Positions 1 to 64,000 of a stretch of 64,000 bases of DNA are shown one piece after another (positions within the stretch are counted from its first letter, which is position 1; each line of letters opens with the position of its first letter). A program made the translations under genes and the position numbers. The notes beneath the pieces are model-generated. The model had not been told where the DNA came from, made no database searches, and worked only from the letters and a program-made list of their open reading frames with translations. The DNA comes from Haliotis rubra (taxonomy: Eukaryota): assembly GCF_003918875.1 (NCBI RefSeq), contig NW_025765969.1, positions 1,302,001 through 1,366,000 on the forward strand. The letters are read 5' to 3'.

Positions 1-65
1 TTTTGAAAGGTTTCTGACACTGAGAAAGTCTTCATGAGGCTTGACCTTAGTGAGTTAAGAATCCA

Positions 66-340
66 TTATTGTTGAAAATTATAAGTGTTGTTTGCTTCAG
101 CACAAAGCTTGCTCTGTCTCAAATGCTTATGAAGACTCGTCCTGTATTTGTAAACTTTGCCGCAGACACACGTGAAACTGCGTCCTTCGTGCACAGATTC
201 CATGTGAAACAACCTCCCCACATTCTTAGCAAAAACTCTATCACACTTGGGGCAGGGAAACCTAGCCTGTTCAAATCCACTTTCTGCCCAAGTTTGAAGA
301 TGTTGACTGACTGAGTTGCCATAGTAACTATCACCATGAT
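66..340 (-). CDS. Gene A variable terminal exon A13, C2H2+C2HC zinc-finger pair
   Basis: Phase-1 acceptor tttttgttggtttcag; CPKC-x12-HMESVH...CVC-x12-H; stop at 66. Confidence 0.85.
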
Positions 341-1302
341 CTGAAACCAACAAAAAATTGAGACTGCAGAACACTTCACACCAGGACAGGAAGTACTAAA
401 TTCATTGTGTAAGGCAAATAAATATGTATGTTTCATTTGCTGTGTTTATGGATAAATCAACACGGAAAGAGCATGTTAAATCAATATTTTCACCCCAACC
501 GTTAGGTTTGGAGTGAGTGAGTGAGGTATTACACTGTTGAGCAATATTCTTGCAATATCAGGGTGGAGGGACTTCAGACAATGTACCCAAGCGGGTAATC
601 AAACAAAGGTCTTTAATGCGATGAGTGAACAGTTCAACCCCTACTCTACTTAACTGCCCCAGCTTGCCAGTTGAAAGTGTCTGACCAGTGAGTCAGACAT
701 CTTCACCTGTAACCGTGAAACGTCAAAATCTGCAACTGATCTATGTCAATAGTGGTGTTATTTCCCTCTGACATGGTCATTTCTGCATGTAGCATTCATT
801 CATTTTTATGTAGTTGAACAAAAAAAGACTGAGAAATACTGATCACTTTGTCTTTTCTTCATGCATCACTGACTATGATATGTTTAATTGCTGGAACCAT
901 TATTGGAAAATGACATAAAAATGTTTCAGCAATATTAGAGAATCAAACTGGGGTGTTGGCATGGTGGGCCAATGGCTGAACCACTGGGCTACCTACCTGC
1001 CCATTAACCACAAAATAACCAGTCAAGATCAAAAGCCTTTGTCTGTACATCATGAAGATATGTATTGGTAACAGCAATATGCGATTACTATATGATTTGG
1101 TGACCACAATATGTGATCTCAGTATGTCTTGGTAACTCAATTAAAAACATTTACAAAATTTCATGAATGTTCGCTTCTTGTGATCGTGAATAATGAATTG
1201 AATTCATTTGGGATACGGTTGGTTTCGCAAAAGACACGAGTAAATGATAACCCTAGTTTTCACCTCATCAAATTTCCACAACTCCATTGAGGCTAACGGT
1301 GT

Positions 1303-1586
1303 TTAATGATGGTCTGTATTGTTGTCATGGTGATTTGACACCTTCATCACGACACAAGTTCTCTGATGTCTCTGCAAGCCTGTTCGATATTTATAAACCT
1401 TTCCACAGTTACACATAAAGACGACCTGGTCGTGAACGGTCTCAACATGATAGACTCTTGCAACATAGTTTGTGAACACGCGGTCACACTGAGAGCAAGG
1501 GTAACCACCAACATTCAAATCACTCCTCGAATAACCAGAACTGGACTGCCCACTGTAGGGATACGAGTCTGTGTAGCTTTGCAAAC
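1303..1586 (-). CDS. Gene A variable terminal exon A12, zinc-finger pair
   Basis: Acceptor tcttgttgctttcag, phase 1; CSQC...HVETVH...CNC...HQRTC. Confidence 0.85.
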
Positions 1587-1683
1587 CTGAAAGCAACAAG
1601 AAAGCTTTTTCTAGTTCAACGACTTTATTACATTGTATGCTGCATATCTGAATGTGTTGCAAATACCAGGATATCAGAGCTAA

Positions 1684-2000
1684 GGCCAGATTAATTTTAT
1701 TTTTTGTTTTACAGTTCCACCTGCCGCATTTTTTCAAGAATAAGAAAAAGGAAAAGAATTTTCCCTGCTCAAAAAATAAAATCCTAAAGTTTTTATTGGC
1801 CAAAAATGTAAATATACAAGAAATTTTGTTTTTAGATTGGTTTTTGACCCATATACACTTCATAAATTGCCAAAAGTAACATACTTAGAGTATTTAGAAG
1901 AAATACTACTTTGACTGGTGACTTAAAATTTTCCCCCCTCCTGCCTTTAGGTTTTTCGAAGACAATAATCCGTAAAACAAGAAATAAAATTGGTCTGGCC
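1684..2000. mobile_element. MITE, PIF/Harbinger-like
   Basis: TIRs ggccagattaattttattt / aaataaaattggtctggcc flanked by TAA on both sides. Confidence 0.65.
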
Positions 2001-2783
2001 TAAAGGAAGGAAGAAAATCAGGTCACATCTGCTGGTGAAATCATCTGCTTTATAGCCTTTCTAATCAATATAATCTTAACTATATTACACAGTATGTTGC
2101 AGGTTTCAATGTGTTCCAAATACCAGACAATCCATGGATCAACAGCATGAGCATCGATCTATGCAATTGGAAACTGATGACATGCGTCAACCAAGTCAGT
2201 GAGTCTGACAAGCCGATCCCGCTAAGGTATCAGAGCTAAAAGGATAGCAAGGAAACTAGGTCATATCCACTGGTGAAATCATCTATGCGTCCTTTCGAAA
2301 GGAAATTAGTGCCGACTTTATCATACAGTATACTGAAAATCTGACTTTGTTACAAATTATAGGTACCAGAGCTGAAGCAACCAGGTCAGATCCAGAGCTC
2401 AGGAGGTGTCTCCATCAGCTAATGAGGTATTTTTTATTAAACTGTCTTGTTGAGTCCAAGCATGGAGTAAATGACACATCAGTAAGTGTGGTCTGTCTCA
2501 GGCAAATTCAACCACTAAGTGGCAAACTCAAAAACAGATTTGAAAACTAGGTGAACGTCATTTTCTTATTCTGTATTTGTGATATTTAACAAGTTGCTAA
2601 AAGTATAACTGCACTTCACTGACACATTTCAGAACACATTTCCTCGATCAAGGTTTGATGGAACTGAAAAATCTACTGGCAAGTCAAGAAAATGGTGTAT
2701 TACTTCATTTTCGGACTTCTGAAAGTTTGTTCAGTAACAGTTCTTATTCTGAATGTCAAGTAATTCTAAGCACGAATGAAACA

Positions 2784-3088
2784 TCAAGGTCTTGACTCTT
2801 CCAGTGCCCTTTTAGCTGCGGCGCAATCTGCATTCTGTCTCATATGTCGTTGTAAACCAGTCCTATATTTGTACATCTTTCCACAAACACATACAAAAGT
2901 CATTTCCTCATGAACAGTCTCCATGTGATACTTTCGAGTCTTGGGGTTCATAAACACACGTTCACATTCGGAACATGGGAATGAGCCTTTCCCGTCAGCC
3001 TGGAAACCCTGAACAAAGTCCTGATTGTAGGCCAAGCCCGAATAGTCTCTACCCTCTACTTGATAAGAATATCGCTCATCGGGATAAC
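2784..3088 (-). CDS. Gene A variable terminal exon A11, zinc-finger pair
   Basis: Acceptor ttttttgttgctttcag, phase 1; CSEC...HMETVH...CVC...HMRQNADC. Confidence 0.85.
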
Positions 3089-3567
3089 CTGAAAGCAACA
3101 AAAAATCTAGGTCTAATTCCTACCAATTAAGGTGTTGACTCAACTGGAATATGTATTCCTGTAGGTGCTGGCAGATGGTATGGACATGGAGTCACAAAAA
3201 AAACATCCATCTCACACAATATATTTGAATTTTGTCACCAGCTCAAGCTCTGGGTAGTTTTGATATGCAAACCAATGAAAGACACCTTTAATACCCAATT
3301 TTTCATGATCACAATATGCTGAGGCACTTCAACAACAATGAATCATTTCTGTGGAAATTGTCCAAATTGACAAGGACTTATAGAAAACACCTTCAGAAAT
3401 TTATATAGCAATCACTTGTCTGTCAAATAGACATCAACTTTCCTTTCCACCATACTGATTCCATAATGTGACACCACTTCACAAACCTATAACTTGTGGA
3501 AGAACCAACCTAAACATCTGCTGGACAATTGACCATCGAAAGACATCAAGACAGTTGTCAGCTTAAG

Positions 3568-3723
3568 ACTGACTGACTGAGTTTGGTTTTACGCCGCTTT
3601 TAGCAATATTCCAGCAATATCACGGCGGGGACACCAGAAATGGGCTTCACACATTGTACCCATGTGGGGATTCGAACCTGGGTCTTCGACGTGACTTTAA
3701 CCACTAGGCTACCCCACCACCCC
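3568..3723 (-). mobile_element. tRNA-derived SINE family 1
   Basis: A/B-box head, gatattgctggaatattgctaaaagcggcgtaaaac tail, TSD tgtcagcttaaga. Confidence 0.85.
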
Positions 3724-3834
3724 TGTCAGCTTAAGAGAATCACCATTGGAGGACATAAGACAGTTGTCAGTTTGAGATAAACACAAACCCCTGCCATAAA
3801 TCTTGTACAAATCACCAAAGTGCACTGTCCTGCA

Positions 3835-4162
3835 TTATTCATGTTTCTTCTTTGCGGCACACAAAGGACTGGTTCTCATATGTCTCTGAAGTCCAGTTCG
3901 CGGAATTTGTAAACTTTTCCGCAATTACAAGAGAAATCAATTTGTTCGTGTACAGTTTCGATATGGTAGCGTAATGTTCTGTATTTCATGAACACTCTAT
4001 CACACTCAGAACACGGGAAAGTCCTAATTCCTTCAGACGGAGGGTACAGGCCTGAACCTAATCCTGGATTCATACTGTACAACACTTGTCCCCCTCGCTG
4101 ATCTATTTCCAAAAGAGCATTTTGTGGACCACGTTGGAAAGTACTCGCACAACCATCAAAAT
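3835..4162 (-). pseudogene. Gene A variable exon A10, zinc-finger pair with frameshift near 3900
   Basis: Acceptor tttttgcttactttcag, phase 1; ttc-cg-cga-act carries 2 extra nt; the corrected frame reads KFRTGLQRHMRTSPLCAAKKKHE*. Confidence 0.75.
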
Positions 4163-5294
4163 CTGAAAGTAAGCAAAAAGTGGTCTTGTATTGACGTTAT
4201 CCCTCGTTCAAAATATCGGTCCACTTCATATTGAGCAAAAACAAAGCGAATAATCCATCTCCAAGATGGAACCAGTTGGAAATCATTTTGTGTTGAGATC
4301 CAATTCACACCATCCATGACAAACACTGGTAAGAAAGTAAACCATTTCAAAGAAAATGGCAAAAACAAGTAACAAGAAGACTTATTTCAAATGTTTACTT
4401 ACAAACGGAATGGCATAAAATACATTCTGTATACGGTGTAACGATAAGTAGAATCGACATGGCATGGTGATGATTATGACAATACTGGGAGAGAAACACA
4501 ATGTTCAGTTGTACGAGAACATAACCATATGAAACTTACTGACGATACACATGTAAAATGAAACACAAAAATGGATGTTTAAAAATCTGTCTTCTTATTC
4601 CACATTATTTATCTTGTTTCTTTCACACTATGCTAAACTACATCTGTGCAGCGAAGGTAACGTAATCTTATTATCATCAGCAAAATACACCCAGTCTCTG
4701 TCCCAAAACCATGACAAAATATGGGATGTCCATAATAGTAAAATACACATTAAACACATGATATGGCCCCCCTTATTTGTTTCACAACTCTGAACAGTCT
4801 GTAATGATGGACTGTAACAGGAAAATGATCTCATGCCGGACAGGTTAAGTGTAAGTTGAATTTCACACTACTTTAGGCAATATTACAACAATATTAGAAC
4901 AGGTAACACCAGAAATCAGCCTATTTAACCTGTTAGTAATCAAACCATGGCCTGAAGTGTCTTGAGCAGTCACTTTACCCACTGGGCCACCCCACAGCCC
5001 CTTTCAACTGACACAGTTTTTCTAACAAAGAGTAAGAAACTTGACAGATAACGATATCTTTCACTACACAACCAAACTTGTAACCATCAGGATTACGAGA
5101 GATTATGCACTTCTTTGCTGGTTAATAGTGACACTTAGCTATTTTCACAATTCGTACATCTGACAACTGAAAGTCTTATTAGTGAGTGAGTTGGGTTTTA
5201 TGCCGCTTTTAGCAATATTCCAGCAATATCACGGTGGGAGTCAGAAAGTCTTATTAGGAAATCTCTCAATTTCTAAAGACTTCAGTGAATAACA

Positions 5295-5566
5295 TTAAAT
5301 ATTAGCTCTCTTCGCATCAAGATACATCTGACACAACTTCTGATGCCGAAGCAAACCAGTTCGGTATGTGTAAACCTTTCCACAGATACAAGAAAATACT
5401 GTGTTATTGTGAATAGCTGCAATGTGGTTCCATCTAGCCCCAGTATTGGAGAACGCCTTATTGCACACGTAACAAGGATGACTGCCCTGTACAGGTAAGT
5501 GACCAATACTGGTAGCGGTTTGAAACTCTTCAGTAGGATCAACTGAGGTTCTGTAACCACGATAAC
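5295..5566 (-). CDS. Gene A variable terminal exon A9, zinc-finger pair
   Basis: Acceptor tttttgttgctttcag, phase 1; CYVC...HIAAIH...CIC...HQKLC. Confidence 0.85.
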
Positions 5567-5684
5567 CTGAAAGCAACAAAAAGTCAGTTCTAAATTTCTT
5601 CAATACATGAACCTGTCATTTCAGTTGCTTTCAGGCCTACTTTCCAAACTGATGTTTCAGACCATTATGCAGTCTTGGTCTGAG

Positions 5685-5850
5685 TGAGTGAGTGAGTATG
5701 GTTTTACGCCAATTTCTAGCAATATTCCAGCAATATCATGGTGGGGGACATCAGAAATGGGCTTCACACATTGTACCCATGTGGGGAATCGAACCCGGGT
5801 TTTCGGCGTGACGAGCGAACCCTTTAACCACTAGGCTACCCCAACGCCCC
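5685..5850 (-). mobile_element. tRNA-derived SINE family 1
   Basis: Full-length copy, (actc)n tail, TSD cagtcttggtctga. Confidence 0.9.
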
Positions 5851-6096
5851 TCAGTCTTGGTCTGAACATGGACTATTAAATAGATCAAAGAGATCCTGTT
5901 TCAGCATATCTGTTCCAGACTGACAGTGAAACTGGTCTCTTCTTGAAACAAACTGGCTTTGAACGATTAACTGACAAGGGTTATCAAGTACCACTTGTGT
6001 CCATCAGTATCTTTTGACAAACAATCAGGGGAAATTCAAAATGCTCCTGACTATAAACTTTACAACAGCTGTCTTAATGGGAGTCAATGACAAAAT

Positions 6097-6254
6097 GAGT
6101 GAGTTTGGTTTTACACTGCTTATAGCAATATTCCAGCAATAGCACGTGGGGGACACCAGAAATGGGCTAACACATTGTACCCATATATGGAATCGAACCT
6201 GGGTCTTCGGCGTGAAAAGCAAACGCTTTAACCTTTAGGCTACCCACCGTCGCC
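6097..6254 (-). mobile_element. tRNA-derived SINE family 1
   Basis: Aligns to the copy at 5685-5850. Confidence 0.8.
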
Positions 6255-6540
6255 AATGATAAAATGAACTGATTTACAAAAGCTGAAGTTCAAATACAAT
6301 TTATAATCCAAAACTGTGTTCCACAGGAGATATTGCTTGTGTGAGATCAAACGATATCTCCTAGGAAATATCGTTTTGACAGTAGATTTTGTACAATGCC
6401 CTAACAATGCTATGACATCATGTACTTGATGACGTCACAATGCTATGACATCGCTGCACTGCAAGTCTTAGGCAGTACCATGTTCAGATATGTACATCTT
6501 TCATTGAAAATTAATGAAGAGTGATTTTGGATGATAAATA

Positions 6541-6684
6541 GAATCTCACCCTCGTGTCTTCTGATATCAAATATATCAACACTTGTTGATAAAAGTAAAA
6601 ATATCTTCGGCAAGCCTCGGATATTTGTAACTTTATCAACTCGTGTTGATATAATTGATATCAGGAGACACTTGGGTGAGATTC
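6541..6684. repeat. Long imperfect palindrome (about 65-bp arms)
   Basis: gaatctcacc...gatatcaaatatatcaacac mirrored by gtgttgatataattgatatc...ggtgagattc. Confidence 0.75.
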
Positions 6685-6965
6685 TCTATGTATTCTAAAA
6701 TTTGAAAATGATTTTTCCACAATCACTGCTCTCTAAATGACGGTAGCAGACAGTTGTTGGCATTGATCCCAACTGCATAGACAGATGCTAAGCATGTCAA
6801 TCACTGAATCGTCTGGTCAAGAATCGATTATTTACAGACTGTCGTAATAGAGCTGAAATATTGCCGAGGGCAGGATTAAACAAAAAAACAAAGCAGAGAG
6901 TGATACTCAAGACAAAACAGATGCTGACTGGTGACCATCATGCCATACACTGCCAATATTCCCTT

Positions 6966-7323
6966 TCATTTGGCACCAGATTCAGCAGACATAATGAACA
7001 TGCTGCAGGATTTCTGGTGCCGCATAAGTCCAGTTCGGTAAGAATACACTTTCCCACAAACACAACGGAAGTTGTTATTCTCATGAATAGCCTCGATATG
7101 ATTCCATCGGGCGCGCTTTTATTTGAAAATGACTTTTCACACTGTGGACATGGGTATAATCTTAGGTGGCTTTCTTCAGAAAGGTAACTGTCTTGGCCTC
7201 TATCAATATGTTCTTCCCTCATGCTAGTTGCGGAAAAATTTGGATGTGCAAAACTGAAGCGACTATGACTGGCAGCCATTATCCTTTGATCATTACCGAA
7301 CCCTGCCATTGAACGTCCCAAAC
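6966..7323 (-). pseudogene. Gene A variable exon A8, zinc-finger pair with frameshift near 7112
   Basis: Acceptor ttttttgtttctttcag, phase 1; agc-gc-gcc-cga carries 2 extra nt; the corrected frame reads SARWNHIEAIHENNNFRCVCGKVYSYRTGLMRHQKSC. Confidence 0.75.
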
Positions 7324-7942
7324 CTGAAAGAAACAAAAAATTTAGATCTTTAATGACAAGATCTTTTAAACTTCAGGAAATGAAAATTTCAAAGCATTTC
7401 ATTTCTCCTACACAAATTTCTTGGTTTGATTTCATGGTTTGAAACAACATCCTAAATTCTTACCACAGACTTGAGTGAATTAAGCCATCAAAAAGTTGTG
7501 AATGTTGAGTGTGAGTGAGTTTTATGTAGCTTTTAAGCAATATTCCAGCAATATCACAACGAGGGACACCAGAAATGGACTACAGGCATTGTAAACATGC
7601 GGGCAATCGAACCCGAGTGTTCAACCAACGAACACTTGAACCACTAGCCTACCTAACCAACCTTGTGAATACACAAGTGAATGAACTTGAATATCTTTGA
7701 GTTGAGTAAAGCATGACATTATCTTAGAACTCATTCCCAACATGACATTATCTTGTGATTCATTCCCTACAGTTCCTAGTTTACCATAACAGTTCCTTCA
7801 CCAACGGTATCCATCAGACTGAACTGCTTCATCATTCATTTTGACAAGCGTCTTCCTAGCATTTACACATATCAGAGAAAACTCTAACTCACACATCCAA
7901 ACAATTGAAGGAATCCTCTTACCAACATGAATGTACAAAACA

Positions 7943-8274
7943 TCATTTTGGTTGTGCCTCTGTTTGAGTTTTGTTTTCTTGAAGTGAAAACAGACTACAA
8001 TTTTTCTGATGTCTAAGTAGTCCAGGTCTGTATGAATATTGTTTCCCACAAACACAGGTGAGATTTACTTTCTCGTGGACACATTTGATGTGATACCATC
8101 TAGAGTTGGCATTGGAAAACACTTTTTCACATCTAGAACAAGGATATGACCGATTTCTTGTTTCACCAGGCACATGAAAGGATGCATATTCTAATTGCTG
8201 ATTGGGCATTCTCCTCACATTCTGGGCACCAAAAGAATGGTTAAATCCACCCAAGCTCCAATAAGCATGATTAT
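7943..8274 (-). CDS. Gene A variable terminal exon A7, zinc-finger pair
   Basis: Acceptor tttttgttattttcag, phase 1; CSRC...HIKCVH...CVC...HQKNC. Confidence 0.85.
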
Positions 8275-8440
8275 CTGAAAATAACAAAAAACTTCGGTTC
8301 ATATCCTGTTCAACACCACTAATGTTACTCAACAATTATTCTTATTAAAAAAATCCCAACAAAATGGCCCAGTTTCTACAGTAATACAGGAAGTCAACCA
8401 GTTTTGGAAGAAAATGGTTACTGTGTTGAACTACCAAGAA

Positions 8441-8881
8441 CAGACTTGCCTACCCCCTTTTAAAGAAATAGTAAGATCAGCTAAAAAAAATAGTAAGGCA
8501 GGTGCATTTGATAGTAAGGCATGTTAATGTCAAGAGATAAAGGAAAAACATTGCTGGTTAAAATCTTAATATAGTGTTTAATAGTCAATTAGTCAAATGT
8601 GGTGCCGATCTAACTGACGTTTTAAAAAATCTTTCACTTTGAAATAAACTTTACCAGCACTGTTAGATGCAAAGATTATTTATTTATAATGTTTTCGATG
8701 CGACTTCTGTTTTCAGTACTTTATGTACCGTAAATGACTCTGTAAATAGCATGGGCATGCCTATATCTAGTATTCTACCACTTATTTGTAGAAGTAAGGA
8801 ATTTCAGTATGATCGTAAGGTCGTAATTTAGCACCAAAAATAGTAAGCCTTACGCCCAAATCGTAAGGATAGGCAAGTCTG
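8441..8881. mobile_element. MITE (non-autonomous DNA transposon)
   Basis: TIRs cagacttgccta / taggcaagtctg, direct flank caagaa. Confidence 0.7.
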
Positions 8882-9291
8882 CAAGAATTCAATAAGAATT
8901 AACAACCCCCAAGACGACAAACACTTGAATCCCCTCAGTCCTGAATGTGTAAATGCAAACTGCTCTATGAAAAGGACAACACTTTTCAAGCATCACAGCC
9001 TGTGCCTATTACTTTTGAGTTCCTTAGTATAACTAGTATTTCTATTTTGCATATTGTTTTCAATAAATATAGGTCTTGGTTCCGAGCTGATTTTACCCCA
9101 CCATAGTACTAGACAGTGTTTTTCAGTAGTATTAAGCAGCAGACGGGCATCATAACAGCTCAAATGCTTGTCACATATGCACACACATAAGAAAACAATC
9201 GGTTGTATAAATTCAGCGCATACAAGCTCGAGAAAGAATTTGAAAGTATCACTTTGCATTTTCAGCTCATACCAACAAACAATGTCACTTT

Positions 9292-9629
9292 TCATCCTTC
9301 AGTGTTCAAGGGTTCTGGTGGAGTCTGATTAACCAGCGCCACACTACAAGTTTTCTGATGTTTCAACAGTCCTGGTCTGTAGGTATACACCTTGCCACAA
9401 ACACAAGCAAAGCTGACATTCCTGTGAATAGCTTCAACATGGTTCCTCCTAGCTGTAGTGTTAGAAAACACTTTGCCACACTCCGTGCACTCAGAACCTG
9501 AAGGTCTTAAGCCAGGGGTTGAAAAGTTTGAATGTCTGGGATACAATGACTGAGTAAAATATGAAGCAAGTTTTGCCTTGTACATCCTGTCTTCCCATGC
9601 GTGACTAGGATAAGGTCCCTGGTTAGGAC
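9292..9629 (-). CDS. Gene A variable terminal exon A6, zinc-finger pair
   Basis: Acceptor tttttgttactttcag, phase 1; CTEC...HVEAIH...CVC...HQKTC. Confidence 0.85.
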
Positions 9630-10056
9630 CTGAAAGTAACAAAAATCTCGTCAGCTCCATTTTGTGTCGCTGTTCAACTTGAAAAATATTGGCAGTAAAT
9701 TAGGAGTGTATGTATAAGAGTAAATATAGATATTAGCTGCAGGCAGAAAATGCACAGCCCATGCATTACAGACGGAATTTACTTCCATTTCTTGGCGTCC
9801 ATTCTGGAAGCACCAAGAAAATGTCACTTTCTGAACAAGTTATTCTCAACTCTGTTTTCAGCTTCACATTGCAAGACAACTAATGCTGTGTTTTTCTGAC
9901 TTAGGGTGCAAGGCTTCAAAAATAAAAGAATGAGGAATCAATTCCAATTCTTTGTTACTAGTGAAAACAATAACCACTCTGCTTCATCCCCAGTTTACAT
10001 ATCATACAGTAAAGACCACTGTAAGCTAATGCAGGTCAGAAACATGTGCTATCCTC

Positions 10057-10483
10057 TACTGGTGTTCCGATTAATTGAAATAATCGAAGATTGGTCGCAG
10101 TGACCAAACGACCAAGCAATCAATCACATTTTCTCATAATCGAACAAACAATTTTTGAACTACTTTTTTAGTCTTTGAAATACTTGACAATGGAACATAT
10201 CTTAGAAGTTGTCAGGGCCTAAAAACGTGTTTAATTCTTAGAAAACTCACTTCACTAACTGAAAAGCCATGACTGAATATTTCTTGAAGACTCCAGAAAG
10301 TTTATGTTCATGATATATAAGTCATCACTGTAAAGTAGCAAGTTGCATCATGTTATACATATCTGCAATAACAACCTGGATAGGAAAATCTGAAAAATGA
10401 CGCTAACCAATTTTTTTTGGATGATTGTTCGTTGGTAATGAAGCAATCATCAATTGTGAGATTTCAACCAATTCCCAGCACTA
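10057..10483. mobile_element. hAT-like MITE (second copy at 41778-42187)
   Basis: 8-bp TSD ctatcctc; both ends shared with the 41778 copy. Confidence 0.7.
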
Positions 10484-10663
10484 CTATCCTCATGTTGTCC
10501 ATGGATGCAGTCAAACATTTTCTCTCCCAAACAGAATTAACTTAACCCAGCACAACCTTCACATATCTGGTTGCCTGAGAATAACTTTAACATCAGACTA
10601 ACATACACAAACTAGTATTAGTTTAAACAGTCTTTATTTTGACAGAACAAGAGTCAAGTCTGT

Positions 10664-11050
10664 GGCAAACTGGCTACAGGTCTTCTGGTGTTTGATCAAA
10701 CCCGGATGATATATGTACGTCTTCCCACAAACACATGTATATTCAACCGTATCATGAATGTATTTCCCCATATGACAGGGTGAGTCAATGTCAAGCCTGA
10801 AGACCAAGGGCAAACTGGCTACAGGTCTTCTGGTGTTTGATCAAACCCGGATGATATATGTACGTCTTCCCACAAACACATGTATATTCAACCGTATCAT
10901 GAATGTATTTCCCCATATGACAGGATGAGTCAATGTCAAGTCTGAAGACCAAGGGCAAACTGGCTACAGGTCTTCTGGTGTTTGATCAAACCTGGATGAT
11001 ATATGTACGTCTTCCCACAAACACATGTATATTCAACCTTATCATGAATG
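10664..11050. repeat. Tandem triplication (145-bp period) of the second finger and 3' end of exon A5
   Basis: ggcaaactggctacagg...atcatgaatg occurs three times. Confidence 0.9.
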
Positions 11051-11303
11051 GCTGCAATATGATTTCTCCTAGATCTAGTGTTGGCAAAAACTTTGTCACA
11101 TTGGGTGCAAGGCCATACTCGCTTCTGGACACCTCCAGGAAGATCTACATCACACATTTCCATTGTCCCCGTAGGAGGGCCTAAACTGGACATTGACAAG
11201 TTTCGTATGTTGCCTTGGAATGTATTGGGCATTAAATGGCTGCTTGTGTATCTTCCCTGTTCACATTGTGCTAAAGTTTGTCCAAATGAACTCCCATGAT
11301 AAT
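10936..11303 (-). CDS. Gene A variable terminal exon A5, zinc-finger pair
   Basis: Acceptor tttttgttcctttcag, phase 1; CTQC...HIAAIH...CVC...HQKTC. Confidence 0.85.
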
Positions 11304-12241
11304 CTGAAAGGAACAAAAATGAGAAATGACTTGTGACTTGTTCCAAACACACGGTGAAAATATTTCGCTTTATATATTTAGAAACATTACCCCAATCTAT
11401 GCTAAGTTTGTTCAACTTTATGTGGACATATTCCATTGTAAACAAAATTTGTGTTCCGACTTAACCTTATTCCAGCATGTCGTTTTCAATATTTCATGTA
11501 ATCGTCACTATCAACTCCAATATTATGTTCCTTATCTTGATGGAGGTATCGCTGTGATGAAGGACATGAAAACTTGATGTAATCACAATGAGTTTTATTT
11601 GTATCATTCACTTTTACAAATCATTCTTCAGCCTGACAGTCACAACAAAAACATACACACTGATTCATCATGTTCAGACACAGCGTCTCTTACAGACCTC
11701 ACAACTCAACTTAAAAACTCCAGGCAGGGATCTGCACTCAATTTTGAGCCATTGAACAATTACTCCCAAGTTATCACTGACATGGGGAATTGCGAGTTTT
11801 CTTTGGGAACCAATATATTCTCCTTCCCTGAATTAGCAAATTCTACACATAAAGAAGAATATTTTTTTAAATTAACCAAAACAATGTTGTTTCAGTTGAG
11901 TTTTACTTAGTATCTGCTCTACTGATGACCCAAGTAACCTTAGCTCCTAAGAGTGACATAAACATCTAACTAAAACGGAAAAGCAGCACATGTTCTGCGT
12001 TATTTGCTGTAGAAGAGTTCTTGAATGTGTTGTGCCTGCAATACTTGCTCTGTAATGCATCCTGAGTATGTGTGATATATTAGGTAATTATCCAGCATTA
12101 TGGTCTTAGGGTTTCATAGTTTTAATCGGTATTTGTGCACAAACAACTCAAGATTAATTGGTTAATTTGATTTTAAATACTTTATTTTATCTAGTTGAGC
12201 TCCAATGGGACTGACTGGTTGTACAACCTGCTACCAGAACA

Positions 12242-12707
12242 CAGAGCTCAAGATAAGGTTTAGCCCATGTGGGTACTGTACCCACTGTATTTTTTTGGAG
12301 TGGGTATTATGAATGTTGAGTGGGTATTTCAATTTCTGTTACCCACTGCTTTCAAATATGTGCGTATTTCAGTCATTTTACTCACCTAAGTATTATGTCA
12401 TTGAGTAAGTTTACTAAGCAGGTATGTTCTGCCTTATGTCATACCTAATCAAAACCAACTTATATATAATGGAAATCACTCATCCTATACTGACAGTACA
12501 ACACTTGCCCTATACTGATAGCAATCAATGTCATTTTCATTACGCAAGCGATTTTTTATAAATATATTCCGTACGCATTTGTTTTAAACTTTTTGCGTAT
12601 CTAACATTTTTAAATGCGTAATTGGTACACAACAATTATTTTTCAATGCGTATATGGGAATTTTCTATGCGTATTTTACCCGGATACGCAGCTTATCTGG
12701 GCCTCTG
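12242..12707. mobile_element. MITE
   Basis: TIRs cagagctcaagataag / cttatctgggcctctg, 5-bp TSD gaaca. Confidence 0.65.
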
Positions 12708-12954
12708 GAACATTAGTAAAAATCATACTATTAATACTTTAAAAAAAGAGAAAAAATTCAATTAAGAAAAATGCACTTTTGTTATGCAAACATCCATTCA
12801 TAACATGATGAAAATGTGAAGTCAAAAATCAAACACTTTAAAGTTTGATCCTAAACAAGAGAAAATGCCTGATAAAGTCAACCACAAAACCTGAAGGTCT
12901 TTCTTGTATCACTCGAACAGGTAATGAGTTCTTATGGCCACTCATCCCACAAAT

Positions 12955-13132
12955 GGGCGGTGGGGTAGTCTAGTGGTTAAAGCGTTGGCTCATCACGCAG
13001 AAGACCTGGGTTCGAATCCCCACATGGGTACAATGAGTGAAGCCCATTTCTGGTGTCCCCCGCCGTGATATTGCTGGAATATTGCTAAAAGCGGCGTAAA
13101 ACCAAACTCAGTCAGTCAGTCAGTCAGTCAGT
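12955..13132 (+). mobile_element. tRNA-derived SINE family 1 with (agtc)n tail; antisense to gene A
   Basis: Full length, TSD tcatcccacaaat. Confidence 0.9.
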
Positions 13133-13171
13133 CATCCCACAAATACAGCAAAATTATTCCAGGTAATTATA

Positions 13172-13542
13172 TCAGTTGAGTTTGCTCGCAATATGGACGG
13201 GACATGATCGAAGGTGCTTAAACAAGCCCGGCTGGTATTTGTACACCTTGCCACAAATACAGGAAAATGTTTTTTTCTCATGAACAGATTCCACATGATA
13301 CTTCCTAGCATTGGGAGTTGCAAATGTCTTGACGCACTCAAAACATGGATATTTTATTTCATGGATGGCTAGAGATGAACTCTCAGTTTGAAGCCTATGA
13401 AGAACATTCTGATCAAAGTCAAAGTACATTGGCAAGTTTTGAGGAGGATTTGTAAGGAACTGTTCTTGTTTGGGGGTCCTCCAGATAGTTTCAGGCTCGG
13501 TTACAGAACTGGCAGCTCTGTTTCCGCCCAAACAACTCGTAT
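13172..13542 (-). CDS. Gene A variable terminal exon A4, zinc-finger pair
   Basis: Acceptor tttttgttactttcag, phase 1; CFEC...HVESVH...CIC...HLRSC. Confidence 0.85.
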
Positions 13543-14059
13543 CTGAAAGTAACAAAAAGGCTGTGCTAATTTGCCTAAGTTTCACTGACTAAAATTCAAA
13601 GACAGCAGATGTGATCATGTCTTTCAAAAGCGTACTACAGTTTCAGATGATAGTCATTATAAAAAAAAAAGATGACTCATTCAGTAAGATTCCCAAATTA
13701 TACACCACCGCCAGCTGATCCAGACTTGCTTTTCCATGGTTTTTGACACCTTGAACATGTGACAAAAGACGAGTTGAAACAGTACAAGTATGACTGTTAG
13801 CCAACGAATAAACTCTAACATGACTCTGACATAGGAGCACCCTTAAAGGTATAATGCCACTAATATTAAGAGAAGTATCAAGGCACTGGAATAGTTCTTC
13901 ATTGGCTGCAATGAACTTAGGTCTTCTCCACTGGGCTTCACTATTTCTTTGTCTGATTTGCAAACTCAAAACCACTCATCCGCACATCTCAAAACTTGTG
14001 AATCAGTTACACTCATACGTTGTTCAAAATAAATTCAAGGTCCTTGTGATAGGAACAAC

Positions 14060-14403
14060 TTAATCGCCCTGCTCAATCTGAGCCTTGTACATGGAACATG
14101 ATTTTCGGTGATAAAACAGTCCAGTTCTGTACTTGTAAGACCTCCCACAAACACACACAAATGTAATGTTATCATGAATGGCTTCTTTGTGGTAATTCAA
14201 AGCGCAGGGATCTTGGAATATTTTTTCACACTTTGGACAGGGATATTGCTTTTTAGGCGGTTTCAGTTTCAACTTTTTATGCTGCACAATCGAATTATCC
14301 ATAGCATTCATGGACATGACAGGAACACAATTCTGAGCTTGGGCCAGGTTAAAAGACCACTCTTGTGTAAGTTTGTTCAGTCGAGCCATTTGGTCCTGAC
14401 AAT
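14060..14403 (-). CDS. Gene A variable terminal exon A3, zinc-finger pair
   Basis: Acceptor tttttgttgggtttcag, phase 1; CPKC...HKEAIH...CVC...HRKSC. Confidence 0.85.
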
Positions 14404-14498
14404 CTGAAACCCAACAAAAAGCTGCTGAATTGTTTCATCCAACCACAAATTATCACTACGGAGAAACAAGCAACAAATCCTAACCCTCAAGAAACTGT

Positions 14499-14821
14499 TT
14501 AACTTGGCGTCTGGTGAATAATGCAAGTTCTACGATGAGAAAGAAGGCCAGTCCTGTACTTGTACACCTTCCCACATTTGCACTGAAATATCTTTTTATC
14601 ATGAATAGCTTCCCTGTGATAAGCCAACGTTCCAGAATTAGTGAAAACTTTATCACACTGCCTGCAAGGCCAGACTGTTTTCTTTGTGCGAGCAGGTTTG
14701 AGGTTCACCAAACCAGGGTACCCTAGAAAAGTGTTCTCGGCGAAGCCTAGTCTGCCATGAGAAACACCAGAACCAGCCAGATTGCCTGAAGAATGGCTCA
14801 AAAAAGCAGAACTCCAATTTC
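14499..14821 (-). CDS. Gene A variable terminal exon A2, zinc-finger pair
   Basis: Acceptor tttttgttgctttcag, phase 1; CRQC...HREAIH...CKC...HRRTC. Confidence 0.85.
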
Positions 14822-15827
14822 CTGAAAGCAACAAAAAGGTTTCTGCTAGTATTCAGTATGTAAACGTACTTTAATTTTACTTAGGAGAAAAACCAATCAA
14901 ATTTGTCAATGTCTTCAGTTTTGAGCAACATTGGAAAATGAAACTACACATGTCCCCAGTAGAATAATATGCTAAGACATTCCTGAAGAATGCATTATTT
15001 TTTAACAAGAAGCATACCTCAAAAAAGGAAGAGTAACCTCTTCAAAACCAGCTTACTTTCACTACCAATTTCCCTTGTCATATGTCATGTCATCTGTCTA
15101 TCAGCTTTAGGATTCTAAATTCTCAGTATGACCTATATATTCAAACCTGCATACCTCTTTCTGTCATCTTGAAAATGAACTATAACAAGAGTCACAAGCA
15201 GACGTTCTGTTACGTTGACAAGCGAGAACCATCAAAGGAGTAGTTTCCACTTGTACAAATTGAAATGTCATAAAAGTCGTAAATAATGTGGTAAATGAAG
15301 GTGAATCATTTTGGCCAGCTGACAATTATTTTAAGAACCCACAACTTCGACTGGAGGGTCATATCTTTTTATCAAAGGTCATATGATGTGACCTTGATTC
15401 TATGTGTCCTAAGATCTTACACAGCAAGGCACCATTTGGGGATGAATAAGATCTCATTTGAATAAGCATCATCACAGCTTCAATGCTACCCTATATCAGT
15501 TTGTTCTTGAAGAGTATATCACTACATTTACAACATCGACCAATTCCATATAAAATAGACAAAAACCAAGTCATGAGTTAGTGAGTTCTGTTTTATGCTG
15601 CTTTCAGCAATATTCCAGTAATATCATGGCAGGGGACACCAGGAATGGGTTTCACACACTGTACCCCTATGGGGAATGGATCGAACCTGTGTTTTCAGAA
15701 TGACATGCATGCGCTTTAACCATTAGACTACCGCACAGCCCCATAATAATCAAGACAAATGATTGCTAGAATCAGAGTCTACAAAACAAATCAGACCAAT
15801 GTCAGAAGCTTGCCTACCCTTCATCTA

Positions 15828-16114
15828 CTAGGATGGATTAGAGTAAGTACACATCTTCAAATGCTGGGCTAAAACCGATTTGGAGTAAAACACTCTTCCA
15901 CAAAGACAAGTGAAAATGTTCATCTTGTGCAACGTTTCTCTGTGGTCAAGCATGGCGACCGAGTCTGAGAAGACCATTGGGCACTGAGGACAAGGCCAGG
16001 TCATAACATTAGAAGATTCAGCTGCAGAATCATGTCTCAAGCCGATGCTTCCTCTCTCTAATCTGGGTTTAGTTCTGTAAACCCATGAGGAGGTGTGTAC
16101 AGATCTGGATGCAT
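15828..16114 (-). CDS. Gene A variable terminal exon A1, zinc-finger pair
   Basis: Acceptor ttgttctcctttccag, phase 1; CPQC...HRETLH...CLC...HLKMC. Confidence 0.8.
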
Positions 16115-18053
16115 CTGGAAAGGAGAACAACCTCAGCTACAGTCACATGCCTCGCCACTGTCAAATGTTCATACAAAATGATGAGCTGGTTTGGTTTTTC
16201 ACCATGTTTGAAGCAACATTCCATAACAAATACCAGCAAGTGAGTAAGTTGCTTTTTGCAATATTCAAGTAATATCACACCAGGTGACACCGAAGATGGC
16301 ATCACACATATACCCATTTGGGGAATCAAACTCGACATGACATGTGTATGCTTTAACAATACTGCTAACCCCTTCCCCAAATACCAGAAATGAGGAACAC
16401 ACTGCTATTAATATACATGTCCAATCCAGGTGGCTAACGCACATAATATGCCACTGCCATCAAATGCTAATGAATCTTTATGATATGGAACTTGAACTGC
16501 AAATTTCTTTTTGACATTCAAATAGAACAATATTTCAATATGCTTCGGGAAGATAAAAAAACAATGTCGAGTACAGCGCTCAGGTAAGAAGATCCTTTGA
16601 AACAAACCATGTATCTAAAAACTAAATAAGAGCCACTGCAGAGTCACAAGATTGACAAGGCAGTTTGCAATTCATGTCAAAGTTGACAAAACATGAATGG
16701 CTGCAGGGTTCGTTCCCTGGCTTGATGTCAGTCTTGTCAGAAGGAATGCCATCCACACAGATGTTGAGAAAGAAGACGAGAAAACAATACCACCACTCTC
16801 ACAAGAACTGAACGAACAGTTGATCTGAAATATCAATCGCTGTTGCTATTTTAAGATCCTTAAACAGTATGGTGCCAATTCTCTCCGGCCTTGCACCAAC
16901 AAATGGCAACTCTTCAAAAAGGTATGGACACAAGGTATCAAACCCACATCAACTACTTGCTCAGTTACATCAAAATTGATAGTGAAATTTATACCATCAA
17001 GAATTCTGGTTAGTCTTATTCCCACAAGGCACTTAAGCCCTGATTGAAGTTAAGATTTTGTGAAATGTGTCTACATCTGTATTCCACACAACTTGTTTCA
17101 ACTTGTCAAGACCATGCTACTACAAAACTCAACATAGCTCATGAGAACCCAAGCATCAATATTTGTGACATTAGTGTCTTTACCCTTGAGAAGCAAAGTA
17201 CAAAGTGTACCATCTCAAATAAAGTACTTCTATCTATTGTTAAATATCAGCATCAACTCTATCAACATCAATAAACCACTCTCAGGAAAACAGTATTGCT
17301 TCCTCATAAAAGCTTGATTTTTCCACATTTATTGTAAAGTTCAATATACTTCTTTGCAATATTCAACCATGTTACATCTCTGATATTTACAGAGGGTAAG
17401 AAACTTAAGTCTCTCTTTCAACTGTTACATCTTGCAGATAATCAAATAAATATAGATAGTATCAGAAAACTATCAGAATCACTGGGGGTGATGATCAAAG
17501 TAGTAATACAGTTGAATACAGCAAGATACAAAATGCTACTAAACAAGGTCACACACAATACTTCAATTTCATTAACAATTCTAAAAAACAAAATACTCCT
17601 TCAAATTTGGTCAGTCAATGAAATGGAAGTATCATATAGTGACAGATCAGATATTTGTGTGACAATGCATGCAAAAACCTATGTGTATTCAAGGTCACTG
17701 GAAAATTCTGCAAAGTAAGCCTGAATATTTTGAAATAAAAGTGACAAATTATCTGTCCTTTTCATATAGTGAGAAAGCAATCGATGTTGCTATTGGCCGA
17801 TGTACCATAGTTGACCCAATAATACAGTATACAAAGTGTAAAAAGATAGTAATAAATAATGCACATTATACAAACACCTCTATGACAAGGAAACAACCCA
17901 GAGAAGTACCAAATGCCTCCATGACCTGCTACAATAAACCTGGTGTGTGTGCTTTGCTTTGTGTCCAACTCAGGCTTGCATACATCCAAGCTCCAAAGAA
18001 TGATGTGTGAATAACGTGTAAAAGACAAACAAGAGTCATCCATTCTTGCAAAC

Positions 18054-18059
18054 TTTATT
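18054..18059 (-). terminator. Putative poly(A) signal after the last constant donor of gene A
   Basis: AATAAA followed by a GT/T-rich tract (tcttgtttgtctttt); context conserved with 29129. Confidence 0.55.
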
Positions 18060-18259
18060 TCGTAAGCAGTGCATGTGTGTTCATGTGAAAACCTTGGGTA
18101 TCTAAAACGTGGTATTATTACGTCAAGTATGGTACATCAGTAATTAAAATCTTAATTTGCAGTAATTTACCAATGTTTTGACCTGGTCTATCGTTGTTGA
18201 GCTTGAGGACGACCTACCCCAGGCCACAGTTGAGTCAGGAAGCCAGTGTGTGGACTTAC

Positions 18260-18292
18260 CTTGTGATGCCAGGAACCACGCCCCCATCATCG
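18260..18292 (-). CDS. Gene A constant mini-exon (33 nt, AMMGAWFLASQ)
   Basis: Perfect AAG|GTAAGT donor; identical to 28645-28677; symmetric phase 1-1 if the tacag acceptor is used. Confidence 0.7.
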
Positions 18293-20296
18293 CTGTACTG
18301 TGGCACTGGGTGTGTCAACATGGCAAGTGACAAGATGGATGAACTCTGACAGTCATTTCATTTTTCACTTTCCCCATATACATTAATGCCAATCCAATTT
18401 GGCCAAATCAAGACTTAGCATTGATTAATCAAACCCAAGCCCCTCCATCTTATTACTTAACTGAGTGCATGTATCTGTAGTGCTGTTTGGTGCTTGAATT
18501 ATCTTACTTTAACTTGAAAATAGCACCAGAAAAATTACTCAAGTTACTCATAATGCATGCACGTTTAAAATATCTTTAGTGAATCTGAGCCTGTGTTGGA
18601 TCATTGACAGTATTTGCATCAAGAATATACAAGCTCAATTTGAAAAACGGGGGGAAGACCAAGGGAGACAACTCTTGTGGGGTTAAGACAACAGGAAGTC
18701 AATGTTGAAGCCATTTCGGATTGAGCGTGACAAAAGCTTTTGTTATCTTTCAGAGCACTGATGACAATAAATGCTGCCATTTGCCATCTCAATTCATTAA
18801 CAATAATGGATAGATACCAACAAGATACTGAACTGCCAATCTTTAGTGATAACACCCCTTTCAAGTTTCAGAAGCAATCTTGGTGCTAGCTAGTTGCAGA
18901 TAACTATGGTATTGAACTGAAAGAACTAATTGAAACCTTTCTGGCACAAAAAACCCTATTTCTTCAGTTGCACTAAAGATTTTCAGATACTTCCAATAAT
19001 GATGTACATAAATTAATATGTTCTGGTGGCCTATTTATCACCAGCAAATGAGAAAGGTACATTTAACTTCAAATTTCAATTCAAGGGCCCTCAAAGTACA
19101 TTTCACAACTATCACAATGAATAGATCTTGCACATTTTTAAAAGCTCTGTCTGCACAACTCAGGAAAATGTCCAAAGATTCTTGACTACATACCATGATC
19201 AAGCACAGTTCAGATATTATAGAACTGCTGGTCAGCATGAAAAGATTGTTTTAAAAGCACGCCTTCACAAAGAATATGCCAAAATGAAACTGGTACAAGG
19301 CAAAAAGTCAGTATAGGCTGGATCTTTGGGTTAATTTGTATCCCAAACTGTCTTGTATAGGATGAAAAGCATAAAATTTATTTAGAACTACTGTACCTTT
19401 ACATCTCATATATTCCAATTAAATATTATTGTATTTCACCTTTTCCTTGACCTTGGGGCCATCAACTGTTTGAATAGTCCTTACAGAAAGGTCCCATATA
19501 TTAATGTATATTAATGCAGAGCTCTTGATGGATCAGAAAATTTGCCTTAGCCTTCAAGTTAGAGGCAATTTTTCCTAACAAGTTGACATCCTTGACAAAT
19601 TTCTAGGCCTGGTTATACTTATTACAAGACCTTTTGTCGACTATGTGGAATGGAAAATGCATATCACTATTCGTTCATATAGGGGCTGCAATATATTTAG
19701 TCTGCATCTCTTATTGACAGTTGTGTAAACCAAATGGACATTTCTAAGAAAGAAATAATGGCTTTATTCTGACGCCAAACTACAAAATTATATTTTGATT
19801 CAGAAAGAAATATGGCCTGATTGTTTATCAGTGACGAAATTTAGCCACTCGTACAGTCTGAACATCCAGGGACAATCCACCTTTCATGTCAACTAGTTAT
19901 TTGTTTTAACTATTTTGTTGCTAACTGGGATTTCTTTCGAGTTTCAATGAGTCTTGTCAGTTACAAAAAACACAAAATTTGTCTCACTGTACTACCAAAC
20001 TGAATTACGATGTATATATTCCTAGACTGGAATTCAATAGAAATTAGCTGCTGAATCCAATAGCTGCCCCTGAGCAGGTCTAGATAACCCCCTGATGTTA
20101 CATAAAGAACATTACGACTTTATGTTAAAATGTGCAACACTTCCATAAATCTTCAAAGGACATACTTGTGCTTTTCAGATAAAGATTTTGCGAAACTACT
20201 TGAAATTTTACAGCATTAGTTTTTCGTTTTTTTAGCAGAATACATTTCATGAAGAAACCAGCAGTTCTGTGAGGATGTATTTCAAAAGATAATTAC

Positions 20297-21188
20297 CGTC
20301 ATTGCTGTAATCTGCTTCGTTATCATCGCCGTCGTCATTTTCATCTTGGAATACTAAAAAGTCATCTGCACTTTGGTCACCATATCTTGCTTGACTAGTA
20401 CTGGGTTCGGCGTAATCTGGCACATGTGGAACGTTTTGATAGAAGGACGATGATGAAGAACCGGGTGATTGAGAATGTGATGATTGTGGATGAGAGAGTC
20501 GATCTAAAGCTGCCTTGGACGTTTGCGTATGAGGTACATCGGATGAATAATCTATTTGCATGTATGGAGTCTCTTTCTTTGGCACAACATCATCAGGATC
20601 ATGGTCTGGTTCTATTTCTATTAAATCTGGATCTTCTGGTTCTTGTTTCACATTCACTGGAGTGTCATTTTTGGGTTTTGATTGATGAGAGTGATTTGAA
20701 GGACTTGAACTTATTTGAGAATGTGGACGACGATGAACAGGTGATCTGGGTCTTGGAGACTCAGAAAAAGAAGTCCTACTGCTTTTTGCAGCCGGCTGTG
20801 GCATAGACACAGAACTTTCATGCAGTCTTTTGGCAGGATGTGACAAATATACTGTTTGCTGCACCGTTTGTATTGTGGACATATTATTAGAATTGTAATT
20901 ATCATTGTCATTTTCTTGAGGCATTAATGTGCGGTCCACATCAAACACAGAGAGTTTTAAAGTCTTACATTCACTCTTTGATATCATGCTTGCATTTGAC
21001 GATACTCCGTCCACTTTGAACGTTAGTTTGTTTGAGCGTAACACAACCTGCACATTGGCATCTTGCGTTGTGCCGTATGAGTTCACTGAGGCCGGGAATT
21101 CAACATTGGAAGTCGGCCCCTTTTGAAGCGAGGAAAATACATTGCACAATTCCACAGGAATCGTGAACTCTAGTGTTTCAATAAACAT
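20297..21188 (-). CDS. Gene A constant exon: unknown N-terminal domain + S/P/acidic linker of a putative transcription factor
   Basis: Paralogous to 25676-26543 from MFIETLEF onward; similarity ends at the phase-1 donor G|gtaatt; VKQE SUMO-type motif. Confidence 0.85.
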
Positions 21189-21520
21189 GTTGATTATGCA
21201 GAGGACCACAACACAAATATCACAAACCGCTTGAATTATTCCGATTAATGAGCAGTCAGACGATCGGTATATCACCGGTGATGATAAAACCTCACGTTGT
21301 AGCTGGTCGCCATTGTTTGCCAGTTTCGAGCAGGTGCGCGTTCAGAAAAAAAACACTCTTCTTGACCTACCCACAAGCCTCAATTTGAACGACTGCAAAT
21401 GTACACATTAACAGTCTTTGATATCTATTAAATGTGCTGCAAGGAAACTCGGCGACGAAATGAGTTCTTTCACGTGGTAAACTTGGTTTGTAATCTTCTT
21501 CCTGGCCACATTCAAATTTC

Positions 21521-21531
21521 ACAATGGCGGA
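21521..21531 (-). promoter_or_regulatory. YY1-like motif TCCGCCATTGT upstream of gene A
   Basis: The same 11-mer lies at a similar distance (about 330 nt) upstream of the gene B ATG. Confidence 0.45.
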
Positions 21532-22046
21532 ATCGTAGCGTCAATTAACATTCGGAGATCATCGGTAACGTCCGGCGCGCCCATAGAACACACAATGAAA
21601 GTGCGCCCGAAATGTTCCGAGTTTACCCGCCAACGGAGACGAAAAATATTTTCCTTCCAACTAGTTTAATATTTAGATAAAGGCTTCAATAATATCATAG
21701 AAAAAATACTATGTGAGGTTCCGAAAGTAACGTTCTGGGATGTTATTTTCTAGATAATTTGTTCCAGAAGAAGAAAAAGAAGAAAACTATGTGTCCTCAG
21801 GTTACACATAACAGATTACACTGTTCGCTGTACAAGCTGAATATGTTTAAAACATGTATTGTAAACAGAAAATAAGTGTAGGGGGCTTCTCGTGGACGGA
21901 AACGAATGTGAATCAATTTATCAGAGGTGTGCCAGATAAAGCCGAAATATTGTCACTGTGGCGTAACACACCTGTCACTCAAATATATAGTACCTTTAAG
22001 GCATAAATAGCCACTGTTGAATATTATATGCCTTCTATTTTCAATA

Positions 22047-22206
22047 GGGGCGGTGGGGTAGCCAAGTGGTTAAAGCGTTCGCTTGTCACGCCGAAGACCC
22101 GGGTTCGATTCCCTACATGGGTACAGTGTGTGAAGCCCATTTCTGGTGTCTCCCGCCGTGATATTGCTGGAATATTGCTAAAAGCGGCGTGAAACTAAAC
22201 TCACTC
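22047..22206 (+). mobile_element. tRNA-derived SINE family 1
   Basis: Full length, TSD tctattttcaata. Confidence 0.9.
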
Positions 22207-22587
22207 TATTTTCAATAGATATATTTGCACACAACCAACATACATTTGCACAGAAAAAAAGAGAAAAGATCTTTTTCCAAATAATGTACAACAATTGCAA
22301 CAAAACACCTTTTCCACATAGTGTACTCGAAGGATGAAGTCCCTTAAAAAGAATAACTTCAAAATATATATCTAAAAGTAAACAAGAAATTGAGCCAAAA
22401 ATAATGACTACTTAATGTAGATTGGCCAGAATATTCCATACTTCAGTTGGATATCAAGTAAATATACTTACCAGGATCAGTCAGACAGACTGCCCTTTTC
22501 ATGACAAATATGAGCTAAAACCGCCATAAACACATGCAAAGGAAAGTCAAGTGTTCATTGAACAAGCACAGATCAACTGTATAGTTA

Positions 22588-22870
22588 CTTGGACCGATCA
22601 GATCAACTTCATTCTACATGTAGTTATTTGGACCGATCAGATCAACTTTATTTTTGGTGTTTGACTGATCAGATCAACTTTTTCTAATTATTCGGACCCA
22701 TCAGATCATATGTATTCCATGCGTTGACCCATAATATCAACTTTATTCTGGGTATTTGGACCGATCAGATCAACTTTATTCAAGGTGTTTGACCGACAAG
22801 ATCAACTTTATTCTTGGAATTTGGACCAGTCAGATCAGCATCATACTATGTGTTTTTTTACCGATCAGGC
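22588..22870. repeat. Degenerate minisatellite, unit about 32-40 nt
   Basis: Recurrent ttggaccgatcagatcaacttt. Confidence 0.75.
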
Positions 22871-22883
22871 TTAATGTTCGTGA

Positions 22884-23046
22884 GGGACGGATGGGTAGCC
22901 CAGTGGTTAATGCGTTCGCTCGTCAAGCCGAAGACCTGGGTTCGATTCCCCACATGGGTACAATGTGTGAAGTCCATTTCTGGTGTCCCCCGCCATGATA
23001 TTGCTGGAATATTGCTAAAATTGGGGTAAAACCAAACTCACTCACT
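22884..23046 (+). mobile_element. tRNA-derived SINE family 1
   Basis: Aligns to family consensus. Confidence 0.85.
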
Positions 23047-23427
23047 GAAATGTTGCACAAATCAACCTCTATCAATTAGACTTACATGGTCTTTTCAGTT
23101 CCCATAACACTTTCTCTTGTAATTTTACATGCAAATATATGATGTAACTTGGACCCAATTTTATAGTCGATTTCGGTATATCTATAATCGTCGGTCAGAT
23201 GTATCACGCAAGAGGTTGAGCCCAGTAAATCTGCAAAATGTCTTGACCACTTAGTTGTATTAAAGTGGTAAGTTATTTGACCAAATTATATCGCCCATAA
23301 GACCGGGGTTAGCCTTGTATGTGTCGTCGTATCAGATATGTATGTTTCAATGTTTTCGAAAAATAGATTCATCGTTGTTTGGAAGTATCGATGTAACATT
23401 TTGATGAACTGGAAGTTTTGTAATAGA

Positions 23428-23482
<55 letters not shown>

Positions 23483-23491
23483 GTGATGATG
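23428..23491. repeat. (GAT)n microsatellite
   Basis: About 21 GAT units. Confidence 0.95.
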
Positions 23492-23732
23492 AAAGATTAA
23501 CTCAGTCAAAGTATGTCCGTGGTGCATCAAATTTGTGGAAGTTCCCACCCGTGAGCATGATTCATTTGCTCCTCAGGCCCCTATAGCAAGAAGCTCCATT
23601 GTTCCTCAAGGTTGGAGCTGACAGAATACTACAAAAATAGCTTTGGGAAAGTTCAGCTATCAATCTGATGAAACAGTAACTGTGCAGAATATTTTGTCAC
23701 TCTTCATACACAATTTCAGACGTGCAACAATG

Positions 23733-23977
23733 GGGTGAGTCAGTTTAGTTTTACGCCACACTCAGCAATATTCCAGCTATATGGCTGCGGTGTGTAAATA
23801 ATCGAGTCTGGACCAGACATTCCAGTGATCAACAGCACGAACATCGATCTGCGCAATTGGGAGCCGATGACGTGTGTCAACCAAGTCAGCGAGCCTGACC
23901 ACCCGATCCCGTTAGTAGCCTCTTACGACAAGCATGGGTTACTGAAGATCAATATTCTAACCCGGACCTTCACGGGT
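23733..23977 (-). mobile_element. SINE-like dispersed repeat family 2
   Basis: Reverse complement of 24530-24772; shares the family-1-like 3' tail. Confidence 0.8.
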
Positions 23978-24529
23978 ACAGCCGTGCAACAAATGAGACC
24001 GTTTCATCAGCCTCAGACCCGTGAAGATCCGGGTTAGAATTGATCTTCAGCAACCCATACTTGTCGTAAGAGACTACAAACGGGGTGGGTGGTCAAACTC
24101 GCTGACTTCGTTGCTCATGCTGTTGATCACTGGATTGTCTGGTCCAGAGTCGATTGTTTAAAAAGTTATATGCTGAGAATATATATATAGTCATACTTTT
24201 TAATATGCTGTTAGCGAAGGACACTATAGCTACTATATAATGACAGTACTAATCACAAAACTAGTATTAGATCAGTTTGAAATTCTATATGAGTTGTCAA
24301 CAACACAATATAAATCAGGCTCGAGATCGCCAGCAGATTCAGGTACGCGAATACACCATACATTTGTAGATATCTCTAAAAGCTTCTGTAAATCTGTACA
24401 CATGTAAACAGGTGTATTCGAATCGTCTATTATCTATGTCGTTAAGCATAAATGAACTAAAAGACAACTGCCATAAAATTTATCATTTTATGCAAATTCG
24501 ATCAACGTGTTGTTACACACAAGCATATA

Positions 24530-24772
24530 CCGTGAAGATCCGGGTTAGAATTGGTCTTCAGTAACCCATGCTTGTCGTAAAAGGCGACTAACAGGATCGG
24601 GTGGTCAGGCTCGCTGACTGGGTTGACACATGTCATTGTATCCCAGTTACGTAGATCGATGCTCATGCTGTTGGTCCCTGGATTGTCTGGTCCAGACTCG
24701 ATTATCATACAGATCGCCATCATATAGCTTGAATATTGCTGAGTGCGGCGTAAAACTAAACTCACTCAGTCA
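24530..24772 (+). mobile_element. SINE-like dispersed repeat family 2 (partial copy also at 24017-24160)
   Basis: ccgtgaagatccgggttagaa...aatattgctgagtgcggcgtaaaactaaactcactc. Confidence 0.8.
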
Positions 24773-25344
24773 CTTTAATCCGGGAAGGTGTGAACAGGGT
24801 TTTAAATGTTTTACATTCATGTTCAAATAGAACAGTATTACCCCACCACCACCAATATCAAAATACAAATAAAAATAAAATACGCTTATGCAAATTCAGT
24901 TGTACATGTGACTTGGTTACATTTGTTACTTTGATAAAGTTACACGAATACATGTATAGCTAACTTTACTTCTTAAATATGCACACTGAGCATTCGAATC
25001 GTGTGGGAAAACATCAGTGCCCAAACAATAGTTTTTGTTAAACATTAATTTAATTAAATGAATTTAACGTTTTATACTGACTTATTTCTAAAGTGTAGCC
25101 AGTGCAGTTATATCTTATTGGTTAGGTATAAATACGGTTGATTCGGCATAAATTTGATCGTATTTTGCATTAATAAGTGAAATGGACCGAACTGATTAAT
25201 TCCCCAAAATTATTTTTTGTTATTGTACATGTGCATGGATTACATTGAACTACATAAACCGACAGACGACTTCAAAACCAATTTCCAACTGTAGGATGTC
25301 GTGCGGGGAATAGTACAGGAGGAAAAGCCGGTCAAGAAGATGAA

Positions 25345-25355
25345 TCCGCCATTGT
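25345..25355 (+). promoter_or_regulatory. YY1-like motif TCCGCCATTGT upstream of gene B
   Basis: Matches the motif at 21521-21531 on the opposite strand. Confidence 0.45.
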
Positions 25356-25675
25356 TGAGAAATTTCCAGAAAATCGAAGAGCACTTGTGCAGCTGGATTG
25401 CACACTAACAGAAGATCTTTCGATGAAAATCTGCACGAACACACGATTGGGAAGCAAACGGGCGACGTTACTGTATGTGTTGTGTTTTAACTGGAACGAA
25501 AACAGGTGATTTAGCTGAAGCTTTTGTTTCGACATTCCGCGCACCTGCTTGGCGGCAAAGCTCAACATGCAATGCTATCTACACATGTGATCACCCACTG
25601 ATCCACGTGCTCAATATTACTAACATTGAAAGCATTTTGTGATATTGCTACGATTTTATTCCGACATAATCAATC

Positions 25676-26543
25676 ATGTTCATCGAAACGCTTGAGTTTA
25701 CAATTCCTGTGGAATTGTGCAGTATTTTTTCAAGCCTCCAGAAGGGCCACAGGTCAAACGTTGAGTTTCCTGCATCAGTGAACTCTTATGGCACAACGCA
25801 AGATGCCAATTTGCAGGTTGTGTTACGCTCAAACAAACTAACGTTCAAAGTGGACGGTGTGTCGTCAAATGCAAGCATGATATCAAAGAGTGAATGTAAG
25901 ACTTTAAAACTCTCGGTGTTTGATGTGGACAGAACATTAATGCCTCAAGAAAATGACAGTTACGATTCTAATAATATGTCCGCAGTGCAGCATTCAACAC
26001 CTGTGTCATTTCCATCCAAAAGACATCATGAAATCTCAGTGTCACAGCCACCTGCTAAAAATCGTAGGACTTCTTTTTCTGATTCATCAAGACCCAGATC
26101 TCCACTTCATCGTCGCTCACAACCTCAATCCAGTCCACGTCCATCTATTAACACACAATCAAAATCCAAAAATGACTCTCTGGTGAATGTGAAACAAGAA
26201 CCAGAAGATCCAGATTTAATAGAAATAGAACCAGACCATGATCCTGATGATCTTGTGCCAAAGAAGGAGACTCCATACATGCAAATAGATTATTCATCCG
26301 ATGTACCTCATACGCAAACGTCCCAAGCAGCTCTAGATCGACTCTCTCATCCACAATCATCACATTCTCAATCACCCGGTTCTTCATCATCGTCCTTCCA
26401 TCAAAACGTTCCACATGTGCCAGATTACGCCGAACCCAGTACTAGTCAAGTTCATCATGGTGACCAAAGTGCAGATGACTTTTTAGTGTTTCAAGAACAA
26501 GACGAAGATTGTGATGACAACGATGCTGATTATGGAAATGATG
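25676..26543 (+). CDS. Gene B constant exon: unknown N-terminal domain + S/P/acidic linker
   Basis: 289 codons + 1 nt, phase-1 donor G|gtaatt at the same position as in gene A. Confidence 0.85.
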
Positions 26544-28644
26544 GTAATTATATTCTTCAGTTCTTCATCCTTCAGAAGCTGCTGGCCATGCTCACAACTT
26601 TCCAAAGTTTTGTATTTGAGTAGGCAAGATTAGGAAGGCAATTCATTATTTAATCAGGTCCTTGCTTTACTGAAAAACTAACCGTAAGAAACATTCTTTG
26701 TATGGGGAAACATTGCACAGTTATTTGGGCTGCAACAAACCATATTAAAGTCAAAATAAATGTTTAAGAGAGTTGACTAATGTCCTGCCTTGGTTAAATA
26801 TTTTTCATGTTGCATATCGTTCCTGCAGTATTGAAACAATCTCAAACTCAGAAGTTTTCCCCCCAAATCTGCAAAAGGTGTGTGTAGGCTGAATCTATAT
26901 TCTGAAATATGGAAATAAACTTAAACGGTACATTGTTATGAGCATTTGATAAACATATGGCATATTTTCCTTCACTGGTGAAGAGTTGATAGCAAAAACT
27001 GAGGGTTCAAAGTGGTGATTTGTAATTGAATTGAGAGTAATTTCTTATTCAATTAATAATGGAAATTATTACAAAAGCAAGTTGCCTTCCTAATGTTTTT
27101 ATAAAACAGATTCACAAAATTTCTAAAGGGTGACAAACACAAAATATCCAACATGACTACATATGGGTAAACATTTACCAAGCTGAGAGGCAGATTTAGA
27201 AACAATGGCAAACACTTTGAAAGTATCCTTGGTCATTCAGTTTATAAGAATGTAAAAAAAAAGAGATGTCTTGGTAGTCCTCCTGCTTCCATACATTCCC
27301 AGCATAGTTTTTGCAAATCGTAAAAATTAAGTTGCAGCAACTGATATTGCTTAATGATTCAGAGACATTTACATGTTTTTTCATTTTCACTGATCAAGAT
27401 AATAAGCTTTGCTTGTGGATGGGCCCAGGTTGTTTATCAAAATGGAATGGAGCTTTGATGCACTTAATTGTCAAGGATGTAATTTAAGGTGCTCAGCTCC
27501 TTTCCTGACTGTAAATCGCCACCTAAATTTTTGTGTAGTAAGTAGTTCAATATTGTAAGTGATTGAAATTAAAAATTGAAATTAATTCACAACACATTTT
27601 GTTCATGACCTCAATATTGCTGAAAAAAAGTTCCCAAATAGTATGTTTGAGATGACATTTTGAAAAATGCTGTCGAGGAAATTATGTTGTTGTGAAACAT
27701 CCCTCCAGATCTATCTTGTGATAAAATCGGTTGCCACACCGGGGTGTATTTTTGTTAACTTTGACGGTACATGTGCTGTGATTATTCCTGATGGATTTGG
27801 TTGCCCAGACAAGTTCTTAGCATTGCCAGCAGTTTGTTTTTGTACAAAGTTTGATCATGAACATTAATTGAGAACTTACAATTCTGTAACATTTTAATAC
27901 TGATAGGTGAACTTCTGAACCATAGTCGAAGATACATTTTTATTATTTGTTAAGTTAGGTGTCCCTGTTTATACTTCTCAAAGAAAGTCTAAGGATCAGC
28001 AGATTTTTATGTTGCTATAGTTACTGTCATGCTGTAATACCATCTATGCTGTTCATGACATGGAGTAATTATTGTAATGTGAAAGTATTGTGTTCCTTAA
28101 ATGATCTGGAGTAGTATTGATGGTGCACGTAAACATGAACAGTTGAAAAACACAATTTATACTCAGATAGATTTTTGTCTTTGTTACTTAATCTTTAAGT
28201 GTTGATTGGAACATCAGAAAGCTTGCATGATAGTTAAGTTAAAGGGTGTATTTGCATTTATTGTTTTGGCGTATTTCAAGTCTTTGTGTTCTCAACAAAT
28301 AGTGTTAATGATCCAGCTCTGTCAAAAACAGTTTCTTTAAAATGTTAAAATTAAATCACGTTTTGTGTGTAAAAGTAAATGTCAGTGTTGGTGCCTTGTT
28401 TTAATTTATGGTAATTGTTAAGCACCATTTTTAGTTATGTACACACATGCACTTATTTAGCAGGTGACAAGATAGATTGATAAACCTGGTGAGGTTTTTC
28501 ATTCTGTGAAATTAAAACTGGTTTTAGCTACATAAACTGTTAGAAGAGTCAAAAAGGGATGAGTGAAATTGCTCAGGAAAGAGTTTCCTCCCTTTAATCC
28601 ATCTTGTCACTTGCCATGTTGACACACCCAGTGCCACAGTACAG

Positions 28645-28677
28645 CGATGATGGGGGCGTGGTTCCTGGCATCACAAG
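28645..28677 (+). CDS. Gene B constant mini-exon (33 nt)
   Basis: AAG|GTAAGT donor at 28678; identical to the gene A mini-exon; acceptor choice inferred from frame. Confidence 0.7.
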
Positions 28678-29128
28678 GTAAGTCCACACACTGGATTCCT
28701 GACTCAACTGTGGCCTGGGGTAGGACGTCCTCAAGCTCAACAATGATAGACCAGGTCAAAACATTGGTAAAATACTGCAAAATAAGATTTTAGCCACGTA
28801 TGTACCATATTTGACACAGTATTAAATAATACAGGGTTTTATTTCATAATTATCTGAAGCTGCCATAATCTTGTTCATGCTCTGGTTCCCGTTGTATTTT
28901 ATTTTGGTATTTTGGACTTTTCAATTTTCTCCTGTTAGCAATATAATTGGCACAAAGTTTCTAAGAAAAATTTGAGAAGTATATGGATGAAATTGTTAGC
29001 TCAAGTCTTCACTGCCAACATGTACCCAGCCCATTTTATTCAGTCTATAAAATTTGATAATAAGCCTGGATTTGTGGTGAAATAGAACCCTTCAATATTA
29101 CATATAAACACACATGCATTGCTTTATG

Positions 29129-29134
29129 AATAAA
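29129..29134 (+). terminator. Putative poly(A) signal after the last constant donor of gene B
   Basis: aacacacatgca.tgctt...AATAAAgt.tgca conserved with gene A; T-rich downstream element. Confidence 0.55.
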
Positions 29135-30506
29135 GTCTGCACGGTTGGATGAATTTGGTTCTTTCTTCCCATGTACGTTATCTTGACTCAACCGAGGTAG
29201 TTGATTGGTCACCTTGGAATGTGGAAGATGGTAAGACCGTGAAAAGTTGTGGTTCTGATTAACTTTAAACTTGAATGTATTTTAAAACTTCAGTAACAAC
29301 TTTGAAATTGGCCTGTCGATATATTCTATAACCTGTTAATTTTATAAACAAGAAATAAAGATAAAATAAAATATTTTAAAAAGCCCAAAACCGCTGCAAG
29401 ATGGATCCAATTTAATCTGAACCACAACTCCTTGGCCTGAGTACACACAGTGGCACACATTCAACATTGTTTCTTCATGTGTTATGAATTCTGTGTCAAA
29501 CATGGTACAAGTGTCATGAAGTTGAGGATGAGAAAAAGTTATCTACCAAAGGTTGAAAAATAATGTGCCTCATCAAAGTACTGATTTGCTTGTGTAGATA
29601 AACATAATTCCTCCAGCTGTTAATTGCCCAAGTGTAAATGTAACTTAGTTTTATAGATTTCAAGTCTTCACTTATTTTGCATATTTTCCCATTACCTGAA
29701 AAACATTAAGGGCTATCAAACATGCACTAGCGAACAGATAGGAATGTTACTATGTCTCAGTGGCTAATATTGAATATTGTTGACCATATTTGACCAATTA
29801 TGTGTATGTAGTCTTTGTTTGGGGTATAAATAATGTTATCACATCTTTGAACTTGGAACATTGACATGTATCATCTCCAACTAAAGTGTGTTGATTTTGT
29901 TTGGGTAATATTGATGTATAAATGATCATTTAAGGCAGTGGATCATATTGTCTGAAAATATAGTTTTATACATAAGAGGTCAGATGTGGTTTTGTACGTA
30001 AGTGTTGTTGTCTAATACTTTTGATATATGATAATTTACTAATACTCTTGTGGATGAACTTGTTTTACTGCTTGTAAGATACATACACCCTATGTGTTTG
30101 ATACACACTTCAGTGAGATATGACTATATTTAGTGTAACCACATGTTGGGATTTTGCTATGGCGGACTTGATATCAATATTTCGTGATGAATGAAGAAAA
30201 CTACGAGTCTTTGTGAAAGTGATGTTTAATCAGGATCGAGACATGTTGACGACCGAGGGAATACTTTTTCTCTGAGAAATACTGACATTTGCCTTTATCC
30301 CATTTGAAGGACCTTGATCTTCAGATGAATATTTCAAGGAGTACTAGGCCCAGTTTGGACAAGATTCGATTGCTTGGTGTTCAGATCTGCGTTGCATAGT
30401 GCGATTGCAAATGAAACAGTTTGATGTAATATGACCATTCACTTGGCCAACAATTATAGGCATGATCACGTGATATCAAGAACCAGGGACACTGAATGAT
30501 AATCAC

Positions 30507-30790
30507 CAGGGTTTTACGTGTCACTCAAATCTGCGTCCAGTACGCACAAATGTGGAGAATGGACGCAGAAACCCCCAAATACTGCATCCAAAGAGACGCA
30601 CAAAAATACCTACTGTGACTCAGGAGTAGTTACCTCTGTCTAATTTCATCCATCAGTCATGAGCACTGACCACATGACCAGGGATTCATTCATTATCTGA
30701 ACGTACACTACACCATATCAATACTTGACAGGATCCTCCTACTGCCAGCAAGGACCTATAACATTTATTGTAAGACACGGTAAAACCCTG
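30507..30790. mobile_element. MITE
   Basis: TIRs cagggttttacgtgtc / gacacggtaaaaccctg. Confidence 0.6.
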
Positions 30791-31153
30791 ATCAAGTAAT
30801 GTCCAATAATAAACCAGCTTTCAATAGCATCAGGCTGTATGAAACAGCCTGTGATTGTTTCACATTCATACCTTCGATTGGATCATGTGGATCAAAGAAG
30901 ATTACATACCAGTTTAGCGGTTCATCTTTCAGTTAAAAAGAACTCTGTCTAAGGATTATGATTGCTTTGTTGAGTTGAGATTGACGTTTTAGCCAGATAG
31001 CTTGCCCAAAGAGACGGCATTGTTTCAGTTTTTCGTGATGTTGTTGAGATCTGTGATGTGGAAAGGAAACTTTGCCGATACTCTACCGATATGCCTGCTT
31101 CTTTGCCTGATGTATACTTTAACACTGACAATGGCTTTTCCATTGTTCTTCAG

Positions 31154-31470
31154 TTGCTGGCCATAGTTTCAAATACCACAGCTTTATGTTGAAGAGACTG
31201 TGTCGAATATGTGGGAAGCTAGCGGACGGTGGCCCTAAGAAAATAAAATTCCAGCAAGAGCTGCTGGAATTGTTCCATGTCAACGTTTTTGCCGATGTCC
31301 CAGGTGTACATCCAGTGAAAATTTGTCTAGCCCACAAACAAGTTCTGAATCGCTTCAAGCGAGCAAAGGTGTCAGGGAGGCCGTACAGCACCCATGCTGT
31401 TCCCCTTGAGTTTGCTCCCTATGACGAAATCCACTCAGACTGTTTTATATGCTTTCCCTTTTGTGGATGA
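31154..31470 (+). CDS. Gene B variable exon B0: RAG1 N-terminal/Chapaev-like zinc-binding domain
   Basis: Acceptor ccattgttcttcag, phase 1 and in frame; H-x3-LKRLCRICG...F-x-VNV-x2-D-x3-VHP-x2-IC...CFIC matches the RAG1 N-terminal motif pattern as I recall it. Confidence 0.7.
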
Positions 31471-32524
31471 CTGAGATTATGAGATTTTGAGATTATTCAT
31501 GAACTGGTTAACCATCATTGGCTGTTTGTGTTGTGATGCTGGTGGTGGACTGAATCGGCTGACGATCGTGAAATACGAACATAAATGCAACAGCTGTTGC
31601 CCAGATCTTGAGTTGAGGAGCTCTGAACTTGGCTTTCTGAACCCACTTTCTGAACACTGGGTTAGCTTAGTGGTTAAAGTGTTTGCTCTGCATCCGAGGA
31701 CCAGAGTTTGATTTCAAAAAATGCTTACAGTGTGTAAAGCCAATTTGTGGCATATGTTGGTGTTGCTGGAATATTGCTGATAGATGATGATATTCATGGC
31801 TTGGGTTTGTTAAAGGCTTGAGGGACACATGACCTATATCTTAACTATCCTACTGATAAATATATATATACAGAATAGAAAACATTCAAATAATAAAATA
31901 CCTATGTACAAAGTTCTACCTGCCACAAAATCACTCAGTGTTTTGCTTTGGACAAATGTCTGATACCATGTGCAGCTGTTGTGATATTTCCTCTGATCTA
32001 TTGATCTGTTGTTGCTGGAATATTGCCGTTAAACCAAAAACTTGAGCATGCACTAGTTGCCTGGATCTGTTGTAGCTCTTGAGCATGCACTAGTTGCCTG
32101 GATATGTGCGCTATATAAATATCCTATAATAATAATAATAATATTTCCTCTGATCTATTGATCTGTTGTACATGTTCCAGTGCTACATTTTGTCAACAAC
32201 TTTTTTAACTTTATAAAATTTTCACTGCCAATGATATGGGAGATGAGTTGTCCAGATATGGTGAAAATTGAGATGAGAATCATTAGGTCAGTAAAAGTCG
32301 CGTCAAATATCGCCAGCCATTGCCTAGTTTATAGAAGTTGATTTCCGACTCTTGTGGTTGCGATCATGAGTCGTAGTGCCAGTAGTACTCGTAGAATAAT
32401 GCAGTATTCAACTTGATCTCCCAGAACCAGAGTGCATTGTTTTCCAATCATCAAGACCTTGTCCATTCATTTGCACCAAAGTGACCAGATATATTGGTAC
32501 ATGTAGGCTTTTTATTGCTTTCAG

Positions 32525-32836
32525 ATTGGGCACCGAGGCAGGGTTATTTAGATAGTTATTATGACAACTCTCACACTTGGCCTGAACAGGAACACAGTGC
32601 AAGACCATCCACAGTGATTGGACAAAACATAGTGGTCCCATATCTTAGGAAACAGTTTCCTTGTCCTCAGTGCAGCAAGACATTCGCTGATTCTGGGGCT
32701 CTGCTTAACCACAAACAAGCCATACATGACCAGATGAGGTTCATGAGTGCGTGTGTGGTCGTGTGTATAAATACAAGCCAGGCTTGCTAAACCATGTAAA
32801 ACCTGCAAAATCGCTAAGCAACAGAGGAATAATTGA
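32525..32836 (+). pseudogene. Gene B variable exon B1, zinc-finger pair with frameshift near 32745
   Basis: Acceptor tttttattgctttcag, phase 1; second finger CVCGRVYKYKPGLLNHVKTC lies in a shifted frame. Confidence 0.75.
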
Positions 32837-33248
32837 TTTCATTGAAGATTCTGAATGTCTTTTATGGAGAATGGGCTTGAAGGTTCTGTGGAAATGATCC
32901 TGTCCTTTCAAGAGCTGTTTCAGTTGAACAGGATGAAGTTTCATGTTCTGGGTATCATTGTTTCACTGGCACTTGTCTGTGTTAGAATACAGGCAAAATC
33001 TGGGAGTCACTCAACCCTTAAATGCTGTTTTTATGTGTCAAGGGCTCAAGTTCAGATTTGAAAGTGGTTCAGCTGTAAAGGGTTCCATTGTTTAATTCGG
33101 ACCAGCCAAATCATAATCTTGAATTCTGTAAGACTGTGAATGTCGTTTGTGCTTGGTTTGTTTTTAAAGGTTCGGAGGAAATTATCCCCAGAGAACTGTT
33201 CTAAATAAAGGCAGTGATTTCTAGTTTGTTTTCTTTTCTTTTTTTCAG

Positions 33249-33589
33249 AATACAATATGGGCCATTCAGGGAATAACACAAAGAACCAATATAGTTCATT
33301 GCTACAGGGTCAGGGTCAAGGTCATTCCCCTTGGGGTTCACAGTTGAATGAAAGATCGTTCTCAATGGGTGTTAATACACAGAGCGTAAACAGAGAACAT
33401 TTCCAAAAAAAACATGCTTGTAATAAGTGTGATAAAGTGTTCGCAGATGTCAGTGGCTTACGGTATCACCGTCAAGCTATCCATGATAAAATCAAGTTTA
33501 CGTGTGTTTGTGGGAAGTTCTACAAATATCGATCTGGACTTGTGTATCACCAATATTCCTGTGTTAGTTTCCAGTCACAACGAAAATGA
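33249..33589 (+). CDS. Gene B variable terminal exon B2, zinc-finger pair
   Basis: Poly-pyrimidine acceptor, phase 1; CNKC...HRQAIH...CVC...HQYSC. Confidence 0.85.
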
Positions 33590-33925
33590 ACGGTGAATGG
33601 TTGACTAGTTTAATGCCAAGTCCCAAAGGGAAGTGCTGGAAATAATATTTTTGTATTTTTTACTGTTATATTAAATGTTCCTTATGAACATACTTACGAA
33701 TGCTTTAGACCATCTCAACATAAGCTTTTTGCTTGGACTGAGTATGTGTAGCTGATTTCTGTTTGACGAATTGTGACGCCCATTTCTTGCGTCTCCTGCT
33801 GTAATATTGCTGGAATGTTGCTAAAAGCAATGTAAAACCATACTCACTCACTCTTGGGCTTTGACTGACCTTCCACAGGATCATGAAACAATGTGCAATC
33901 CGGTGCAGTTATGATTATGAATATA

Positions 33926-34390
33926 CAGTCAGACCTCGTTAATACGAACACTTTGGTTTTTAAAAAAACCCATTCGGATAGTGAAACATTCGTACTGCTG
34001 AAACCACAGTATATGCACCGAGTTACTTCCCCTTGATATCTTTCCTTACTATCGAGACTCTGAGGTCGTGGTCGTCGAAATTTCCCTATCACTTATGATA
34101 AAAGGATCAAAGGGGTGAGTCGCTAAGTCGCTAAACAAACAACGTGTCACTTTGGGTGGACCAGTCAGCAGCGCGGTCAACTTCAATCGTTCGGATTAAC
34201 GCAGCTGTTTACAACTTAATTAGTCCAATCCGTTCCTACTGACCAGCGTTCGGGGGCGGAAACTGAATCATCGGACTAACTAGGTGTCAATTATATACAA
34301 TATATAGGGAGATGATTTGGTGCCCAGTGAGTAGCGTTTGATAGTCGGTGGATTCGGATTAACGAGGACCGGATTACCGCGGCCTGACTT
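33926..34390. mobile_element. Tc1/pogo-like MITE
   Basis: cagtcagacctcgttaat / attaccgcggcctgactt imperfect TIRs flanked by TA. Confidence 0.55.
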
Positions 34391-34639
34391 TATACAGATC
34401 AGTATCTGAATAACAGGTTTTAGCACTGAAGGACTGAAGTAGATGTCGTGTGTCTTTGAAGGTATTCATACATTTCACAGACAAAGCTTGATCTATCTAT
34501 CTGGTGACAAAGGTGTGTGTTCTTAAGTTGGTTTAGGGGCTGTGATGTCCAAGTTCAGAATTGAGGAAGAGTGTCCTTTTCTGTCAAATGTTGCGCCTGG
34601 ACATCAGTGGGATGAACTGGAACTTTTTGTTGATTTCAG

Positions 34640-34995
34640 GTTATCAGTGTTATGGAGATGGGTCTTTCAGTGGTGATCAGCATTTCGGGGACCCTGCTCT
34701 TAACCAACAGCAGCATGGGAGATTTAACAAAGTTGATCCGATTTCATACAGAGTTCCTTTCCAAACGGCACAAGACAATGGTGCAGTCATGGGTTCTCAC
34801 CCGTGTCCAGATTGTGACCGTGTGTTCATGAATTCCATGGCCAGGAAATATCATGTTGAGTCTGTGCACCAACAGATGAGTTTCCCTTGTGTCTGTGGCA
34901 GGGTTTACAAGTATCGGACGAGTTTACGGAATCATCTCATGTCGAGTCCTCAATGTGTAGCTCTTAAGAACAATCAGGCACAAAATGATCAGTGA
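34640..34995 (+). CDS. Gene B variable terminal exon B3, zinc-finger pair
   Basis: Acceptor tttttgttgatttcag, phase 1; CPDC...HVESVH...CVC...HLMSSPQC. Confidence 0.85.
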
Positions 34996-35028
34996 ACATC
35001 TTAATCTGAATTCATAATTAAGTCCTCA

Positions 35029-35266
35029 CAGGGGTGGAAATAACCCATTGCCCGACGTCCGAGTCCAGTGTTTTTTCCAGTCGGGCAAGGAAATTTGTAT
35101 ATCACGCTGTACCAATGTCCAGTTGACTTTCCAATGTTAATTATGTTATTTATTTAAAAAATCAAGAAAATCAGCCGGTATAGAGGGAAAATTATCACCG
35201 CATGTGATTTTACATGTGCCACTGTACCGGTGTACACTAGCAATATTAAAGTTATTTCCACCCCTG
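35029..35266. mobile_element. MITE (truncated second copy from 58541)
   Basis: Perfect TIR caggggtggaaataac / gttatttccacccctg, 5-bp TSD cctca. Confidence 0.8.
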
Positions 35267-35424
35267 CCTCAATGTGTAGCTCTTAAGAAAAATGATCAGT
35301 GAACACTTTATTCCGAATGCAAAATTGTCCAAGCTGACATTATGTGCATTATGTAGAAACGCTATGGCCTCCATTAGACCGGAAGGTAACTCATCAAGAA
35401 GACTGAACTATTTCTTATTTTCAG

Positions 35425-35684
35425 GTTTCCAAGGTCAGGCCTCGTCCATGGCCAACAGTCATGACTATGGCCTGTATGGTCCTGGAGTTGAGGAGGGACT
35501 TGGTAGATACATCTGCCCTGATTGTGGTCGAGATTTCATGAATTACACGTCGCGGAAATATCACATGGAGACAGTTCACGAAGGAATGTCCTTCACATGT
35601 GTGTGCGGAAAGATGTATAGATACAGAACTGGCCTGCAGAAGCATCACAGGCAGAATAGAGAGTGTGCGCACCAGCAGGGTTGA
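35425..35684 (+). CDS. Gene B variable terminal exon B4, zinc-finger pair
   Basis: Acceptor tttcttattttcag, phase 1; CPDC...HMETVH...CVC...HHRQNREC. Confidence 0.85.
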
Positions 35685-36617
35685 TTTAAAAATAGGGAGC
35701 GACTGGAACAGGATTCTTTTTGGCTGTTAAGTGTTTCTTGCCAGTCCATACTTCACTGCAGTTGTCTACCTTTGTCCCTATGATTGTTGGTTTGGATAAC
35801 CCAGAGTAGGTTTGTAACCACTCCACAGTTAGATAGAAAAATCATGCTCTTGGCTTAAAATGAATCCATGTGACAGAGGTTTTTCATGTCAAAACAGTGT
35901 GACAAAAGCTCGATGAGTGGGAACGTTTTGTCTGTTATGGTCTGTAAGGGATCTACTTCTGCAAAGTTATTTAAACCATATTCACCCTGATTTTCAGTAC
36001 ATTGTCAACAGAAAGTGTCTAACACTTTTTTTTGGCCTGGGATCACGTCTGCATAATATAGTAGTTTGGTTTGGTCCAGCAATAAATACAGTCGGTTGTT
36101 AAGAAACCTGTATTACCAGTTGTTTCTGCAGTAGGACCAATGGATGATTTTAAAGTTTCGGAAATTCTGTATTTCAACATTTTTGTTTCATTGACAATTG
36201 TGCTTGAGCAGCACAAGAGTAGGAAATGTCAGGGTCAAGTTCTAGAGACTCAGAAAGATCATAAGAAGTGAGAATTTTCTTTCAACAATTCAGGGAAATC
36301 TAGAATGTGTGTACTTGATTTGCTGGAGCTTCTTTCCACTGAGTATCTTTCCCGGCTCCCTGTAAGGTATATCCCTCAGCTGCCTTGTCAGGTTCTAGAA
36401 GGCTAAGGTCACATTTTACTTTCTTGTGATCAGACTGCGATGGGGTAGCCTATTGAAAAAAAAGCCTTTGCTCATGACGCCGAAGACCCGGTTTCGAATC
36501 CCCACATGGACACAATGTGAGAAGCCCATTTCTGGTGTCCCCTGCTGTGATGTTGCTGGAATATTGCCAACATCATGTAAAATCATGCTCACTCGTGACC
36601 CAAATGGGAAATTGAAC

Positions 36618-36852
36618 TGAGTGAGTTAAGTTTTATGCCGCGCTCAGCAATATTCCAGCTATATGGCGACGGTCTGTAAATAATTGAGTCTGGACAAGAC
36701 AATCAGTGATCAACAGCATGAGCATTGATCTGCGCAATTGGGAACCGATGACATGTGGCAACCAAGTCAGCGAGCCTGACCACCCGATCCCGTTAGTCGC
36801 CTCTTACTACAAGCATGGGTTACTGAAGATCAGTATTCTAACCCGGACCTTC
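36618..36852 (-). mobile_element. SINE-like family 2 (near-identical copy at 43645-43880)
   Basis: Aligns to 23733-23977. Confidence 0.8.
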
Positions 36853-37126
36853 ATTAAGTTCGGTTCTCAACTCGACTCAACTCACTCACTCTCGTGATCA
36901 GAAACCGAACAAAGTCACTGGCCATCTGCCACATGAGCTTCAGTGTTGGAGAGCACTAAAGATGGTCTCAGTAGAGACGATGCTCTCACCTGCATATTGG
37001 TGGAATGTAACCGGGTGTATGTGAAAAAAACTATATTGTACATTTCAGTTGTTGAATCTTTCTTCATTTGATAATTCTGGGGAAATTTCTCAGTAAAGAC
37101 TAGAGTGGTCCTTTTGTTACTTTCAG

Positions 37127-37407
37127 GTTTGGCTGAATTTGGAAGTTCATTCAGCTCCAGTTTAGGACAAGTGACTGGTTCTATTCGAGGAGATTCTGCT
37201 CATGGAGCCTCCTTCCCATGTCCTGAATGCCACCGAGTGTTCATGAATCATGTTGCCAGAATTTATCATATTGAGACTGTCCATAAGCATCTCATCTTTA
37301 CCTGTGTCTGCGGGAAGGTTTATAAGTATAGGACCGGTCTCAAGAGGCATGAGAAAACGTGCTCAGTGTTTGTGGCATTGAGTCAAGATGGCCGTCTGCT
37401 GACGTGA
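37127..37407 (+). CDS. Gene B variable terminal exon B5, zinc-finger pair
   Basis: Acceptor cttttgttactttcag, phase 1; CPEC...HIETVH...CVC...HEKTC. Confidence 0.85.
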
Positions 37408-37959
37408 CAACAGGAACAATGTTCAGGTTCAACTTCAACTTTTGAGACTTCCATCCTGAAGCTCCTAGCATTTGTTTCAGTTGATATTGGTGTCATCACA
37501 CGTACTATTATGAGCTGAGATTACGAGACTGGGAATTAGCTAGGGTTTTGAATAAGCAGCTTATTTGCAGATTGTCAGTTTAAGTTCGTCCAACTCTGAA
37601 GCAGTACTGTTTCTTCTACGACATGGAGGTATTTCCTTTTGGCAACTTTAGTTCATCCTTCGTCATCTTTAAAACTAGAGTGAGTAGGGTAGCATAGTGG
37701 TTAACGTGTGAGCTTTTCATGTCAAAGACAAAGGTTCTATTCTGGACATGGTTACAAAGCGTGACGTCTAGTTATGGGGTCGACCCTCCATTGTATTGCT
37801 GGACTATTGCTTGAAGCAGCTTTAAAATCATTCTTGGACTTTCGACGTTTTCAACTTCAAATTGGTGCATCATTTGGATATTTTCTGCAGAATAAAGAAT
37901 TGAATTGATATTTTGTCAACATTATTATGATGTCATTGAACCTGGTATAAAACTCCCAT

Positions 37960-38202
37960 TGGTTTTTGATACATTCTTTGAATGGTTGACAAACACAATC
38001 TGGTTTTTGATACATTCTTTGAATGGTTGACAAACACAATCTGGTTTTTGATACATTCTTTGAATGGTTGACAAACACAATCTGGTTTCGATACATTCTT
38101 TGCATGACCGAAGTAAATCACAATCTGGTTTTTGATATATTCTTTGAATGGCTCACAAACACTCTGATTTTGATACATTCTTTGCATGGCTGACAAACAC
38201 AA
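37960..38202. repeat. 41-bp minisatellite, about 6 copies
   Basis: tggtttttgatacattctttgaatggttgacaaacacaatc repeated. Confidence 0.9.
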
Positions 38203-38279
38203 ACCGACACTGTGATTTAAACAGTCTTGTTAAGGGTGTCTGGACTGAAGTGCTATAGATGGCCTTTTTGCTGTTTCAG

Positions 38280-38575
38280 GTATGCATGGTTTTGGTTACA
38301 GTTACTATGACCAACCCGCAAACTCGTTTACACCTGGTCTGGGCAGTGCAGGTGGAGGAACGCATCTGAGCACCTTCCCCTGCCCACAGTGTGATCGCGT
38401 CTTCACAAACTCTCTCACCAGAAGGTTTCATATCGAGACCATTCATGATCAGAGGGAGTTTGCATGTGTGTGTGGAAAGGTTTACAAATACCGTACAGGG
38501 TTACACAGGCACTGGAGGCAGAGCAAGGAGTGTGCACCTTCTTCTAGCGGGGATCCTGGAACTGTCTACTCCTAA
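38280..38575 (+). CDS. Gene B variable terminal exon B6, zinc-finger pair
   Basis: Acceptor tttttgctgtttcag, phase 1; CPQC...HIETIH...CVC...HWRQSKEC. Confidence 0.85.
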
Positions 38576-40492
38576 CCTTGGATGGACAGTGTGCGAAATT
38601 TACGCTGGTCCTGTGGTCCCTGGCTAGTAAAAATGCATCAGGACCACTAAAGTTTGCAGTGGACCTTGTGGCCAGTGAATTTTGTATTGATAGTTCAGTA
38701 AATCTACGAATGTTATTTTGGACCAGTGAAGTACAGACAGGACCACCAATTATTGTCCACTCACTGGTCCTGTGGTCTTGCGGGAAATGTTGAAAGGTTT
38801 CTTTCCCTGATGGAGTGTTTTGTTGCTGCTTGTCTCAGCAATATTCCTTAATGTCATCACAGCAGCTGATAAACGATTGAATCTGGAAAAAACAATACAG
38901 TGAAAAATATCACGGTCAAGGATCCATGCCATTGGGGTGCGATAGGCTGTCGACAATAACTTTACCTGATCAACATATTCATTTAGTCATCTCTAAGGTG
39001 CAGGTTGCTGGGGGGCCAATTTAAATCTGGAATTCCCTTGAGTTAAATTGCTGATCTGAGACAAATCACTGCCAAAGTTTGTGTCAAAACTTTTATTAGT
39101 TTCTCAGTCTGTACCAAAAACGTTTGAGAAAACTACCCTGAGCATTGCTCTTAGCCCCATTTTCAGTAGAACTTCTGACTTTTAGGGCTATTAATGGCAG
39201 TGCTAACTCGTCCGAAAATATTTTGCTCAATTTGGACTTTGGATCAGCGGTCAAAGCCACACACTGTTGTCAGCTTGCTGCTTTTGATGCTTAGCAATTG
39301 ATGTGATGAAATGTCGCTGTGAAGGAGGAAGAGTGCATAGGAGGTTGTTATGAAGCTCCTTCAACAAAATACCCATCTCCAAGGCGTCCAAGGGTGGTGT
39401 TGCTGGTTTCATAATTTTGTTTTTGTTGCTGATCCTATTCAAAATGGGAGAAATGATTCATGCATTCATAATACATTGTTGTGTAGTTTATGCAGGAATC
39501 TTGTACTAAAGCGGGACTTTCAGCCAGACACTGCATGTGTTGTTTGAATGTTTTCGGTCAAGATCTTCTGTGATGAAGTCTTAGATTTTATGAAGTCTTA
39601 GATTTTCTTGTGACCAGGGTAACTGTGGTAGTTAATGAAGTGTATCCCCTACCTTGTGTTTCTCTCTTGGTTATCTCTGGTGCTGTGTGTCCATGTGTTC
39701 TTAGATATTTTCGTCTCAAGTAATTACAATGTTTCAGGGTTTCACATGAGTCATGTATGTTGGACCCAATAGAAGTCTGTTTCAGATGTTCCGCATGATT
39801 TCATCATGAAGTGTTTTAAGCGACATAATGTTTGTGATATCGTCATGGTTACCAATGTCAATATAATCAAATCATGCATTTCTCTGTAAAATAATTATCA
39901 TTGAGTCATGATTTCTAACTATTTCACACAAAAGAAGGTAAAATCCTCAGGTTGTTATGCCATCACCATGTTTGCCCCGGCAAGGTTGCATTTGAAAATA
40001 AAGATGTCGGTATATATTTGTGTTGGTCATACTTTTATTTTTTTATGTACCTATAACGTTATAACAATAAATAATTTCATATCAAAATTTGCCAAATCGG
40101 TATCTGCAGTCTTACATGTGCTGCTCATTTGATGGGTGGATGAAGTTATACGATTCTTTGAAGACAGCCCGATTTTGGACTGTTGTCCAGTCAAAACTGA
40201 ACTTTCCACTCCTTCTGCAGGCATTAGCTATGTCACAGTTGAGTCAGAGACAGTTCTGCTGATTGCTGCAACAATGTGGATGTCTGGCCTGATGTAGAAC
40301 AAAAATATGCAAGAGTACATAATCCTATATGCTTAGGCATGTAAAGAGTTAAAAACAATCCCGTTAAAAAGAAATGAATTGTACAGTCTGAACGTAATTA
40401 CGTGAAAACAAATTGTTTGAGAAATATTTTATCATGCCTTTAAGAAACAAAAGAATATTCTGATGGACTCTTGCATATTTCTGCTGTTTCAG

Positions 40493-41340
40493 GCTGTCAG
40501 GTACACTTTGACACAACGTCAGGTGACCTCCAAACCCACCAATCAGCAACTGTGTTTGATACATCAGGTGACCTATCAACAGGCACGTTACAAAGACAAA
40601 TGACCGTGTTTGAGCCTAAGAAAAGGAAACTGACTGTGAAATCCTTAGAAACAAAGTTCTTAGCCCTGTTGGAGGTGGAGAAGGGACAGCAATCCAAGGC
40701 CCAAATAGCCAGGGAGTTTGGAGTTCCCCCGAACACACTGTCCACGTGGTTAAAACAGGCTGATAGAATCAAAACCGCTTATTTAGAATGCAGCTTCAAC
40801 CCAACTCGTAAACGTCTCCGAAGCGTCCAGTATGAAGATGTTGATGATGCTACTTTACAGTGGTATAGAAATGCTATCATGAATGACTTTCCAGTGTCTG
40901 GTCGTATCCTCTTGGCCAAGACCCAGGAGATTGCTCTACAACGAGGTCATGTAGATTTCAAGGCTTCTCTGGGTTGGTTGGAAAGGTTTAAGTGTAGACA
41001 CGGCATCACTTTTGGGAAGGGGAAGGGAAGACACAAACAGTTCAAATCCATGATTGATGAATATGGGCCAGTGGATTACACAGTTTCGGAAAATAGACAT
41101 GATAATGTTGGAGTGGAGGCGAAAGATGGCGCTGAAGCTGTTGATTACACGAAAGTCGAGACAAATCCAGGTCGTGAAGGTCGTGCAGTGTGTGAAGGAA
41201 ACACAGATGATGATGTTGTAGACTACACCATGTCTGAAACTAAGCTTGATGAGCATGACAATTCGTCAGAAGCTAAACTTTGTAGTCAAGATGGTGAACT
41301 GTTTTCGGATACTAAATATTCAAGTCAGGATGGTGATTGA
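40493..41340 (+). CDS. Gene B variable exon B7: pogo/Tigger/CENP-B-type double HTH, no DDE domain
   Basis: Acceptor ttctgctgtttcag, phase 1; IAREFGVPPNTLSTWLK and FKASLGWLERFKCRHGI motifs; acidic tail then stop. Confidence 0.85.
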
Positions 41341-41777
41341 ATTATAACATGGCTGATTGTGTATCTGAGCTGAGACTTGATGATCCAGAATGTTAATATG
41401 ACAGGTTTATGGAGACCAAATATTTTAGGCAGGTGAATGAAAGAAATTAATCTGTTCTGGGGATGACAATATCTTATCTGAAACAATTATCAAGAAAATG
41501 GACATGACTGTGTGTCTGAAGACTAAACATTAAAACCAGAGCTTTTTGAAATGTGTAATGGATGGATTATGCTGTTTTGGCCAAAATTTGATGATAACGC
41601 GACGCTTTGAGATTTGACATTCAATACAGAAGGGTGATCGGCTTAAATAAATGTGTTGGATCTTGATTCATTGGAAAACAAATAGATTGTAATCATATAT
41701 TATCTTGGTAACTTTAGTCCACTTGTCTTTTGTGTTGATTGACAATGTTGCTAGTCCTTCACATGTGATACGTGCAG

Positions 41778-42187
41778 TGGTGATGGTCCGATTAATTGAA
41801 ATAATCGAAGATTGGTCGCAGTGACAACACGACCAAGCAATCGATCATGTTTTTTCATAATCGAACACAAACAAATCTGGAACACTTGTTTTCATTAACA
41901 GTATTTTTCACTAGGTTTGTTTTGTCTGTTACATTTCATAAGCACTACAAACTCGTTCCAAGTCATGATTGAATTTATCTTAAAGACTCTAAGAAATTTA
42001 TGTTCCTAACATACTAGTCATCCTTTAAAGATGTGAAATTTTGCCCCCAAAGAACTACATGTTTTTTTCCTTATTTTTTGGTACATTAACATTTCATAAA
42101 TGACGCGAACCAATTATTTTTTCGATGATTGATCGGTTGTAATGAACCAATCATCAATTATGAGATTTTAACCAATTCCCAACACTA
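41778..42187. mobile_element. hAT-like MITE (same family as 10057)
   Basis: Shared ends; 8-bp TSD acgtgcag/acctgcag. Confidence 0.65.
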
Positions 42188-42435
42188 ACCTGCAGTAACA
42201 GAGCTTGTAGGCTGTATTGGGACTGTCTAACAAGCATAGCTTGATATTTTACACATTGACACTGTTTACACATTAAGACGGGTCTGATGACCTTGGGCAG
42301 TTAGGTAATCCAGTGGTTAAAGTGTCTCGAAGACATTTCCCCATGGGTGATTGATATGTGAAGCCAGTTTCTTGTGTTAACAACCGTGATATTGCTGGAA
42401 TATTGTGGTACAAAACCATACTTCCTCTGAAAGCT

Positions 42436-42597
42436 GGGGCGGTGGGGTAGCCTAGTGGTTAAAGCGTTCGCTCGTCACGCCGAAGACCCGGGTTTAATCC
42501 CCACATGGGCACAATGTGTGAAGCCAAATTCTGGTGTCCCCCGCTGTGATATTGCTGGAATATTGCTAAAAGGGGCGTAAAACCATACTCACTCACT
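42436..42597 (+). mobile_element. tRNA-derived SINE family 1
   Basis: Full-length copy. Confidence 0.9.
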
Positions 42598-43416
42598 CCT
42601 CTGAAACCTCCATGAAGCTGGATTGTGTAAGTACTGACATCTGTGGACCAATAATGGCACAATGACTATGAACAACTTGTGTGTCCTAAATAATCACTGT
42701 TTTTCTTATGGCACAACAGTTGAAACTGGACATTATTAGCACAAGCATTGAGTTGCACATGATCAAGTTAATGTCTTCATTTCGCTGAGCGATAATTTTT
42801 TCTATACTTTTAAAAGACATAACCTCAGTTTTCACTTGTTAGTGGTACACAATAACAAATGTACCAATTTCAGAGAATAATTTGACAATTAGTGCTTTCA
42901 TTATAGATTCATTATATATATAAAGTGGAAATGTTTTATGGTTTCAATTAAACTTCCAATGTTTTCGTATTGTGTTTGTCCTTTTGAATTCAATGTTATC
43001 TTGAGGGTAGATGGTGTGAGCATTCACTCATGGTGAAGAGGACCAAAGTTTTGATTCCACACCGGGGATGTATTCCAGCGTTAGTGCTTCTAAGGGTTAC
43101 ATTGGTGGTAGGGTAGCCTAATAGTTAGAGCACCTGCTCATCACACTGAAGACCTGGGTTTGATTCCCCACATGGGTACAATGTGTAAAGCCCATTTCTG
43201 GTGTCCCTGCTATGATTTTGCTGGAATATTGCTAAAAAGTGCTTAAAACCAAATTTCCTCACTCACTCACTGAATGTTACAACTACAGGATAATGCTGTA
43301 AAACGTTGCCCCTGCATGTGGTCTGAAAGTCTGGACCCATATGGGGTAAAGGGGTACCCTAGTGGTTAAAAGTCTGCTCTTCACCCTGAAATTCTGATTT
43401 TGATACCCTACAGGGT

Positions 43417-43582
43417 ATAATTGAAGGTCATTTCTGGTGTCCCCCAGCCATAATTGAAGGTCATTCCTGGTGTCCCCCAGCCATAATTGAAGGTCATTTC
43501 TGGTGTCCCCCAGCCATGAATATTTGTTCCCCAGCCATAATTGAAGGTCATGTGCCATAATTGAAGGTCATCCCCAGCCATG
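43417..43582. repeat. 33-bp tandem amplification inside a SINE body
   Basis: ccataattgaaggtcatttctggtgtcccccag units. Confidence 0.8.
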
Positions 43583-44403
43583 ATATTGTTCGAATATTGC
43601 ATGTAAAATCATGCTCACTCGTGACCCAAATGAGAAATCGAACTGAGTGAGTTGAGTTTTATGCCGTGCTCAGCAATATTCCAGCTATATGGCGACGGTC
43701 TGTAAATAATTGAGTCTGGACCAGACAATCAGTGATCAACAGCATGAGCATTGATCTGCGTAATTGGGAACCTGATGACATGTGGCAACCAAGTCAGCGA
43801 GCCTGACCACCCGATCCCGTTAGTCGCCTCTTACGACAAGCATGGGTTACTGAAAATCAGTATTCTAACCCGGACCTTCATTAAGTTCGGTTACATGGAT
43901 CTTCATCCTCTGTTTACGCTTCAGCTGGATCCTGTGGTAGACTGGACATGGCTGTGTGTTATTTATACAACTTCAGCCATTTTAACTTGTTGACATGAAG
44001 CTTTACAAGTCATCTTACAAGTCTAGAATTGTGTGGCTTAACAGTTCACGTGTTTACAGCTTTGTGTGATCTTTAGAACTTTGGAGTCAACTAACCTCAA
44101 CATATTTCATTACATCATTTTGGGTAGGTTTGAATGTAATTATGTGGTTTATTTGAGGAGCTGACTAGACCAAACAAACTTTTGTGAAATGAGGCTTTGA
44201 AGTTTTGGGCAAAATTATTTACTGTCATGTTAAAGAGTTACTTGTGATCCTTGCAGAATTTGGGAAACCATAACACACTTTGACCCACAAATGTTGCATA
44301 ATTTTGGTAATTTAAGTAGAAGGCTTCTGAAACTTCGAAATTTTGGTACCTAATTTCCAGATACTGGCCATCAAAAATGAGATTTCCTTTTTGTTACTTT
44401 CAG

Positions 44404-44771
44404 GAAACTTGTGGTCTTTCGGTAGAGATCATCATATGGCTGTCAATGCAGACATTACAAGACATGAACAGACCTCAGACAATAGACCTTATCAAAGATC
44501 AAACCAAAGTATAGCAGAATATGGTTCATTGGTTTTCCCAAATGCTGCTGTGTTTCAAGTTCATGACCTTCAGAGAAAGTCTCTGACGCGGAAGGGGGAA
44601 TGGCCTTGTCCAGAATGCGGGAAAGTGTTTGCCAATTCTGGGACCAGGACCAATCATATGAATGCAGTTCACAATCGTAGAACATTTGCGTGTGAATGTG
44701 GGAAAGAGTACAAGTACCGGACAGGGTTGAGGGTTCACAAGAAAACCTGTGTATCTATTCTCAGGGAGTAG
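44404..44771 (+). CDS. Gene B variable terminal exon B8, zinc-finger pair
   Basis: Acceptor tttttgttactttcag, phase 1; CPEC...HMNAVH...CEC...HKKTC. Confidence 0.85.
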
Positions 44772-45087
44772 TTAGGTGGTCGACTTAACAGGTGCTTGCA
44801 TCAGTTTGATGTCAAGTTCTTGTCTTGATCTCATGAAGCCTCAGTCTTTTTCTGTGCTAAATTGAACCATTCCATGTTTTGAAGTTCCACACAATGTCAC
44901 CTGGAAAACAAATGTGTGCAACCCAATTGTCAAGAGTTGTTATCAATTTTCAGGAGGTGATAAATGAGACTTTATTGAATATTGGGAAATTGACATCCTT
45001 TTGTGCTCATTCTTTGTATTTGGGTCAAATGAGTCTGTCAGTCTACCATTTTGTTGACAGATTTGTAAATAGTTTCCTAAGCCTAAG

Positions 45088-45418
45088 AGACTGCCTCCGT
45101 GGTGTAGTGGTTAGAGCGTCTGCCCGGAGAGTGGAAGGTCGCTGGTTCGATCCCGGACCGCGTCATACCAAAAGACTTTAACATTTGGTACTTGTTGGTC
45201 CCTGTCTGGCGCTCGGCATTAATGGGTACAATAAGGACTGGTTGGCTCGGAGTCAGTATAATGTGTCTGAGTGGGGTGTTCATGCTTCACTGCGGCATGG
45301 TATCTCAGTGGGCTAGCACTATAAAACCAGCTTAAGTCTGGGCTAGTGTGTGAGATTAACAAGCAGCTGTGCTGCATATGAGCCATATGAGCTCAAAATA
45401 TTTCACCTCACCTCACCT
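45088..45418 (+). mobile_element. tRNA-derived SINE family 3 (degenerate copy near 62540-62810)
   Basis: A box ggtgtagtgg, B box ggttcgatccc, (cacct)n tail, TSD cctaagcctaag. Confidence 0.8.
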
Positions 45419-47136
45419 CCTAAGCCTAAGTGTGTGAGATTAACAAGAATAAATATATTAATTTTTTGTCAGCAGTCTGTTTTGATGATCATATGATTTC
45501 GAAATAAAGTGTCACAAGTACTTTGTATTTCCCTGAAATTTTTAGTTGTGGATCCCTCATCCGGAATTGTTGGTGCTTCTCCATATCCTCCGGATGTTTA
45601 CCAGCAGAGCTCCAGATGATTTTTCGAGTCATTTAGTATGTTTTCATTTTTATTGGATATCATAATTTTGTCATTAGTAGCCAAATATATTCTAATTAAT
45701 TTAACTCGATATGTATTTTTTTAGAACTTCAGAGAATGTACTTTATGATCAGGACAAAGATGTCTGGTTGATGAGTCATGTTCAGTGCAGCTGACAACAT
45801 TTCTCCAGTTACTTCAGCCGTCACAGGATGAATAGAAACGCACCAGTGCTGCGGAAATATGTCACAATGACATCAGTGATTGTCGGCTTGTCATTGTATA
45901 CCAGGATTGAAACTGCATCAATCTGTTACCAGATGCCTCTGCTCATGTTACCGACCAGTGAAGAAAATGCAAAACGACCTGAAAACAAAATGTTATGCAA
46001 TGCATTTATGTCAGTAACAACTCTTAATTTGACAAACAGAGAGACAAATACAGCCGGCTATTAAATCCTCAAAATCTGAATGTTATTTGTCACTTAAAAG
46101 GCCCAGACATGTTGATTTCGTAAAGGTTTGACACTTACAACACAAGCTACAGTTCATGGACATTTAACTATCCTTCTCTTGAACTGAAGCCATGGAAACT
46201 TCTTATCGCATTCATTTTACTGACACCGCTGTGTTGCCTCTTCTCTCTGAACACATTTACAAGAATACTGTTCAAAATACTAATGACAAACCAGTCAGCT
46301 ACACCTTAAAATAATGTCGAAAATATATTCCACTATTTGTCAGGGACAGTGGGTGAGCCTTTTGGATAAGGCATTCACTCGTCACGCCATAGACTTGGGT
46401 TTGATTCCCCACATAGGTACAACGCGTGAAACCCGTTTCTGATGTCCCCCACCATGATATTGATGGAATATTGCTAAAAGAGTCGTAAAACCATACTCTC
46501 CTCACTATTTGTCTAGATTCAAGTTTTGCATGTTCATGTATGCAAACAGCGTGATGTTTTGTGCTGCACAGCTCTTTTTCCATGCTGTTTACGTGCCGAC
46601 GTCATTGTCACACAAGGCACCAACAGGAAATCATGTGACCAGCATTTTTGAACTCGTAACAGCAAAACTTAATCGACAACAAAAGTCATAGTGTCTTATG
46701 CTGCGCAGGAGTTGTAGCTGTCAATCATTGTTTTCTTTGGAGTACATTCAGTACTGGATTTATTCCTTGTAATGGCAAGCTCAAAGAAGAATATGCTGGA
46801 CCAATTCTAATCCCATCCATCTGTCTCCTCGATTTGCTGGTGGGGTAGCCTTGTGGTTAAAGTGTTTGCTCATCATGCCAAAGATCCGGGTTTGATTCCC
46901 CACATGGGTACAATGTGTGAAGCCAATTCTGGTGTCCCCCGCTTTGATATTGCTGGAATATTGTTAAAAGCGGCTTAAAACTAAACTCAGTCTATCCTTG
47001 ATTTGCTAAAACATGGACCCTGATATACGACACAGAATTTTGACGTCTTGAAGATGCAGTGATTTTTTTAAACAGTTTCTATTTTTTTACATGAACATCT
47101 AACAGAGATACAAGTTCCAATCTTTGTTCCTTTCAG

Positions 47137-47432
47137 ATGATGAGACATGTGTCTATAACACAGGCAGTGTGACAGGTGCTTGTGTCAACCTGAACTCCTT
47201 CGACCTTAGTGCAGCAGAGGCCTATGTCCGCTCCTTCCCATGTGATGAATGTGGGAAGGTGTTCAGTCGGTCTGACAATCGGACAGCCCACAAGGAGGCT
47301 ATACATGGCAAAACCACCTTCTCTTGTGTCTGTGGGAAGACTTACAAATACCGAAGTGGTTTCCGCCAGCACAGGCTGAAGTGCGTTGAAGGATTTCGAT
47401 CTGACCCTATCAAACACACTGTTGATAAGTAA
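47137..47432 (+). CDS. Gene B variable terminal exon B9, zinc-finger pair
   Basis: Acceptor tctttgttcctttcag, phase 1; CDEC...HKEAIH...CVC...HRLKC. Confidence 0.85.
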
Positions 47433-48925
47433 AATGGTTTTGGGTGATCGATGACATCTTCGCTAACGTTTTCACTCTTGGAAGATATGGGAGAGGCCCA
47501 GGTTATTACGGAATAACAGACCTGGAACGGGAGACATTCTGTGTAATGAAAGACTTGATCCGATTCTAGTTGTTGATGAAATTGGTTTTCATTTCATGTT
47601 CATGTGTGGAGGACTGGTATTACTTACGAGTTAGACAACAGCGGTTGTTTGATGTTATGAGTGATGATCTTATCAGTTTAGATGTGATGGCATGTATTGA
47701 CCAAGCCACCTGACCTGACCACCTGACCTGACCTGACCTGACCACCTGGTTCCATGAGTGGCCACTTTACACCAGCATGGTTATTACTACAGCTTGTTCA
47801 GCTTGACCTGATCAAGTGAATACTAATGCATTGCGTGACCATGTCACAACTGGTTGGGTCCATTATTGTGAAGGGGTGCACCTTTGTCTGTTCATTGTCA
47901 ACAGTCGAGACAAGGTCGCCATTTGACAACTCAGTGTCGAGAAATCGTCAGCAATGTCCTAACTTTCTTTAAAAAGGAAGCTAGAGATGGTTTAATGTTT
48001 CCTATTCAGGCTTTTAGGCATTAATAACATTCTCTGCTCCCCTTTTTAGTGAAGTTAACGTGACCTGCCGTTTGTGCCAATTGACCTGAGTCATGCATAT
48101 GTAGAGTAGCTCAGGTCAAGCTGAACATGCTGTACATGTAGTTTGGGCGGTTGGGTAACCTAGTGTTAAAGCCCTAAATTGTCACACCAAAGTCCTGGGT
48201 TCGAGTCCCAAGGGTACATTGTGTGTAACGCATTTCTTTTGTCCCCTGCCGATATACATCTTGAAGATTGCTACAAGCATGGTAAACTAATCCAAATGGG
48301 TTGATATGTACTGCTGATGGTAATTAAGTGCTTGGAAGAAGTGCAAGTCCACTTTCATTATTTTATAATCATGACCTGCTGTACAACTGAGTATACGGTT
48401 TGTGTCTTCTGACTGGTATGTTTGGATAGTGATGAAAAGATGATGATCCACTGGGTGTGGAAAACAGTTTTAAAATTTGATAAGAAAATGTAGGCATTCA
48501 GAGGATCAATTTGGGACCACAGACTACTTTATTGGATTGATACGGAATTTATACCCCGTATTGTTGGTTTTAGGAAAAGAGGCAACAGTTGATGTGAAAG
48601 GAGTTACATGTTAACAGTACCCATTGCAATAGTGTTCTGAAATTGGAAGGGAATTTTTTTTTGACTCGTTATCATGTGAGATCACAAACAATAAACCTGG
48701 CTGATAAAATGTATTTTTTAGAAAGAAACATAGCCAGATGGAAAGGCAGTTGAGGAAATTTTTTCTACCCAAGATCATTGATAAAATTACATTTCTTACT
48801 TTCAGAATTTGTATTGTAAGCTGTTTTCAATGCTTGCTATTGTTCATTAATACAATTTGATTCTGGAAATAAAAGCGTTTGTCACAGATCACAGAAGAGT
48901 ACTTTTGGGTTTCTTTTGTTTTCAG

Positions 48926-49248
48926 GTGCTGGATCTTTGCATGGTATAAACACTGATTTGGCAGAAATAACTGGTCATCACATGGTCCTTGAAGGACTAG
49001 AAACTGCAGCAGTAGACATTAATGATCCCGCTCTGTCCTTTCAGTACGATCTCCATAAGAACAGGTCTTGTACATGTAATGTTTGTGGCAAAGTTTTCAC
49101 TCGTCAGGACACTCTGAAAGGTCACATGGACTCCGTACATAACGACACTACGTATACGTGCATGTGTGGGAATATCTACAAGTACCGCAGTTCCTTCAGA
49201 AGGCACAGGCTTGTCTGCCAGAGAGGCTACTGCACAGATCCTTTGTAG
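48926..49248 (+). CDS. Gene B variable terminal exon B10, zinc-finger pair
   Basis: Acceptor ttcttttgttttcag, phase 1; CNVC...HMDSVH...CMC...HRLVC. Confidence 0.85.
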
Positions 49249-49345
49249 GACTGAAGTATTTAATTACACACTGTTTGGACTGAGTTAGGTAGGCAGGTTA
49301 TGAATGAGACTTGAACTGATGTTTTTGTTACTTCATCTGTAGTTT

Positions 49346-49975
49346 CATTGCTTAATGGTATCATTATCGTTTATTCATATTATGGTATCATTGCTTCATG
49401 GTGTGGTATCATTGTTTCGGATCATTGTTTCATGGTTTCGGATCATTGTTTCATGGTGTGGTGTCAATGCTATACCGTACAATGTTATTGCTTCATGGTA
49501 TGGTATTGTATCATTGCTTCATGGCATGGTATCATTGCTTCATTGTATGATATCATTGCTTCACTGTATGATATAGCTGTCTTTGCCTCATGGCATGATA
49601 TCATTGCTTCATTGTATGATATCGTATGATATGATAGCTGTCATTGCCTCATGGTATGATATCATTGCTTAGTTGTATGGTATCATTGCTTCATGGTAGG
49701 CTGTCATGTATGGTATGGTATCATTGCTTAGTTGTATGATATCGTTGCTTCATTGTATGATGTCATAGTTTAGTTGTATGGTATCAATGCTTCATGGTAG
49801 GCTGTCATGTATGGTATGGTATCATTGCTTAGTTGTATGATATCGTTGCTTCATTGTATGATGTCATTGTTTAGTTGTATGGTATCATTGCTTCATGGTA
49901 GGCTTTCATTGCCTTAATGAACGATATGGCCTCATGGTACGGTATCATTGCTTTAGCAGGCTGTATCATATCGTT
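49346..49975. repeat. About 20-nt degenerate minisatellite
   Basis: tatggtatcattgcttcatgg-like units. Confidence 0.85.
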
Positions 49976-51223
49976 GCGTTGGAATTGTCATGTATGTATC
50001 CCGATATGCATCACATCACGGACTGACAGTATCACAATACACAACAAATAATATGAAGTGACAAAATCTCTGAAACAAGAGACTTGCCTTTTGAATTTAC
50101 TCAACATAAACCGTTGTCAAAACAAGGGTAAAATGGTTTTGAACAAAGGGATGGTGTTTAAATTTAGTGGCTACATAATCACAATCAACCACCAAATCTG
50201 TGTGTTTTGCAATGATTTCAAGTTGTGCTATGCTACTCTCTGCTCTTATTGTAAGTAAATCTATCATTTCCTCTTCAAAATATATCCTCTCTCTCTTATG
50301 GTAGGTAATATGCATCGTTTTGTGATTTCCCATACTGACCATTCAAGTATTGTCTAAGTATTGATGGTATCCTATGTATTGATTGCTTGTTATAGCTCTG
50401 AGCAAGGGCTCCACTGAAACAATTACCTGCAGGACATATCGTACTTACCTCTTGGGCAATGCGATCTGGTGTGAGGATAGCAGGGCTACAGATAAGGGGC
50501 GTAATGTACGCCTTAAAATCAATTAAGTACGACATAATATAAGATTTCAAGTGTATCATGTACGCACATAAATACCTTTGTACGTCTAACATTTAATTTC
50601 CGTGCATATCGTGCAAATGGAAATATATTTCGGGATAAATACTTGTCAAGTTTCTTTTGCGAAACATGATTTGACACATGAGGAAACCCCGACAGTAGGA
50701 ATCACTTGCGTTGCCATGCAACGATATGCGTCACTATTTTTCGATTGGCTAAAAACTACACTGTTGTTATTTATATCCAGTCGGACCTGACATTTCGCGC
50801 ATCACACGGTCGCTCAGTTATTTCTCATGTGACTTCAAATACAAATGCATGGTTGGAAATAGTGATCGATGAATCGTCCAGACAAACCACATCACCAACT
50901 CGCTCTCACAAAAACATGTCAGTACTCCTTCAAAATTCTCAGTACACCCCACTTGCAATGTGATGTGTAAGTACACTCACACCCCCAAAAGTTATCTGGA
51001 GCCCTGGGATAGTATACTTGGACTTGTTCAAAACCCTTTAGCTGATGCTTCATATTTACAAGATAGAACAATGAAGTTTGTTCAAACTGATGTGATCGGA
51101 TGGTGCTCGTGCATGTTACTGATGCTGAAAGTGTCGAATGCATTTATTATTGGTTGTGCATGATCTTCATAGAAATGTATTGGAATTCCCAGAGCTTAGA
51201 GCATATCTGTTATTACTTTTCAG

Positions 51224-51559
51224 ATGGTTCTAGACACGGTCCTGTTTTGGTGAACACATTTGGATACCCTTTCTCAGAGAAATTTGGTCACCATGTGCAG
51301 AAAGACTATGGCACACTTGTCAGTATTGCTTCAGACACAGACAAGTTACGTCCCTGGCAATGTGAACAGTGTGGAAAAGCTTTCACTAATTCTAAAAAAC
51401 AAGAAGTTGCATATTGAGGCTATTCATAGAAATGTAACGTATTCGTGTGTGTGTGGGAAGACCTACAAGTACCCGAGAGGTCTAAGTAGGCATCAGAAGG
51501 ATTGTGATTGGATAAATCAAGGAGACAAGGGTGAAGGGGAGGCCAGTGAACTTGATTGA
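51224..51559 (+). pseudogene. Gene B variable exon B11, zinc-finger pair with +1 frameshift in an A6 run (51394-51399)
   Basis: Acceptor ttattacttttcag, phase 1; removing one A gives CEQC...NSKNKKLHIEAIH...CVC...HQKDC. Confidence 0.75.
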
Positions 51560-52126
51560 GGACATAGCAGGTACTTGTGGCCTGTCTCATCAGCTTTATC
51601 AGCATTATTATTGGTGATTACACCTGTGATTTTATTCATCAATATTTTTTTTAAAATAACAAAATTATTGGGATGAGTGCATTTCCAAAATCATATTTAA
51701 AACTCTTCGATTAGAAGGGTCCATTTTAGAATTTTGATGAGCATGTACTTTAGAATTTGTACATTTTTTGGGAACTGGGATTTATTTTACTGTTTATGTG
51801 AAATGACTACATTTTTGTGATAACTCTAATTCCATAATTGTAAGGAATCTCAATGATACCAAAGCGGAATCCATTGTATGATTTTGATTGTATCATGCAC
51901 ACATTCTGTGATAACCACCAGATAGAGTAACAGTTGGAAACAGCCAGTGTTGCAGAATTTTCCTTAGTCTCGGACTGTCGGATCATAGAACATACCTATC
52001 CCTGTGAAACTCTGTCTCATGTTGGAAAGGCCCCAGGAAAGTTGATATGTACAGATTCAGTTCTTGAGGGAGTGAGGATGGCCATAATTTAGATGTCAGG
52101 GTTAAAAGATATTTTGTTATTTTCAG

Positions 52127-52434
52127 ATATGTCAATGGATTCCAGCCTTGGTATAACTGTCCCAAGCATTCCAGCAGGTGCTTCACTGCCTTTGTATGGA
52201 GAGACATATTTTGAGGATAGTGATGGACCGGGTTTGGTCAGGAGGAGACACTGGCAGTGTTCACAATGTAGAAAAACATTCACAAATCCTAGAAATAAAA
52301 GACTGCATGAGGAGGCAGTACATGGAGATGCCTCGTACCCTTGTGTGTGTGGCCGTGTGTACAGATATAGCAAGAACCTCAGTAGGCATAAGAAAGAGTG
52401 CATTTTGAGGAACTCTGAAAACATTTTGCAATGA
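52127..52434 (+). CDS. Gene B variable terminal exon B12, zinc-finger pair
   Basis: Acceptor attttgttattttcag, phase 1. Confidence 0.85.
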
Positions 52435-52741
52435 GTCTTCTTTGTCAGAGGTGATCCACAGTTGTCTTTTGTGGGTGAATAGGTCAGAAATCTAGGTCAC
52501 TGGTGAGGCTCTGGAACTGGTAGTTTTCATGACAGCAGCAGTGGTAAAGCAGAAAGGTGATGAACTGTATTGTCAAGGGCGTGAATAGGTCAGAAATCTT
52601 GGTGACTGATGAGCTCTGGAACTGGTAGTTTTCATCAGACAGCAGCAAGAGTAAAGAAGACACAGGTGATGAACATTATTATTAAATTCATCAAGTTGGA
52701 TTGCAATAGCAATAGTGAAATGGCTGTTTTGTTACTTTCAG

Positions 52742-53016
52742 GTTTGTTGGTCTCAGAGTGCCTCCTCCTTCCATCAGACGAATGTTTGACCGTTCAGTTT
52801 GGTGCTGGGGATAGCGTTGGGGCTTTGGGTTCCAAGAAACGTGTTTGGATATGCGATCAGTGTGGCAAAACGTTCACAAATTATAACAATAGGAAGTTCC
52901 ATATGAAGGCTATTCATGGAAACGCAAAGTACTCGTGTTTTTGTGGAAAGACGTACAGATATCCCAGTTGCCTGATGAGACATAAAAAGCATTGTGTCTT
53001 GACGTCAAGTCAGTGA
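52742..53016 (+). CDS. Gene B variable terminal exon B13, zinc-finger pair
   Basis: Acceptor gttttgttactttcag, phase 1. Confidence 0.85.
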
Positions 53017-53173
53017 GGAACGCTCTTCGTGCAGCAGATGAGGCATTTTTTTGTTTTCAACATTAACTTTGTGTTCATCATTTTAGTTTTGTTGTGGCCG
53101 TTTGGTACAGCAGTACATTTTGACACTTGCATCAGACATTGAATGAAAGTGGGTTCCAGCTTCTTAACCTTAT

Positions 53174-53338
53174 GGGGCGGTGGGGTAGCCTAGTGGCTAA
53201 AACGTTCGTTCATCATGCCGAAGACTTGGGTTTGATTCCCTACATGGGCACAATGTATGAAGCCCATTTCTGGTGTCACCCTCCGTGATATTGCTGGAAT
53301 ATTTTCCCAAAGCGGCATAAAACTCACTCACTCACTCA
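53174..53338 (+). mobile_element. tRNA-derived SINE family 1
   Basis: Full-length copy with (actc)n tail. Confidence 0.85.
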
Positions 53339-53925
53339 TTGACATTACTGTGCTCAAACTCACGAGTGTGCTGACACTTGAATGTAAGAAACACTTCAAG
53401 GAATAAATCATTGTCAGCATAATCTTATCCAAATGAACTCTATGCGTTTTGATGTATCCAGTCACAAAAAGGATCTCATGGGCTGACTGAATCGACATGC
53501 TCGTCTGAACATAATTATTCGTAATGTTTTCATTTTCATTCAAAACAAGTGCATGTTTTGATCGTAGTGTCATCTTAATTCCCAAACAAGGTCTGACTTT
53601 TGAAACTGAAGATTCTTTCTTTTTTTCTCTAACAATCGACATCCTCATCTGACATAATATTTCGTAACATTTTTTTCATTCAAAACAAATGTTTGTTTTA
53701 ATTGTAGTGTCTTAATTCCCAAACAAGATCTGAGTTTAGAAACTGAAGATTCTGTCCTTTTCTTGTTCTTGACCGCCATATAGCTGGAATATTGCTGAAT
53801 GCGGCGTAAAACTAACCTCACTCACTCACTCTTGTTCATGTTGGCATATGCTCTTTGAAGGAACTGTGTTAGTCAGAGAACAATGTATCTTGGCGATATC
53901 ACAAACCCCTCTTTGTTGCTTGCAG

Positions 53926-54254
53926 GTCTGGGTTCAAGTCACGGTTTGTCGAGCACTCCTCCTCAGAGCTTTGGATGCTCAGTGCAAATGTTTCCCCGAC
54001 AGCATTATACGCAAAGTGTAGAACATAATTGGAAACATGGGGACTCAGGGGATGCCAGTAGGAAGCGTCTGTGGCAGTGTGAACATTGTGGGAAAACATT
54101 CACGGGGCTTCAGAATAAGAGGTTTCATATAGAAGCTGTTCATGGAAATGCATCGTATTCGTGTGTTTGTGGGAAAAGTTACCGTTACCCCCGTAATTTG
54201 TCAAGGCATCAGAAAGAGTGTTCTGCATATCTCCAGTTGGGACATATCTCGTGA
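53926..54254 (+). CDS. Gene B variable terminal exon B14, zinc-finger pair
   Basis: Acceptor ctttgttgcttgcag, phase 1. Confidence 0.85.
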
Positions 54255-54385
54255 GAAATTCACACCGAATATGGCGGAAATGGATGGAAATATGCATCAA
54301 CGAATGCATGTCCTTGCTTCAAAACATCGGTGGTTGCTGACAGTCCAAAGCGGCATTAGACACAATCCACTCATTCCCTTTATTT

Positions 54386-54668
54386 TCATTGGACACGCAC
54401 AAATGGAAACTTATTTCCTGTCGTCTTGGACAAGTATTTCTGTTACATGGCGTACCTCTTCATCCTCTCTCCCCTTCCCAACCTTCTCCCTGTCACAGAT
54501 TGTGAAGACTTGATAGATGTTGCTTATGGTCATTGGACACCCACAAATTGAAACTTATTTCCTGTCGTCTTGGACAAGTATTTCTGTTACATGGCGTCCC
54601 CCTTCATCCTCTCTCCCCTTCCCAACCTTCTTCCTGTCACAGATTGTGAAGACTTGATAGATGTTGCT
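54386..54668. repeat. Tandem duplication, about 144-bp unit
   Basis: tcattggacac...gacttgatagatgttgctt twice. Confidence 0.85.
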
Positions 54669-54840
54669 TGACAACTACTTTGGATAGATTCACTCTGGAA
54701 TCTGTAGGGTATCATAACTGTTTAACATATATATCTGGATCCTGTTACAACACATGTACATGAGGTCTTGATGTTGTTATAGTCCCTTGTCCCTCATAGT
54801 GATAACTTTCAGAATAGATCTTCCTTTTTGTTGCTTTCAG

Positions 54841-55190
54841 GTCTTAGAATGGACCCAGTCATGGATAGTTCTGGCATGTATCACCCTAGTTCTCATGGCA
54901 TTACGGGCAGTTTGGGACCACGTTTGTCACTGATGCAAGGCACTCTTTCGATTCCGGGAAGTAAAGATTCTAACATGGCCCCCAAACCCACCTGGGCGTG
55001 TGAAGTTTGTGGGAAAATCTTCCAGACCCAGCAGAACAGAACTCTGCATGTCGAGGCATTGCATGATAATTTGACCTACCCATGTCCTTGTGGAAGAGTC
55101 TATAGTTACATCAAGAATTTGAACAGGCATCAGAAGTCCTGTTCTTTGTTTCAAGCATTTTATCAATCTGATCTTGAAAAGAAATCTTGA
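54841..55190 (+). CDS. Gene B variable terminal exon B15, zinc-finger pair
   Basis: Acceptor tttttgttgctttcag, phase 1. Confidence 0.85.
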
Positions 55191-55528
55191 AGTAGCTGGT
55201 CTTTGTGGTTGTTGGAAGGAAAGGAGCTAATTTCATTGAAAATGAACGGAAATGGTTCTTCCACCGACTTTTTTCTGCATTGGTATTTTGTTACAAGGAA
55301 ACATAGATACCATGTAAGCATCTTGGATGTTAGTTCATGATAGTTTCATCCTGCAGATTGAGTTACTGAATTTGGGTCGCTTTGCCATCTGGTCTTAATA
55401 TCTACTGGATATATAGCTGTGTTTCTTGAAAAAGTGGTGCGATGAATTGGTTCTTTAGATATAAGTGTTGTTGAGATAGGTTTGTGAACAGAAATCATTT
55501 CACATCATGCTACACCCCTTTAGCCTGA

Positions 55529-55691
55529 GGGGGCGGTGGGGTAGTCTAGTGGTTAAAGCGTTGGCTCGGCACGCCGAAGACCTGGGTTCGAATCCCCACA
55601 TGGGTACAATGAGTGAAGCCCATTTCTGGTGTCCCCTGCCGTGATATTGCTGGAATATTGCTAAAAGCGGCGTAAAACCAAACTCAGTCAG
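55529..55691 (+). mobile_element. tRNA-derived SINE family 1
   Basis: Full length, TSD cctttagcctga. Confidence 0.9.
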
Positions 55692-55956
55692 CCTTTAGCC
55701 TGATCACAGGGTTTTAGGTCTGTAGGATATGGTGTCATTTGTCAGTCCCTTGACAGGCCTTGAACCCTTACAGATTGTGACTGTGGATGGGCTTCAGTGT
55801 GTGTGGAACCATTTGGTTGAGGATATCAATGTCTCATCACCTGAACATCACCTGGAGCTTTGAATTGGAACAAATTCTATTGGAAACAGACTTTAACCCA
55901 ACTATTCGATCTCATGATTAAGACTGGCACTAGATGTGACTTTTTGTTGATTTCAG

Positions 55957-56288
55957 ATTTTGGAACTGAGTCAAGACATTATTCTGGAAGTAATCGCCAG
56001 GAATCCCATGTGGGATATAGGAATGATTTCATGCCGTATATGCCTGGAGATAATCATGCTGGTTCTGTAACGTACGGATTGTCTGGTTGTCAAGGTGACA
56101 GTCCCAGACCACTGTGGCAGTGTGAAATTTGTGGGAAAACTTTCACTGGACAGCAGAATAAGAAGCTTCATGTTGAAGCTGTGCATAAGAACGTCACTTA
56201 TCCGTGTGTTTGTGGCAAGGTGTACAGATACCCTAGGGCTTTAAGTCGCCATCAGAAGAGTTGTGCTCTGTCGGGTCAAGTTGGGTAG
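55957..56288 (+). CDS. Gene B variable terminal exon B16, zinc-finger pair
   Basis: Acceptor tttttgttgatttcag, phase 1. Confidence 0.85.
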
Positions 56289-56522
56289 AATATACATGGA
56301 CTACATCAGTATTGGTTGTGCTCAGACGAATTTAGTCTTACGAACTTCTGTTTGCTTGCGCCATTTGAAATGCCACAGTGACACTGACATTTTGTTTTCA
56401 AGTTTGATGAAATGTGTTCATCAAAGTGATTGAGTTTGACACACAGAATGCTTCTTTTGCATAATTTTAAGTTGTTTGAATAAAGAGACGATGGCTTACT
56501 TTTGACTTTGTGTTGCTTTCAG

Positions 56523-56836
56523 ATTTCGGAACAGACTCAAACCAAATGGGTTTGGATTATGGAGGTTCAACGTGTTCAGACAGAATTATATATGGAGTTA
56601 GTTCTTGTGATTTTGGAAAGCGCTTTTTCCATTGTGAACAGTGTGGGAAGATATTTTCCAGCAAGCAGACCAAGACTATACACATTGAGGCTGTACATGA
56701 AAACCTGACACATGAATGTATTTGTGGGAAAGTTTACAAATATCGGAGAGCATTGAATAGACACAGAAAACTTTGTCCTGTCTATTGTAGTGTATCTTCT
56801 AACAATTTAGGTTCATACAATATGGACTCTAAGTAG
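56523..56836 (+). CDS. Gene B variable terminal exon B17, zinc-finger pair
   Basis: Acceptor ttgtgttgctttcag, phase 1. Confidence 0.85.
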
Positions 56837-57636
56837 AGATTCTGATTGTTAAGCAGTACAGAGACTTTGACAAAACCGTATGGAAATGGAAACTTGGAAG
56901 CAAATGTGTGGACAAATTGTGTCAGATTTTTAAAGATAAATTCTTCCTTGGGAAACAAAGTAAAGTGAATAGGTTTGACATGCATGATTCAGATCTAAAA
57001 TGAGTCTTCCTGAGGGGGTATAAGGGGTGGTGGGGTAGCCTTGTGGTTAAAGCGTTCACTGAAGACCTGGGTTTAATTCCCTTCATGGCTACAATGTGTG
57101 AAGCCCATTTCTGGTTTCCTCCCCATGATATTATACGCCGGTGTAAAATTAACTCACTCACTCCTGGGGGTAATCCTTGGGGTAAAAATAAAAGATAATA
57201 ATGTGAGATTTATAATATTTTATGTTGTTTATATATGGTTAGTGTAATATGAGCTTAACTGGTTTATTTTGTACTGTTGCTGAAATCTCAATCTTGGTGT
57301 ATGACAGGATCTGATAACAAGACAAAATGAGTGTTTTGAATTTGCAAAATACAGAATTCTGTAATGAAATAAAACTAGAATTTTTTTCTGATCTCTTGAT
57401 CAAAGTATTGATTGCTGATAAAGGTCACAGATTAAAAAAAAAAAAATATTCTGACTTCCAACTTTGCCTATGTGGACCCTCAAATATGAAACCCTGTGAT
57501 TACAAACTGATATTCATGAGAAACTTGACGTTTTCCCCTTCCCATGATATGATAATCGGAAAGAGTCACTTCCTGAAACATTTACTGTAGTGGTCCAGAT
57601 AGGATGTTGTGATGTTCAGATGTCCCTACAGAAGAT

Positions 57637-57799
57637 GGGCGGTGGGTTAGCCTAGTGGTTAAAGCATTTGCTTGTCACACCGAAGACCAGGGTTCGATTC
57701 CCTTTATGGGTACAATGTTTGAAGCCCATTTCTGGTGTCCCCAGCCATGATATTCCTGGAATTTGCTAAAAGCGCCCGTAAAACCATACTCCTCACTCA
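57637..57799 (+). mobile_element. tRNA-derived SINE family 1
   Basis: TSD ccctacagaaga. Confidence 0.85.
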
Positions 57800-58020
57800 C
57801 CCTACAGAAGAGATGCAAGTTGGAAACTTACAATCACCTCCAGTGCCTGTGTTCCAGTAAAACATTTGTGCCTATCATTGTATTGCTTCAACAATCCTGA
57901 TGCCAAGACAGACTCTTGACTGAATTTGAAGTTATTTGTTGATCTCAAGACTCAATTTTTCATGACATGAGATTCAGCAAACGGGGCAAGCGTCATTCAT
58001 TTTCAAACTTTTATTTTCAG

Positions 58021-58343
58021 AGTGTATACCTGTTGGTTGTAGCACTGGCGAGGATGTTAGTTCTCGATGGCCCTGTACACAGTGCAGCAAGACATTTGCC
58101 TCACAACAGAACTTGGGAGTCCATGTTGCTGCCATTCATGAAAATATCACACATATTTGTGTTTGTGGGAAGGTCTACAAGTACCACCGAGGACTTCGAC
58201 ACCATCAGCTGAGTTGTGGCGTTCTTGTGGGTGATACTGCTGGAGATGGGAATGATGCGTACAGATGTGTCTGTGGAAGAACGTTCAATTGTCTGATCTG
58301 GCTTCAGAAGCACCAAGAGGAATGTCTGTTGATGATTGGTTGA
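58021..58343 (+). CDS. Gene B variable terminal exon B18, three zinc fingers
   Basis: Acceptor cttttattttcag, phase 1; WPCTQC...HVAAIH, CVC...HQLSC, CVC...HQEEC. Confidence 0.8.
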
Positions 58344-59940
58344 TTGGTATCATACAGATGTGTTAAAGGCAAGGTCTGCTGGTACCACAGAGGAATAAGA
58401 GCTCCATCAAGGGTGTACAGGTGTCTGATTGGGCTTCAGGAGGAAGTCTGTGAATGATGATGGTTGATTAATATCATGCAGTCAATACAGATGTGTTTTG
58501 TACGTAGGTGTACAAGTAACACAGGAATAGGGCACCATCACAGGGGTGGAAATAACCCATTGCCCGACATCCGAGTCCAGTGTTTTTTTCTGTCGGGCAA
58601 GCAAATTTGTATATCACACTGTACCGGTGTCCAGTTGACTTTCCAATGTTAATTATGTTGTTTATTTAAAAAACCAACAAGAAAAGTTAACTCATCAATT
58701 ATGAGATTTTGACCAGTTCCCAGCACTAACAGATGCATCTGTCGAGGGGAGCAGCTATCTCATTGGGCACAGAAGCACAGACAACAATGTAGTTGATTGG
58801 TTGACTTGTGTGGAGTACATGGGTGAGGAGGGTTAGAGAAGGATTATTGTTCAATTCTCAGCATATATTTCTTGTTATCCTTGTGAACACATTTCTTAAG
58901 TGTGATGGACACACTGAAGTTATGTTTGAAAATTGTTGAAAAGGCAGGAAGGACATTTGTAACCGTATAATTCATTAAGGACTGGCCACATTTATTGATT
59001 TTCTTATGCTTCAGAAATTGATAGTTATAACCTGTAAAGAATTGGGTTCTGTTGTGGAAATAATAACGTATTTCCTTGAATGGTGTTTCAGTTTGGTCTG
59101 CAGCAACCTAAATGGTCTCCTCAGATGTTTCTGTAAATCCAATGTAATAGTGTGGCTTGTGGTTAAAGTATTTGCTTGTCTCATAAAATTCGCAGGTTTG
59201 AATCCCACATGGGTACAGTGTACAAGCCCATTTCTGGTGTCCTTTGCTGTGATTGACAAACTAACAACCCTTACTAGGAGCCTGGAGTACTGCTAAAAGT
59301 GGCTTAAACTACACACTCGCAAACCGCTTTATCTAAAATGTTCCTTTCTTGGCACTTTTGGCTGTTATATCCCAGGATGCATCTTAATTCGGTTGCCTTT
59401 TGTTTATTGTCTTACGTGTGATGATAGCTGAAGTTGAAAGTGAAACTTTTTGGTTGTGGGGCGATAGGATAGCCTAGTGGTTAAAGCATTCGCTAGTCAT
59501 GTTGAAGACCCTGGTTCGATTCCTCACATAGGCACAATGTGTGAAGCCAATTTCTGGTGTCCCCTGCTGGAATATTGGTAAAAGTGGCATAAAACTAAAC
59601 TCACTCATTCACTTTGGGTTGTGGTATGATATTTAGTCAGCATAGTCATGGATGGGGGCGGTGAGGTAGTCTAGTGGTTAAAGCGTTTGCTCGTCATGCT
59701 GAAGACCCGAGTCCTGGTGTCCCTGCCATGATATTGCTGGAATATTGCTAAAAGCGGCATAAAACCAACCTCAATTGCACTAATCGTGGATGGTTCGAGT
59801 GCCAGATGTCAAACCCATGCTGTTTGCTGAAAGGGCGAAGAATTCATGTTCAACAGTCGTTGCTTTAAGTTTTGATGTTGAATGTCGGCACATGATCAAT
59901 ATCATTATTGAATCAAGTCTGGATCTTTTGTTGTTTTCAG

Positions 59941-60293
59941 GATACGGATCCACCAATGTGAGTCTCGTCAGTCCTGATAATTGTAACCCAGGTTTTCCTG
60001 GAGACAGAGGTCAACAGCCTGGAATATTTGGATCCTATCTTGAAAACATCTCATCTTCAGAATTAAAACATATTCCAATGCTAAATTTGGGGAGAGTTGA
60101 GTCATTAGGCAAACGCAGATCTGTCCGGTGGCCGTGTGATGAATGTGGCCGAATTTTCACGGACCCTCATTCCCGAAAGCAACACAGGGAAGCCATTCAT
60201 GAGAAAGTCAAGTACACGTGTCACTGTGGGAGGGTGTTTTCTTATCGTAATACTTTACAGAGACATCAGAAGTACAATTGTGTGCTGAAATAG
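59941..60293 (+). CDS. Gene B variable terminal exon B19, zinc-finger pair
   Basis: Acceptor cttttgttgttttcag, phase 1; CDEC...HREAIH...CHC...HQKYNC. Confidence 0.85.
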
Positions 60294-61826
60294 TAGGAAA
60301 TAGATAAAAAATGGTGTGTTTAATCCTTCAGTTTCTTGGGGCGGCGGGCTGGTGGTTGAAATGTTTGCTCGTCACGCCGAAGACCTGGGTTCGATACCCC
60401 ACATGGGTACAATGTGTGAAGCCCATTTCTGGTGTCCCCACCGTGATACTGCTGAAATATTGCTAAAAGTGTTGTAAAATTGAACTCACCGACTCACTCA
60501 CTCACTTCAGCTTCCTGGATTGAGTGCACGGCCCACCATCGGTCATTCTGTAACTGACCTGTTGTCCTTCATCAGTGTCACGGTTTAACTATATGTAGAA
60601 CAGTCCGTTTCACTCCCTGCTTGCCTCACATGTTGTGTTCAAGCTACAGTTACTAACTTAGTGTTAATCGTTAGTCAATCTTATTTGTGCAAGTGTTCAA
60701 ACCCATACTTCTAGTTGTGAATTTAATGAAGGCCCTATGTAACAACAAACTTTAACCAAACACAAAACTTTCTTCTGATGCTGCTGCTGCCAAGGATTCA
60801 CCTTCATAGACTTCATTCAGTGTTCAAGGAGGTGACTTTTTAGCAGAGAGCTATTTGGTTTTTCATGGGAACAGCTGATTCACACTTTTTTCATTCATTT
60901 AAAGTCAGACATAATGGTGTTGATTTGCTTTGGTTGCTGTTGGAGATTAACCATTGAGAGACAACTGAATCATGTGACTTGTTGAACTATTTGTTCAACT
61001 CTGGGTTTTTAGGGGAACAGCTGATTGATTGATTTCATGATCGTGATGACTGCTCAGAAGGTTTGAGCATCATCAATAAGACTCTGACTTTCTAATGTTA
61101 GAGGGGCGGTGGGGTAGCCTAGGGGTTAAAGTGTTTGCTCGTCACGCCGAAGACCTGGGTTCGATTCCCCACATGGGTACAATGTGTGAAGCCCATTTCT
61201 GGTGTCCACCCTCCATGATATTGCTGAAATATTGCTAAAAGTGGGCTAAAACAACCTTGGTGTGAAGAAGGTTATATTTTATGTTAATTTCTGGATGGAA
61301 ATTTGGTCATTCCATTGTCCATTACCTATGAGATAGGTTGTCCCGAGTTGTCGGTTTTCATTCATTCATTTTCATTTGCACCAGTGAGTGAAAACATTAC
61401 AACTCATTCATGCTGTCTTTATTTCCAATGTTGCCAAGGTTACTGCTGCTTCTGTATCATGATTCCTGGTACAATGTTCAATGAAGACGTGACAATAAAT
61501 ATCTGAATTAATACTGTGGTGTTTGTTTACTTTGAACATTTGTGAGCATTTTATTGGATGTTAGATGAGTCAGACTTTGACTCACTAGAATTGAAACAAA
61601 TGTTTCAAACCATATACACATACATTGTCCAACATCTTAAACCTTTTGGGATTTATGAAACACACTCCACGACTTCTTTTCACTTTATATTATACACAAA
61701 ACTCATTTTTATAATAAAAACTCTTTTATTGATAGAATGTCATTCTCCCTGTTTAAAGTTACTATGATGATAATGATAAGGATATTTAGACGGCACTAGT
61801 TCCACATCACCGAGGGATATGCTCAA

Positions 61827-61828
<2 letters not shown>

Positions 61829-61883
<55 letters not shown>

Positions 61884-61902
61884 ACAGACAGACAGACAGA
61901 CA
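61829..61902. repeat. (CA)n/(CAGA)n microsatellite
   Basis: Direct reading. Confidence 0.95.
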
Positions 61903-62360
61903 GGACAAATAGTGATTGTGTTGGAAGAGGTGTTTTTAGTCCAGACTGGTATCGTATATGCACTCTTGAGGTTAAATGGGAGAGAGTTCCACAAATATTA
62001 TATTTTCATTTCTGGCACACAGACACGTACATGTACCCATCATGCACCAACATGGCCATTTCCTGTATTAAGAAGCTCCATTCTTGATGTGATGCATGCA
62101 ACAAGGAAGTCTAACACACAGAATGAAGTGGCTCTTCCTGGGCATCATTGTTGAAAGACCTCAACGATGTGTTAGATTTCCTGACTTCCTGGGGCGGTGG
62201 TGTAGCCCAGTGGCTGAAGCGTCCACTCCTCATGCTGAAAGCCTGGGTTCAATTCCCCACTTGGGTTCAATGTGTGAAGCAGATTGCTGGTGTCATCCTG
62301 CTGGAATATTGCTAAAAGGGGCGTAAAACCATACTCACTCACACTGGCTTCTGAAGTCTA

Positions 62361-62525
62361 AGGGGCAGTGGGGTAGCCTAATGGTTAAAGCGTTGGCTCG
62401 TCACGCCGAAGACCTGGTTTGAATCCGACATGGGTACAATGTGTGAAGCCCATTTCTGGTGTCCCCCACCGTGATGTTCGGTATATTGCTAAAAGCGGCG
62501 TAAAACCAAACTGTCAGTCAGTCAG
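62361..62525 (+). mobile_element. tRNA-derived SINE family 1 (more plus-strand copies near 43105, 46345, 46839, 57023, 59457, 59655, 60338, 61102, 62191, 63411)
   Basis: TSD tctgaagtctaa. Confidence 0.85.
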
Positions 62526-63722
62526 TCTGAAGTCTAATGGATAGTACATCTGCCCAGAGGGGTGGAAGGTCAGTCATTTGATGACAGCTGCGTCATACCA
62601 AAAGACATTAAAGGAAGGTTCTTATGGTTACACTGGCAGTATCTGTGGGGTAAAACAAGTACGGGTTCATTCAGAGTCTGTGTTGTTTGTCTGAGTGTCG
62701 TATCAGTGTCAGTCTGCAACATGGTATGTGATAGCACTATAGAACCAGCCCTTAAACTAGTGGCTGGTTGGAGCAGCTTCTCACACACATGTACATCCAT
62801 CACACAGTGTTAGTGCACATCTATAGAATGCAACATTATATATAATTTCACTTGTGCTTCATGTGACATTTATGACACTTTGGATGCAACAAATCTTTGT
62901 GCACCATCAAGGAATCTATGTATTTTCACTCGTAACACAAAGACGTTCGGGTAACTTGTACAAAATGAACTATGCATATCCTTACCACTAGAAAACGATT
63001 CTATGTGGGCATATTTTCTAACAAACATTTTATTTGCAAAATCTCCTGATAGAATTGTGATGGAAACTCCCAGTATCTTCTGACAAACTGAGAAATAGAA
63101 ATGGAGCCAATACGGTATTCAAGAAGTATAGGACCAAGCTATTAAACCGTAATTTATCTTTCAGGACAGTTTGACAGTTTTGTAAATCTATCATTCAACA
63201 TGTTTGAAAGCCTTCTGAGTCATTCCTGTGATTAGCTGATTTAAAACCAAAGTATAATTCCGTATGAATTTCAAATCCTTGTTCTTTGAGCAAAGAATAG
63301 ATTGATATCCTGCCCTTTAGATTGCCAGGGATCATGGCCCAAGATAATAGCCGAGGAGTTTCTATAACTCATATATCACATGGAATGGTCCTCTTCACCC
63401 ATATCAGTCTGGGGTGGCGGTGGGGTAGCCTAGCGGTTAAAGTGTTGGCTCGTCACACTGAAGGCCCAGGTTTGATTCTCCACATGGGTACGGTTTGTGA
63501 AGCCCATTTCTGGTGTCCCCCGCCAAGATATTGCTGGAATATTGTTATAGGCGAGTAAAACTAAACTCACTCACTCACTCACATCAATCTGAAGCCCTGG
63601 ATATGTACGTTCTTGATCATTTGACTTGTAACAAGCATTTTCTATTGACTAAGTCTGTTTCCAATGTAACTGGCTGTCATCAGATTCTCCTTTGACTAAT
63701 GCCGCCCTTTTGTTACTTGCAG

Positions 63723-64000
63723 GTTCCATGGTATCCGTAGGTACTGAGTTAGGGAACAGCATGGGACAGTCTCGGGATAGTGACGACGAATTGCTCGCCA
63801 CTTTTGCTGCTAATATTTATGGCTCAGTCGACTCGGAAAACAAAAACGTAGGGAATTTGTTCAAGTGCGAGTACTGCAACAGATACTTCTCTAGTTCATA
63901 TTCACGAAACTCTCATAAAAAGGCTGTCCACGAAGGTGTCACTCATGGGTGTATCTGTGGCAAGAAGTACAGATACCGCCGAGGATTAATGCGACATCAG
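63723..64000 (+). CDS. Gene B variable terminal exon B20, zinc-finger pair, truncated by the window end
   Basis: Acceptor cttttgttacttgcag, phase 1; hand translation FKCEYCNRYFSSSYSRNSHKKAVHEGVTHGCICGKKYRYRRGLMRHQ; absent from the ORF track. Confidence 0.85.

Follow-up and report, generated by a model that had tools for sequence, protein, structure and literature searches.

The 64,000-nt stretch of DNA analysed here (the window) carries two divergent paralogous genes of the blacklip abalone, the mollusc Haliotis rubra, in which one constant N-terminus is very probably joined to exchangeable terminal exons encoding DNA-binding domains (cassettes), with one cassette per mRNA. This design is supported by RefSeq models that join the constant exon to a single cassette and by purifying selection on the cassettes in the frame set by their acceptors. 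The best explanation as a whole, in which we have good confidence, is that the two genes are members of an abalone family of transcription-factor-like proteins. An earlier note on this DNA had proposed a lola/mod(mdg4)-like design in a probable mollusc, and both proposals are borne out.

Gene A (LOC124275011 in RefSeq) lies on the minus strand and gene B (LOC124275018) on the plus strand. Their constant coding exons stand head-to-head, as had been noted for the two paralogs, and share 85% DNA identity. The gene A exon (20297..21188, minus) starts with an ATG at 21188 and ends with a phase-1 donor after 20297 (GAC G|gtaatt), while the gene B exon (25676..26543, plus) starts with an ATG at 25676 and ends with a phase-1 donor after 26543 (GAT G|gtaatt). 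Both are 100% identical to H. rubra RefSeq proteins, over residues 1-297/298 of isoforms P0058, P0061, P0064 and others for gene A and over residues 1-289 of P0001 for gene B. At the DNA level the gene B exon also shares 94-96% identity with its orthologs in the loci L001 and L002. The encoded product consists of a conserved N-terminal domain of ~88 amino acids and a Ser/acidic-rich tail of ~200 amino acids.

The N-terminal domain (25676..25939, plus strand, in gene B) is nearly invariant among all paralogs. In its first 88 residues, 58 columns are invariant across nine paralogs and orthologs, and between paralogs dN is 0.05-0.12 and dS 0.6-2.6 (dN/dS about 0.05-0.1). When the two constant ORFs were compared with Pfam at E<=1, no family was returned, hence neither BTB/POZ nor another Pfam domain, in line with the proposed lack of BTB. 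A profile of the domain gave no match to PDB sequences at E<=10, and its AF2 model was poor (pLDDT 53). The domain is located where lola has its BTB and is a putative shared effector or oligomerisation module. Among 1.84 billion sequences, ten representative relatives of the constant region were found, of which the nine named ones all belong to Haliotis; apart from the tenth, a metagenome contig of unassigned source, no relative outside Haliotis was detected. An arthropod lineage, or descent shared with the fly genes, was rejected on the basis of the Haliotis host and these relatives. In four abalone annotations the genes of this family are labelled "uncharacterized protein", and a full-text literature search found no published description of abalone genes with constant and exchangeable exons.

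Thirteen cassettes follow the gene A constant exon and 21 follow that of gene B, each on the strand of its own gene. The gene A array of alternative terminal exons (66..16114, minus strand, from acceptor start to stop end) comprises A1 (16114-15828), A2 (14821-14499), A3 (14403-14060), A4 (13542-13172), A5 (11303-10936), A6 (9629-9292), A7 (8274-7943), A8 (7323-6938), A9 (5566-5295), A10 (4162-3876), A11 (3088-2784), A12 (1586-1303) and A13 (340-66). The gene B array (31154..64000, plus strand) comprises B1 (31154-31470), B2 (32525-32790), B3 (33249-33589), B4 (34640-34995), B5 (35425-35684), B6 (37127-37407), B7 (38280-38575), B8 (40493-41340), B9 (44404-44771), B10 (47137-47432), B11 (48926-49248), B12 (51224-51417), B13 (52127-52434), B14 (52742-53016), B15 (53926-54254), B16 (54841-55190), B17 (55957-56288), B18 (56523-56836), B19 (58021-58343), B20 (59941-60293) and B21 (63723-64000), the last being cut by the window edge. 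All 34 open directly 3' of a YAG acceptor in phase 1, so that the number, strand and phase of the cassettes given in the earlier note hold throughout. The shared acceptor sequence is TTTTTGTTRCTTTCAG, and the common motif carries about 18 bits; as also suggested previously, the recurring LLLSG/LLLSD is simply the acceptor in translation (TTT TTG TTG CTT TCA G|G). When 128 kb (both strands) were scanned with a 17-nt acceptor matrix at >=14 bits, 26 of the 31 matches were cassette starts on the correct strand. Some cassettes start merely 95-234 nt past the preceding stop with no AATAAA in between, and 3'-end formation is therefore not simply a matter of one poly(A) site per cassette.

A cassette usually encodes a variable linker, a pair of C2H2 and C2HC fingers and its own stop codon. 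The scaffold PCxxCxKxF(x8)HxxxxH(x5)CxCGKxYxY(x6)H(x3-6)C was found in 27 cassettes, and among the cassettes tested against Pfam, B9 (35.3 bits), B20 (30.6), B5 (28.1) and A5 (25.4) score above the zf-C2H2 gathering cut-off of 25.2 bits. The finger pair is replaced by a RAG1-N-like zinc domain in B1 and by a transposase-derived HTH in B8, which matches Pfam HTH_Tnp_Tc5 and CENP-B_N, confirming the claimed variety of zinc and HTH domains. The expectation that every complete cassette carries a domain and a stop was correct for the architecture, but only about 30 of the 34 are intact in the H. rubra assembly: A8 and B12 are frameshifted (with a finger remnant to 51556 in B12), and the second finger is truncated in A10 and lost in B2. 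All 17 finger-1 helices compared are distinct, and their residues are 97% identical between orthologs versus 19% between cassettes. The cassette-bearing proteins are predicted to be sequence-specific DNA binders.

The isoform models are RefSeq Gnomon predictions, of which about 140 (isoforms and paralogs) were examined. In models from four Haliotis species the constant exon is joined to a single cassette, and isoform numbers per gene run to X40 in H. rubra (LOC124275011), X35 in H. rufescens and X46 in H. asinina. The earlier note had placed the phase-1 donors of the constant regions at 18260 and 28677, at the end of a mini-exon; the RefSeq models use 20297 (minus) and 26543 (plus) instead, and none carries the mini-exon in either its 46-nt or its 33-nt form. 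In gene A the protein runs from ...SND-G (last base 20297) straight to the cassette, beginning with the first two bases after its acceptor, as in P0064 (to A8), P0086 (to A4) and P0108 (to A10). Seven isoforms of LOC124275011 terminate in window cassettes (A1, A3, A4, A8, A10, A12 and A13; 97-100% identity), and A5, A6 and A11 match H. asinina isoforms at 80-90%. The H. rubra gene B isoforms recovered (X1 and X4; P0130 and P0001) terminate in cassettes beyond the window, so the use of the 21 B cassettes in the window rests on the H. rufescens ortholog, whose isoforms, numbered to X35, draw on at least 15 of them. No H. rubra gene B isoform using B16 was found among the annotated models, and gene B appears to be under-annotated in this species. 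In the paralogs L003 and L004 the models join the big exon to the next exon.

Every one of the 21 B cassettes has a colinear 1:1 ortholog in both H. rufescens and H. asinina, in strict synteny. With the frame counted from the acceptor, dN/dS for these cassettes is 0.03-0.5 versus the two species. The cassettes are thus under purifying selection in exactly the acceptor-set frame, and acceptor positions and reading frames are kept across all three species. The H. rufescens ortholog of gene B spans 91 kb and contains 37 intact finger-pair cassettes, and the arrays accordingly extend past the window, as had been expected. In the Haliotis loci, genes of this family occur as 4-6 clustered paralogs.

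The common intron of each gene contains an ultraconserved element, at 18122..18343 (minus) in gene A and 28594..28815 (plus) in gene B. It encloses the mini-exon of the earlier note (18305-18260 and 28632-28677, respectively) together with a consensus 5' splice site, AAG|GTAAGT, the GT of which lies at 28678 in gene B. Every paralog fetched carries a single copy of the element, 2-3.5 kb into the intron, and the copies of genes A and B are 94.6% identical. It covers ~145-190 nt at 91-99% identity between paralogs that have diverged by 0.3-2.6 at synonymous sites; in seven copies a 143-column core is 91-99% identical, while the flanks are 23-51% identical between paralogs. Its predicted fold is not significantly stable (z-score -0.2), and Rfam gave no match to it. 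As a C/D-box snoRNA candidate it shows, by eye, a 13-bp inverted repeat, AUGAUGG and CUGA, but the C-like box varies between copies and conservation reaches far past the 13-bp stem. A Dscam-type docking or selector role was rejected, since duplex energies between the element and the regions upstream of the cassettes were no better than those of intronic controls (p 0.98), as was Dscam-type mutually exclusive splicing, in which the variable exons are internal, whereas the abalone cassettes are terminal exons with stops. A conserved AATAAA lies ~450 nt past the 5' splice site-like sequence (29129..29134, plus, in gene B; 18059-18054, minus, in gene A). It aligns between the two H. rubra copies (A and B) and the H. 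rufescens B copy, and the surrounding block is conserved by BLAST in the H. asinina B ortholog.

In the favoured explanation, one large 5' coding exon, ending in a phase-1 donor, is followed on the same strand by some 35-45 alternative 3'-terminal exons over ~90 kb, and each mRNA very probably consists of the constant exon and exactly one terminal exon. Dozens of proteins with a common N-terminus and differing recognition helices would thus come from a single promoter-proximal unit. Cis splicing within a long primary transcript, coupled to the choice of the 3' end, would probably account for most of the joining; a contribution from trans-splicing is possible but doubtful. A mechanism of choice would be needed, because purely co-transcriptional, first-come splicing would give the proximal cassette an advantage where all acceptors are uniformly strong. 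The intronic element with its 5' splice site may help to set the extent of the donor transcript or its splicing.

We regard it as rather unlikely that the joining is instead inter-molecular trans-splicing as in mod(mdg4), with the donor transcript ending near the 5' splice site-like element and AATAAA and the cassettes being transcribed from their own promoters. The sharp bounds of the element, its perfect U1-complementary AAG|GTAAGT and its conservation far above that of synonymous sites would fit such a scheme, as would the aligned AATAAA of genes A and B; near-identical acceptors would suit a common trans-acting recognition step. Intron 4 of mod(mdg4) also has a conserved U1-complementary motif, with transcription interrupted downstream, but deletion of this motif in flies had little effect (PMC13490949). 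Moreover, L003 and L004 yielded no AATAAA block, and the cassettes are co-oriented with the constant exon in 34 of 34 cases in the window and in 37/37, 31/31 and 31/32 at three other loci, where the sole off-strand cassette adjoins a neighbouring minus-strand gene. Cis splicing therefore suffices, and the opposite-strand exons that exposed trans-splicing in flies are absent. Under trans-splicing, the concertedly evolving intron element would act as a cis-signal holding the donor transcript for ~40 uniformly marked acceptors. That a transcription-factor repertoire arises here through independently evolved, programmed non-SL trans-splicing or through U1-controlled premature termination is a tentative and, in our judgement, unlikely proposition.

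Very improbable is the earlier proposal that the mini-exon is an obligatory last constant exon and the donor for the cassettes. It is strongly conserved between good acceptor-like and perfect donor sequences, and its 33-nt form (28645-28677) would keep phase 1 and read AMMGAWFLASQ. However, this translation is absent from all of the roughly 140 models, which skip the mini-exon and join the big exon directly onward; the 46-nt form (28632-28677) would leave phase 2 and shift the frame; conservation is equally high ~35 nt upstream and ~60-110 nt downstream, which is not a coding pattern; and the H. rufescens B copy has an internal 1-nt insertion. It is hardly credible that the cassettes are zinc-finger genes or pseudogenes of a single exon each, independent of one another and merely clustered in tandem, with artefactual isoform models, as the four degenerate cassettes might suggest. 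Each ORF starts from a conserved acceptor, always in the phase that fits the constant donor; 26 of the 31 motif matches coincide with cassette starts; acceptors and frames are kept in all three species, and dN/dS is far less than 1; and the annotations of four species arrived at this design independently.

Hitherto the lola/mod(mdg4) design has been regarded as peculiar to arthropods and tied to BTB. In this mollusc, several clustered genes each combine 35-45 DNA-binding exons with an unrelated N-terminal domain, which shows that the constant plus exchangeable terminal-exon design evolved at least twice. Extrapolated from the loci read, the repertoire could amount to ~150-200 proteins from half a megabase. 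The abalone genes also allow a comparative test of what the design requires, the candidate requirements being uniformly strong acceptors, one phase throughout and a conserved common-intron element. The ~88-aa domain is a new, strongly constrained candidate effector or oligomerisation module, and the recognition helices, being kept 1:1 across three abalone species, form a set suited to specificity mapping. If the reading by trans-splicing or U1-controlled termination were true, these genes would offer a non-arthropod system for dissecting the still unexplained mechanism of mod(mdg4) and lola.

Among known systems, insect broad and fruitless resemble the abalone genes in joining a constant 5' part to alternative C2H2 finger-pair exons, but their constant part contains a BTB, the alternatives are a handful (3-7), and the splicing is ordinary cis alternative splicing. 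Clustered protocadherins and UGT1A also have dozens of variable exons in tandem, one of which at a time is combined with a common constant part, yet they are a mirror image: the variable exons are 5' first exons with their own promoters, the constant exons lie 3', and it is the promoter that determines the choice rather than the acceptor or the 3' end. As in the abalone genes, one lola locus yields many factors with a common N-terminus and differing DNA-binding ends, its shared 5' exons being joined each time to a single 3' exon out of about 20 alternatives, most of which encode zinc-finger pairs (eLife 2024). The shared part of lola, however, is a TTK-type BTB, which was searched for in Mollusca and not found (eLife 2024), whereas the abalone constant part has no BTB or other Pfam domain; each abalone gene has roughly double the number of cassettes, and the genes occur as 4-6 clustered paralogs. 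Trans-splicing is demonstrated for lola and would be a doubtful contributor in the abalone genes. mod(mdg4) combines a constant region with more than 30 alternative 3' exons and, like the abalone genes, uses partly transposase-derived DNA-binding modules, FLYWCH in the fly and CENP-B/Tc5 HTH and RAG1-N-like domains in abalone. It differs in being BTB-based and arthropod-specific, and in that all of its mRNAs are trans-spliced from transcripts with separate promoters, in some cases located on the opposite strand, whereas the abalone cassettes all lie on the donor strand. The two systems are alike in the conserved U1-complementary motif in the intron after the last common exon (PMC13490949), which is located ~0.3 kb into the intron in mod(mdg4) and 2-3.5 kb into it in the abalone genes.

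Two series of stop-to-stop open reading frames (ORFs) occupy the minus strand at 66-16136 and the plus strand at 31129-64000 of the window, and their translations start with (F/L)LLS(G/D) and finish with ...CxCGKxYKYRxGLxxHxxxC. The earlier note had read these frames as 34 alternative 3'-terminal exons (cassettes), each starting after a YAG in phase 1, and the recurring LLLSG as the translated acceptor. Both proposals were borne out at the splice sites: 13 acceptors on the minus strand (A1-A13 of gene A, LOC124275011) and 21 on the plus strand (B1-B21 of gene B, LOC124275018) were located, all of them YAG and all in phase 1 with respect to the finger ORF, and the motif reads TTT TTG TTG CTT TCA G|GN. 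The full count applies to acceptors and phase, while only 30 cassettes are intact and four are degenerate in the H. rubra assembly. A8 and B12 are frameshifted, and A10 and B2 have a second finger without its end, with intact orthologs elsewhere. B1 encodes a zinc domain resembling the RAG1 N-terminus (PF12560, E 8.7e-5), and B8 a CENP-B_N plus HTH_Tnp_Tc5 module.

The cassette acceptor TTTTTGTTRCTTTCAG is unusually uniform, at about 18 bits. A matrix built from ten acceptors was run over both window strands with a cut-off of 14 bits and returned 31 sites, 26 of which coincide with the start of a cassette on the correct strand; the remaining five open ORFs of at most 17 residues. The motif was not carried by the three ordinary acceptors (a small sample) of a multi-exon paralog from H. 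rufescens, LOC124128709. Several cassettes begin only 95-234 nt past the preceding stop with no AATAAA in between, so that some 3' UTRs must extend through the next cassette.

Repeats were found beside two cassettes. At the 3' end of A5 (10664-11050, minus strand), a 145-nt unit present in 2.7 copies with 98% identity duplicates the second-finger part of A5, and the ORFs at 10637-10840 and 10794-10985 accordingly repeat ...EYTCVCGKTYIYHPGLIKHQKTCSQFA. The arrangement suggests a partial tandem duplication of very recent date, possibly an example of how new cassettes arise. Just downstream of B11, a 21-nt minisatellite (49387-49912) has about 23 copies and higher-order periods of 61 and 101 nt, and the repetitive ORFs at 49315-49626 are its translation.

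The joining of constant region and cassettes was assessed with RefSeq proteins. The plus-strand constant ORF is 100% identical to LOC124275018 of H. rubra, and the minus-strand one to many isoforms of H. rubra LOC124275011, which identifies the window as DNA of the blacklip abalone. In one protein (P0064), 21188-20295 encodes residues 1-298 and 7324-6941 encodes residues 298-425; the same constant-to-cassette joining is seen in P0086, P0104, P0106, P0108 and P0066. The junction DNA, ...AAT GAC G|gtaatt followed by tttctttcag|GT TTG GGA..., yields ...SND-G-LGRS... These junctions, found in proteins identical to the window, place the real donors after 20297 (minus) and 26543 (plus), both in phase 1, and not at 18260 and 28677 as had been claimed. 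The 46-nt mini-exon postulated there (18305-18260, minus; 28632-28677, plus) was rejected as the last constant exon, being absent from all models. Its translation in any frame occurs in none of the RefSeq proteins examined, and in two distant H. rufescens paralogs (LOC124130918 and LOC124128709) the block is intronic, lying between the constant and the next modelled exon. Moreover, the 46-nt form at 28632-28677 would lead to phase 2, while a 33-nt exon at 28645-28677 would keep phase 1. The observations of the earlier note were largely right and its interpretation is supported; the mini-exon was wrong as stated, though it marks a remarkably conserved element.

The central claim, a constant N-terminus with exchangeable terminal exons, agrees with the NCBI models, which pair one constant exon with one cassette. 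Isoform numbering in H. rubra reaches X40 for LOC124275011, X21 for LOC124274989 and X18 for LOC124274985; two H. rufescens genes reach X35 and X30, H. asinina reaches X46, and models are present in H. cracherodii too. The NCBI pipeline normally reports alternative Gnomon variants only with supporting transcript alignments. A1, A3, A4, A8, A10, A12 and A13 terminate H. rubra isoforms at 97-100% identity; for A5, A6 and A11 the matches are isoforms of H. asinina, at 80-90%. Isoforms of LOC124128726, the H. rufescens gene B ortholog, end in orthologs of B1-B4, B7, B10, B14-B19 and B21, and its 591-aa HTH product is the counterpart of B8. When a cassette region was used to look for B16 among H. 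rubra isoforms, only the H. rufescens protein itself was returned. A Logan contig considered as transcript evidence (L006) turned out to be unspliced genomic DNA.

We compared the window with the gene B orthologs of H. rufescens and H. asinina and with two paralogous H. rufescens loci. H. rufescens is colinear with the window for the head-to-head gene pair and for all 21 B cassettes; its gene B ortholog spans 91 kb with 37 intact finger-pair cassettes, the LOC124130918 locus contains 31, and in both loci all are on the plus strand. H. rufescens and H. asinina both have a 1:1 ortholog of every B cassette, with a conserved acceptor position, and dN/dS between orthologs is 0.03-0.52. The stretch of eight residues that separates the conserved F of finger 1 from its first H includes the canonical base-contacting positions; identity over it is 97% between orthologs but only 19% between cassettes. 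All 17 finger-1 helices scored in the window are distinct. Finger 2 varies less (99% versus 44%). This residue pattern is the one expected if every cassette had its own conserved binding specificity.

Residues 1-88 of the constant region are near-invariant across nine paralogs and orthologs. Between paralogs, dS in this segment is 0.6-2.6 and dN 0.05-0.12; the high dS indicates that the invariance reflects protein-level constraint and that the paralogs are old, ruling out recent gene conversion, or gene conversion as the sole cause. The remainder of the constant exon is rich in Ser, Pro and acidic residues (dN/dS about 0.35-0.4). As had been proposed, the constant region contains no BTB or other known domain: no Pfam family was found at E≤1 and no relative among PDB sequences. 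An AF2 model of the N-terminal domain from nine shallow sequences, a helix followed by four strands, is unreliable (pLDDT 53), and the leads from an ESM Atlas feature search were all below threshold. Nearly all paralogs conserve VKQEPEDPDLIEIEPD (residues 172-187; 26189-26236, plus), in which a putative SUMOylation consensus (VKQE) and, after it, a hydrophobic SIM-like stretch with acidic flanks (LIEIE) can be made out by eye.

When the constant region was searched exhaustively with phmmer against 1.84 billion cluster representatives, 10 matches were returned. Nine have a named source, in each case Haliotis, with no named relative outside this genus, and the tenth is a 625-nt metagenome contig of unassigned source that encodes the N-terminal domain. 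As far as the databases searched show, unannotated vetigastropod genomes excluded, the family appears confined to abalones. At least four loci lie on one 1.59-Mb contig in H. rubra; H. rufescens has six, and the three fetched are no more than about 0.53 Mb apart. LOC124128709 (L004:10001-20896) has the same N-terminal exon and intronic element, followed by four ordinary exons leading to a QRICH1/DUF3504 (Crypton-recombinase-derived) C-terminus and no cassette array. Past the annotated end of this gene lie three finger cassettes.

From the constant donor to the first cassette, strong conservation between paralogs is limited to a 222-nt block, which contains the mini-exon, and a 56-nt block (80%) around an AATAAA. 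Every gene fetched has a single copy of the 222-nt block, located 2-3.5 kb inside the common intron. Across seven copies, identity in its 143-column core is 91-99%, far above that of synonymous sites or of the coding exon (81-89% DNA identity between paralogs); the flanks of different paralogs cannot be aligned (23-51%). The element contains a perfect 5' splice-site consensus, CAAG|GTAAGT, and a 13-bp inverted repeat pairs the candidate acceptor with a segment 35 nt past this donor. One copy has a 1-nt insertion within the mini-exon. No stable RNA fold was found relative to shuffled sequence (z -0.2 sense, -0.1 antisense), no covariation could be scored because the columns are invariant, and Rfam gave nothing at gathering threshold in the window, with chance-level hits only, beside the element. 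The AATAAA lies about 450 nt downstream in genes A and B and aligns among the copies from H. rubra (A and B) and H. rufescens (B); the block around it is conserved in the H. asinina B ortholog too, and was not found in the LOC124130918 or LOC124128709 loci.

Two readings of the element are roughly equal in standing. It may be a regulated frame-shifting (poison) exon or a terminal exon lacking a DNA-binding domain; spliced to the constant exon with its internal donor unused, it would add VPQYSDDGGVVPGITR and a stop, with no DNA-binding end. Alternatively, it may be a U1-recruiting intronic signal controlling premature 3'-end formation or trans-splicing, by analogy with the signal proposed for trans-splicing in mod(mdg4) (PMC13490949). 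A Dscam-like docking/selector pairing between the element and regions upstream of the cassettes is not supported, as no enrichment over controls was observed.

Within species, paralogous cores are 98.6% (H. rubra A/B) and 97.9% (H. rufescens B/LOC124130918) identical, compared with about 93% for orthologs across species, a difference resting on few sites (2 versus 10 in 143 nt). The regions compared were 18150-18340 and 28597-28790 of the window and the four loci from the other species. The comparison hints at concerted evolution of the core, and the likeness may be due to short-tract gene conversion or to lineage-specific co-evolution with a trans-acting factor.

The 4.5-kb divergent intergenic region (21189-25675) holds copies of a SINE-like repeat, a 32/64-nt minisatellite (22621-22855) and a (GAT)n run (23428-23492). 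The repeat, about 160 nt long, is present in more than 40 copies on both strands of both arrays and the intergenic region (e.g., 12955-13115, 22046-22206, 42436-42601 and 55530-55691); the closest pair is 97.5% identical, and it is abundant in the H. rufescens loci too. An odd tRNA-like structure predicted by ARAGORN (48131-48219) adjoins one copy. The G+C content of the window is 34-43%. The only intergenic stretches conserved with H. rufescens are the 400-500 nt or so upstream of each ATG, which are candidate promoter/5' UTR segments.

Transcription would start upstream of the constant exon, the single phase-1 donor would be spliced to a single acceptor from the uniformly strong phase-1 set, and the mRNA would terminate past the stop of the chosen cassette. 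Since all cassettes are co-oriented, cis splicing would be sufficient, and we somewhat favor it as the main route. As the acceptors are identically strong, splice-site strength is unlikely to be the basis of cassette choice, which points to control by transcript extent or 3'-end formation, to internal promoters combined with trans-splicing, or to cassette-specific regulators.

Full-text literature searches turned up no account of loci of this kind in molluscs. The abalone models are already in RefSeq as 'uncharacterized protein', and the raw facts are therefore public but uninterpreted. The closest known systems are lola and mod(mdg4) of Drosophila, which share the logic of the abalone genes but differ in constant domain, lineage and scale. 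One of their defining features, a TTK-type BTB domain, was searched for in the abalone constant regions and not found, and a published search found the TTK motif to be absent from Mollusca (PMC11426971). The likeness between the two systems is most simply explained by convergent evolution.

Follow-up and report, generated by a model that had tools for sequence, protein, structure and literature searches.

SINE orientation follows tail type and the direction of transcription in abalone arrays of alternative terminal zinc-finger exons

The window, by which we mean the whole stretch of 64,000 nucleotides of Haliotis rubra DNA that was analysed, contains two paralogous genes in head-to-head arrangement, with an array of alternative terminal zinc-finger exons downstream of each. 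In each array, one constant donor serves dozens of alternative last exons, and every one of these has an acceptor, a stop codon and a 3' end to itself. The features of the gene pair are:

66-16136, minus strand: array A, at least 11 intact alternative terminal exons (ORF list, zinc-finger motif scan, Pfam zf-C2H2)
20247-21275, minus strand: first coding exon of gene A, the constant part, beginning MFIETLEF (ORF)
25676-26623, plus strand: first coding exon of gene B, H. rubra LOC124275018 (ORF; 100% match to P0001)
31186-31470, plus strand: RAG1-N-like exon of array B
32494-60293, plus strand: array B, at least 16 intact alternative terminal zinc-finger exons (ORFs, Pfam, motif scan)
40471-41340, plus strand: pogo-type HTH exon of array B

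The first coding exons of the two genes are 85% identical at the DNA level (self-BLAST). Beyond the window, array A can be followed to about C1079:1,222,000 and array B to at least C1079:1,414,000. Gene directions are borne out by annotated isoforms, for the H. rubra arrays as well as for loci L029 and L030.

The Drosophila genes lola and mod(mdg4) combine a constant 5' part with a choice among many alternative 3' zinc-finger exons. The abalone locus resembles them in its constant N-terminal exon, in the dozens of alternative terminal exons encoding small zinc fingers and in the dozens of annotated isoforms (array B gene). It differs in three respects. Neither constant exon matches any Pfam family, and thus no BTB/POZ domain, at E <= 0.1; the fingers are a C2H2 plus CCHC-type pair, encoded by each array A exon, rather than FLYWCH; and ten paralogous genes lie within a 1-Mb cluster.

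Both arrays are rich in SINEs, most of them belonging to a non-coding, dispersed family of about 170 nt (family 1). A 22-mer of this family has 48,885 exact copies in the 1.38-Gb genome and is strand-balanced. The head (...TAGTGGTTAAAGC...GGTTCGAATCC...) fits by eye the Pol III A and B box consensus; ARAGORN made a single tRNA-like call among the window copies, in the head at 48131-48219, and comparison of family 1 with Rfam gave no match at the gathering score. Families 1, 2/3 and 4 have a common 3' domain of about 60 nt, which is all that family 4, with a different tRNA head and an ACTC tail, has in common with family 1. Family 2/3 carries (CAAA)n tails, which read (TTTG)n when reversed. A reversed (ACTC)n tail gives overlapping GTGAGT repeats, as the first-pass annotation of this DNA had stated. 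The (AGTC)n tail of a common family-1 subfamily gives no GTRAGT on reversal. Window copies were counted by an nhmmer profile search that followed a first BLAST pass. TSD denotes a target-site duplication. In array A and the intergenic region the elements are:

510-662, minus: family 1, old, sense (nhmmer, 72 bits)
936-1005, minus: family 1, 5' half only, sense (nhmmer)
3564-3725, minus: family 1, (AGTC)n tail, 14-bp TSD, sense (nhmmer)
4849-5004, minus: family 1, old, sense (nhmmer)
5179-5244, minus: 3' domain and ACTC tail only, sense (nhmmer)
5680-5853, minus: family 1, 15-bp TSD, sense (nhmmer)
6088-6254, minus: family 1, 14-bp TSD, sense (nhmmer)
7509-7664, minus: family 1, sense (nhmmer)
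12951-13137, plus: family 1, the sole antisense copy of the window, (AGTC)n tail, 13-16-bp TSD (nhmmer)
15573-15744, minus: family 1, sense (nhmmer)
16240-16377, minus: family 1, 13-bp TSD, sense, last minus copy before the flip (nhmmer)
22044-22215, plus: family 1, intergenic, 15-bp TSD (nhmmer)
22882-23049, plus: family 1, intergenic (nhmmer)
23728-24010, minus: family 2 (body B, short ACTC tail), intergenic
24500-24776, plus: family 2, intergenic (upstream body sequence)

In array B they are:

31655-31780, plus: family 1, old, sense, also in H. rufescens (nhmmer)
33767-33855, plus: family 1, 3' part, sense (nhmmer)
36437-36595, plus: family 1, sense (nhmmer)
36614-36900, minus: family 2, antisense, GTGAGT on the sense strand, in a composite duplicated at 43571-43892
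37683-37837, plus: family 1, old, sense, also in H. rufescens (nhmmer)
42293-42602, plus: two family-1 copies head to tail, 42293-42427 and 42434-42602, the latter inserted directly behind the tail of the former with a 13-bp TSD (nhmmer)
43101-43621, plus: two family-1 copies, 43101-43269 and 43341-43621, the latter with an internal 33-bp tandem repeat (nhmmer)
43639-43930, minus: family 2, antisense, duplicate of 36614-36900
46341-46500, plus: family 1, 12-bp TSD, sense (nhmmer)
46836-47001, plus: family 1, 13-bp TSD, H. rufescens site empty (nhmmer)
48143-48290, plus: family-1-like, its head being the ARAGORN call
53171-53343, plus: family 1, H. rufescens site empty (nhmmer)
53771-53831, plus: 3' domain and ACTC tail, H. 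rufescens site empty (nhmmer)
55527-55697, plus: family 1, young, 13-bp TSD, H. rufescens site empty (nhmmer)
57021-57165, plus: family 1, sense (nhmmer)
57633-57801, plus: family 1, 13-bp TSD, also in H. rufescens (nhmmer)
59155-59777, plus: three family-1 copies in a row, sense, 59155-59321, 59456-59614 and 59654-59777 (nhmmer)
60337-60500, plus: family 1, also in H. rufescens (nhmmer)
61100-61256, plus: family 1, H. rufescens site empty (nhmmer)
62190-62528, plus: two family-1 copies head to tail, 62190-62345 and 62359-62528, the latter with a 15-bp TSD directly behind the tail of the former (nhmmer)
63412-63583, plus: family 1, H. rufescens site empty (nhmmer)

The near-uniform co-orientation of SINEs with their array, flipping at the gene pair, had been noticed by eye and was confirmed by the profile counts. 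In array A (1-17,000), whose gene lies on the minus strand, ten family-1 copies are on the minus strand, which is sense, and one is on the plus strand; array B (29,200-64,000), with its gene on the plus strand, has 24 plus copies and no minus copy. The flip falls between 16,377 and 22,044, an interval that contains the first coding exon of gene A. Without merging, 34 of 35 copies are sense (binomial p = 2e-9). When same-strand copies with less than 100 bp between them are joined into clusters, 27 sense clusters and one antisense cluster remain.

The family-1 copies of the arrays are separate insertions, as had also been proposed; this is shown by target-site duplications, by empty orthologous sites in H. 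rufescens and by flanks that are not homologous. Duplications of 10-16 bp, differing at one position at most, flank about 20 window copies, and 48 young copies have duplications of 10-18 bp. At least seven array B copies face an empty site in H. rufescens and are thus H. rubra-specific; the comparison also shows at least one H. rufescens-specific insertion with an empty orthologous site. Duplication was excluded as the cause of the bias, since the sole SINE-bearing duplicated block found by self-BLAST of the window is 36538-36865 versus 43571-43892. The two family-2 copies at 36614 and 43639 belong to this duplicated composite. Each has one GTGAGT on the sense strand, which the first-pass annotation had entered as a caveat to its reading, and together they count as one event.

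The same polarity is found in other abalones and at other loci. As far as the last zinc-finger exon, the H. rufescens array has a sense-to-antisense ratio of 23:0, and in H. cracherodii the ratio for a third paralogous array is 34:2. Pooled over three species and three paralogous loci, there are 84 sense and three antisense clusters. Young lineage-specific insertions are sense every time, in separate lineages, and three single copies beside the first exon of other paralogs are all sense.

Ordinary introns had been expected not to share the bias, and those of four dynein genes, one class of gene with 193 kb of intron, do not equal it: family 1 stands at 23:16 sense to antisense there, against 84:3 in the arrays (Fisher p = 3e-7). 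Among ACTC-tailed dynein copies that keep the head the ratio is 12:12, and the arrays are far more biased (p = 1e-6). The dynein control contains long same-direction runs, e.g. nine antisense and then seven sense copies within one gene, the nine antisense copies standing among plus-strand dynein exons. Over all SINE families, about 69% of copies in dynein introns are sense. Genome-wide, about 70% of pairs approximately 0.5 kb apart are co-oriented (71 direct versus 31 inverted, contigs C1-C1535), a baseline that the arrays exceed.

Within the arrays, ACTC-tailed elements are oriented 87:7, whereas the (CAAA)n-tailed family 2/3 of the same arrays is oriented 20:15 (Fisher p = 1e-5). Family 4, encountered in the sister species, shows 29:7 overall and 17:1 among copies found by their 3' end and tail. 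The orientation bias of family 1 is real, tracks the direction of transcription and flips with it, and it follows tail type.

The density of the elements bears on both strands. Exact-22-mer copies occur in the H. rubra arrays at 0.135 per kb in sense and 0.019 per kb in antisense, the genome average being 0.018 per kb per strand. The density of sense copies is thus 3-7 times that of dynein introns or of the average genome, and the density of antisense copies is close to the genomic mean. Judged by these values, too many sense copies contribute to the asymmetry as much as too few antisense copies seem to do. Family 2/3 shows no enrichment in the arrays. The sense copies are evenly spread between exons, and the suggestion that they aid internal transcription found no support.

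The first-pass annotation explained the bias by purging of stray donors. We favour a version of this reading, although we would give it slightly less than an even chance. Judged from sequence, reversed (ACTC)n tails may act as harmful splice donors or U1 sites, and antisense insertions in the arrays would be purged because donors are harmful where terminal exons await splicing. An antisense copy would place two to six overlapping GTGAGT motifs on the pre-mRNA, each of them a perfect intronic half of a donor site as well as a site where U1 snRNP binds. In an ordinary intron such a copy would be mostly harmless. In an array it could turn the upstream terminal exon into an internal exon that is spliced to the next waiting acceptor. 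Alternatively, since bound U1 suppresses nearby cleavage and polyadenylation, it could silence the 3' end close to it. Purifying selection would remove these insertions, presumably made effective by a large abalone population, and sense copies as well as the family whose tail reverses to (TTTG)n would be tolerated.

Tail specificity, the contrast with the dynein introns and the donor hexamers outside SINEs speak for this part of the earlier claim. In a larger array sample, GTRAGT occurs outside SINEs 62 times on the sense and 95 times on the antisense strand (observed/expected 0.61 versus 1.19); for GTRAGT and GGTRAG the observed/expected values are 0.6 in sense and 1.2 in antisense. This approximately two-fold depletion of donor hexamers on the sense strand is suggestive only, because Markov observed/expected values for arbitrary control hexamers also go down to 0.66. 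The depletion predicted by the annotation thus appears in the larger sample, but not in the window alone, where 12 sense and 14-15 antisense GTRAGT do not differ significantly.

Other observations speak against purging, among them the sense excess and the survivors with intact GTGAGT. Purging alone is insufficient for the counts, because sense copies are in excess and the antisense density hardly differs from that of the genome; this weakens the donor-avoidance reading but does not refute it. The sense excess would need an extra cause, either a locally high insertion rate of the family or insertion beside resident tails. About 15% of copies show the latter directly. Of the family-1 copies inside arrays, three are antisense; they begin 15-80 nt past a stop codon, and two of the three have intact GTGAGT repeats. 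The L029 survivors at 77169 and 80076 carry theirs 20-75 nt past the stop codon, where a donor is expected to be most disruptive, which counts against donor avoidance. Nor are the survivors poorer in donors than antisense copies elsewhere, since at least one GTRAGT is present in three of four antisense array survivors, compared with 9 of 13 antisense dynein-intron copies. The one window exception (plus strand, 12951-13137), 35 nt past the stop codon of exon 13172-13585, does lack GTGAGT in its tail, as had been noted, but this is weak evidence because the (AGTC)n subfamily is common. It has the top score of all window copies, which suggests a recent insertion.

An unlikely alternative is that insertion itself is directional, the machinery of ACTC elements nicking one strand preferentially here, so that copies enter in sense from the start. 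Germline transcription, or forks from an origin at the shared promoter, would be the cause, and the (CAAA)n family would use another partner. The sense excess with antisense copies near the genome average fits this idea, as does the density of family 1, 2.8 times that in dynein introns in the H. rubra arrays against 0.8 times for family 2/3, which indicates some family-specific targeting. The mirror symmetry on either side of the head-to-head promoters agrees with forks or transcription that move outwards from there. The dynein runs, which ignore gene direction, the genome-wide co-orientation and the uniformly sense young insertions point the same way. However, ACTC-tailed copies with a head are evenly divided in dynein genes, and the donor depletion outside SINEs is left unexplained. 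A strand-skewed target motif was excluded, as T|TC(A/C)T is just 1.04-1.27 times commoner on the sense strand. Further, the ratio here is about 20:1, whereas 2019 studies of de novo L1 insertion reportedly found replication- or transcription-linked biases of LINE-1 well under two-fold.

It is improbable, to a similar or slightly greater degree, that ACTC-tailed SINEs are sense-biased in most broadly or germline expressed genes, the dynein genes being the exception and the arrays only long, SINE-rich examples. The genome-wide excess of direct pairs and the sense majority over all families in dynein introns agree with such a general property. Family 1 itself, at 23:16 in verified dynein intron and with its antisense run of nine, does not, and if each neighbour pair has a chance of 0.7 of sharing a direction, the probability of a run of 24 is about 3e-4. 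Past the last zinc-finger exon of H. rufescens, over 15 kb, the bias is gone (3:2, n = 5 only).

It is very improbable that a dense region simply drifts to its first orientation, because close inverted copies are unstable or form harmful double-stranded RNA or because copies land beside resident (ACTC)n tails: same-direction copies do lie less than 100 bp behind another's tail (four extra in array B, nine in L030, one in L029), dynein runs go in both directions and the bias peaks where density peaks, but all three independent arrays and the three single paralog copies have sense polarity, family 4 has it too with only its short shared domain, family 2/3 is unbiased at a density similar to that of family 4, and most copies are 0.5-3 kb apart with unrelated target-site duplications.

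If purging of reversed tails is correct, it would be orientation selection of a known kind, the signal here being a donor from the (ACTC)n tail in terminal-exon arrays. Alu elements are sense-biased 20-200 bp from human exons (Lev-Maor et al. 2008; Zhang, Romanish and Mager 2011, PMC3088655). That bias is a modest fold-change near exons and peaks where splicing is decided, the reversed poly(A) tail acts as an acceptor and purifying selection is given as the cause (PMC3088655). In both cases a SINE is scarce in the orientation whose reverse strand has a cryptic splice signal. The signal proposed for the abalone differs in being a run of GTGAGT donors rather than an acceptor; the bias there is about 95%, it extends over 35-100 kb of array and it can be set against a second tail type as an internal control. 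LINEs, LTR elements and dog SINEC_Cf have an antisense bias in genes that, as far as these accounts describe it, comes from sense-strand polyadenylation signals (PMC3088655; bioRxiv 10.1101/2020.11.30.405357). There too, on the same accounts, RNA-processing signals carried by retroposons shape their orientation in transcription units, but the abalone elements favour sense, and the signal proposed for them, instead of a poly(A) signal, is a splice donor or U1 site.

The arrays may also be compared with gene bodies in general, where U1 sites and poly(A) hexamers are likewise asymmetric on the transcribed strand. This U1-PAS axis, with telescripting, was reportedly described by Kaida and co-workers in 2010 and Almada and co-workers in 2013. 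In the arrays the usual pattern is reversed, the sense strand being poor in donor hexamers and not in poly(A) hexamers. To our knowledge this has not been described for such arrays; it is the pattern expected if many internal 3' ends must remain usable. Poly(A) hexamers number 240 on the sense and 262 on the antisense strand of the arrays, i.e. without sense depletion, and 140 and 205, respectively, in the dynein genes.

The window lies at C1079:1,302,001–1,366,000 of H. rubra, and its 315-aa open reading frame at 25676–26623 matches LOC124275018 at 100% identity. The first coding exons of genes A and B are head-to-head paralogs with 85% DNA identity; no Pfam family matched either of these constant exons. 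Each is followed by an array of open frames with an acceptor-like start (..LLLSG) and one pair of a C2H2 and a CCHC-type finger per frame, array A (1–17,000) belonging to the minus-strand gene and array B (29,200–64,000) to the plus-strand gene. The dozens of isoforms per gene in the NCBI annotation of four Haliotis species fit a model in which one constant part is combined with one of many alternative terminal exons. Around the gene pair, a cluster of about 1 Mb contains ten such genes. Its candidate zinc-finger exons number 1,442 and without exception share the strand of the nearest upstream constant exon.

Genes and cluster in H. rubra
Window 20247–21275, minus strand, first coding exon (constant part) of gene A, open reading frame
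Window 25676–26623, plus strand, first coding exon (constant part) of gene B, open reading frame
C1079:422,000–1,414,000 and C208:196,000–237,000, extent of the gene-array cluster, ten paralogous constant exons
C1079 1,322–1,328 kb, 986–990 kb and 732–738 kb, the three head-to-head pairs of the cluster

A 190-nt non-coding block 3' of the constant exon (window 28597–28786 and 18151–18340; 13822–14008 in L029, an array locus of H. cracherodii) is about 91% conserved across both window paralogs and the H. cracherodii paralog, far above the surrounding intron. A 145-bp tandem repeat at 10664–11098 (2.7 copies, 98% identical) is a very recent internal duplication in the variable exon 10936–11445, the second-finger motif of which is thus present three times.

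Family 1 is a putative tRNA-SINE of about 170 nt with a mostly (ACTC)n tail, which when reversed reads GTGAGT, the 5' splice-site consensus. A search profile constructed from 14 good copies gave 45 matches in the window. Ratios are given as sense:antisense, sense copies being co-directed with the host gene. Array A contains 10 copies on the minus strand and one on the plus strand (10:1), array B 24 on the plus strand and none on the minus strand (24:0), in agreement with the first-pass annotation, which had estimated about 9 of 10 and about 23 of 23, respectively. When same-strand copies less than 100 bp apart are merged, 27 sense clusters face one antisense cluster. The orientation flips at the constant part of gene A, between 16,377 and 22,044. 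The lone antisense copy (12951–13137) had been described as an exception with an (AGTC)n tail and no GTGAGT, and its reversed tail indeed lacks a GT-containing donor. On the minus strand, array B has no matches apart from two family-2 copies; these had been raised as a caveat, and they are present, but as a single event in one duplicated block. The block, in which the tail end of a family-1 element is combined with an inverted family-2 copy, occurs at 36538–36865 and 43571–43892, 7 kb apart, with 93% identity between its copies.

The bias was found again in related loci chosen by protein look-up. In L030, the 111-kb H. rufescens ortholog of gene B, the ratio is 23:0 as far as the last zinc-finger exon found; the 15 kb further on give 3:2, one of these two antisense copies still being within the annotated gene range. 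The 107-kb L029 locus, which is orthologous to a different H. rubra paralog (at C1079:602,560), gives 34:2. The arrays of the window, L029 and L030 together amount to 84:3, and three single copies beside the first exons of other H. rubra paralogs are in sense orientation, too.

The window copies had been proposed to be independent insertions. This is borne out by clean target-site duplications of 10–16 bp at about 20 of them and by the H. rufescens ortholog, in which the sites of at least seven array B insertions are empty; three or four old ones are common to both species. Segmental duplication as the cause of co-orientation is rejected, as self-BLAST of the window revealed only one SINE-bearing duplicate (329 bp), target-site duplications differ and the H. 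rufescens sites are empty. At the 5' edge of the target-site duplication, 48 young copies in the window and in L001–L030 (L001–L020 being the dynein-gene tiles) give the consensus insertion site T|TC(A/C)T; G is nearly absent from −1 to +3, and the motif represents microhomology to the ACTC tail. A strand-skewed target motif is also rejected, T|TC(A/C)T being merely 1.04–1.27 times commoner on the sense strand. About 15% of the copies are located directly behind the tail of another copy. Co-directed copies 7–40 bp behind a resident tail, each with a target-site duplication of its own, are seen at 42293–42602, 59456–59777 and 62190–62528 of the window and at 55405–56168 of L029, a pattern suggestive of a target preference for resident (ACTC)n tails.

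As a control for ordinary introns we used the stretches from domain N2 to domain D6 in four dynein heavy-chain genes, 193 kb in total, with exon direction verified via paralog matches. Here, family 1 gives 23:16 (Fisher p = 3e-7 against the arrays), and the ACTC-tailed copies which keep their head give 12:12. In one of these genes (L006–L010, C2074:103,338–153,337), nine antisense family-1 copies in a row are followed by seven sense copies, indicating that orientation domains independent of gene direction exist. Genome-wide, on contigs C1–C1535, pairs of SINE-core 13-mers about 0.5 kb apart are direct in 71 cases (non-satellite) and inverted in 31, that is, about 70% co-oriented. The arrays surpass this baseline (0.7^23 ~ 3e-4). 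A second SINE family, family 2/3, which has the 3' domain in common with family 1 and mostly a (CAAA)n end, shows 20:15 within the same arrays. Family 4, with a different tRNA head and an ACTC tail, shows 29:7 overall and 17:1 for copies detected by 3' end and tail; since family-4-like old fragments in dynein introns are mostly sense as well (about 10:1), this family does not discriminate arrays from ordinary introns.

The best-supported cause, which we put forward tentatively, is that selection acts against repeats of U1-type donors where they fall on the sense strand of an array of terminal exons. Antisense tails might be harmful by capturing downstream acceptors, as the first-pass annotation proposed; equally possibly, they might suppress nearby 3' end formation. 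Donor avoidance is in line with the bias of the ACTC-tailed family as against the unbiased family 2/3 and the dynein introns. Hexamers were counted in 198 kb of SINE-masked array, with expectations from a second-order Markov model. For GTRAGT outside SINEs, the sense strand has 62 occurrences (observed/expected 0.61) and the antisense strand 95 (1.19), and GGTRAG follows the same pattern. The sense-strand shortage of donors that had been anticipated is thus seen as a two-fold effect, which we take as suggestive because control hexamers stray too, down to 0.66. The two strands of the arrays have similar numbers of poly(A) hexamers (240 sense versus 262 antisense); in the dynein genes these hexamers are sense-depleted (140 versus 205). 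Thus, donor and poly(A) hexamers, which behave oppositely to each other, form an inverted U1-PAS signature in the arrays (window, L029 and L030) relative to dynein L001–L020, contrary to what gene bodies usually show. This is in keeping with a region where many 3' ends need to remain usable.

Simple purging of antisense copies does not fit all data. In the H. rubra arrays, exact SINE 22-mers reach 7.6 times their genome-average density on the sense strand; on the antisense strand they are at that average. Family 2/3 is not enriched in these arrays. Neither this excess of sense copies nor the tail-adjacent copies would follow from purging, nor would the three antisense family-1 copies within arrays, which follow the stop codon of a zinc-finger exon at distances of 15, 35 and 80 nt. 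Two of the three have intact GTGAGT repeats, and all three reversed tails face the exon.

Sites of the antisense family-1 survivors
Window 13138–13172, minus strand (adjoining the antisense copy 12951–13137)
L029:77155–77340
L029:80060–80200

Of the 86 sense copies, only two come within 100 nt of a stop. The post-stop clustering of antisense copies could reflect co-option (as donor or GU-rich downstream element) or a local target preference. For family 2/3, a stop is found within 260 nt of 7 of about 20 antisense copies and of 1 of 25 sense copies. The distribution of the 86 sense copies noted above is even between exons, with only the first and last 100 nt avoided, and a positional role for them as poly(A) site, downstream element or branch point is therefore rejected. 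Joints in runs X1–X4 are likewise rejected as RNA evidence: exons and spacers are equally covered at about 3-fold depth and repeats at about 100,000-fold, pointing to DNA and repeat artefacts.

The main rival, directional insertion by the machinery of ACTC-tailed SINEs, is compatible with the sense-copy excess, with an enrichment that depends on the family and with the runs of equal orientation in a dynein gene, but we consider it somewhat unlikely. That this machinery inserts about 20:1 directionally, relative to germline transcription or to forks from the shared promoter, is unlikely. A third reading, in which the orientation bias is general to expressed genes, we also hold to be unlikely, family 1 being 23:16 in the introns of the four dynein genes.

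If donor avoidance holds, a terminal-exon array dictates its own sequence grammar, with a sense strand free of U1-type donors in which poly(A) sites are permitted, and selection is powerful enough for hundreds of retroposon insertions to be sorted according to their direction. One-way ACTC-tailed SINEs, with (CAAA)n-tailed ones as neutral control, could then serve to locate such arrays and to gauge splicing constraint in molluscs from genomic sequence. If insertion is directional instead, its magnitude would be unprecedented for target-primed retrotransposition, and what SINE orientation preserves would be the direction of transcription or replication, not the effect of selection. Under either cause, SINE orientation in Haliotis cannot be treated as neutral. 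The principle of orientation selection has a precedent in human Alu elements close to exons (PMC3088655); two papers on mollusc SINEs are without an orientation analysis. New here are the microsatellite tail mimicking a donor, the effect size and the tail type as internal control.

No SINE copy matched Rfam at gathering score. Parts of the SINEs have expanded into satellites, with a 67-bp unit from the 3' domain and a 39-bp unit from the head; further SINE-derived units, located elsewhere in the genome, measure about 100 bp and about 162 bp.

SINE-derived satellites
L020:3607–5099 (dynein-gene tile)
L030:84491–85466 (H. rufescens ortholog of gene B)
C1112:2,640,873–2,642,071 (H. rubra genome, G000)
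C1424:1,123,845–1,125,487 (H. rubra genome, G000)

Follow-up and report, generated by a model that had tools for sequence, protein, structure and literature searches.

The window analyzed here, a 64,000-nt stretch of the Haliotis rubra genome that is free of N, contains two paralogous genes arranged head-to-head, LOC124275011 (gene A) and LOC124275018 (gene B). Each comprises a single constant coding exon (exon 1) and arrayed alternative last exons that encode zinc fingers (Table 1; slashes mark splice junctions). RNA-like contigs cover the constant exon of gene A, and the exon 1 donor, G/GTAATT, scores 8/11 matches, i.e., it is not weak. The variable exons all share the strand of their own constant exon, and cis-splicing therefore suffices to join them. 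The acceptors of the variable exons have a 15-nt motif in common across paralogs (45 matches versus 9 expected), and the exon phase at the constant/variable junction is the same in all paralogs. The constant exons (289 to 297 amino acids) matched no Pfam family at E ≤ 1, so that the BTB/POZ domain by which homology to lola or mod(mdg4) would be recognized was not found. A search among 1.84 billion representatives for relatives of the constant region outside Haliotis found none, returning 10 clusters that all belong to this genus. Judged by these sequence comparisons, the zinc finger gene family is young and specific to Haliotis. Its loci span 75 to 100 kb, and the introns can reach about 100 kb.

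Table 1. Features of the two paralogous genes, in positions of the window
Feature	Position	Strand	Details
Gene B constant coding exon	25676..26543	+	ATG start, phase 1 end, donor G/GTAATT; 100% identity to P0001 residues 1-289
Gene A constant coding exon	20297..21188	-	Donor G/GTAATT; 100% identity to P0065 and P0095 residues 1-297
Conserved intronic block, gene B (LOC124275018)	28597..28792	+	5/196 positions differ from A copy
Conserved intronic block, gene A (LOC124275011)	18145..18340	-	Repeat search and ungapped comparison
139-nt core of block	28597..28735	+	Indel-free in 9/10 copies; A counterpart 18202-18340 (-)
Predicted 13-bp stem, 5′ arm	28627..28640	+	Covers CACAG acceptor; partner 28707-28719
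Exon-like unit	28640..28677	+	38 nt from CACAG/; 33 nt from TACAG/ at 28645; A counterpart 18260-18297 (-)
Invariant 24 nt	28669..28692	+	CATCACAAG/GTAAGTCCACACACT; 10/10 copies, four species; longest invariant run
Predicted stem, 3′ arm	28707..28719	+	ACTGTGGCCTGGG, invariant in 10/10 copies
Second small A/B-shared island	29098..29160	+	AATAAA at 29129-29134, 451 nt past pseudo-donor
Second island, A counterpart	18028-18090	-	AATAAA at 18059, 200 nt past pseudo-donor

Around what it took to be the last constant donor, the original prediction described a 196-nt block, nearly identical in the two genes, which lies beside a consensus donor within the intron that precedes the variable arrays. Ungapped comparison of the gene B block with the reverse complement of the gene A block confirmed that the two differ at only 5 of 196 positions (28695, 28725, 28744, 28772, and 28782) and are identical over their first 98 nt; in a repeat search, they came up as an inverted repeat of 231 nt (93%). 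The 5′ edge of the block is sharp at 28597, with identity of only 6 to 9 in 20 nt just upstream, and the 3′ edge fades over about 28795 to 28820. BLAST comparison of the whole gene B intron with six paralogous introns found the block as the sole sizeable shared island, together with tiny islands; the surrounding introns therefore do not align, which also agrees with the prediction. Across seven paralog lineages (A to G) from four Haliotis species, each gene carries exactly one block (10/10 copies), 1.4 to 3.8 kb past the exon 1 donor and ahead of every variable exon, and the block is far more conserved than the coding exon. The predicted element adjoining the consensus donor is real, conserved, and non-random. 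It is not a mobile element, being present in one copy per 75- to 100-kb locus in constant place and orientation. Read-through coding from the microexon frame to the TAG at 28790 to 28792 was ruled out by indels of 1, 3, and 5 nt that follow the core in other paralogs. An Rfam search of both strands from 28300 to 29100 at a permissive threshold gave chance-level matches only, all outside the block, with no snoRNA, snRNA, or miRNA family.

The prediction divided the block into 48 nt, a 33-nt exon ending at the last constant donor, and 115 nt of intron. As sequence, this layout is correct, with 33 nt lying between an AG and GTAAGT. Its reading as a constant exon found no support in annotation: among 236 annotated isoforms from the four Haliotis species, none includes the 33- or 38-nt unit, and all 236 join exon 1 straight to a variable exon. 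Candidates for transcripts with the block were rejected. The "GGAWF" match in isoform P0005 belongs to an ordinary finger exon, the short isoforms of H. rubra LOC124274985 are frameshift products (..ALISEMM..) and do not contain the block, and Logan contig L009 is unspliced genomic DNA and not mRNA.

The exon-like unit has two forms, for which the reading frame was taken from the phase 1 end of exon 1. From the invariant CACAG/ acceptor, the unit is 38 nt long and contains an in-frame TGA, with a stop within four codons in 10/10 copies (VQR-stop in nine, V-stop in crach_G). From the TACAG/ acceptor, it is 33 nt long, stays in frame, and encodes AMMGAWFLASQ, the frame being open in all 10 copies. 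This second acceptor has changed to TACAA in both H. asinina paralogs; the CACAG acceptor and the donor are invariant. Substitutions within the unit are five nonsynonymous versus one synonymous, and TGGTTCCTG.CATCACAAG has no change at third codon positions, a pattern which indicates that constraint acts on the nucleotides and not on the peptide. A branch-point-like TTGAC is present in the block, and the polypyrimidine tract of the unit is the weakest at the locus (0.50 to 0.55 versus a mean of 0.72). The longest invariant run is centered on a consensus 5′ splice site, AAG/GTAAGT. This donor, AAG/GTAAGTCC, makes 8 contiguous matches (−2 to +6) to the U1-complementary consensus CAGGTAAGTAT. Within the window, neither gene has another AGGTAAGT on its sense strand, and the probability that a 139-nt block contains a perfect AGGTAAGT in sense orientation by chance is estimated at about 0.002.

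One explanation for these signals is a genuine cassette exon that is rare or limited to certain tissues. The 33-nt microexon would add AM(M/K)GAWFL(A/T)SQ at the point where the constant region meets the finger module, and the 38-nt "poison" exon would stop after VQR, giving a fingerless protein or a decaying mRNA. The unit has a full set of exon signals, its 33-nt form keeps phase 1 with an open frame, every copy retains the stop of its 38-nt form, and conservation of the flanks, as found around it, is typical of exons that are regulated or act as poison exons; in addition, annotation would contain few poison isoforms. UGC motifs lie upstream of its weak acceptor, as they do upstream of the weak acceptors of regulated microexons. 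However, the unit is absent from every annotated isoform, and the block is covered by no contig in the RNA-like runs X2 and X4, whose contigs do cover exon 1, although both runs are small, are only guessed to be RNA, and were available as assembled contigs, which would miss rare or tissue-specific inclusion. The lost acceptor in H. asinina, the unconstrained peptide, and the weak polypyrimidine tract also speak against splicing of the unit, and the stop would lie only about 27 nt ahead of the last junction. We consider a cassette exon unlikely.

Absence from isoforms would also fit a traceless mechanism. In a zero-length recursive splice site, exon 1 would first be joined at AAG/, regenerating a stronger donor (ATG/GTAAGT), and then be joined to a variable exon. 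The AG/GTAAGT juxtaposition is invariant in 10/10 copies, and ratchet points are highly conserved (PMC4387717). In contrast, AAG is a poor acceptor, and the 18 nt before it are G-rich and, by eye, about 50% pyrimidine, with no clear branch point seen. In introns that can reach about 100 kb, a site at about 2 kb would hardly serve to subdivide them, and the conservation reaches far past what a ratchet point needs. Recursive splicing here is very unlikely.

To examine how the block has evolved, we compared divergence of its core with that at fourfold sites of exon 1. Paralogs of H. rubra differ by 1.4% in the core versus 25 to 31% at fourfold sites (Fisher p = 2e-27), and orthologs differ by 4.8% versus 11.5% (p = 6e-4). 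Copies within a species are therefore closer to one another than orthologs are, which differ by 4 to 6% in the block. Core position 48 has a state common to H. asinina A and B, position 124 one common to H. rubra A and B, and position 107 one common to the five Californian copies C to G, at which H. rubra C is unlike its ortholog; a 1-nt deletion is common to E, F, and G, and no core site follows orthology. In the DNA runs X20 and X22, the depth of the gene A block is about 9 to 11 times that of single-copy sequence. Because within-species paralogs are closer than orthologs and share species-specific changes, we attribute the A/B identity to gene conversion, which the original prediction had named as an alternative and which these patterns identify as the proximate cause. 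Since orthologs are less diverged in the block than at fourfold sites, these comparisons indicate that purifying selection acts on the block besides conversion. Ortholog alignments of the introns of B and C have a local conservation peak at the block; the ortholog divergence of copy B (5.8%) is near its neutral proxy (7.2%). With much of the identity owed to conversion, the part that functions could be a short one or one located at another place in the island.

These data also bear on the possibility that the block is a neutral island of homology, without function and kept alike by conversion among clustered paralogs. Concerted evolution is clear from the shared states, from the deletion in E, F, and G, and from the lack of any site following orthology; there are about 9 to 11 identical copies in the DNA runs, and conversion limited to the island would give it sharp edges. 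Yet conversion alone does not slow change in the family consensus, which differs between H. rubra and the Californian species at about 2 of 139 sites, whereas fourfold sites differ by 15%. Moreover, orthologs fall below the neutral proxy, the adjoining homologous 870-nt exon is un-homogenized (13 to 24% divergence), and a perfect donor sits inside the most invariant run. We give neutrality little chance.

A DNA-level regulatory element of the first intron (an enhancer, an insulator, or an internal promoter or alternative first exon), in which the splice-like motifs are incidental, is highly improbable. In one variant, transcription would start inside the block, and the ATG at 28647 would open a leader, MMGAWFLASQ, in phase with the variable exons. 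This ATG is kept in all copies with a phase 1 end at the donor, and the intronic, promoter-near position and sharply conserved 5′ edge suit such an element. However, conservation is lacking upstream of that edge, where a promoter would be expected, no RNA-like contig lies on the block, an out-of-frame ATG (28615) precedes the proposed start within the block, and an incidental perfect donor is unlikely.

The original prediction assigned the block a possible role in controlling pairing with distant acceptors and pointed to a possible stem, ggcctgg/ccaggtc, within it. This stem is lost in crach_D, and in the computed folds GGCCTGG has a different partner, an arm that lies upstream. Of the predicted 13-bp stem (Table 1), the 5′ arm has two substitutions, an A-to-G change giving G-U and one at a bulged base, both of which allow pairing; the stem is unproven because there is no compensatory change, and the 10 copies contain no covariation within it. 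Folding of the whole block was not significant (204 nt, z = −0.5; 139-nt core, z = −0.3 to −1.6). A 98-nt subregion, picked after the fold had been seen, gave z = −1.8 to −3.4 in 10/10 copies, and a local fold there is a possibility according to these models.

As a docking or pairing element, the block would bring distant acceptors to the donor, and the constant region of either paralog could be joined by trans-splicing to the array on the other strand. The common block, exon phase, and acceptor motif would make the parts interchangeable, and mod(mdg4) and lola are mutually trans-spliced via a common pseudo-5′ splice site (PMC4387717). However, the duplex energy of the block with the shared acceptor motif was no better than that of shuffled blocks (−8.9 versus −8.6 ± 1.7 kcal/mol), so that no special complementarity was found. 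Against the whole upstream regions of the variable exons, the block scored only slightly above controls, and the values of control intron segments overlapped its own. The annotated gene models, in which trans joins would not be visible, include no chimeric product. We see a very slim chance for this model.

The block probably acts on RNA processing. The explanation that we favor, tentatively and by analogy with the TSA element of Drosophila mod(mdg4) and lola, is an intronic pseudo-exon that recruits U1, which we regard as quite possible. The block would be an exon-like element, a pseudo-exon or decoy exon, placed after the constant exon and ahead of the alternative last exons and made up of TTGAC, a weak acceptor (CACAG or TACAG), 33 to 38 nt, and the invariant donor AAG/GTAAGT. 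On the nascent transcript, U1 snRNP, and perhaps also U2, would assemble on this element and change the fate of the constant-exon transcript by one or both of two routes. The upstream exon 1 donor might be kept available, in cis or in trans, for joining to variable acceptors far away, or the conserved poly(A) signal 200 to 450 nt downstream might be silenced. A local fold may hide the acceptor and in this way keep the unit out of the spliced product. Against recruitment of U1 stand the complementarity of 8 bp, which is under the ≥9 bp used for TSA-like motifs, and the exon 1 donor, which is not weak and so has no obvious need of help. A bolder version, which we regard as a long shot, holds that the block is an independently evolved molluscan counterpart of the TSA element, bound by U1 and joining the constant exon to separately transcribed variable exons, with the cluster forming one combinatorial superlocus. 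About ten paralogs have an identical element, exon phase, and acceptor motif. If this version were true, constant regions and finger exons would be exchanged in trans between genes and strands.

The closest precedent, in line with the original prediction's reference to mod(mdg4), is the intronic element of mod(mdg4) and lola, described in 2015 (PMC4387717), by Tikhonov et al. in 2018 (PMC6237743), and by Soldatova et al. in 2026 (PMC13490949). In both systems, one or more constant 5′ exons are followed by tens of alternative 3′ exons with DNA-binding modules. In both, the element is among very few conserved stretches in the intron past the last constant donor, contains a consensus donor (AAG/GUAAGU type), and is followed by a conserved stretch related to termination or poly(A). 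The Drosophila donor is unused in mRNAs, and the abalone donor is absent from the 236 annotated isoforms and from the contigs of the two RNA-like runs. In lola, the distance from the start of the intron to the motif is about 2.2 kb, within the range of the abalone element (1.4 to 3.8 kb). Like TSA-type elements, the abalone block occupies the last common intron, between the constant donor and the variable exons, and is conserved across species (24 nt in 10 copies from four species) in an intron that has otherwise diverged. The two differ in that there is no sequence homology, the phylum is another, and the abalone constant region is not BTB. Predicted U1 pairing covers 8 bp in abalone versus 9 and 12 bp in the Drosophila elements. 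Unlike in mod(mdg4) and lola, the abalone donor forms part of a complete exon-like unit, about 140 nt long, that gene conversion has homogenized among at least seven paralogs. In the TSA type, constant and variable exons belong to separate transcripts with promoters of their own and are joined in trans, some exons coming from the other strand, whereas the abalone variable exons are all on the strand of the constant exon.

Other classes share some of these traits. Decoy exons of retained introns are a known class with which the block can be compared. Poison exons and regulated microexons are, like the abalone unit, short and conserved into both flanks, with an in-frame stop (38 nt) or a kept frame (33 nt); unlike them, the unit is in no annotated isoform, has lost one acceptor in a whole species, and encodes an unconstrained peptide. 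Dscam-type docking likewise involves a single conserved intronic element near the constant part and many mutually exclusive variable exons, but the complementarity upstream of variable exons that marks docking and selector sequences did not exceed controls for the abalone block. Ultraconserved pseudo-5′ splice sites (Ding et al. 2026, PMC13100119) are likewise strongly conserved intronic donor-like motifs for which U1 snRNP action has been proposed; they are never spliced. Pseudo-5′ splice sites and decoy exons regulate a neighboring cassette exon or intron retention, whereas what follows the abalone element is a series of alternative last exons; this element is conserved among paralogs of a young, genus-restricted family, not between phyla.

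We know of no system other than Drosophila mod(mdg4) and lola in which it is understood how one donor is kept available over tens of kilobases for alternative last exons. In these genes, the process centers on a U1-binding pseudo-donor conserved in the intron. The abalone element is an intronic island that is both homogenized by conversion and, as the divergence data indicate, held by selection in at least seven paralogs. Hybrids of H. rubra and H. laevigata exist commercially, and with them trans-splicing could practicably be tested in an allele-aware way. That an abalone family unrelated to these genes, restricted to one genus and lacking BTB, combines their architecture with an element of like kind and placement would point to a convergent, general solution, for the testing of which this family would offer a second, independent system.

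Both constant exons in the window were 100% identical to those of annotated Haliotis rubra zinc-finger paralogs, LOC124275018 on the plus strand (gene B) and LOC124275011 on the minus strand (gene A). Behind exon 1, the sole coding constant exon, each gene carries alternative last exons arrayed on its own strand, the majority encoding a zinc-finger pair. A 15-nt acceptor motif, TTTTGTTRCTTTCAG, is common to the variable exons (45 matches versus 9.1 expected, allowing ≤3 mismatches), and the extended motif is far more uniform than in ordinary acceptors, which may be relevant to one donor serving many exons. The constant region (289 to 297 amino acids) matched no Pfam domain or family; its relatives were confined to Haliotis (10 clusters among 1.84 billion representative proteins, all ≥64% identical). 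At least seven paralog lineages (A to G) occupy one chromosome region, and a single paralog can have 40 or more annotated isoforms. In H. rubra LOC124274985 (paralog F), all annotated isoforms (proteins P0132, P0133, and P0135 to P0138) read ..NSALISEMM.. where ..NSADFGND.. is expected at the end of the constant exon, followed by out-of-frame short tails; its orthologs in H. asinina and H. rufescens are intact, and the H. rubra gene reflects either an assembly frameshift or a pseudogenised paralog. A pogo/CENP-B-type helix-turn-helix module is annotated as a variable exon in A-type and B-type genes and occurs as two tandem diverged copies (526-1101 and 1872-2360) in contig L009, which is genomic and comes from a different abalone run. 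Given these tandem copies and the annotation in both gene types, the captured transposase module has itself undergone duplication within the arrays.

Features of the A/B locus in window positions (slash, exon-intron boundary)
Feature	Positions	Strand	Remarks
Exon 1 of B, sole coding constant exon	25676-26543	+	ends in phase 1 at G/GTAATT
Exon 1 of A, sole coding constant exon	21188-20297	-	ends in phase 1 at G/GTAATT
Block in B	28597-28792	+	139-nt core at 28597-28735
Block in A	18145-18340	-
Predicted 13-bp stem in B block	28627-28640 with 28707-28719
Second A/B island	29098-29160	+	76% over 63 nt
Second A/B island	18028-18090	-	76% over 63 nt
Acceptor-motif array	1-17000	-	matches at variable-exon acceptors on the array's own strand
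Acceptor-motif array	31000-64000	+	matches at variable-exon acceptors on the array's own strand
GAT/ATC-type triplet repeat	23380-23500		long; poly-D or poly-H reading
~140-nt repeat family, examples	5709-5853; 22046-22183; 22881-23025; 53174-53323	both	SINE-like
pogo/CENP-B-type module	40471-41340

The original prediction took a 33-nt exon-like unit inside the block to be the last constant exon. Continuing the reading frame of exon 1, which ends in phase 1, the 33 nt flanked by TACAG/ and /GTAAGT would encode AMMGAWFLASQ. Neither that peptide nor a variant of it occurred in the isoform proteins retrieved from four species (0/236), and in all mapped gene models ..DY(G/S)ND is followed immediately by a variable exon beyond the block; the real constant donors are at 26543/26544 (B) and 20297/20296 (A). 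We also placed sequencing contigs of four runs (assembled contigs, not reads) on positions 15700-21400. Two runs with transcriptome-sized contig sets (~50 Mb, inferred to be RNA) covered exon 1 and its 5′ side, and across the same interval these sets had nothing on the intron or block. Because isoforms and models lack the unit and no contigs of the ~50-Mb runs fall on the block, we place the block within the intron, ~2 kb past the real constant donor. In the 38-nt form of the unit, every copy runs into an in-frame stop no later than the fourth codon (VQR-stop in 9/10, V-stop in H. cracherodii G). A cassette or poison exon that is seldom used is an unlikely reading of the unit.

Besides window genes A and B, we compared paralogous and orthologous loci from H. 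rubra (C), H. cracherodii (C, D, and G), H. rufescens (E and F), and H. asinina (A and B), for ten block copies in all. There is exactly one block per gene, in constant orientation, 1.4 to 3.8 kb past exon 1 and before the first variable exon. A DNA-level element is a very improbable reading of the block. The copies are 90 to 96% identical to that of B, even where exon 1 DNA identity is only 77 to 79%. As originally noted, the surrounding introns do not align, the block being the only substantial island common to paralogous introns. Its sharp 5′ edge is identical in 10/10 copies, and the 139-nt core is indel-free except for one 1-nt deletion common to E, F, and G. The longest invariant run across the ten copies is 24 nt, CATCACAAG/GTAAGTCCACACACT, centred on a consensus donor. 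Of the cross-species conservation and covariation proposed as a check, conservation was found, and comparison of the ten copies showed no covariation in the predicted stem.

Judged by its sequence, the block bears the signals of a putative exon of 33 or 38 nt: TTGAC lies 17 to 22 nt ahead of two acceptors, one (CACAG) unchanged in every copy and the other (TACAG) missing from H. asinina, and the pseudo-donor has 8 contiguous matches to the U1-complementary consensus. On each gene's sense strand, AGGTAAGT occurs within the window in the block only. The unit's pyrimidine tract is poorer than any other at the locus. A zero-length recursive site at AAG/GTAAGT, which would draw on the same invariant donor, is improbable. 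The constraint on the block acts on nucleotides rather than peptide: changes are 5 nonsynonymous to 1 synonymous and third positions near the donor are invariant. If formed, the predicted stem would mask the acceptor, and the unit would lie inside it; a 98-nt sub-region, chosen post hoc, folds better than shuffles in 10/10 copies, whereas the whole-block fold was not significant against shuffles. No Rfam family matched the block. It also has no complementarity to the shared acceptor motif, which speaks against the suggested pairing with distant acceptors. A second small A/B island, centred on AATAAA and followed by GT/T-rich sequence, is found 200 nt (in A) or 451 nt (in B) past the pseudo-donor, where it may mark a conserved site of polyadenylation or termination close behind the block; a poly(A) hexamer occurs 126 to 555 nt past the pseudo-donor in 10/10 copies, weakly above chance.

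The reported near-identity of the A and B blocks was reproduced (5/196 differences after reverse complementation), with no difference in the leading 98 nt. The 5′ edge is abrupt, the 3′ similarity fades at ~28795-28820, and a repeat search of the window returned an inverted repeat of 231 nt (93%) for the pair. The pair belongs to a larger inverted duplication that has the constant exons of A and B as its other arms; the window contains no N. The triplet repeat sits in the 4.5-kb A/B spacer, near the centre of this duplication, and the ~140-nt repeat family (81 to 93% identity) recurs at more than 15 places besides 5709-5853, in both orientations, across both arrays and the spacer. In the other two of the four runs, which are clearly genomic, block depth was ~9 to 11 times single-copy, with no mismatch over 99 to 119 nt. 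Contigs of both runs connect the block 5′ edge (18340) with a 29-nt exon 1 piece (20344) through an unknown intervening stretch, and several distinct loose ends begin exactly at 18340; these are most simply explained as contigs of other paralogs, matching A solely at conserved islands.

Among H. rubra paralogs A, B, and C, divergence was 1.4% in the block core, 13 to 17% at all exon 1 sites, and 25 to 31% at exon 1 fourfold sites; the corresponding ortholog values were 4.3 to 5.8%, 3.7 to 6.7%, and 7 to 15%. Within-species paralogs are therefore closer than orthologs in the block. Core states group by species, against orthology: position 48 changes from AG to AA in both H. asinina genes, position 107 is T in five Californian copies (C to G) and C in H. 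rubra C, position 124 is G in H. rubra A and B, and E, F, and G have the deletion in common. No core site in the ten copies supports orthology, a signal that returns in the 3′ tail and flanks. This pattern is concerted evolution by gene conversion, which the original prediction had listed as an alternative and which directly accounts for the 5-in-196 identity. Besides conversion, there is selection on the block, because pooled ortholog divergence is below that of fourfold sites (20/417 versus 43/374, p = 6e-4), the H. rubra family consensus differs from the Californian one at ~2/139 sites (versus 15% at fourfold sites), and the block forms a local conservation peak when B and C introns are aligned between orthologs. 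A neutral conversion island, which would share the species-wise pattern, has correspondingly little probability.

The closest precedent by analogy, not membership, is the TSA core, the intronic trans-splicing element of mod(mdg4) and lola, which in lola lies ~2.2 kb into the intron (PMC4387717), has a conserved termination-related sequence downstream (PMC6237743), and is surrounded by redundant protein-binding motifs (PMC13490949). In contrast to that system, the abalone block has no homology to TSA, its pseudo-donor offers only 8 bp of U1 pairing, and the constant region has no BTB domain. Ultraconserved pseudo-5′ splice sites, which act through U1 (PMC13100119), provide a second precedent. 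Trans-splicing is nowhere required by the A/B gene layout. The best-supported reading, held tentatively, is that the block may be a pseudo-exon within the intron, with a donor that attracts U1 snRNP but is not itself joined. Going beyond sequence anatomy, conservation, and annotation, we infer each step of this mechanism: the pseudo-donor would recruit U1 snRNP and be left unspliced, and the pseudo-exon would thereby affect processing of the constant-exon transcript.

What the first reader, a model, noticed from the sequence alone, without database searches (positions are those of the whole stretch)
29105..29170. Conserved poly(A) site between the last constant donor and the first variable exon
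Seen: gene B has aacacacatgcattgctttatgAATAAAgtctgca..tggatga followed by a T-rich tract. Gene A (minus strand, about 18020-18082) has aacacacatgcactgcttacgaAATAAAgtttgca..tggatga followed by a GT-rich tract. The island is kept although it is about 200 nt from the donor in A and about 450 nt in B, with unalignable spacer. Inference: the constant-exon transcript may be cleaved here, leaving an unpaired 5' splice site. That is the expected donor pre-mRNA for trans-splicing; alternatively it gives a short isoform with no DNA-binding domain.
Basis: partly seen in the sequence, partly recalled or inferred. Interest (0 to 1): 0.8.

Follow-up and report, generated by a model that had tools for sequence, protein, structure and literature searches.

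The report
Conserved poly(A)-like element in abalone intron
Two neighbouring abalone zinc-finger genes keep the same 70-90-base stretch deep in their first intron; it looks like a signal for cutting and tailing RNA and is clearly under selection, but no RNA data show that it is used, and nothing here supports trans-splicing.

Summary
The window is Haliotis rubra. Gene A (minus strand, LOC124275011) and gene B (plus strand, LOC124275018) lie head to head. Each has one shared 5' exon and an outward array of alternative zinc-finger last exons.

In about 4.5 kb of first intron, only two stretches align between A and B:
- the known 230-nt "block" with an unused consensus donor;
- this island (B 29098-29185, A 18090-18005).

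In four Haliotis species, 90% of island columns are invariant, against 51% in the rest of the intron. Its AATAAA is the only one of 11 sense-strand hexamers in that intron kept in all four species. A U/GU-rich tract follows 20-35 nt later, as at the likely true 3' ends of the variable exons.

Corrections and limits:
- The "last constant donor" appears in none of the 164 annotated family proteins I fetched. The annotated donor lies 2.2-2.6 kb upstream.
- Paralogues C and D keep the block but not the island.
- The most conserved core, ACATGCAYT, recurs on the sense strand without any hexamer.
- No RNA run reached the island.
- No short isoform and no cross-strand isoform is annotated.

Best reading (about 0.4): a selected intronic poly(A) signal, probably gated by the upstream U1-type site. 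A role in trans-splicing is untested and unlikely (0.07). The scan had already reported the block on this window.

The parts
29098..29185 (+). Island in gene B, the conserved intronic element
   Evidence: 79 of 88 columns are invariant in four Haliotis species, against 51% of other ungapped intron columns (Fisher p = 2e-14). It aligns to gene A with E 1.6e-9.
29107..29124 (+). Most conserved core AACACACATGCAYTGCTT; contains the recurring motif ACATGCAYT
   Evidence: 17 of 18 positions are invariant in six A/B sequences. The window holds only three matches at up to 3 mismatches, against 0.28 expected.
29129..29134 (+). AATAAA hexamer, candidate poly(A) signal of B
   Evidence: Invariant in all six A/B sequences. 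It is the only one of 11 sense-strand AATAAA/ATTAAA hexamers in the B first intron kept in all four species.
29147..29152 (+). Conserved GGATGA, 13-18 nt after the hexamer; the predicted cleavage zone is about 29149-29153
   Evidence: GGATG is invariant in six sequences. The cleavage position is inferred only.
29154..29169 (+). U-rich downstream tract of B
   Evidence: Read. The layout matches that after the conserved hexamers behind variable exons.
18005..18090 (-). Island in gene A
   Evidence: 95.6% identical to the H. asinina orthologue, while the flanking 1 kb is 80.6% identical.
18054..18059 (-). AATAAA hexamer of A
18020..18035 (-). GU/U-rich downstream tract of A
28594..28824 (+). Block of B, with consensus donor AG|GTAAGT (GT at 28678-28679) that is unused in annotated mRNAs; the proposed U1 site gating the island
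   Evidence: 93% identical to A over 231 nt. It holds the only AGGTAAGT on the sense strand downstream of the shared exon. No block peptide occurs in 164 proteins.
18113..18343 (-). Block of A (GT at 18259-18258)
28445..28453 (+). Upstream sense-strand copy of ACATGCAYT, about 230 nt before the block donor, with no hexamer nearby
   Evidence: Present in all four B orthologues.
29720..29728 (+). Third sense-strand copy of ACATGCAYT, inside another conserved patch
18464..18472 (-). Upstream sense-strand copy of ACATGCAYT in gene A
26543..26544 (+). Annotated donor of the B shared exon (GATG|GTAATT, phase 1)
   Evidence: Protein junctions. An RNA contig is spliced here.
20296..20297 (-). Annotated donor of the A shared exon

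Best explanation
The island is a selected, sense-strand RNA-processing element. Its 3' half is a canonical cleavage and polyadenylation signal: AAUAAA, a cleavage zone about 15-20 nt later, then a U/GU-rich downstream element. It sits in the first intron of genes A and B, ahead of all the alternative last exons.

Proposed mechanism (inferred, not shown): U1 snRNP bound at the unused consensus 5' splice site, 200 nt (A) or 451 nt (B) upstream, normally suppresses this signal, so that polymerase reads on into the exon array. When suppression lapses, transcripts are cut here and end early, which lowers output or yields RNA without a zinc-finger exon. The invariant upstream core ACACAUGCAYU probably binds an auxiliary protein.

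Shown: conservation, strand, layout and position.
Inferred: cleavage, U1 gating and any product.
For: 1. The constraint is real. 90% of island columns are invariant in four species, against 51% in the rest of the intron. A and B are 76% identical here, although neutral intron between them is unalignable. A-specific and B-specific differences are fixed across species, so recent gene conversion does not explain the similarity.
2. The hexamer is invariant in all six sequences. It is the only one of 11 sense-strand hexamers in the intron kept in all species, and one of only 4 of 40 kept across the whole B array.
3. The other conserved hexamers lie behind variable exons and have the same layout of AATAAA plus a GU/U-rich tract.
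4. The downstream tract keeps its U/G-rich composition between A and B rather than its exact sequence, as downstream elements typically do.
5. There is no stable RNA fold (z = 0.2, -0.2, 0.4 and 1.2), which fits linear protein-binding motifs.
6. The sole sense-strand AGGTAAGT downstream of each shared exon lies 200-451 nt upstream. From general knowledge, that is within the range over which U1 suppresses poly(A) sites.
Against: - There is no RNA evidence at all. No RNA run held the spacer or the island, and the contigs that were laid stop inside the block.
- No annotated isoform ends here.
- Paralogues C and D keep the block and the same gene layout but have no island. C has CATATT at the aligned spot and an unrelated AATAAA about 124 nt after its donor. 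D has no hexamer for about 550 nt.
- The most conserved part is the upstream core, not the hexamer. Its motif ACATGCAYT recurs on the sense strand at two or three other conserved intron spots with no hexamer nearby.
- No UGUA is conserved within 100 nt upstream in B.
- Given 76% identity, a fully conserved hexamer between A and B has a chance probability of about 0.2.
Confidence: 0.4

Rival explanations
1. The island is a binding platform for one or more RNA-binding proteins that recognise ACAUGCAYU and neighbouring words (UGCA, GGAUGA). Copies flank the block on both sides and act on use of the pseudo-exon or donor, or on exon choice. The AAUAAA is incidental.
For: - Five of the seven ACATGCAYT matches in the window lie on the sense strand in the two first introns, at about -230, +183/+434 and +1042 nt from the block donor. 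There are none antisense in those roughly 4 kb regions.
- The upstream copy is kept in all four B orthologues.
- The core is the most invariant part of the island.
- Paralogue D keeps only a degenerate ACACATGC after its block, with no hexamer.
Against: - It does not explain why the hexamer, and a U/GU-rich tract at the right distance, are also kept in both genes.
- Seven matches against 2.9 expected in the window is only mildly unusual; 3 of 100 shuffles reached it.
- I could not match the motif to any factor with known binding preferences.
Confidence: 0.3
2. The signal ends the constant-exon transcript and leaves a free 5' splice site, which is then joined in trans to variable exons transcribed from promoters inside the arrays, as in Drosophila mod(mdg4).
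For: - The layout parallels mod(mdg4) intron 4, which has a U1-binding motif followed by a conserved terminator in the last common intron (PMC6237743; PMC13490949).
- A conserved poly(A)-like signal ahead of every variable exon is awkward for a purely cis model unless it is suppressed.
Against: - All variable exons lie on the strand of their own shared exon, and every A isoform that could be placed in the window is same-strand.
- The donor next to the island is not the one used in mRNAs. The annotated donor is 2.2-2.6 kb upstream.
- Paralogues C and D make the same kind of isoforms without the island.
- The fly terminator is poly(A)-independent and structured; this element is neither.
Confidence: 0.07
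3. The island is a DNA-level regulatory element, such as an enhancer, an internal promoter element for the array, or a site bound by the gene's own zinc-finger products.
For: - It is a compact, unstructured conserved non-coding block with several short invariant words, including an E-box-like CACATG.
- Other conserved patches in the same intron (29721-29808, 29950-30050) could be elements of the same kind.
Against: - All motif copies share one orientation relative to transcription.
- The poly(A)-signal layout would be a coincidence.
- No promoter or transcription-start data are available.
Confidence: 0.12
4. The 3' part of the island is the start of an intronic C/D-box snoRNA. In B the C box would be GGAUGA at 29147 and the D box CUGA at about 29255. 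In A the boxes would be at 18041 and 17973.
For: - Rfam snR73 matches 29144-29260 over the full model length at 29 bits, E 0.005-0.03.
- There is a faint SNORD111 match in A.
- 13 nt upstream of the D box are invariant in the B orthologues.
Against: - The score is below the gathering threshold of 37. It falls to 18 bits in H. rufescens and vanishes in H. asinina.
- The C box is non-canonical.
- The D box reads CCGA in H. asinina B and CUUA in H. asinina A, and the would-be guide has a 7-nt deletion in H. asinina B.
- The most conserved half of the island would lie outside the snoRNA.
Confidence: 0.04
5. The island is a neutral leftover of the duplication, or the edge of an old gene-conversion tract spreading from the block.
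For: The block itself is homogenised among all four paralogues at 92-94% identity, more than the coding exon.
Against: - Conversion between A and B cannot explain slow change between species. The island is 91-96% identical between orthologues, while the flanks are 80% or less.
- A-type and B-type differences are fixed across species.
Confidence: 0.03

Closest known systems
Intronic (premature) polyadenylation sites held in check by U1 snRNP ('telescripting'), and 5'-splice-site-like elements that inhibit a nearby poly(A) site, as in papillomavirus late mRNAs. These examples come from my own knowledge, not from a paper read here.
   Same: A canonical AAUAAA plus a GU/U-rich element inside an intron, a few hundred nt downstream of a strong U1-type site that is not used for splicing.
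   Different: - Neither use of the site nor U1 dependence is shown here.
- The pair is conserved as a unit in only two of four paralogues.
- The site lies ahead of an array of dozens of alternative last exons.
Drosophila mod(mdg4) intron 4: a U1-binding 13-nt motif followed by a conserved non-canonical transcription terminator (PMC6237743, PMC11727487, PMC13490949)
   Same: - One constant 5' part and many alternative 3' exons encoding zinc-finger-type tails.
- The intron after the constant part holds a conserved U1-type site and, further on, a conserved element of about 80 nt placed before the first variable exon.
   Different: - The fly terminator works without polyadenylation and needs a specific RNA fold. 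The abalone island has a perfect AAUAAA and no significant fold.
- Fly variable exons lie on both strands and have their own promoters. Here they are all in cis orientation.
- The N-terminal domain is not BTB, and the family was found only in Haliotis.
- The abalone U1-type site is 2 kb from the annotated donor, not next to it.
Immunoglobulin mu secretory/membrane switch and other composite terminal exons. This example comes from my own knowledge.
   Same: A poly(A) site downstream of a 5' splice site, so that splicing and cleavage compete.
   Different: - No annotated product uses the abalone block as an exon.
- The block's open frames are broken by frameshifting indels among paralogues.

Membership tests
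Canonical metazoan cleavage/polyadenylation signal | AAUAAA (or AUUAAA) hexamer on the transcribed strand | tested here: met
   B 29129-29134 and A 18059-18054. Invariant in six sequences from four species.
Canonical metazoan cleavage/polyadenylation signal | U- or GU-rich downstream element within about 40 nt of the hexamer | tested here: met
   B 29154-29169 and A 18035-18020. The composition is kept between A and B, and the layout matches that behind variable exons.
Canonical metazoan cleavage/polyadenylation signal | Upstream UGUA element | tested here: inconclusive
   A has UGUA about 72 nt upstream. B has none within 100 nt.
Canonical metazoan cleavage/polyadenylation signal | RNA 3' ends with untemplated poly(A) 10-30 nt downstream | not testable with these tools
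   No RNA run held the island.
mod(mdg4)-type non-canonical intronic terminator | A specific, stable RNA secondary structure of about 79 nt | tested here: not met
   Fold z-scores of 0.2, -0.2, 0.4 and 1.2. The consensus fold energy is only -6.9 kcal/mol.
mod(mdg4)-type non-canonical intronic terminator | Termination without polyadenylation; Pol II pausing | not testable with these tools
   This needs nascent-RNA, 3'-RACE or ChIP data.
mod(mdg4)/lola-type trans-spliced locus | Variable exons on the opposite strand, with independent promoters, or joined across alleles | tested here: not met
   All zinc-finger exons are on the strand of their own shared exon. The four A isoforms that could be placed in the window are same-strand. 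Promoters and allele joining were not testable.
C/D-box snoRNA | Boxes C (RUGAUGA) and D (CUGA), and a family score at or above the Rfam gathering threshold | tested here: not met
   The C box is GGAUGA. The D box is mutated in both H. asinina copies. The score is 29 bits against a threshold of 37, falling to 18 bits in H. rufescens and to no hit in H. asinina.
Dscam-type docking site / selector pairing | Complementarity between the element and sequences upstream of each variable exon | tested here: not met
   Mean duplex energies against 300 nt upstream of the 29 acceptors are no better than those of 40 and 38 control intron segments. There is no reverse-complement match to the core at up to 3 mismatches.

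The most novel reading that the evidence does not exclude
The island is a terminator that releases a constant-exon RNA with a free 5' splice site for trans-splicing to independently transcribed variable exons. That would make this Haliotis-only, non-BTB gene family a convergent molluscan counterpart of Drosophila mod(mdg4)/lola, but built on a canonical poly(A) signal instead of the fly's structured, poly(A)-independent terminator.
Probability: 0.07. Interest if true: 0.85.

Novelty: new member of a known kind. Interest (0 to 1): 0.4.

Why it matters
Genes with one constant 5' part and dozens of alternative last exons must keep the polymerase and the donor site available over tens of kilobases that are full of real 3'-end signals.

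A poly(A)-type signal kept under selection in front of the whole array, paired with a perfect but unused U1-type site, would be a compact switch for how much transcription enters the array. It would be a natural case of U1 control over premature termination outside vertebrates and flies.

The question is cheap to settle with 3'-end sequencing, or with raw RNA reads from any abalone. If the signal proves unused, the island is still a well-delimited conserved intronic element with a recurring strand-specific word, ACAUGCAYU, whose binding factor could be sought.

Tried and rejected
- **RNA reads.** The run search found no RNA run holding the spacer or island. Four laid runs gave two RNA-like runs (X2, X3) spliced at 26543. 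Their only intronic contigs cover the block, unspliced, and come from A-type copies of other species. They say nothing about the island.
- **Docking/selector RNA pairing with the variable-exon acceptors.** No better than control segments.
- **Conserved RNA fold.** None found. One 5-bp outer stem with apparent compensatory changes rests on an unreliable part of the A/B alignment.
- **12-codon micro-ORF** (ATG at 29114 to TGA at 29150). Broken by a 1-nt insertion in H. rufescens and H. cracherodii.
- **Block plus island as a coding terminal exon.** The 48-codon frame in A and B is broken by indels in C (-5), in D (-1) and in H. rufescens B (+1 and -1). One candidate acceptor AG reads AA in H. 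asinina. A look-up of that 48-aa product found nothing.
- **C/D snoRNA.** Weak Rfam match that is not reproducible in the orthologues.
- **Interspersed repeat.** The core-plus-hexamer pattern occurs only at orthologous positions in about 530 kb of abalone loci.
- **Strand bias of poly(A) hexamers or 5' splice-site words along the arrays.** None seen.
- **Orthologues of gene A in H. rufescens and H. cracherodii.** Could not be fetched; products were not on record or the gene range was too long.
- **Literature.** No paper on trans-splicing or on this family in Haliotis.

Full report
**What the locus is**

The window is from Haliotis rubra, contig QXJH01000197.1. Two paralogous genes lie head to head.
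- Gene A is on the minus strand. Its shared exon is at 21188-20297, and it is LOC124275011.
- Gene B is on the plus strand. Its shared exon is at 25676-26543, and it is LOC124275018.

Each has one long shared coding exon and an outward array of alternative last exons. Most of these encode a pair of zinc fingers. Annotated proteins join the shared exon (ending ...YGND or ...YSND) directly to a variable exon. An RNA contig is spliced exactly at 26543. The donors used in annotated mRNAs are therefore 26543|26544 in B and 20297|20296 in A.

I checked that claim partly.
- No 7-residue word from any frame of the block occurs in the 164 family proteins fetched.
- RNA-like contigs cross that donor unspliced.

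**The observation**

The quoted sequences are there. The hexamers lie at 29129-29134 and 18059-18054, which is 451 nt and 200 nt after the block's GT. The local alignment of A 18090-18022 with B 29098-29167 scores 34, against 16.2 +/- 1.7 for shuffles. In a sensitive comparison of the two first introns, only the block (E 4e-88) and the island (E 1.6e-9) are significant.

**Is it selected?**

I fetched orthologous loci from three other species:
- H. asinina (L004), which carries both A and B;
- H. rufescens (L003), B only;
- H. cracherodii (L005), B only.

The island is 95.6% identical between H. rubra and H. asinina in both genes, while the next 1 kb is about 80% identical. It is 91% identical to H. 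rufescens and H. cracherodii.

In a four-species alignment of the B intron, 79 of 88 island columns are invariant. Elsewhere in the intron, 51% of ungapped columns are invariant (p = 2e-14).

A-type and B-type differences are fixed across species. Recent conversion between the paralogues therefore does not explain the similarity.

A tree of the shared exon puts A and B about 0.2 changes per site apart. The island's 76% identity is in the same range, so it evolves about as slowly as coding sequence.

The island is not unique in B. One other 88-nt window (29721-29808) is equally conserved among species, and several lesser patches exist. None of those aligns to gene A.

**What it looks like**

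The six-sequence alignment shows these invariant parts in order:
- an 18-nt core, AACACACATGCAYTGCTT;
- four variable bases;
- AATAAAG;
- TGCA;
- GGATG;
- a U/GU-rich tract that keeps its composition, rather than its sequence, between A and B.

Of 11 sense-strand AATAAA/ATTAAA hexamers in the B first intron, only this one is kept in all four species. Along the whole B array in the window, 4 of 40 are kept. The other three (33204, 39997, 42947), and three more kept in the two species that reach that far, lie behind variable exons. They show the same layout of hexamer plus GU/U-rich tract. This is the main positive evidence for a poly(A) signal.

The element has no significant fold.

**What weakens the poly(A) reading**

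- There is no RNA evidence.
- No annotated isoform ends here, and none lacks a variable exon in this way.
- Paralogue C (L001 in H. rubra; L002 in H. cracherodii) and the more distant paralogue D (L006, H. rufescens) keep the block at 92-93% identity but have no island. The aligned spot in C reads CATATT, and D keeps only a degenerate ACACATGC.
- The most conserved part is the upstream core. Its word ACATGCAYT recurs on the sense strand about 230 nt before the block donor in both genes, and again about 1040-1140 nt after it in three of the four B orthologues. No hexamer is nearby, and there are no antisense copies. The island may therefore combine a recurring protein-binding word with a poly(A) signal, or the hexamer may be incidental.

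**Trans-splicing**

The closest known system is mod(mdg4) intron 4. There a U1-binding motif and a conserved distal terminator sit in the last common intron, and all mRNAs are made in trans (PMC6237743, PMC13490949, PMC11727487).

The positional parallel is real. However, the fly terminator is poly(A)-independent and depends on a fold. Here all variable exons are in cis orientation, and every isoform that could be placed is same-strand. I found no abalone literature on this. I put trans-splicing at 0.07.

**Other readings tested and set aside**

- Docking/selector pairing.
- A 12-codon micro-ORF, broken by a 1-nt indel in two species.
- A coding terminal exon made from the block, broken by frameshifts among paralogues.
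- An intronic C/D snoRNA starting at GGAUGA. The Rfam snR73 score of 29 bits is below threshold, falls to 18 bits in H. rufescens and is absent in H. asinina, and both boxes are mutated in H. asinina.
- An interspersed repeat.

**Verdict**

- The element is very probably functional on the sense strand.
- A gated intronic poly(A) signal is the best single reading, at about 0.4.
- A protein-binding platform in which the hexamer is incidental is close behind, at about 0.3.
- One mapping of raw abalone RNA reads onto about 1 kb would settle the main question.

The window holds no N. No sequence was taken for human. Read laying was given 5,901 letters.

Noticed in passing
window 28445-28453, 29112-29120, 29720-29728 (+); 18464-18472, 18068-18076 (-): The 9-mer ACATGCAYT recurs only on the sense strand in the first introns of A and B. 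It flanks the block at about -230 and +183/+434 nt from its donor, and occurs again at about +1040 nt in three of the four B orthologues. There are no antisense copies in those roughly 4 kb regions. It is a candidate binding word for an unknown RNA-binding protein.
   Followed up: partly
window 29721-29808 and 29950-30050 (+): Further intronic patches of gene B are as conserved among four Haliotis species as the island (80 of 88 invariant columns at 29721). They do not align to gene A. Their function is unknown; they could be promoter or enhancer elements for the array.
   Followed up: no
window 28647-28793 (+) and 18144-18290 (-): A and B both carry a 48-codon open frame running through the block's unused donor and ending near the block's 3' edge. 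It is broken by indels in paralogues C (-5 nt) and D (-1 nt) and in H. rufescens B (+1 and -1 nt), so the block is conserved as nucleic acid, not as protein.
   Followed up: yes
window 29144-29260 (+): A full-length but sub-threshold Rfam match to the C/D snoRNA family snR73 (29 bits against a gathering score of 37). It is not reproduced in H. asinina and is weaker in H. rufescens, so it is probably chance.
   Followed up: yes
window 33204, 39997, 42947 (+); also 53402, 56479, 61494: Only a handful of canonical poly(A) hexamers in the B array are conserved between species. Each is followed by a GU/U-rich tract, and they are probably true 3' ends of variable exons. Many variable exons have no conserved canonical hexamer, and two hexamers lie only about 45 nt before the next acceptor.
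   Followed up: partly
L006:2001-5034 (H. rufescens): A fourth, more distant paralogue (D) has an 889-aa longest product and is 72% identical to B in the shared exon. Its block is nevertheless 92.6% identical to that of H. rubra B, so the block is more conserved than the coding exon across the whole family.
   Followed up: partly
shared exon, window 25676-26545: A search of 1.84 billion representative proteins found only 10 clusters, all at least 64% identical to the query. In both word-index searches, every listed hit was from Haliotis. The family with this N-terminal part therefore appears confined to abalones.
   Followed up: partly
window 30525-30721 (+): This stretch has about 25-fold excess depth in a DNA run (206 against about 8) and many loose ends, so it is an interspersed repeat. 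A related family of about 150-nt repeats is scattered through both arrays, for example at 5700-5850 with more than 20 copies.
   Followed up: no
window 23338-23586: A long GAT/ATC triplet repeat lies midway between the two divergent genes, in the presumed shared promoter region. It reads as a run of Asp on one strand and of His on the other.
   Followed up: no

What the first reader, a model, noticed from the sequence alone, without database searches (positions are those of the whole stretch)
31154..31470. RAG1-N-terminal/Chapaev-like zinc domain captured as the first variable exon of gene B
Seen: a phase-1 acceptor places VAGHSFKYHSFMLKRLCRICG...ELFHVNVFADVPGVHPVKICLAH...EFAPYDEIHSDCFIC in frame with the constant region. 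Known (from memory): the RAG1 non-core N-terminus reads HQANLRHLCRICG...[22 protein letters not shown]...EWHPHTPSCDIC, and related domains occur in Chapaev and molluscan N-RAG-TP transposons. No RING or transposase core follows. Inference: a transposon-derived RAG1-like module has been domesticated as an exchangeable C-terminus.
Basis: partly seen in the sequence, partly recalled or inferred. Interest (0 to 1): 0.8.

Follow-up and report, generated by a model that had tools for sequence, protein, structure and literature searches.

The report
RAG1-type zinc-finger exon in abalone
In blacklip abalone, the first of many interchangeable last exons of a transcription-factor-like gene encodes the double zinc finger otherwise known from the start of RAG1 and Chapaev-type transposases. 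It is conserved in three sister genes and three abalone species, so a transposase-type module serves as a swappable protein tail.

Summary
Window 31154-31470 (+) is an open, phase-1, stop-terminated exon of Haliotis rubra gene LOC124275018. [quoted passage not shown]

- **Sequence and fold:** Pfam RAG1_imp_bd E 1e-4; solved mouse NZD 21wb E 2e-4. The AlphaFold model has pLDDT 94 and TM 0.71-0.81 to RAG1 N-termini.
- **Splicing:** RefSeq isoform X29 of the H. rufescens orthologue joins the constant exon directly to this exon. The true junction is therefore 26543>31154, not 28677>31154.
- **Conservation:** Against H. rufescens the exon is 93% identical without indels, while its flanks are 55-72% identical (dN/dS 0.38; dN 0.055).
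- **Copies:** Three diverged copies exist. Each is the first variable exon of a paralogous gene on the same contig, each shares an invariant branch-point/acceptor block, and together they form one clade (support 99/98).
- **Not a relic:** No transposase remnant lies nearby, so this is not a decaying transposon.

The exon sits where the other isoforms carry a C2H2 finger pair or a pogo HTH. It most likely supplies an alternative DNA- or chromatin-targeting tail; this is inferred, not shown. I obtained no H. rubra RNA evidence for the junction. The scan already reported the paralogous exon at the 501-kb gene (s1-320403).

The parts
25676..26543 (+). Constant coding exon of gene B (H. rubra LOC124275018), from ATG to the shared phase-1 donor G|GTAATT
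   Evidence: 100% match to P0001. Donor read. RNA-type contigs of four runs cover it and stop at 26543-26545. One loose end continues into the finger exon at 54841.
31125..31153 (+). Branch-point-like CTGAC, pyrimidine tract and AG acceptor of the NZD exon
   Evidence: Almost invariant in the H. rufescens orthologue and in the two H. rubra paralogues, whose exons are only 45-54% identical as protein. Coordinates checked.
31154..31467 (+). Coding part of the alternative last exon: a complete NZD / Chapa-type double zinc finger (104 codons after the split Val codon)
   Evidence: Predicted helices at residues 5-12, 29-40 and 58-73. The ZFa ligand equivalents are C16 (31201-03), C19 (31210-12), C57 (31324-26) and H60 (31333-35). 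The ZFb candidates are H8 (31177-79), H3 (31162-64), H93 (31432-34), C96 (31441-43) and C99 (31450-52).
31468..31470 (+). TGA stop codon, at the same place in H. rufescens
31471..31897 (+). Probable 3' UTR. The only canonical AATAAA is at 31892, and the end of the transcript is not established.
   Evidence: Alignment with H. rufescens holds to about 31590. A dispersed repeat lies at about 31658-31778.

Best explanation
Window 31154-31470 is a functional alternative last exon of a lola-like abalone gene. That gene has one constant 5' exon and dozens of mutually exclusive terminal exons. Most isoforms end in a C2H2+C2HC finger pair. [quoted passage not shown] The module was most likely taken from a Chapaev / N-RAG-TP-like transposase. 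This happened once, before the gene family duplicated and before H. asinina, H. rubra and H. rufescens split. It has been kept as the first variable exon in three paralogues. It most likely acts as an alternative nucleic-acid- or chromatin-targeting tail, giving the common N-terminal part a different set of targets. Shown: the domain identity, conservation, paralogy, and annotated splicing in sister species. Inferred: transposon origin, DNA binding, and expression in H. rubra.
For: Domain identity:
- Pfam RAG1_imp_bd gives E 1e-4.
- The solved RAG1 NZD 21wb gives E 2e-4.
- The AF2 model has pLDDT 94.2 and pTM 0.84.
- ESM-Atlas TM is 0.71-0.81 over 91-96 residues to RAG1 N-termini. Language-model features score 0.93-0.94 to RAG1_imp_bd clusters.
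- Among solved folds only ZADs match, and only over residues 14-76 (Z 5.3). The NZD preprint 10.64898/2026.01.24.700457 reports the same for mouse NZD.

Splicing:
- P0006 (H. rufescens LOC124128726 X29) reads ...YGND|VAGHSFKYH....
- P0198 and P0121 show the same join for the 501-kb paralogue in H. rufescens and H. asinina.

Selection:
- The exon is 93.1% identical with 0 indels, against flanks at 55-72% with many indels.
- dN is 0.055, dS 0.145 and omega 0.38. dN is like that of the finger exons (0.02-0.16).

History:
- Three copies exist, each the first variable exon.
- The acceptor block is invariant.
- The host exons form one clade with support 99/98.

Slot logic:
- The other exons of the same array carry C2H2 pairs or a pogo CENP-B/Tc5 HTH.

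DNA binding:
- The exon is basic (pI 9.3) and predicted helix 58-73 has five Lys/Arg.
- Mouse RAG1 87-217 binds dsDNA with Kd 0.8-3 uM in a zinc-dependent way (PMC3124419).

Source:
- The nearest outside relative, P0122/P0200, is a 971-aa protein with NZD plus DUF6589.
- Decayed NZD-bearing elements exist in this genome.
Against: - No RNA contig of the three H. rubra runs or of the one run of a second, coded organism (organism H) that I laid covers the exon or the junction. No RNA run was found that holds the exon.
- The splicing evidence is therefore RefSeq models of sister species, whose read support I could not inspect.
- The Pfam score is just under the gathering cut-off for the H. rubra copy.
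- The canonical His of the second zinc site (the family's F-x-P-H) is displaced or missing in the abalone copies.
- The DNA binding measured for mouse NZD was weak and not sequence-specific.
- The sister group of the host clade is unresolved, so the donor is not identified.
Confidence: 0.6

Rival explanations
1. The exon is functional, but the domain works as a protein-protein interaction or dimerisation module like the ZAD. It would yield an isoform without a DNA-binding tail that titrates or bridges the finger isoforms.
For: The only solved folds that match are ZAD dimerisation domains (Z 5.3-3.5, residues 14-76). Relatives give weak zf-AD Pfam hits. The preprint sees ZFa as ZAD-like.
Against: Mouse NZD is a monomer in SEC and, unlike the ZAD, carries a basic patch on H4. 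The abalone helix is equally basic. This exon gives no zf-AD hit. The homodimer prediction gave no answer, which counts neither way.
Confidence: 0.25
2. The domain arose in host genes, and transposases (Chapaev, RAG1L) picked it up. On this reading the abalone exon is not transposon-derived.
For: The sister group of the host clade is unresolved. Other non-transposase proteins with NZD-like domains exist (P0130/P0132 family; small 115-138-aa clusters). The preprint proposes a ZAD-like host ancestor for the fold.
Against: The host form was seen only in Haliotis. The transposase-linked form occurs in annelid, amphioxus and other animals. The same array also captured a pogo HTH. Decayed NZD-bearing elements lie in the same genome.
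Confidence: 0.1
3. The stretch is a decaying transposon fragment or an annotation artefact that is never made into protein.
For: No RNA coverage in the runs laid. The H. rubra protein hits seen did not include an isoform with this exon.
Against: There are no stops or indels, and identity is 93% against near-unalignable flanks. Three syntenic paralogues at 45-54% identity share a conserved acceptor. Isoforms are annotated in two other species. No transposase remains are nearby.
Confidence: 0.04

Closest known systems
[quoted passage not shown]
   Same: The same ordered blocks are present: H-x7-C-R-x-C-G, then HP-x3-C-x2-C/H, then C-x2-C. The predicted helices correspond to H1, H3 and H4. The domain is basic. 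Structural TM to RAG1 N-termini is 0.71-0.81.
   Different: It has no H2 helix or basic loop, like invertebrate RAG1L and Chapa domains. One ZFa Cys is His. The C-terminal His of ZFb is shifted. The domain sits at the C-terminus of a non-recombinase protein, with no RING, NBD or catalytic core.
Chapa domain of Chapaev transposases and N-RAG-TP of Aplysia (Kapitonov & Koonin 2015, PMC4411706; PMC8355894)
   Same: It is the H2-less form of the domain. The closest outside relatives are N-termini of ~1000-aa proteins with DUF6589.
   Different: It is not part of a mobile element: no transposase ORF, and three syntenic host copies under selection. I could not compare it with Repbase Chapaev sequences.
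Host-transposase fusion genes formed by exon capture and alternative splicing (Cosby et al., bioRxiv 10.1101/2020.05.07.082677)
   Same: A transposase-type domain with its own acceptor is spliced to host exons and then kept by selection.
   Different: That work covers vertebrates and other domain types. Here a mollusc gene and the NZD/Chapa domain are involved, and the captured exon is one choice in an array of dozens of terminal exons.
Drosophila lola / mod(mdg4) loci
   Same: One constant 5' part is joined to many mutually exclusive terminal exons that each carry a small zinc-finger module.
   Different: The constant part has no BTB domain and no Pfam match at all. Trans-splicing was not tested.
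ZAD (zf-AD) of insect C2H2 proteins
   Same: The fold of the first zinc module matches (Z 5.3, 61 residues, rmsd 2.2).
   Different: The ZAD binds one zinc, dimerises and sits at the N-terminus. Here a second zinc site is built from the N- and C-terminal extensions.

Membership tests
RAG1 NZD / Chapa domain (Pfam PF12560 region) | Significant sequence similarity to RAG1 residues ~100-215 | tested here: met
   PDB chain 21wb gives E 2e-4. Pfam gives E 1e-4 at 22.4 bits, 0.9 bit under the 23.3 gathering cut-off. The orthologue P0006 carries a precomputed PF12560 hit.
RAG1 NZD / Chapa domain (Pfam PF12560 region) | Four ZFa zinc ligands (mouse C110, C113, C175, C178) | tested here: met
   C16, C19, C57 and H60. 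C16 and C57 are invariant and C19 is kept in at least 90% of the 56 family sequences. Position 60 is C or H across the family.
RAG1 NZD / Chapa domain (Pfam PF12560 region) | Four ZFb ligands (mouse H102, H206, C210, C213) | tested here: inconclusive
   H8, C96 and C99 are present. The family's F-x-P-H His is replaced, with H93 in gene B, a shifted His in the 738-kb paralogue and none in the 501-kb paralogue. All three copies have an extra N-terminal His (H3), which could give a two-plus-two ligand set.
RAG1 NZD / Chapa domain (Pfam PF12560 region) | Fold: helices H1, H3 and H4 in two interlocked modules | tested here: met
   The AF2 model has pLDDT 94 with helices at 5-12, 29-40 and 58-73. 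TM is 0.71-0.81 to predicted RAG1 N-termini. This is a prediction without zinc.
RAG1 NZD / Chapa domain (Pfam PF12560 region) | Binds two zinc ions | not testable with these tools
   Needs ICP analysis or NMR on purified protein.
Chapaev / N-RAG-TP transposon | Transposase core next to the domain | tested here: not met
   tblastn of nine long relatives against the window matches only 31153-31467.
Chapaev / N-RAG-TP transposon | Dispersed similar copies | tested here: not met
   Only three close copies, 45-54% identical, all in syntenic host position on one contig.
ZAD (PF07776) | Profile match and a single-zinc domain at the N-terminus of a finger protein | tested here: not met
   No zf-AD hit at E up to 1. 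The fold likeness is partial. The domain is C-terminal.
lola / mod(mdg4)-type BTB genes | Shared donor joined to many exclusive terminal exons | tested here: met
   Dozens of RefSeq isoforms differ only in the tail. An H. rubra RNA contig joins 26543 to 54841.
lola / mod(mdg4)-type BTB genes | BTB domain in the constant part | tested here: not met
   No Pfam family for the 315-aa constant ORF. No Atlas lead.
Host-transposase fusion gene | In-frame splice to host exons and purifying selection | tested here: met
   Gene models P0006, P0198 and P0121. Omega is 0.38 with 0 indels. I did not see RNA reads myself.
Host-transposase fusion gene | Domain demonstrably derived from a transposase | tested here: inconclusive
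   The host clade sits among transposase-type N-termini, but its sister group is unresolved.

The most novel reading that the evidence does not exclude
The abalone exons are a natural domain swap showing that the NZD/Chapa fold is an autonomous DNA-targeting module, interchangeable with C2H2 pairs and a pogo HTH. If so, they are a tractable stand-alone system for finding out what the still unexplained N-terminal zinc domain of RAG1 and its transposon ancestors originally did, for example recognising transposon-end or other specific DNA.
Probability: 0.3. Interest if true: 0.75.

Novelty: new member of a known kind. Interest (0 to 1): 0.55.

Why it matters
The physiological role of the RAG1 NZD is stated to be undefined in the 2026 structure preprint. 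That preprint also says that, outside RAG1/RAG1L, only Chapaev transposases keep the domain consistently.

Here the same fold is kept by selection in an ordinary host gene. It has been cut down to the domain alone, in a slot where every other choice is a small DNA-binding module. That offers three things:
- an independent functional hint that the domain targets nucleic acid or chromatin;
- a 104-residue natural construct for biochemistry;
- a mollusc example of transposase-domain capture by alternative splicing, so far documented mainly in vertebrates.

It does not bear on the origin of V(D)J recombination itself.

Tried and rejected
- **RNA evidence.** I searched for runs holding the exon, and no RNA run was on record as holding it. 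I then used the constant exon to find RNA-type runs. The single read-laying run covered 5601 letters (26000-31600). It showed contigs ending at the donor and none on the exon. Contigs drop rare forms, so this is not evidence of silence.
- **Word-index searches.** Searches with the exon, and with P0006 residues 291-394, returned nothing beyond P0006 itself. I take this as an index limit, not absence.
- **Exact look-ups.** P0006, P0121 and P0198 are not on record in the assemblies. P0027 gave the H. rufescens locus L012.
- **Solved structures.** The Foldseek PDB library and VIA-wide returned no NZD entry and gave only ZADs.
- **Homodimer prediction.** The verdict was no answer, with scores of 0.00. 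This is no evidence either way.
Rejected: annotated isoforms and RNA contigs use 26543.
- **Decaying transposon copy.** Rejected (see rival explanations).

Full report
**What and where.** The window is from Haliotis rubra. The 315-aa ORF at 25676-26623 is 100% identical to RefSeq LOC124275018 isoform X4, on a contig of 1,589,931 bases. The window is G000:C1079:1302001-1366000.

It holds two head-to-head paralogous genes. Gene A has its constant exon at 20247-21275 on the minus strand. Gene B has its constant exon from 25676 on the plus strand. Each gene is followed by dozens of short ORFs that end in a C2H2+C2HC finger pair. The constant part has no Pfam family.

RefSeq lists up to 35-46 isoforms per gene in H. 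rufescens, H. asinina, H. rubra and H. cracherodii. They differ only in the tail. The locus therefore works like lola or mod(mdg4), but without a BTB domain.

**The observation.** At 31154 an AG acceptor opens a 104-codon frame that closes with TGA at 31468-70. The constant exon ends G|GTAATT at 26543, so G + TT gives Val.

The H. rufescens orthologue has a RefSeq isoform (LOC124128726 X29, P0006, 394 aa) that reads ...DADYGND|VAGHSFKYH... and stops at the same place. The junction is therefore 26543>31154. The RNA-type contigs I laid also stop at 26543-26545.

No finger exon or other tail maps between 26543 and 31154. This is the first variable exon.

**What the domain is.**
- Pfam gives RAG1_imp_bd at E 1e-4 and 22.4 bits, against a cut-off of 23.3.
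- Against all PDB sequences the best hit is 21wb, a 137-residue RAG1 fragment, at E 2e-4. Two aligned blocks cover H-x7-CRICG and the stretch from the HP...C motif to the final C-x2-C.
- A full HMMER pass over 1.84 billion representatives found 73 relatives at E up to 1e-3. Of nine long (~900-1250 aa) relatives scanned, eight match RAG1_imp_bd, six of them above the Pfam cut-off, and most also match DUF6589; the nearest relative, P0200, matches both just under their cut-offs.
- In an alignment of 56 domains, C16, R17, C57 and C96 are invariant. H8, L12, C19 and P53 are at least 90% conserved.
- With that alignment AlphaFold2 gives pLDDT 94.2 and pTM 0.84, with helices at 5-12, 29-40 and 58-73.
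- The model matches predicted vertebrate RAG1 N-termini at TM 0.71-0.81 over 91-96 residues.
- Among solved structures it matches only ZAD domains, and only over residues 14-76 (Z 5.3).

This agrees with the January 2026 preprint that solved the mouse NZD (10.64898/2026.01.24.700457). That work describes two interdigitated zinc modules. ZFa uses C110/C113/C175/C178 and ZFb uses H102/H206/C210/C213. ZFa resembles the ZAD, and invertebrate RAG1L and Chapaev 'Chapa' domains lack helix H2.

The abalone equivalents of the ZFa ligands are C16, C19, C57 and H60. For ZFb they are H8, C96 and C99 plus a fourth ligand that is unclear. The family's F-x-P-H histidine is displaced to H93 in gene B. It is shifted in the 738-kb paralogue and absent in the 501-kb paralogue. 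All three carry an extra N-terminal His. I leave the ZFb ligand set open.

**Is it a live exon or a relic?** The H. rufescens locus (L012) aligns with the window only in blocks.
- The exon is 93.1% identical with no indel. The last 100 intron bases are 85% identical. Farther flanks are 55-72% identical with many gaps.
- Nei-Gojobori estimates give dN 0.055, dS 0.145 and omega 0.38.
- The 16 collinear finger exons have dN 0.02-0.16, dS 0.36-1.09 and omega 0.03-0.33. The constant exon has omega 0.175.
- The amino-acid constraint on the NZD exon is therefore like that of its neighbours. Its higher omega comes from an unusually low dS.

In the whole 1.38-Gb assembly only three close copies exist: this one, one at C1079:745514 (54% identical) and one at C1079:489726 (45%). 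Each lies downstream of a paralogous constant exon (at 738481+ and 501201-). No finger ORF lies between the constant exon and the NZD exon in the DNA I fetched. About 3 kb next to the 501-kb constant exon was not fetched.

A 29-base block of CTGAC, pyrimidine tract and AG, plus the first ~20 exon bases, is almost invariant among all copies. The 501-kb paralogue has annotated NZD isoforms in H. asinina (XP_067669401) and H. rufescens (LOC124128061 X9).

In a maximum-likelihood tree of 59 domains the six host exons form one clade with support 99/98. Inside it are separate orthologue groups for gene B (100/99) and the 501-kb gene (100/99). This indicates one capture, then gene duplication, then speciation. 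Seven other paralogues, including gene A, lack the exon.

tblastn with nine long relatives finds nothing else transposase-like in the window.

**Likely source.** The best match from outside the Haliotis host genes is P0122 and its cluster-mate P0200 (E 7e-23). P0200 is 971 aa and has two NZDs followed by a DUF6589 region. Other long relatives come from an annelid and from amphioxus.

The abalone genome also holds decayed copies of an element whose ORF begins with an NZD and runs on into a region like that of those proteins. These lie on C2582, C2090 and C2280, and one is cut by an LTR element.

Kapitonov and Koonin named the Chapa domain and placed it in Chapaev, Chapaev3, TransibSU and RAG1 (PMC4411706). 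N-RAG-TP of Aplysia is the mollusc case (PMC8355894). I could not compare with Repbase sequences. 'Chapaev-like' is therefore an inference, and the tree does not resolve the sister group.

**How it probably works.** All the other tails of this array are small DNA-binding modules: finger pairs, and in one exon (40471-41340) a pogo-type CENP-B_N plus HTH_Tnp_Tc5 pair. The pogo exon is also annotated in isoforms.

The NZD tail is basic (pI 9.3, 15 Lys/Arg against 8 Asp/Glu). Five Lys/Arg lie on the helix equivalent to H4, where the preprint places the electropositive patch that sets NZD apart from ZAD. Mouse RAG1 87-217 binds double-stranded DNA with Kd 0.8-3 uM. That binding depends on zinc and shows no sequence preference in SELEX (PMC3124419).

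I therefore read the exon as an alternative DNA- or chromatin-targeting tail. This is inferred from context and from the vertebrate homologue, not shown. The main rival is a ZAD-like protein-interaction role. A homodimer prediction gave no answer.

**Gaps.**
- I have no RNA read or contig across the junction in H. rubra.
- The transcript's 3' end is not fixed. AATAAA is at 31892, while conservation with H. rufescens ends near 31590.

**Relation to what is known, and novelty.** Three things are already known: the domain, transposase-domain capture through alternative splicing (Cosby et al.), and arrays of exchangeable finger exons. Only two papers in the library mention the Chapa domain, and neither reports a host-gene fusion. 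The preprint states that only Chapaev transposases retain it consistently outside RAG1/RAG1L.

This is therefore a new member of the class of host-transposase fusions, and to my knowledge the first involving this domain. The scan had already reported the 501-kb paralogous exon (s1-320403). That note called the exon single-copy, whereas I find three paralogous copies.

Noticed in passing
window 31125-31252: The acceptor block and the first 99 exon bases show 1 difference from H. rufescens, against 21 differences in the remaining 218 bases (Fisher p 0.003). Exon dS (0.145) is 2.5-7 times lower than in the 16 finger exons. This may reflect constraint at the RNA level (splice choice) on top of the protein constraint.
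   Followed up: partly
window 40471-41340 (+): A second transposase-type tail lies in the same array: CENP-B_N (E 3e-8) plus HTH_Tnp_Tc5 (E 7e-14). It is present in annotated isoforms of H. rubra, H. asinina and H. rufescens.
   Followed up: partly
window 25676-25975 (+): The conserved ~95-residue N-terminal part of the constant exon (omega 0.11) has no Pfam family and no Atlas lead above chance. It stands where lola has its BTB domain.
   Followed up: partly
G000:C2582:368495 (L004/L015), C2090:1795608 and 1800268 (L006, L005), C2280:312273 (L008): These are decayed copies of one element whose ORF starts with a canonical NZD (F-H-P-H...C-x2-C) and continues into a transposase-like region. The L015 copy is frameshifted and followed by LTR-retroelement ORFs.
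   Followed up: partly
ESM Atlas cluster, row 2: Echinoderm proteins of ~850 aa with P-element/THAP9-type domains (TNP-like RNaseH_N, GBD) match the NZD model at TM 0.79 over 94 residues. The fold may thus also head a second transposase superfamily, in the place where a THAP domain usually sits.
   Followed up: no
P0125, P0130, P0132, P0134: This is a separate, well-supported clade of Asn/Gln-rich proteins with two NZD-like domains and no transposase family hit, from uncharacterised ENA and Logan contigs. It may be another non-transposase use of the fold.
   Followed up: no
window 31658-31778: A dispersed repeat (tRNA-like start) lies just downstream of the exon, with further copies at L012:80933 and 88395. 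It probably explains the 0.05-share hits from unrelated organisms in the run search.
   Followed up: no
window 1-21275 (-), gene A: Gene A's constant exon is 83% identical to gene B's. Gene A has no NZD exon, so the exon has been lost from (or was never in) 7 of the 10 paralogues found.
   Followed up: partly

What the first reader, a model, noticed from the sequence alone, without database searches (positions are those of the whole stretch)
40493..41340. pogo/Tigger (CENP-B-type) HTH exon slotted into the zinc-finger array
Seen: same strand, phase-1 acceptor, intact 282-codon frame with both HTH subdomains, no DDE domain and no TIRs. The tail has three spaced PVDYT/AVDYT/VVDYT repeats (41068, 41137, 41215), and decayed copies of the repeat seem to continue past the stop. 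Inference: the array acts as a trap that recruits transposase DNA-binding domains, comparable to FLYWCH/BED domains in mod(mdg4) exons. PVDYT resembles PxDLS-type CtBP corepressor motifs (speculative). Such an isoform could bind pogo-type TIRs.
Basis: partly seen in the sequence, partly recalled or inferred. Interest (0 to 1): 0.7.

Follow-up and report, generated by a model that had tools for sequence, protein, structure and literature searches.

The report
Captured pogo DNA-binding exon in abalone
One of the many interchangeable last exons of an abalone-only regulator gene is the DNA-gripping front half of an old pogo jumping-gene enzyme, kept almost unchanged across five abalone species; it is a clear case of a known route to new DNA-binding proteins and is already listed, uncharacterised, in RefSeq.

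Summary
Window 40493-41340(+) is an intact phase-1 terminal exon encoding both HTH halves of a pogo/CENP-B-type DNA-binding domain. It has no DDE domain and no TIRs.

It is a real, spliced exon. RefSeq XP_046566453.1 (Haliotis rubra LOC124275018 isoform X2, 571 aa) is exactly the constant exon (25676-26543) joined to this exon. Orthologous isoforms exist in H. asinina, H. cracherodii and H. rufescens. A fifth species carries the intact exon in an unspliced contig.

Other evidence points the same way:
- The locus is colinear across species and single-copy.
- The acceptor region is nearly invariant.
- The HTH core has dN/dS 0.008-0.03 at dS 0.34-0.61.
- The ancestral transposase ATG is lost in one species.

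The divergently transcribed sister gene A has its own HTH exon outside the window. All host HTH exons form one clade against 18 sampled transposases, which suggests one capture followed by exon duplication.

Two of the three VDYT motifs are invariant and lie in a predicted disordered acidic tail. The claims of "decayed repeats past the stop" and a CtBP motif are not supported. TIR binding is untested.

Verdict: a domesticated transposase DNA-binding domain captured by alternative splicing, a new member of a known kind.

The parts
25676..26543 (+). Constant 5' coding exon of gene B (H. rubra LOC124275018): ATG to phase-1 donor G|GTAATT. Encodes an orphan ~90-aa N-terminal domain plus a Ser/Pro-rich and acidic region (289 aa).
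   Evidence: 100% identical to residues 1-289 of P0122 and P0139. No Pfam family. The N-terminal domain was found only in Haliotis.
40303..40316 (+). Left arm of a conserved intronic inverted repeat (AAATATGCAAGAGT).
   Evidence: the 14-nt core of the arm is invariant in 4 species and unique in the window.
40467..40480 (+). Right arm of the inverted repeat (ACTCTTGCATATTT), 12 nt upstream of the acceptor.
40473..40492 (+). Polypyrimidine tract and CAG acceptor of the HTH exon.
   Evidence: Positions -40..+6 are identical in three species except for 1 nt. It lacks the array's extended acceptor motif: PWM score 1.3 against an array median of 24.9.
40493..41340 (+). The whole alternative terminal coding exon (phase 1; stop at 41338-41340).
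   Evidence: It equals residues 290-571 of XP_046566453.1 (P0139).
40493..40599 (+). Linker of 35 codons upstream of the ancestral transposase start. Contains the 14-nt direct repeat 40516-40529 / 40561-40574. Predicted disordered.
   Evidence: Met36 (40600) aligns with residue 1 of the full-length transposase P0124. H. asinina has an in-frame 30-nt deletion here. pLDDT is below 50.
40600..41040 (+). Bipartite HTH DNA-binding core (CENP-B_N 40621-40767; HTH_Tnp_Tc5 40831-41019).
   Evidence: Pfam. PDB 1HLV by sequence, E=7e-15. AF2 pLDDT is about 90 for residues ~50-170, and Foldseek gives 1HLV with target-normalised TM-score 0.77. dN/dS is 0.008-0.033.
41041..41337 (+). Acidic, predicted disordered tail with [VL]DYTxSE motifs at 41068-41082, 41137-41151 and 41215-41229, and a conserved SSQDGD end.
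   Evidence: Motifs 1 and 3 are invariant in 5 species; motif 2 is lost in H. asinina. Tail dN/dS is about 0.3.
41529..41651 (+). Candidate poly(A) signals: ATTAAA at 41529 and AATAAA at 41646.
   Evidence: They are not conserved at these positions in the other species. RNA-like contig depth ends before about 41545.

Best explanation
The exon is the DNA-binding N-terminal part of a pogo-superfamily transposase. It has been domesticated as one of about 20 or more alternative terminal exons of an abalone-restricted gene (H. rubra LOC124275018).

Shown: the constant exon (25676-26543) is spliced directly to 40493. This gives a 571-aa protein made of an orphan N-terminal domain, an acidic/Ser-Pro linker, a CENP-B-type bipartite HTH and an acidic disordered tail. 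The catalytic DDE half and the TIRs are gone. The exon is single-copy, syntenic and under very strong purifying selection in at least five Haliotis species.

Inferred: a pogo element landed in the long 3' intron of the array gene. An acceptor about 107 nt upstream of the transposase ATG was used together with the constitutive donor; this is transposase capture by alternative splicing. The DDE part then decayed and the exon was later duplicated into sister arrays (types A1, A2, B). The isoform probably acts like its zinc-finger sister isoforms, as a sequence-specific DNA-binding version of the same N-terminal effector, with the HTH pair reading DNA as CENP-B reads its box. The conserved [VL]DYTxSE motifs in the tail are probably short partner-binding or phospho-regulated motifs.
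For: - Pfam: both HTH domains score above their cut-offs.
- Structure: 1HLV matches by sequence at E=7e-15 and by fold at target-normalised TM-score 0.77.
- Splicing in H. rubra: RefSeq P0139/XP_046566453.1 equals the constant exon plus this exon.
- Splicing in other species: the same junction ...YGNDG|CQVHF appears in H. asinina P0117, H. cracherodii P0114 and H. rufescens P0140.
- RNA-like run X5: a contig aligns from exactly 40492 onward, with 28 non-matching letters upstream.
- RNA-like runs X1, X5 and X15 cover the exon but not the flanking bins 39970-40363. X1 and X15 have no depth at 41546-41742, and X5 only a trace there (0.28).
- The DNA run X22 shows unique-level depth of 12-18 over the exon, against 1e4-1e6 over SINEs.
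- Colinear synteny with the H. asinina and H. cracherodii loci.
- dN/dS is 0.008-0.033 at dS 0.34-0.61 in the HTH core, and all exon length differences are multiples of 3.
- The ancestral start Met36 is Ile in a fifth species.
- Met36 aligns with residue 1 of a full-length transposase.
- No DDE remnant.
- The host exons are monophyletic, 99/99.
Against: - No raw-read junction counts were seen for H. rubra itself. The RNA status of the runs is a guess, and the 28 loose letters of the X5 contig were not displayed.
- RefSeq XP models are automatic predictions.
- DNA binding, target sites and the role of the N-terminal domain are all untested. The AF2 model of that domain was unusable (pLDDT 52).
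- The single-capture inference depends on only 18 sampled transposases, none shown to come from abalone.
- The acceptor lacks the array's extended motif, so how the exon is chosen is unknown.
Confidence: 0.82

Rival explanations
1. A stand-alone nested gene. The HTH ORF would be translated from its own ATG at 40600 from an independent promoter inside the intron, as a TIGD/JRK-like domesticated gene, and not as part of the array gene.
For: Met36 at 40600 aligns with the start of full-length transposases. The acceptor lacks the array-typical extended motif.
Against: That Met is Ile in the DRR299178 species, with no other upstream Met. The frame stays open from the acceptor through the 35-codon linker in all five species, including an in-frame 30-nt deletion. 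The acceptor region is nearly invariant. RefSeq models in four species splice it to the constant exon.
Confidence: 0.05
2. A dead, unexpressed pogo remnant that is open by chance and was swept into gene models by the annotation pipeline.
For: Its origin is clearly a transposon. RefSeq XP models are automatic.
Against: Only 1-4 amino-acid changes in 148 codons against 27-46 nucleotide changes (dN/dS <= 0.033). The position is syntenic. The copy number is unique. The closest transposases are only 37-47% identical. RNA-like contigs are confined to the exon.
Confidence: 0.01
3. Same protein, different role. The DDE-less HTH isoform would act mainly as a repressor of pogo-type elements by occupying their TIRs (analogous to DNA-binding-only transposase repressors), not as a regulator of host genes.
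For: It retains the complete TIR-binding part of a transposase and lacks the catalytic part.
Against: No close pogo relatives were found (best 47% identity), so a cognate active family is not evident. The exon has been conserved since before the three exon types and the abalone species diverged, likely outlasting any single TE family. Not tested directly.
Confidence: 0.1
4. The junction is made in trans. The HTH exon would be transcribed from its own promoter and trans-spliced to the constant exon, as in Drosophila mod(mdg4). The protein would be the same.
For: The array architecture resembles mod(mdg4)/lola. The HTH acceptor differs from its neighbours.
Against: Same strand and colinear order allow ordinary cis-splicing. 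No evidence for a separate promoter was seen. Nothing here distinguishes cis from trans.
Confidence: 0.1

Closest known systems
Host-transposase fusion genes formed by transposase capture through alternative splicing (Cosby et al., bioRxiv 10.1101/2020.05.07.082677; e.g. KRABINER, and from my own knowledge POGK)
   Same: A transposase DNA-binding domain is fused in frame to host exons through an acceptor just upstream of the transposase ORF. It coexists with non-transposase isoforms, and the DNA-binding domain is kept while the catalytic part is lost.
   Different: This is a mollusc, not a tetrapod. The host partner is an orphan abalone-only domain, not KRAB or SCAN. The recipient is a many-member array of alternative terminal exons. 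The captured exon has itself been duplicated into sister arrays.
CENP-B / TIGD / JRK and other pogo-derived CENPB-type proteins, including the mollusc CENPB-type factors surveyed in PMC10027918
   Same: The same bipartite CENP-B_N + HTH_Tnp_Tc5 DNA-binding domain, with 35% identity and target-normalised TM-score 0.77 to CENP-B(1-129). It is also derived from pogo.
   Different: As far as I know, those proteins mostly keep a (dead) DDE region and are stand-alone genes. This one is DNA-binding domain only and exists only as an alternative exon. Haliotis was not among the species in that survey.
Drosophila lola and mod(mdg4) loci
   Same: A constant 5' part is joined to one of dozens of alternative 3' terminal exons, each encoding a different DNA-binding module.
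   Different: There is no BTB domain here. The modules are a two-finger C2H2-type unit, a RAG1-type zinc domain and a pogo HTH. Trans-splicing has not been shown.
Octopus BTB-CENPB proteins (PMC10027918)
   Same: A pogo-type CENPB DNA-binding domain is joined to a non-transposase N-terminal domain in a mollusc.
   Different: The N-terminal domain is different, and no alternative-exon array is reported there. The origins appear independent.

Membership tests
pogo/Tigger (CENP-B-type) transposase DNA-binding domain | CENP-B_N (PF04218) match above gathering score | tested here: met
   33.9 bits against a cut-off of 21.2, aa 43-91
pogo/Tigger (CENP-B-type) transposase DNA-binding domain | HTH_Tnp_Tc5 (PF03221) match above gathering score | tested here: met
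   52.1 bits against a cut-off of 22.2, aa 113-175
pogo/Tigger (CENP-B-type) transposase DNA-binding domain | Fold of two three-helix HTH bundles like CENP-B(1-129) | tested here: met
   AF2 pLDDT is about 90 over residues ~50-170. Foldseek gives 1HLV at E=5.3e-7 and target-normalised TM-score 0.77.
Autonomous pogo transposon | DDE_1 catalytic domain downstream of the HTH | tested here: not met
   tblastn with 11 pogo-type transposases (most full-length) hits only 40498-41109, and the same holds in L001 and L002
Autonomous pogo transposon | Terminal inverted repeats flanking the ORF | tested here: not met
   No inverted repeat brackets the ORF. The only strong one (40300-40320 / 40463-40483) lies wholly upstream of it.
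Autonomous pogo transposon | Multiple near-identical copies | tested here: not met
   One copy in the window. Unique-level depth in the related DNA run X22. Closest database transposases are at most 47% identical.
Host-transposase fusion by alternative splicing | In-frame fusion of a transposase domain to host exons in an mRNA or protein model | tested here: met
   P0139 (XP_046566453.1) equals the constant exon plus this exon, and orthologous models exist in three more species
Host-transposase fusion by alternative splicing | Purifying selection on the captured domain | tested here: met
   dN/dS 0.008-0.033 at dS 0.34-0.61
Host-transposase fusion by alternative splicing | Transcription and splicing shown by reads | tested here: inconclusive
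   Contigs of runs guessed to be RNA cover the exon, and one breaks exactly at the acceptor. No raw junction reads were seen.
lola/mod(mdg4)-type locus | BTB/POZ domain in the constant part | tested here: not met
   No Pfam family at E<=1 in the constant exon
lola/mod(mdg4)-type locus | Array of alternative 3' terminal exons, each with its own DNA-binding module | tested here: met
   18 (+) and 12 (-) zinc-finger exons with phase-1 acceptors in the window. Dozens of RefSeq isoforms.
lola/mod(mdg4)-type locus | Trans-splicing | not testable with these tools
   Needs allele-specific or strand-specific raw reads
CtBP-binding PxDLS motif | P-x-[DEN]-[LM]-[ST...]: Leu or Met at position 4 (from memory of the ELM pattern) | tested here: not met
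   The motifs read P[VL]DYT, AVDYT and [VAP]VDYT, with Tyr at position 4 and Pro not always present

The most novel reading that the evidence does not exclude
An abalone-restricted gene family works as a plug-in platform for DNA-binding modules. It has taken in modules from at least two unrelated transposon superfamilies (pogo HTH and a RAG1/Chapaev-type zinc domain). The HTH isoform would still recognise relics of pogo-type terminal repeats, so that old transposon copies were wired into a lineage-specific regulatory or silencing network.
Probability: 0.15. Interest if true: 0.7.

Novelty: new member of a known kind. Interest (0 to 1): 0.45.

Why it matters
This is a clean, datable invertebrate example of transposase capture by alternative splicing. 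The donor, the acceptor, the ancestral start codon, the loss of the catalytic half and the later exon duplication can all be read from sequence. It also shows that a lola-like "one effector, many DNA-binding tails" locus exists in a mollusc with a non-BTB, lineage-specific N-terminal domain. The HTH isoform gives an experimentally tractable handle (a well-understood DNA-binding fold) for finding what this orphan gene family regulates. It does not open a new category, because the mechanism is established in vertebrates and the isoform is already in RefSeq.

Tried and rejected
1. Donor 28677 as the partner of 40493 is rejected. The annotated proteins read ...YGNDG|CQVHF, which is donor 26543. 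The 1-nt overlap of the X5 contig at 40492 also fits ...GATG and not ...CAAG.

2. A DDE remnant downstream was not found.

3. Flanking TIRs were not found.

4. Decayed VDYT repeats beyond the stop do not rise above shuffled expectation. TRF finds only a 9-nt micro-repeat at 41169-41198.

5. The idea that the HTH acceptor shares the array's extended motif is rejected by the gapless PWM (score 1.3 against a median of 24.9). It resembles only the variant at 38280.

6. Fetching the A-type HTH exon loci failed. P0010, P0061 and P0037 are not on record as longest products, so the position of the array-A HTH exons is unknown beyond "not in the window".

7. Identifying the N-terminal domain failed. 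There is no Pfam hit, no relatives outside Haliotis among 1.84 billion representatives, and the AF2 model has pLDDT 52, too poor to search.

8. No paper was found describing this abalone gene family or its HTH exon.

9. I built no joined exon model myself. The joined protein used (P0139) came from the database.

Full report
**What is at the coordinates.** The + strand is open from the acceptor ...TTTCTGCTGTTTCAG|G (exon start 40493) to the TGA at 41338-41340. The frame is phase 1: one base comes from the upstream exon, followed by 281 whole codons.
- Pfam finds CENP-B_N (33.9 bits, cut-off 21.2, aa 43-91) and HTH_Tnp_Tc5 (52.1 bits, cut-off 22.2, aa 113-175), and nothing else of note.
- The closest solved structure by sequence is the CENP-B DNA-binding domain bound to its box, 1HLV (E=7e-15, query 41-168 against chain 3-129).
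- An AlphaFold model built on a 19-sequence alignment has pLDDT about 90 across residues ~50-170, with two three-helix bundles. The first ~45 residues and residues 176-281 are predicted disordered.
- Foldseek returns 1HLV as the only significant match (E=5e-7, target-normalised TM-score 0.77, 35% identity).

**What is absent.**
- Eleven pogo-type transposases (332-582 aa, most full-length and all carrying DDE_1) hit only 40498-41109 by tblastn. They hit nothing else in the 64 kb, and the same is true of the two orthologous loci. The catalytic half has therefore been deleted or has decayed beyond recognition.
- No inverted repeat brackets the ORF.
- The claimed "decayed copies of the repeat past the stop" are not above chance. 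The best downstream score is 47, against a shuffled median of 45 and a 95th percentile of 49.

**Context.** Earlier notes name the genome as blacklip abalone. My searches agree.
- The minus-strand constant exon (20250-21275) is 100% identical to Haliotis rubra LOC124275011 isoforms.
- The plus-strand constant exon (25676-26543) is 100% identical to LOC124275018 (P0122).
- The two genes lie head to head. Each is followed by an array of phase-1 terminal exons encoding a two-finger C2H2-type module: 12 on the minus strand and 18 on the plus strand within the window.
- The HTH exon sits between the zinc-finger exons at 38280 and 44404.

**Is it a used exon?** Yes, as far as database models and contigs can show.
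- Searching with the paralogous constant exon returned RefSeq isoforms carrying PF03221 and PF04218.
- Two of these are orthologues of this exon: H. cracherodii P0114 (591 aa) and H. asinina P0117 (560 aa). They read ...DADYGNDG|CQVHFDTTS... across the junction.
- The 90% cluster of P0117 contains XP_046566453.1, [quoted passage not shown], 571 aa (P0139). Its sequence is exactly the window's constant exon followed by this exon.
- The cluster of P0114 adds H. rufescens LOC124128726 isoform X2.
- The donor is therefore 26543 (GATG|GTAATT, phase 1), not 28677.
- I built no joined model myself. The joined protein came from the database.

**Read-level evidence.** This is weaker but consistent.
- In three runs whose size suggests transcriptomes (their RNA status is only a guess), contigs lie within the exon: X1 at 40544-41182, X15 at 40538-40922 and X5 at 40492-41252.
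- Depth is zero in all three runs in the upstream bins 39970-40363. In 41546-41742 it is zero in X1 and X15 and only a trace (0.28) in X5.
- The 808-nt X5 contig stops matching exactly at 40492 and continues for 28 letters that do not match the intron. This is what a splice to a G-ending exon would give. Those letters were not displayed, so I could not read the partner.
- A DNA run of a related abalone (X22) has one 2.9-kb contig colinear across 39749-43124. Depth over the exon is 12-18, like the unique flanks, while neighbouring SINEs reach 1e4-1e6.
- The exon is therefore single-copy at 85% likeness or more.

**Conservation.** I fetched the H. asinina locus (L001) and the H. cracherodii locus (L002).
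- The exon lies at the same distance from the gene start (about 14.7-15.1 kb) and in the same order among the zinc-finger exons.
- The 40 nt before the acceptor differ at one position among the three species.
- Exon lengths are 848, 815 and 908 nt. All differences are multiples of three.
- In the 148-codon HTH core, 27-46 nucleotide differences give only 1-4 amino-acid differences. dN/dS is 0.008, 0.033 and 0.027 at dS 0.34-0.61.
- The tail has dN/dS of about 0.3, and the linker has too few sites to judge.
- A sliding-window profile peaks over 40600-41099 and over the ~100 nt before the acceptor.
- A fifth orthologue comes from an unspliced Logan contig (DRR299178, L003/P0141) and is also intact. 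In it, the Met that corresponds to the transposase start is Ile. This argues that translation starts in the constant exon and not inside this exon.

**Origin.**
- Met36 (40600) aligns with residue 1 of a full-length transposase (P0124, 47% identity over 172 residues).
- The acceptor therefore lies 107 nt upstream of the ancestral start codon. [quoted passage not shown]
- The acceptor itself does not carry the array's extended motif (consensus CTTTTTGTTGCTTTCAG). Its PWM score is 1.3 against a median of 24.9 for the array exons, ranking 173 of 7202 AG sites. This fits an independent origin rather than a modified zinc-finger exon.

**Sister exons.**
- Gene A (LOC124275011) has its own HTH isoform, X3 (P0010). 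There are orthologues in H. asinina (P0037) and H. rufescens (P0060), and H. rufescens has a second type (P0061).
I could not fetch those loci.
- In a maximum-likelihood tree of the HTH region, the seven host exons form one clade (99/99) against 18 transposases.
- With that sampling, the simplest history is one capture followed by exon duplication. The B type evolves much more slowly than A1 (terminal branches at most ~0.007, against 0.04-0.07).

**The tail.**
- Across five species, "YGP[VL]DYTVSENR" and "[VAP]VDYT[MT]SETK" are invariant in their cores. The middle AVDYT is lost in H. asinina. The protein always ends in SSQDGD.
- The region is predicted disordered, so these look like short linear motifs.
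- They have Tyr where, from memory, the PxDLS CtBP motif requires Leu or Met. The CtBP idea therefore has no support. What they bind is unknown.

**The partner domain.**
- The constant exon has no Pfam match.
- Its first 100 residues find only ten representatives among 1.84 billion proteins. All are at least 76% identical. The five I looked up carrying a source name are Haliotis; two others (P0019, P0060) were already known to be Haliotis; one unnamed ENA fragment cannot be assigned.
- The structure prediction was too poor to use (pLDDT 52).
- The HTH is thus attached to a lineage-restricted domain of unknown fold. The analogy with BTB in lola and mod(mdg4) is functional speculation only.

**Comparison with what is known.**
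- Mechanistically this is transposase capture by alternative splicing (Cosby et al.).
- By domain, it is one more pogo-derived CENP-B-type factor. Such factors have been surveyed in molluscs, including Octopus BTB-CENPB proteins, but not in Haliotis (PMC10027918).
- Architecturally, the host locus resembles lola and mod(mdg4) without BTB.
- I found no paper on this abalone family.
- The isoform is already present in RefSeq as an uncharacterised protein. The finding is therefore a new member of a known kind: solid and tidy, but not surprising to a specialist.

Noticed in passing
window 40300-40320 and 40463-40483: A 21-nt inverted repeat (90% complementary) lies in the intron just before the HTH acceptor. 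Its 14-nt core (AAATATGCAAGAGT / ACTCTTGCATATTT) is invariant in four abalone species and occurs nowhere else in the window. It could be a regulatory RNA stem masking the branch-point or polypyrimidine region, or the ends of an old small element. The fold z-score is only -1.9, and there is no covariation because the arms never vary.
   Followed up: partly
window 25676-25975: The ~90-aa N-terminal domain of the constant exon has no Pfam match. It finds only ten representatives, all at least 76% identical, among 1.84 billion proteins. All seven representatives whose source is known are Haliotis; one is an unnamed ENA fragment and two were not looked up. AF2 gives pLDDT 52. It is an orphan, lineage-restricted domain.
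   Followed up: partly
window 40516-40529 and 40561-40574: A direct 14-nt repeat (ACGTCAGGTGACCT / ACATCAGGTGACCT) lies in the linker that was once the transposon's 5' leader. It encodes the duplicated TSGDL peptide. One copy is removed by an in-frame 30-nt deletion in H. asinina. It may be a relic of subterminal transposase-binding repeats.
   Followed up: no
window 7323 (-) and 52742 (+): Two AG sites score as high as bona fide array acceptors on the acceptor PWM (25.4 and 24.8) but were not among the zinc-finger exons picked by my ORF filter. They may be alternative acceptors or decayed/extra variable exons.
   Followed up: no
window 42436-42598, 43104-43271, 22050-22210, 22880-23050: tRNA-derived SINE copies, with contig depths of 1e4 to 2e6 in all four runs laid. 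They are absent or different at the orthologous place in the related DNA contig.
   Followed up: no
window 26280-26545 (constant exon) and the HTH tail: Short hydrophobic-Asp-Tyr motifs also recur in the constant acidic region (QIDYSSD, VPDYAEP, DADYGND). The xDY motifs of the HTH tail may belong to a wider pattern in these proteins.
   Followed up: no
window 31186-31470: The first variable exon of gene B gives a weak Pfam match to RAG1_imp_bd (E=0.0026, below the cut-off). A H. rufescens isoform (P0105) carries PF12560 in the precomputed list. This is consistent with earlier notes of a RAG1-type zinc exon in this family.
   Followed up: partly
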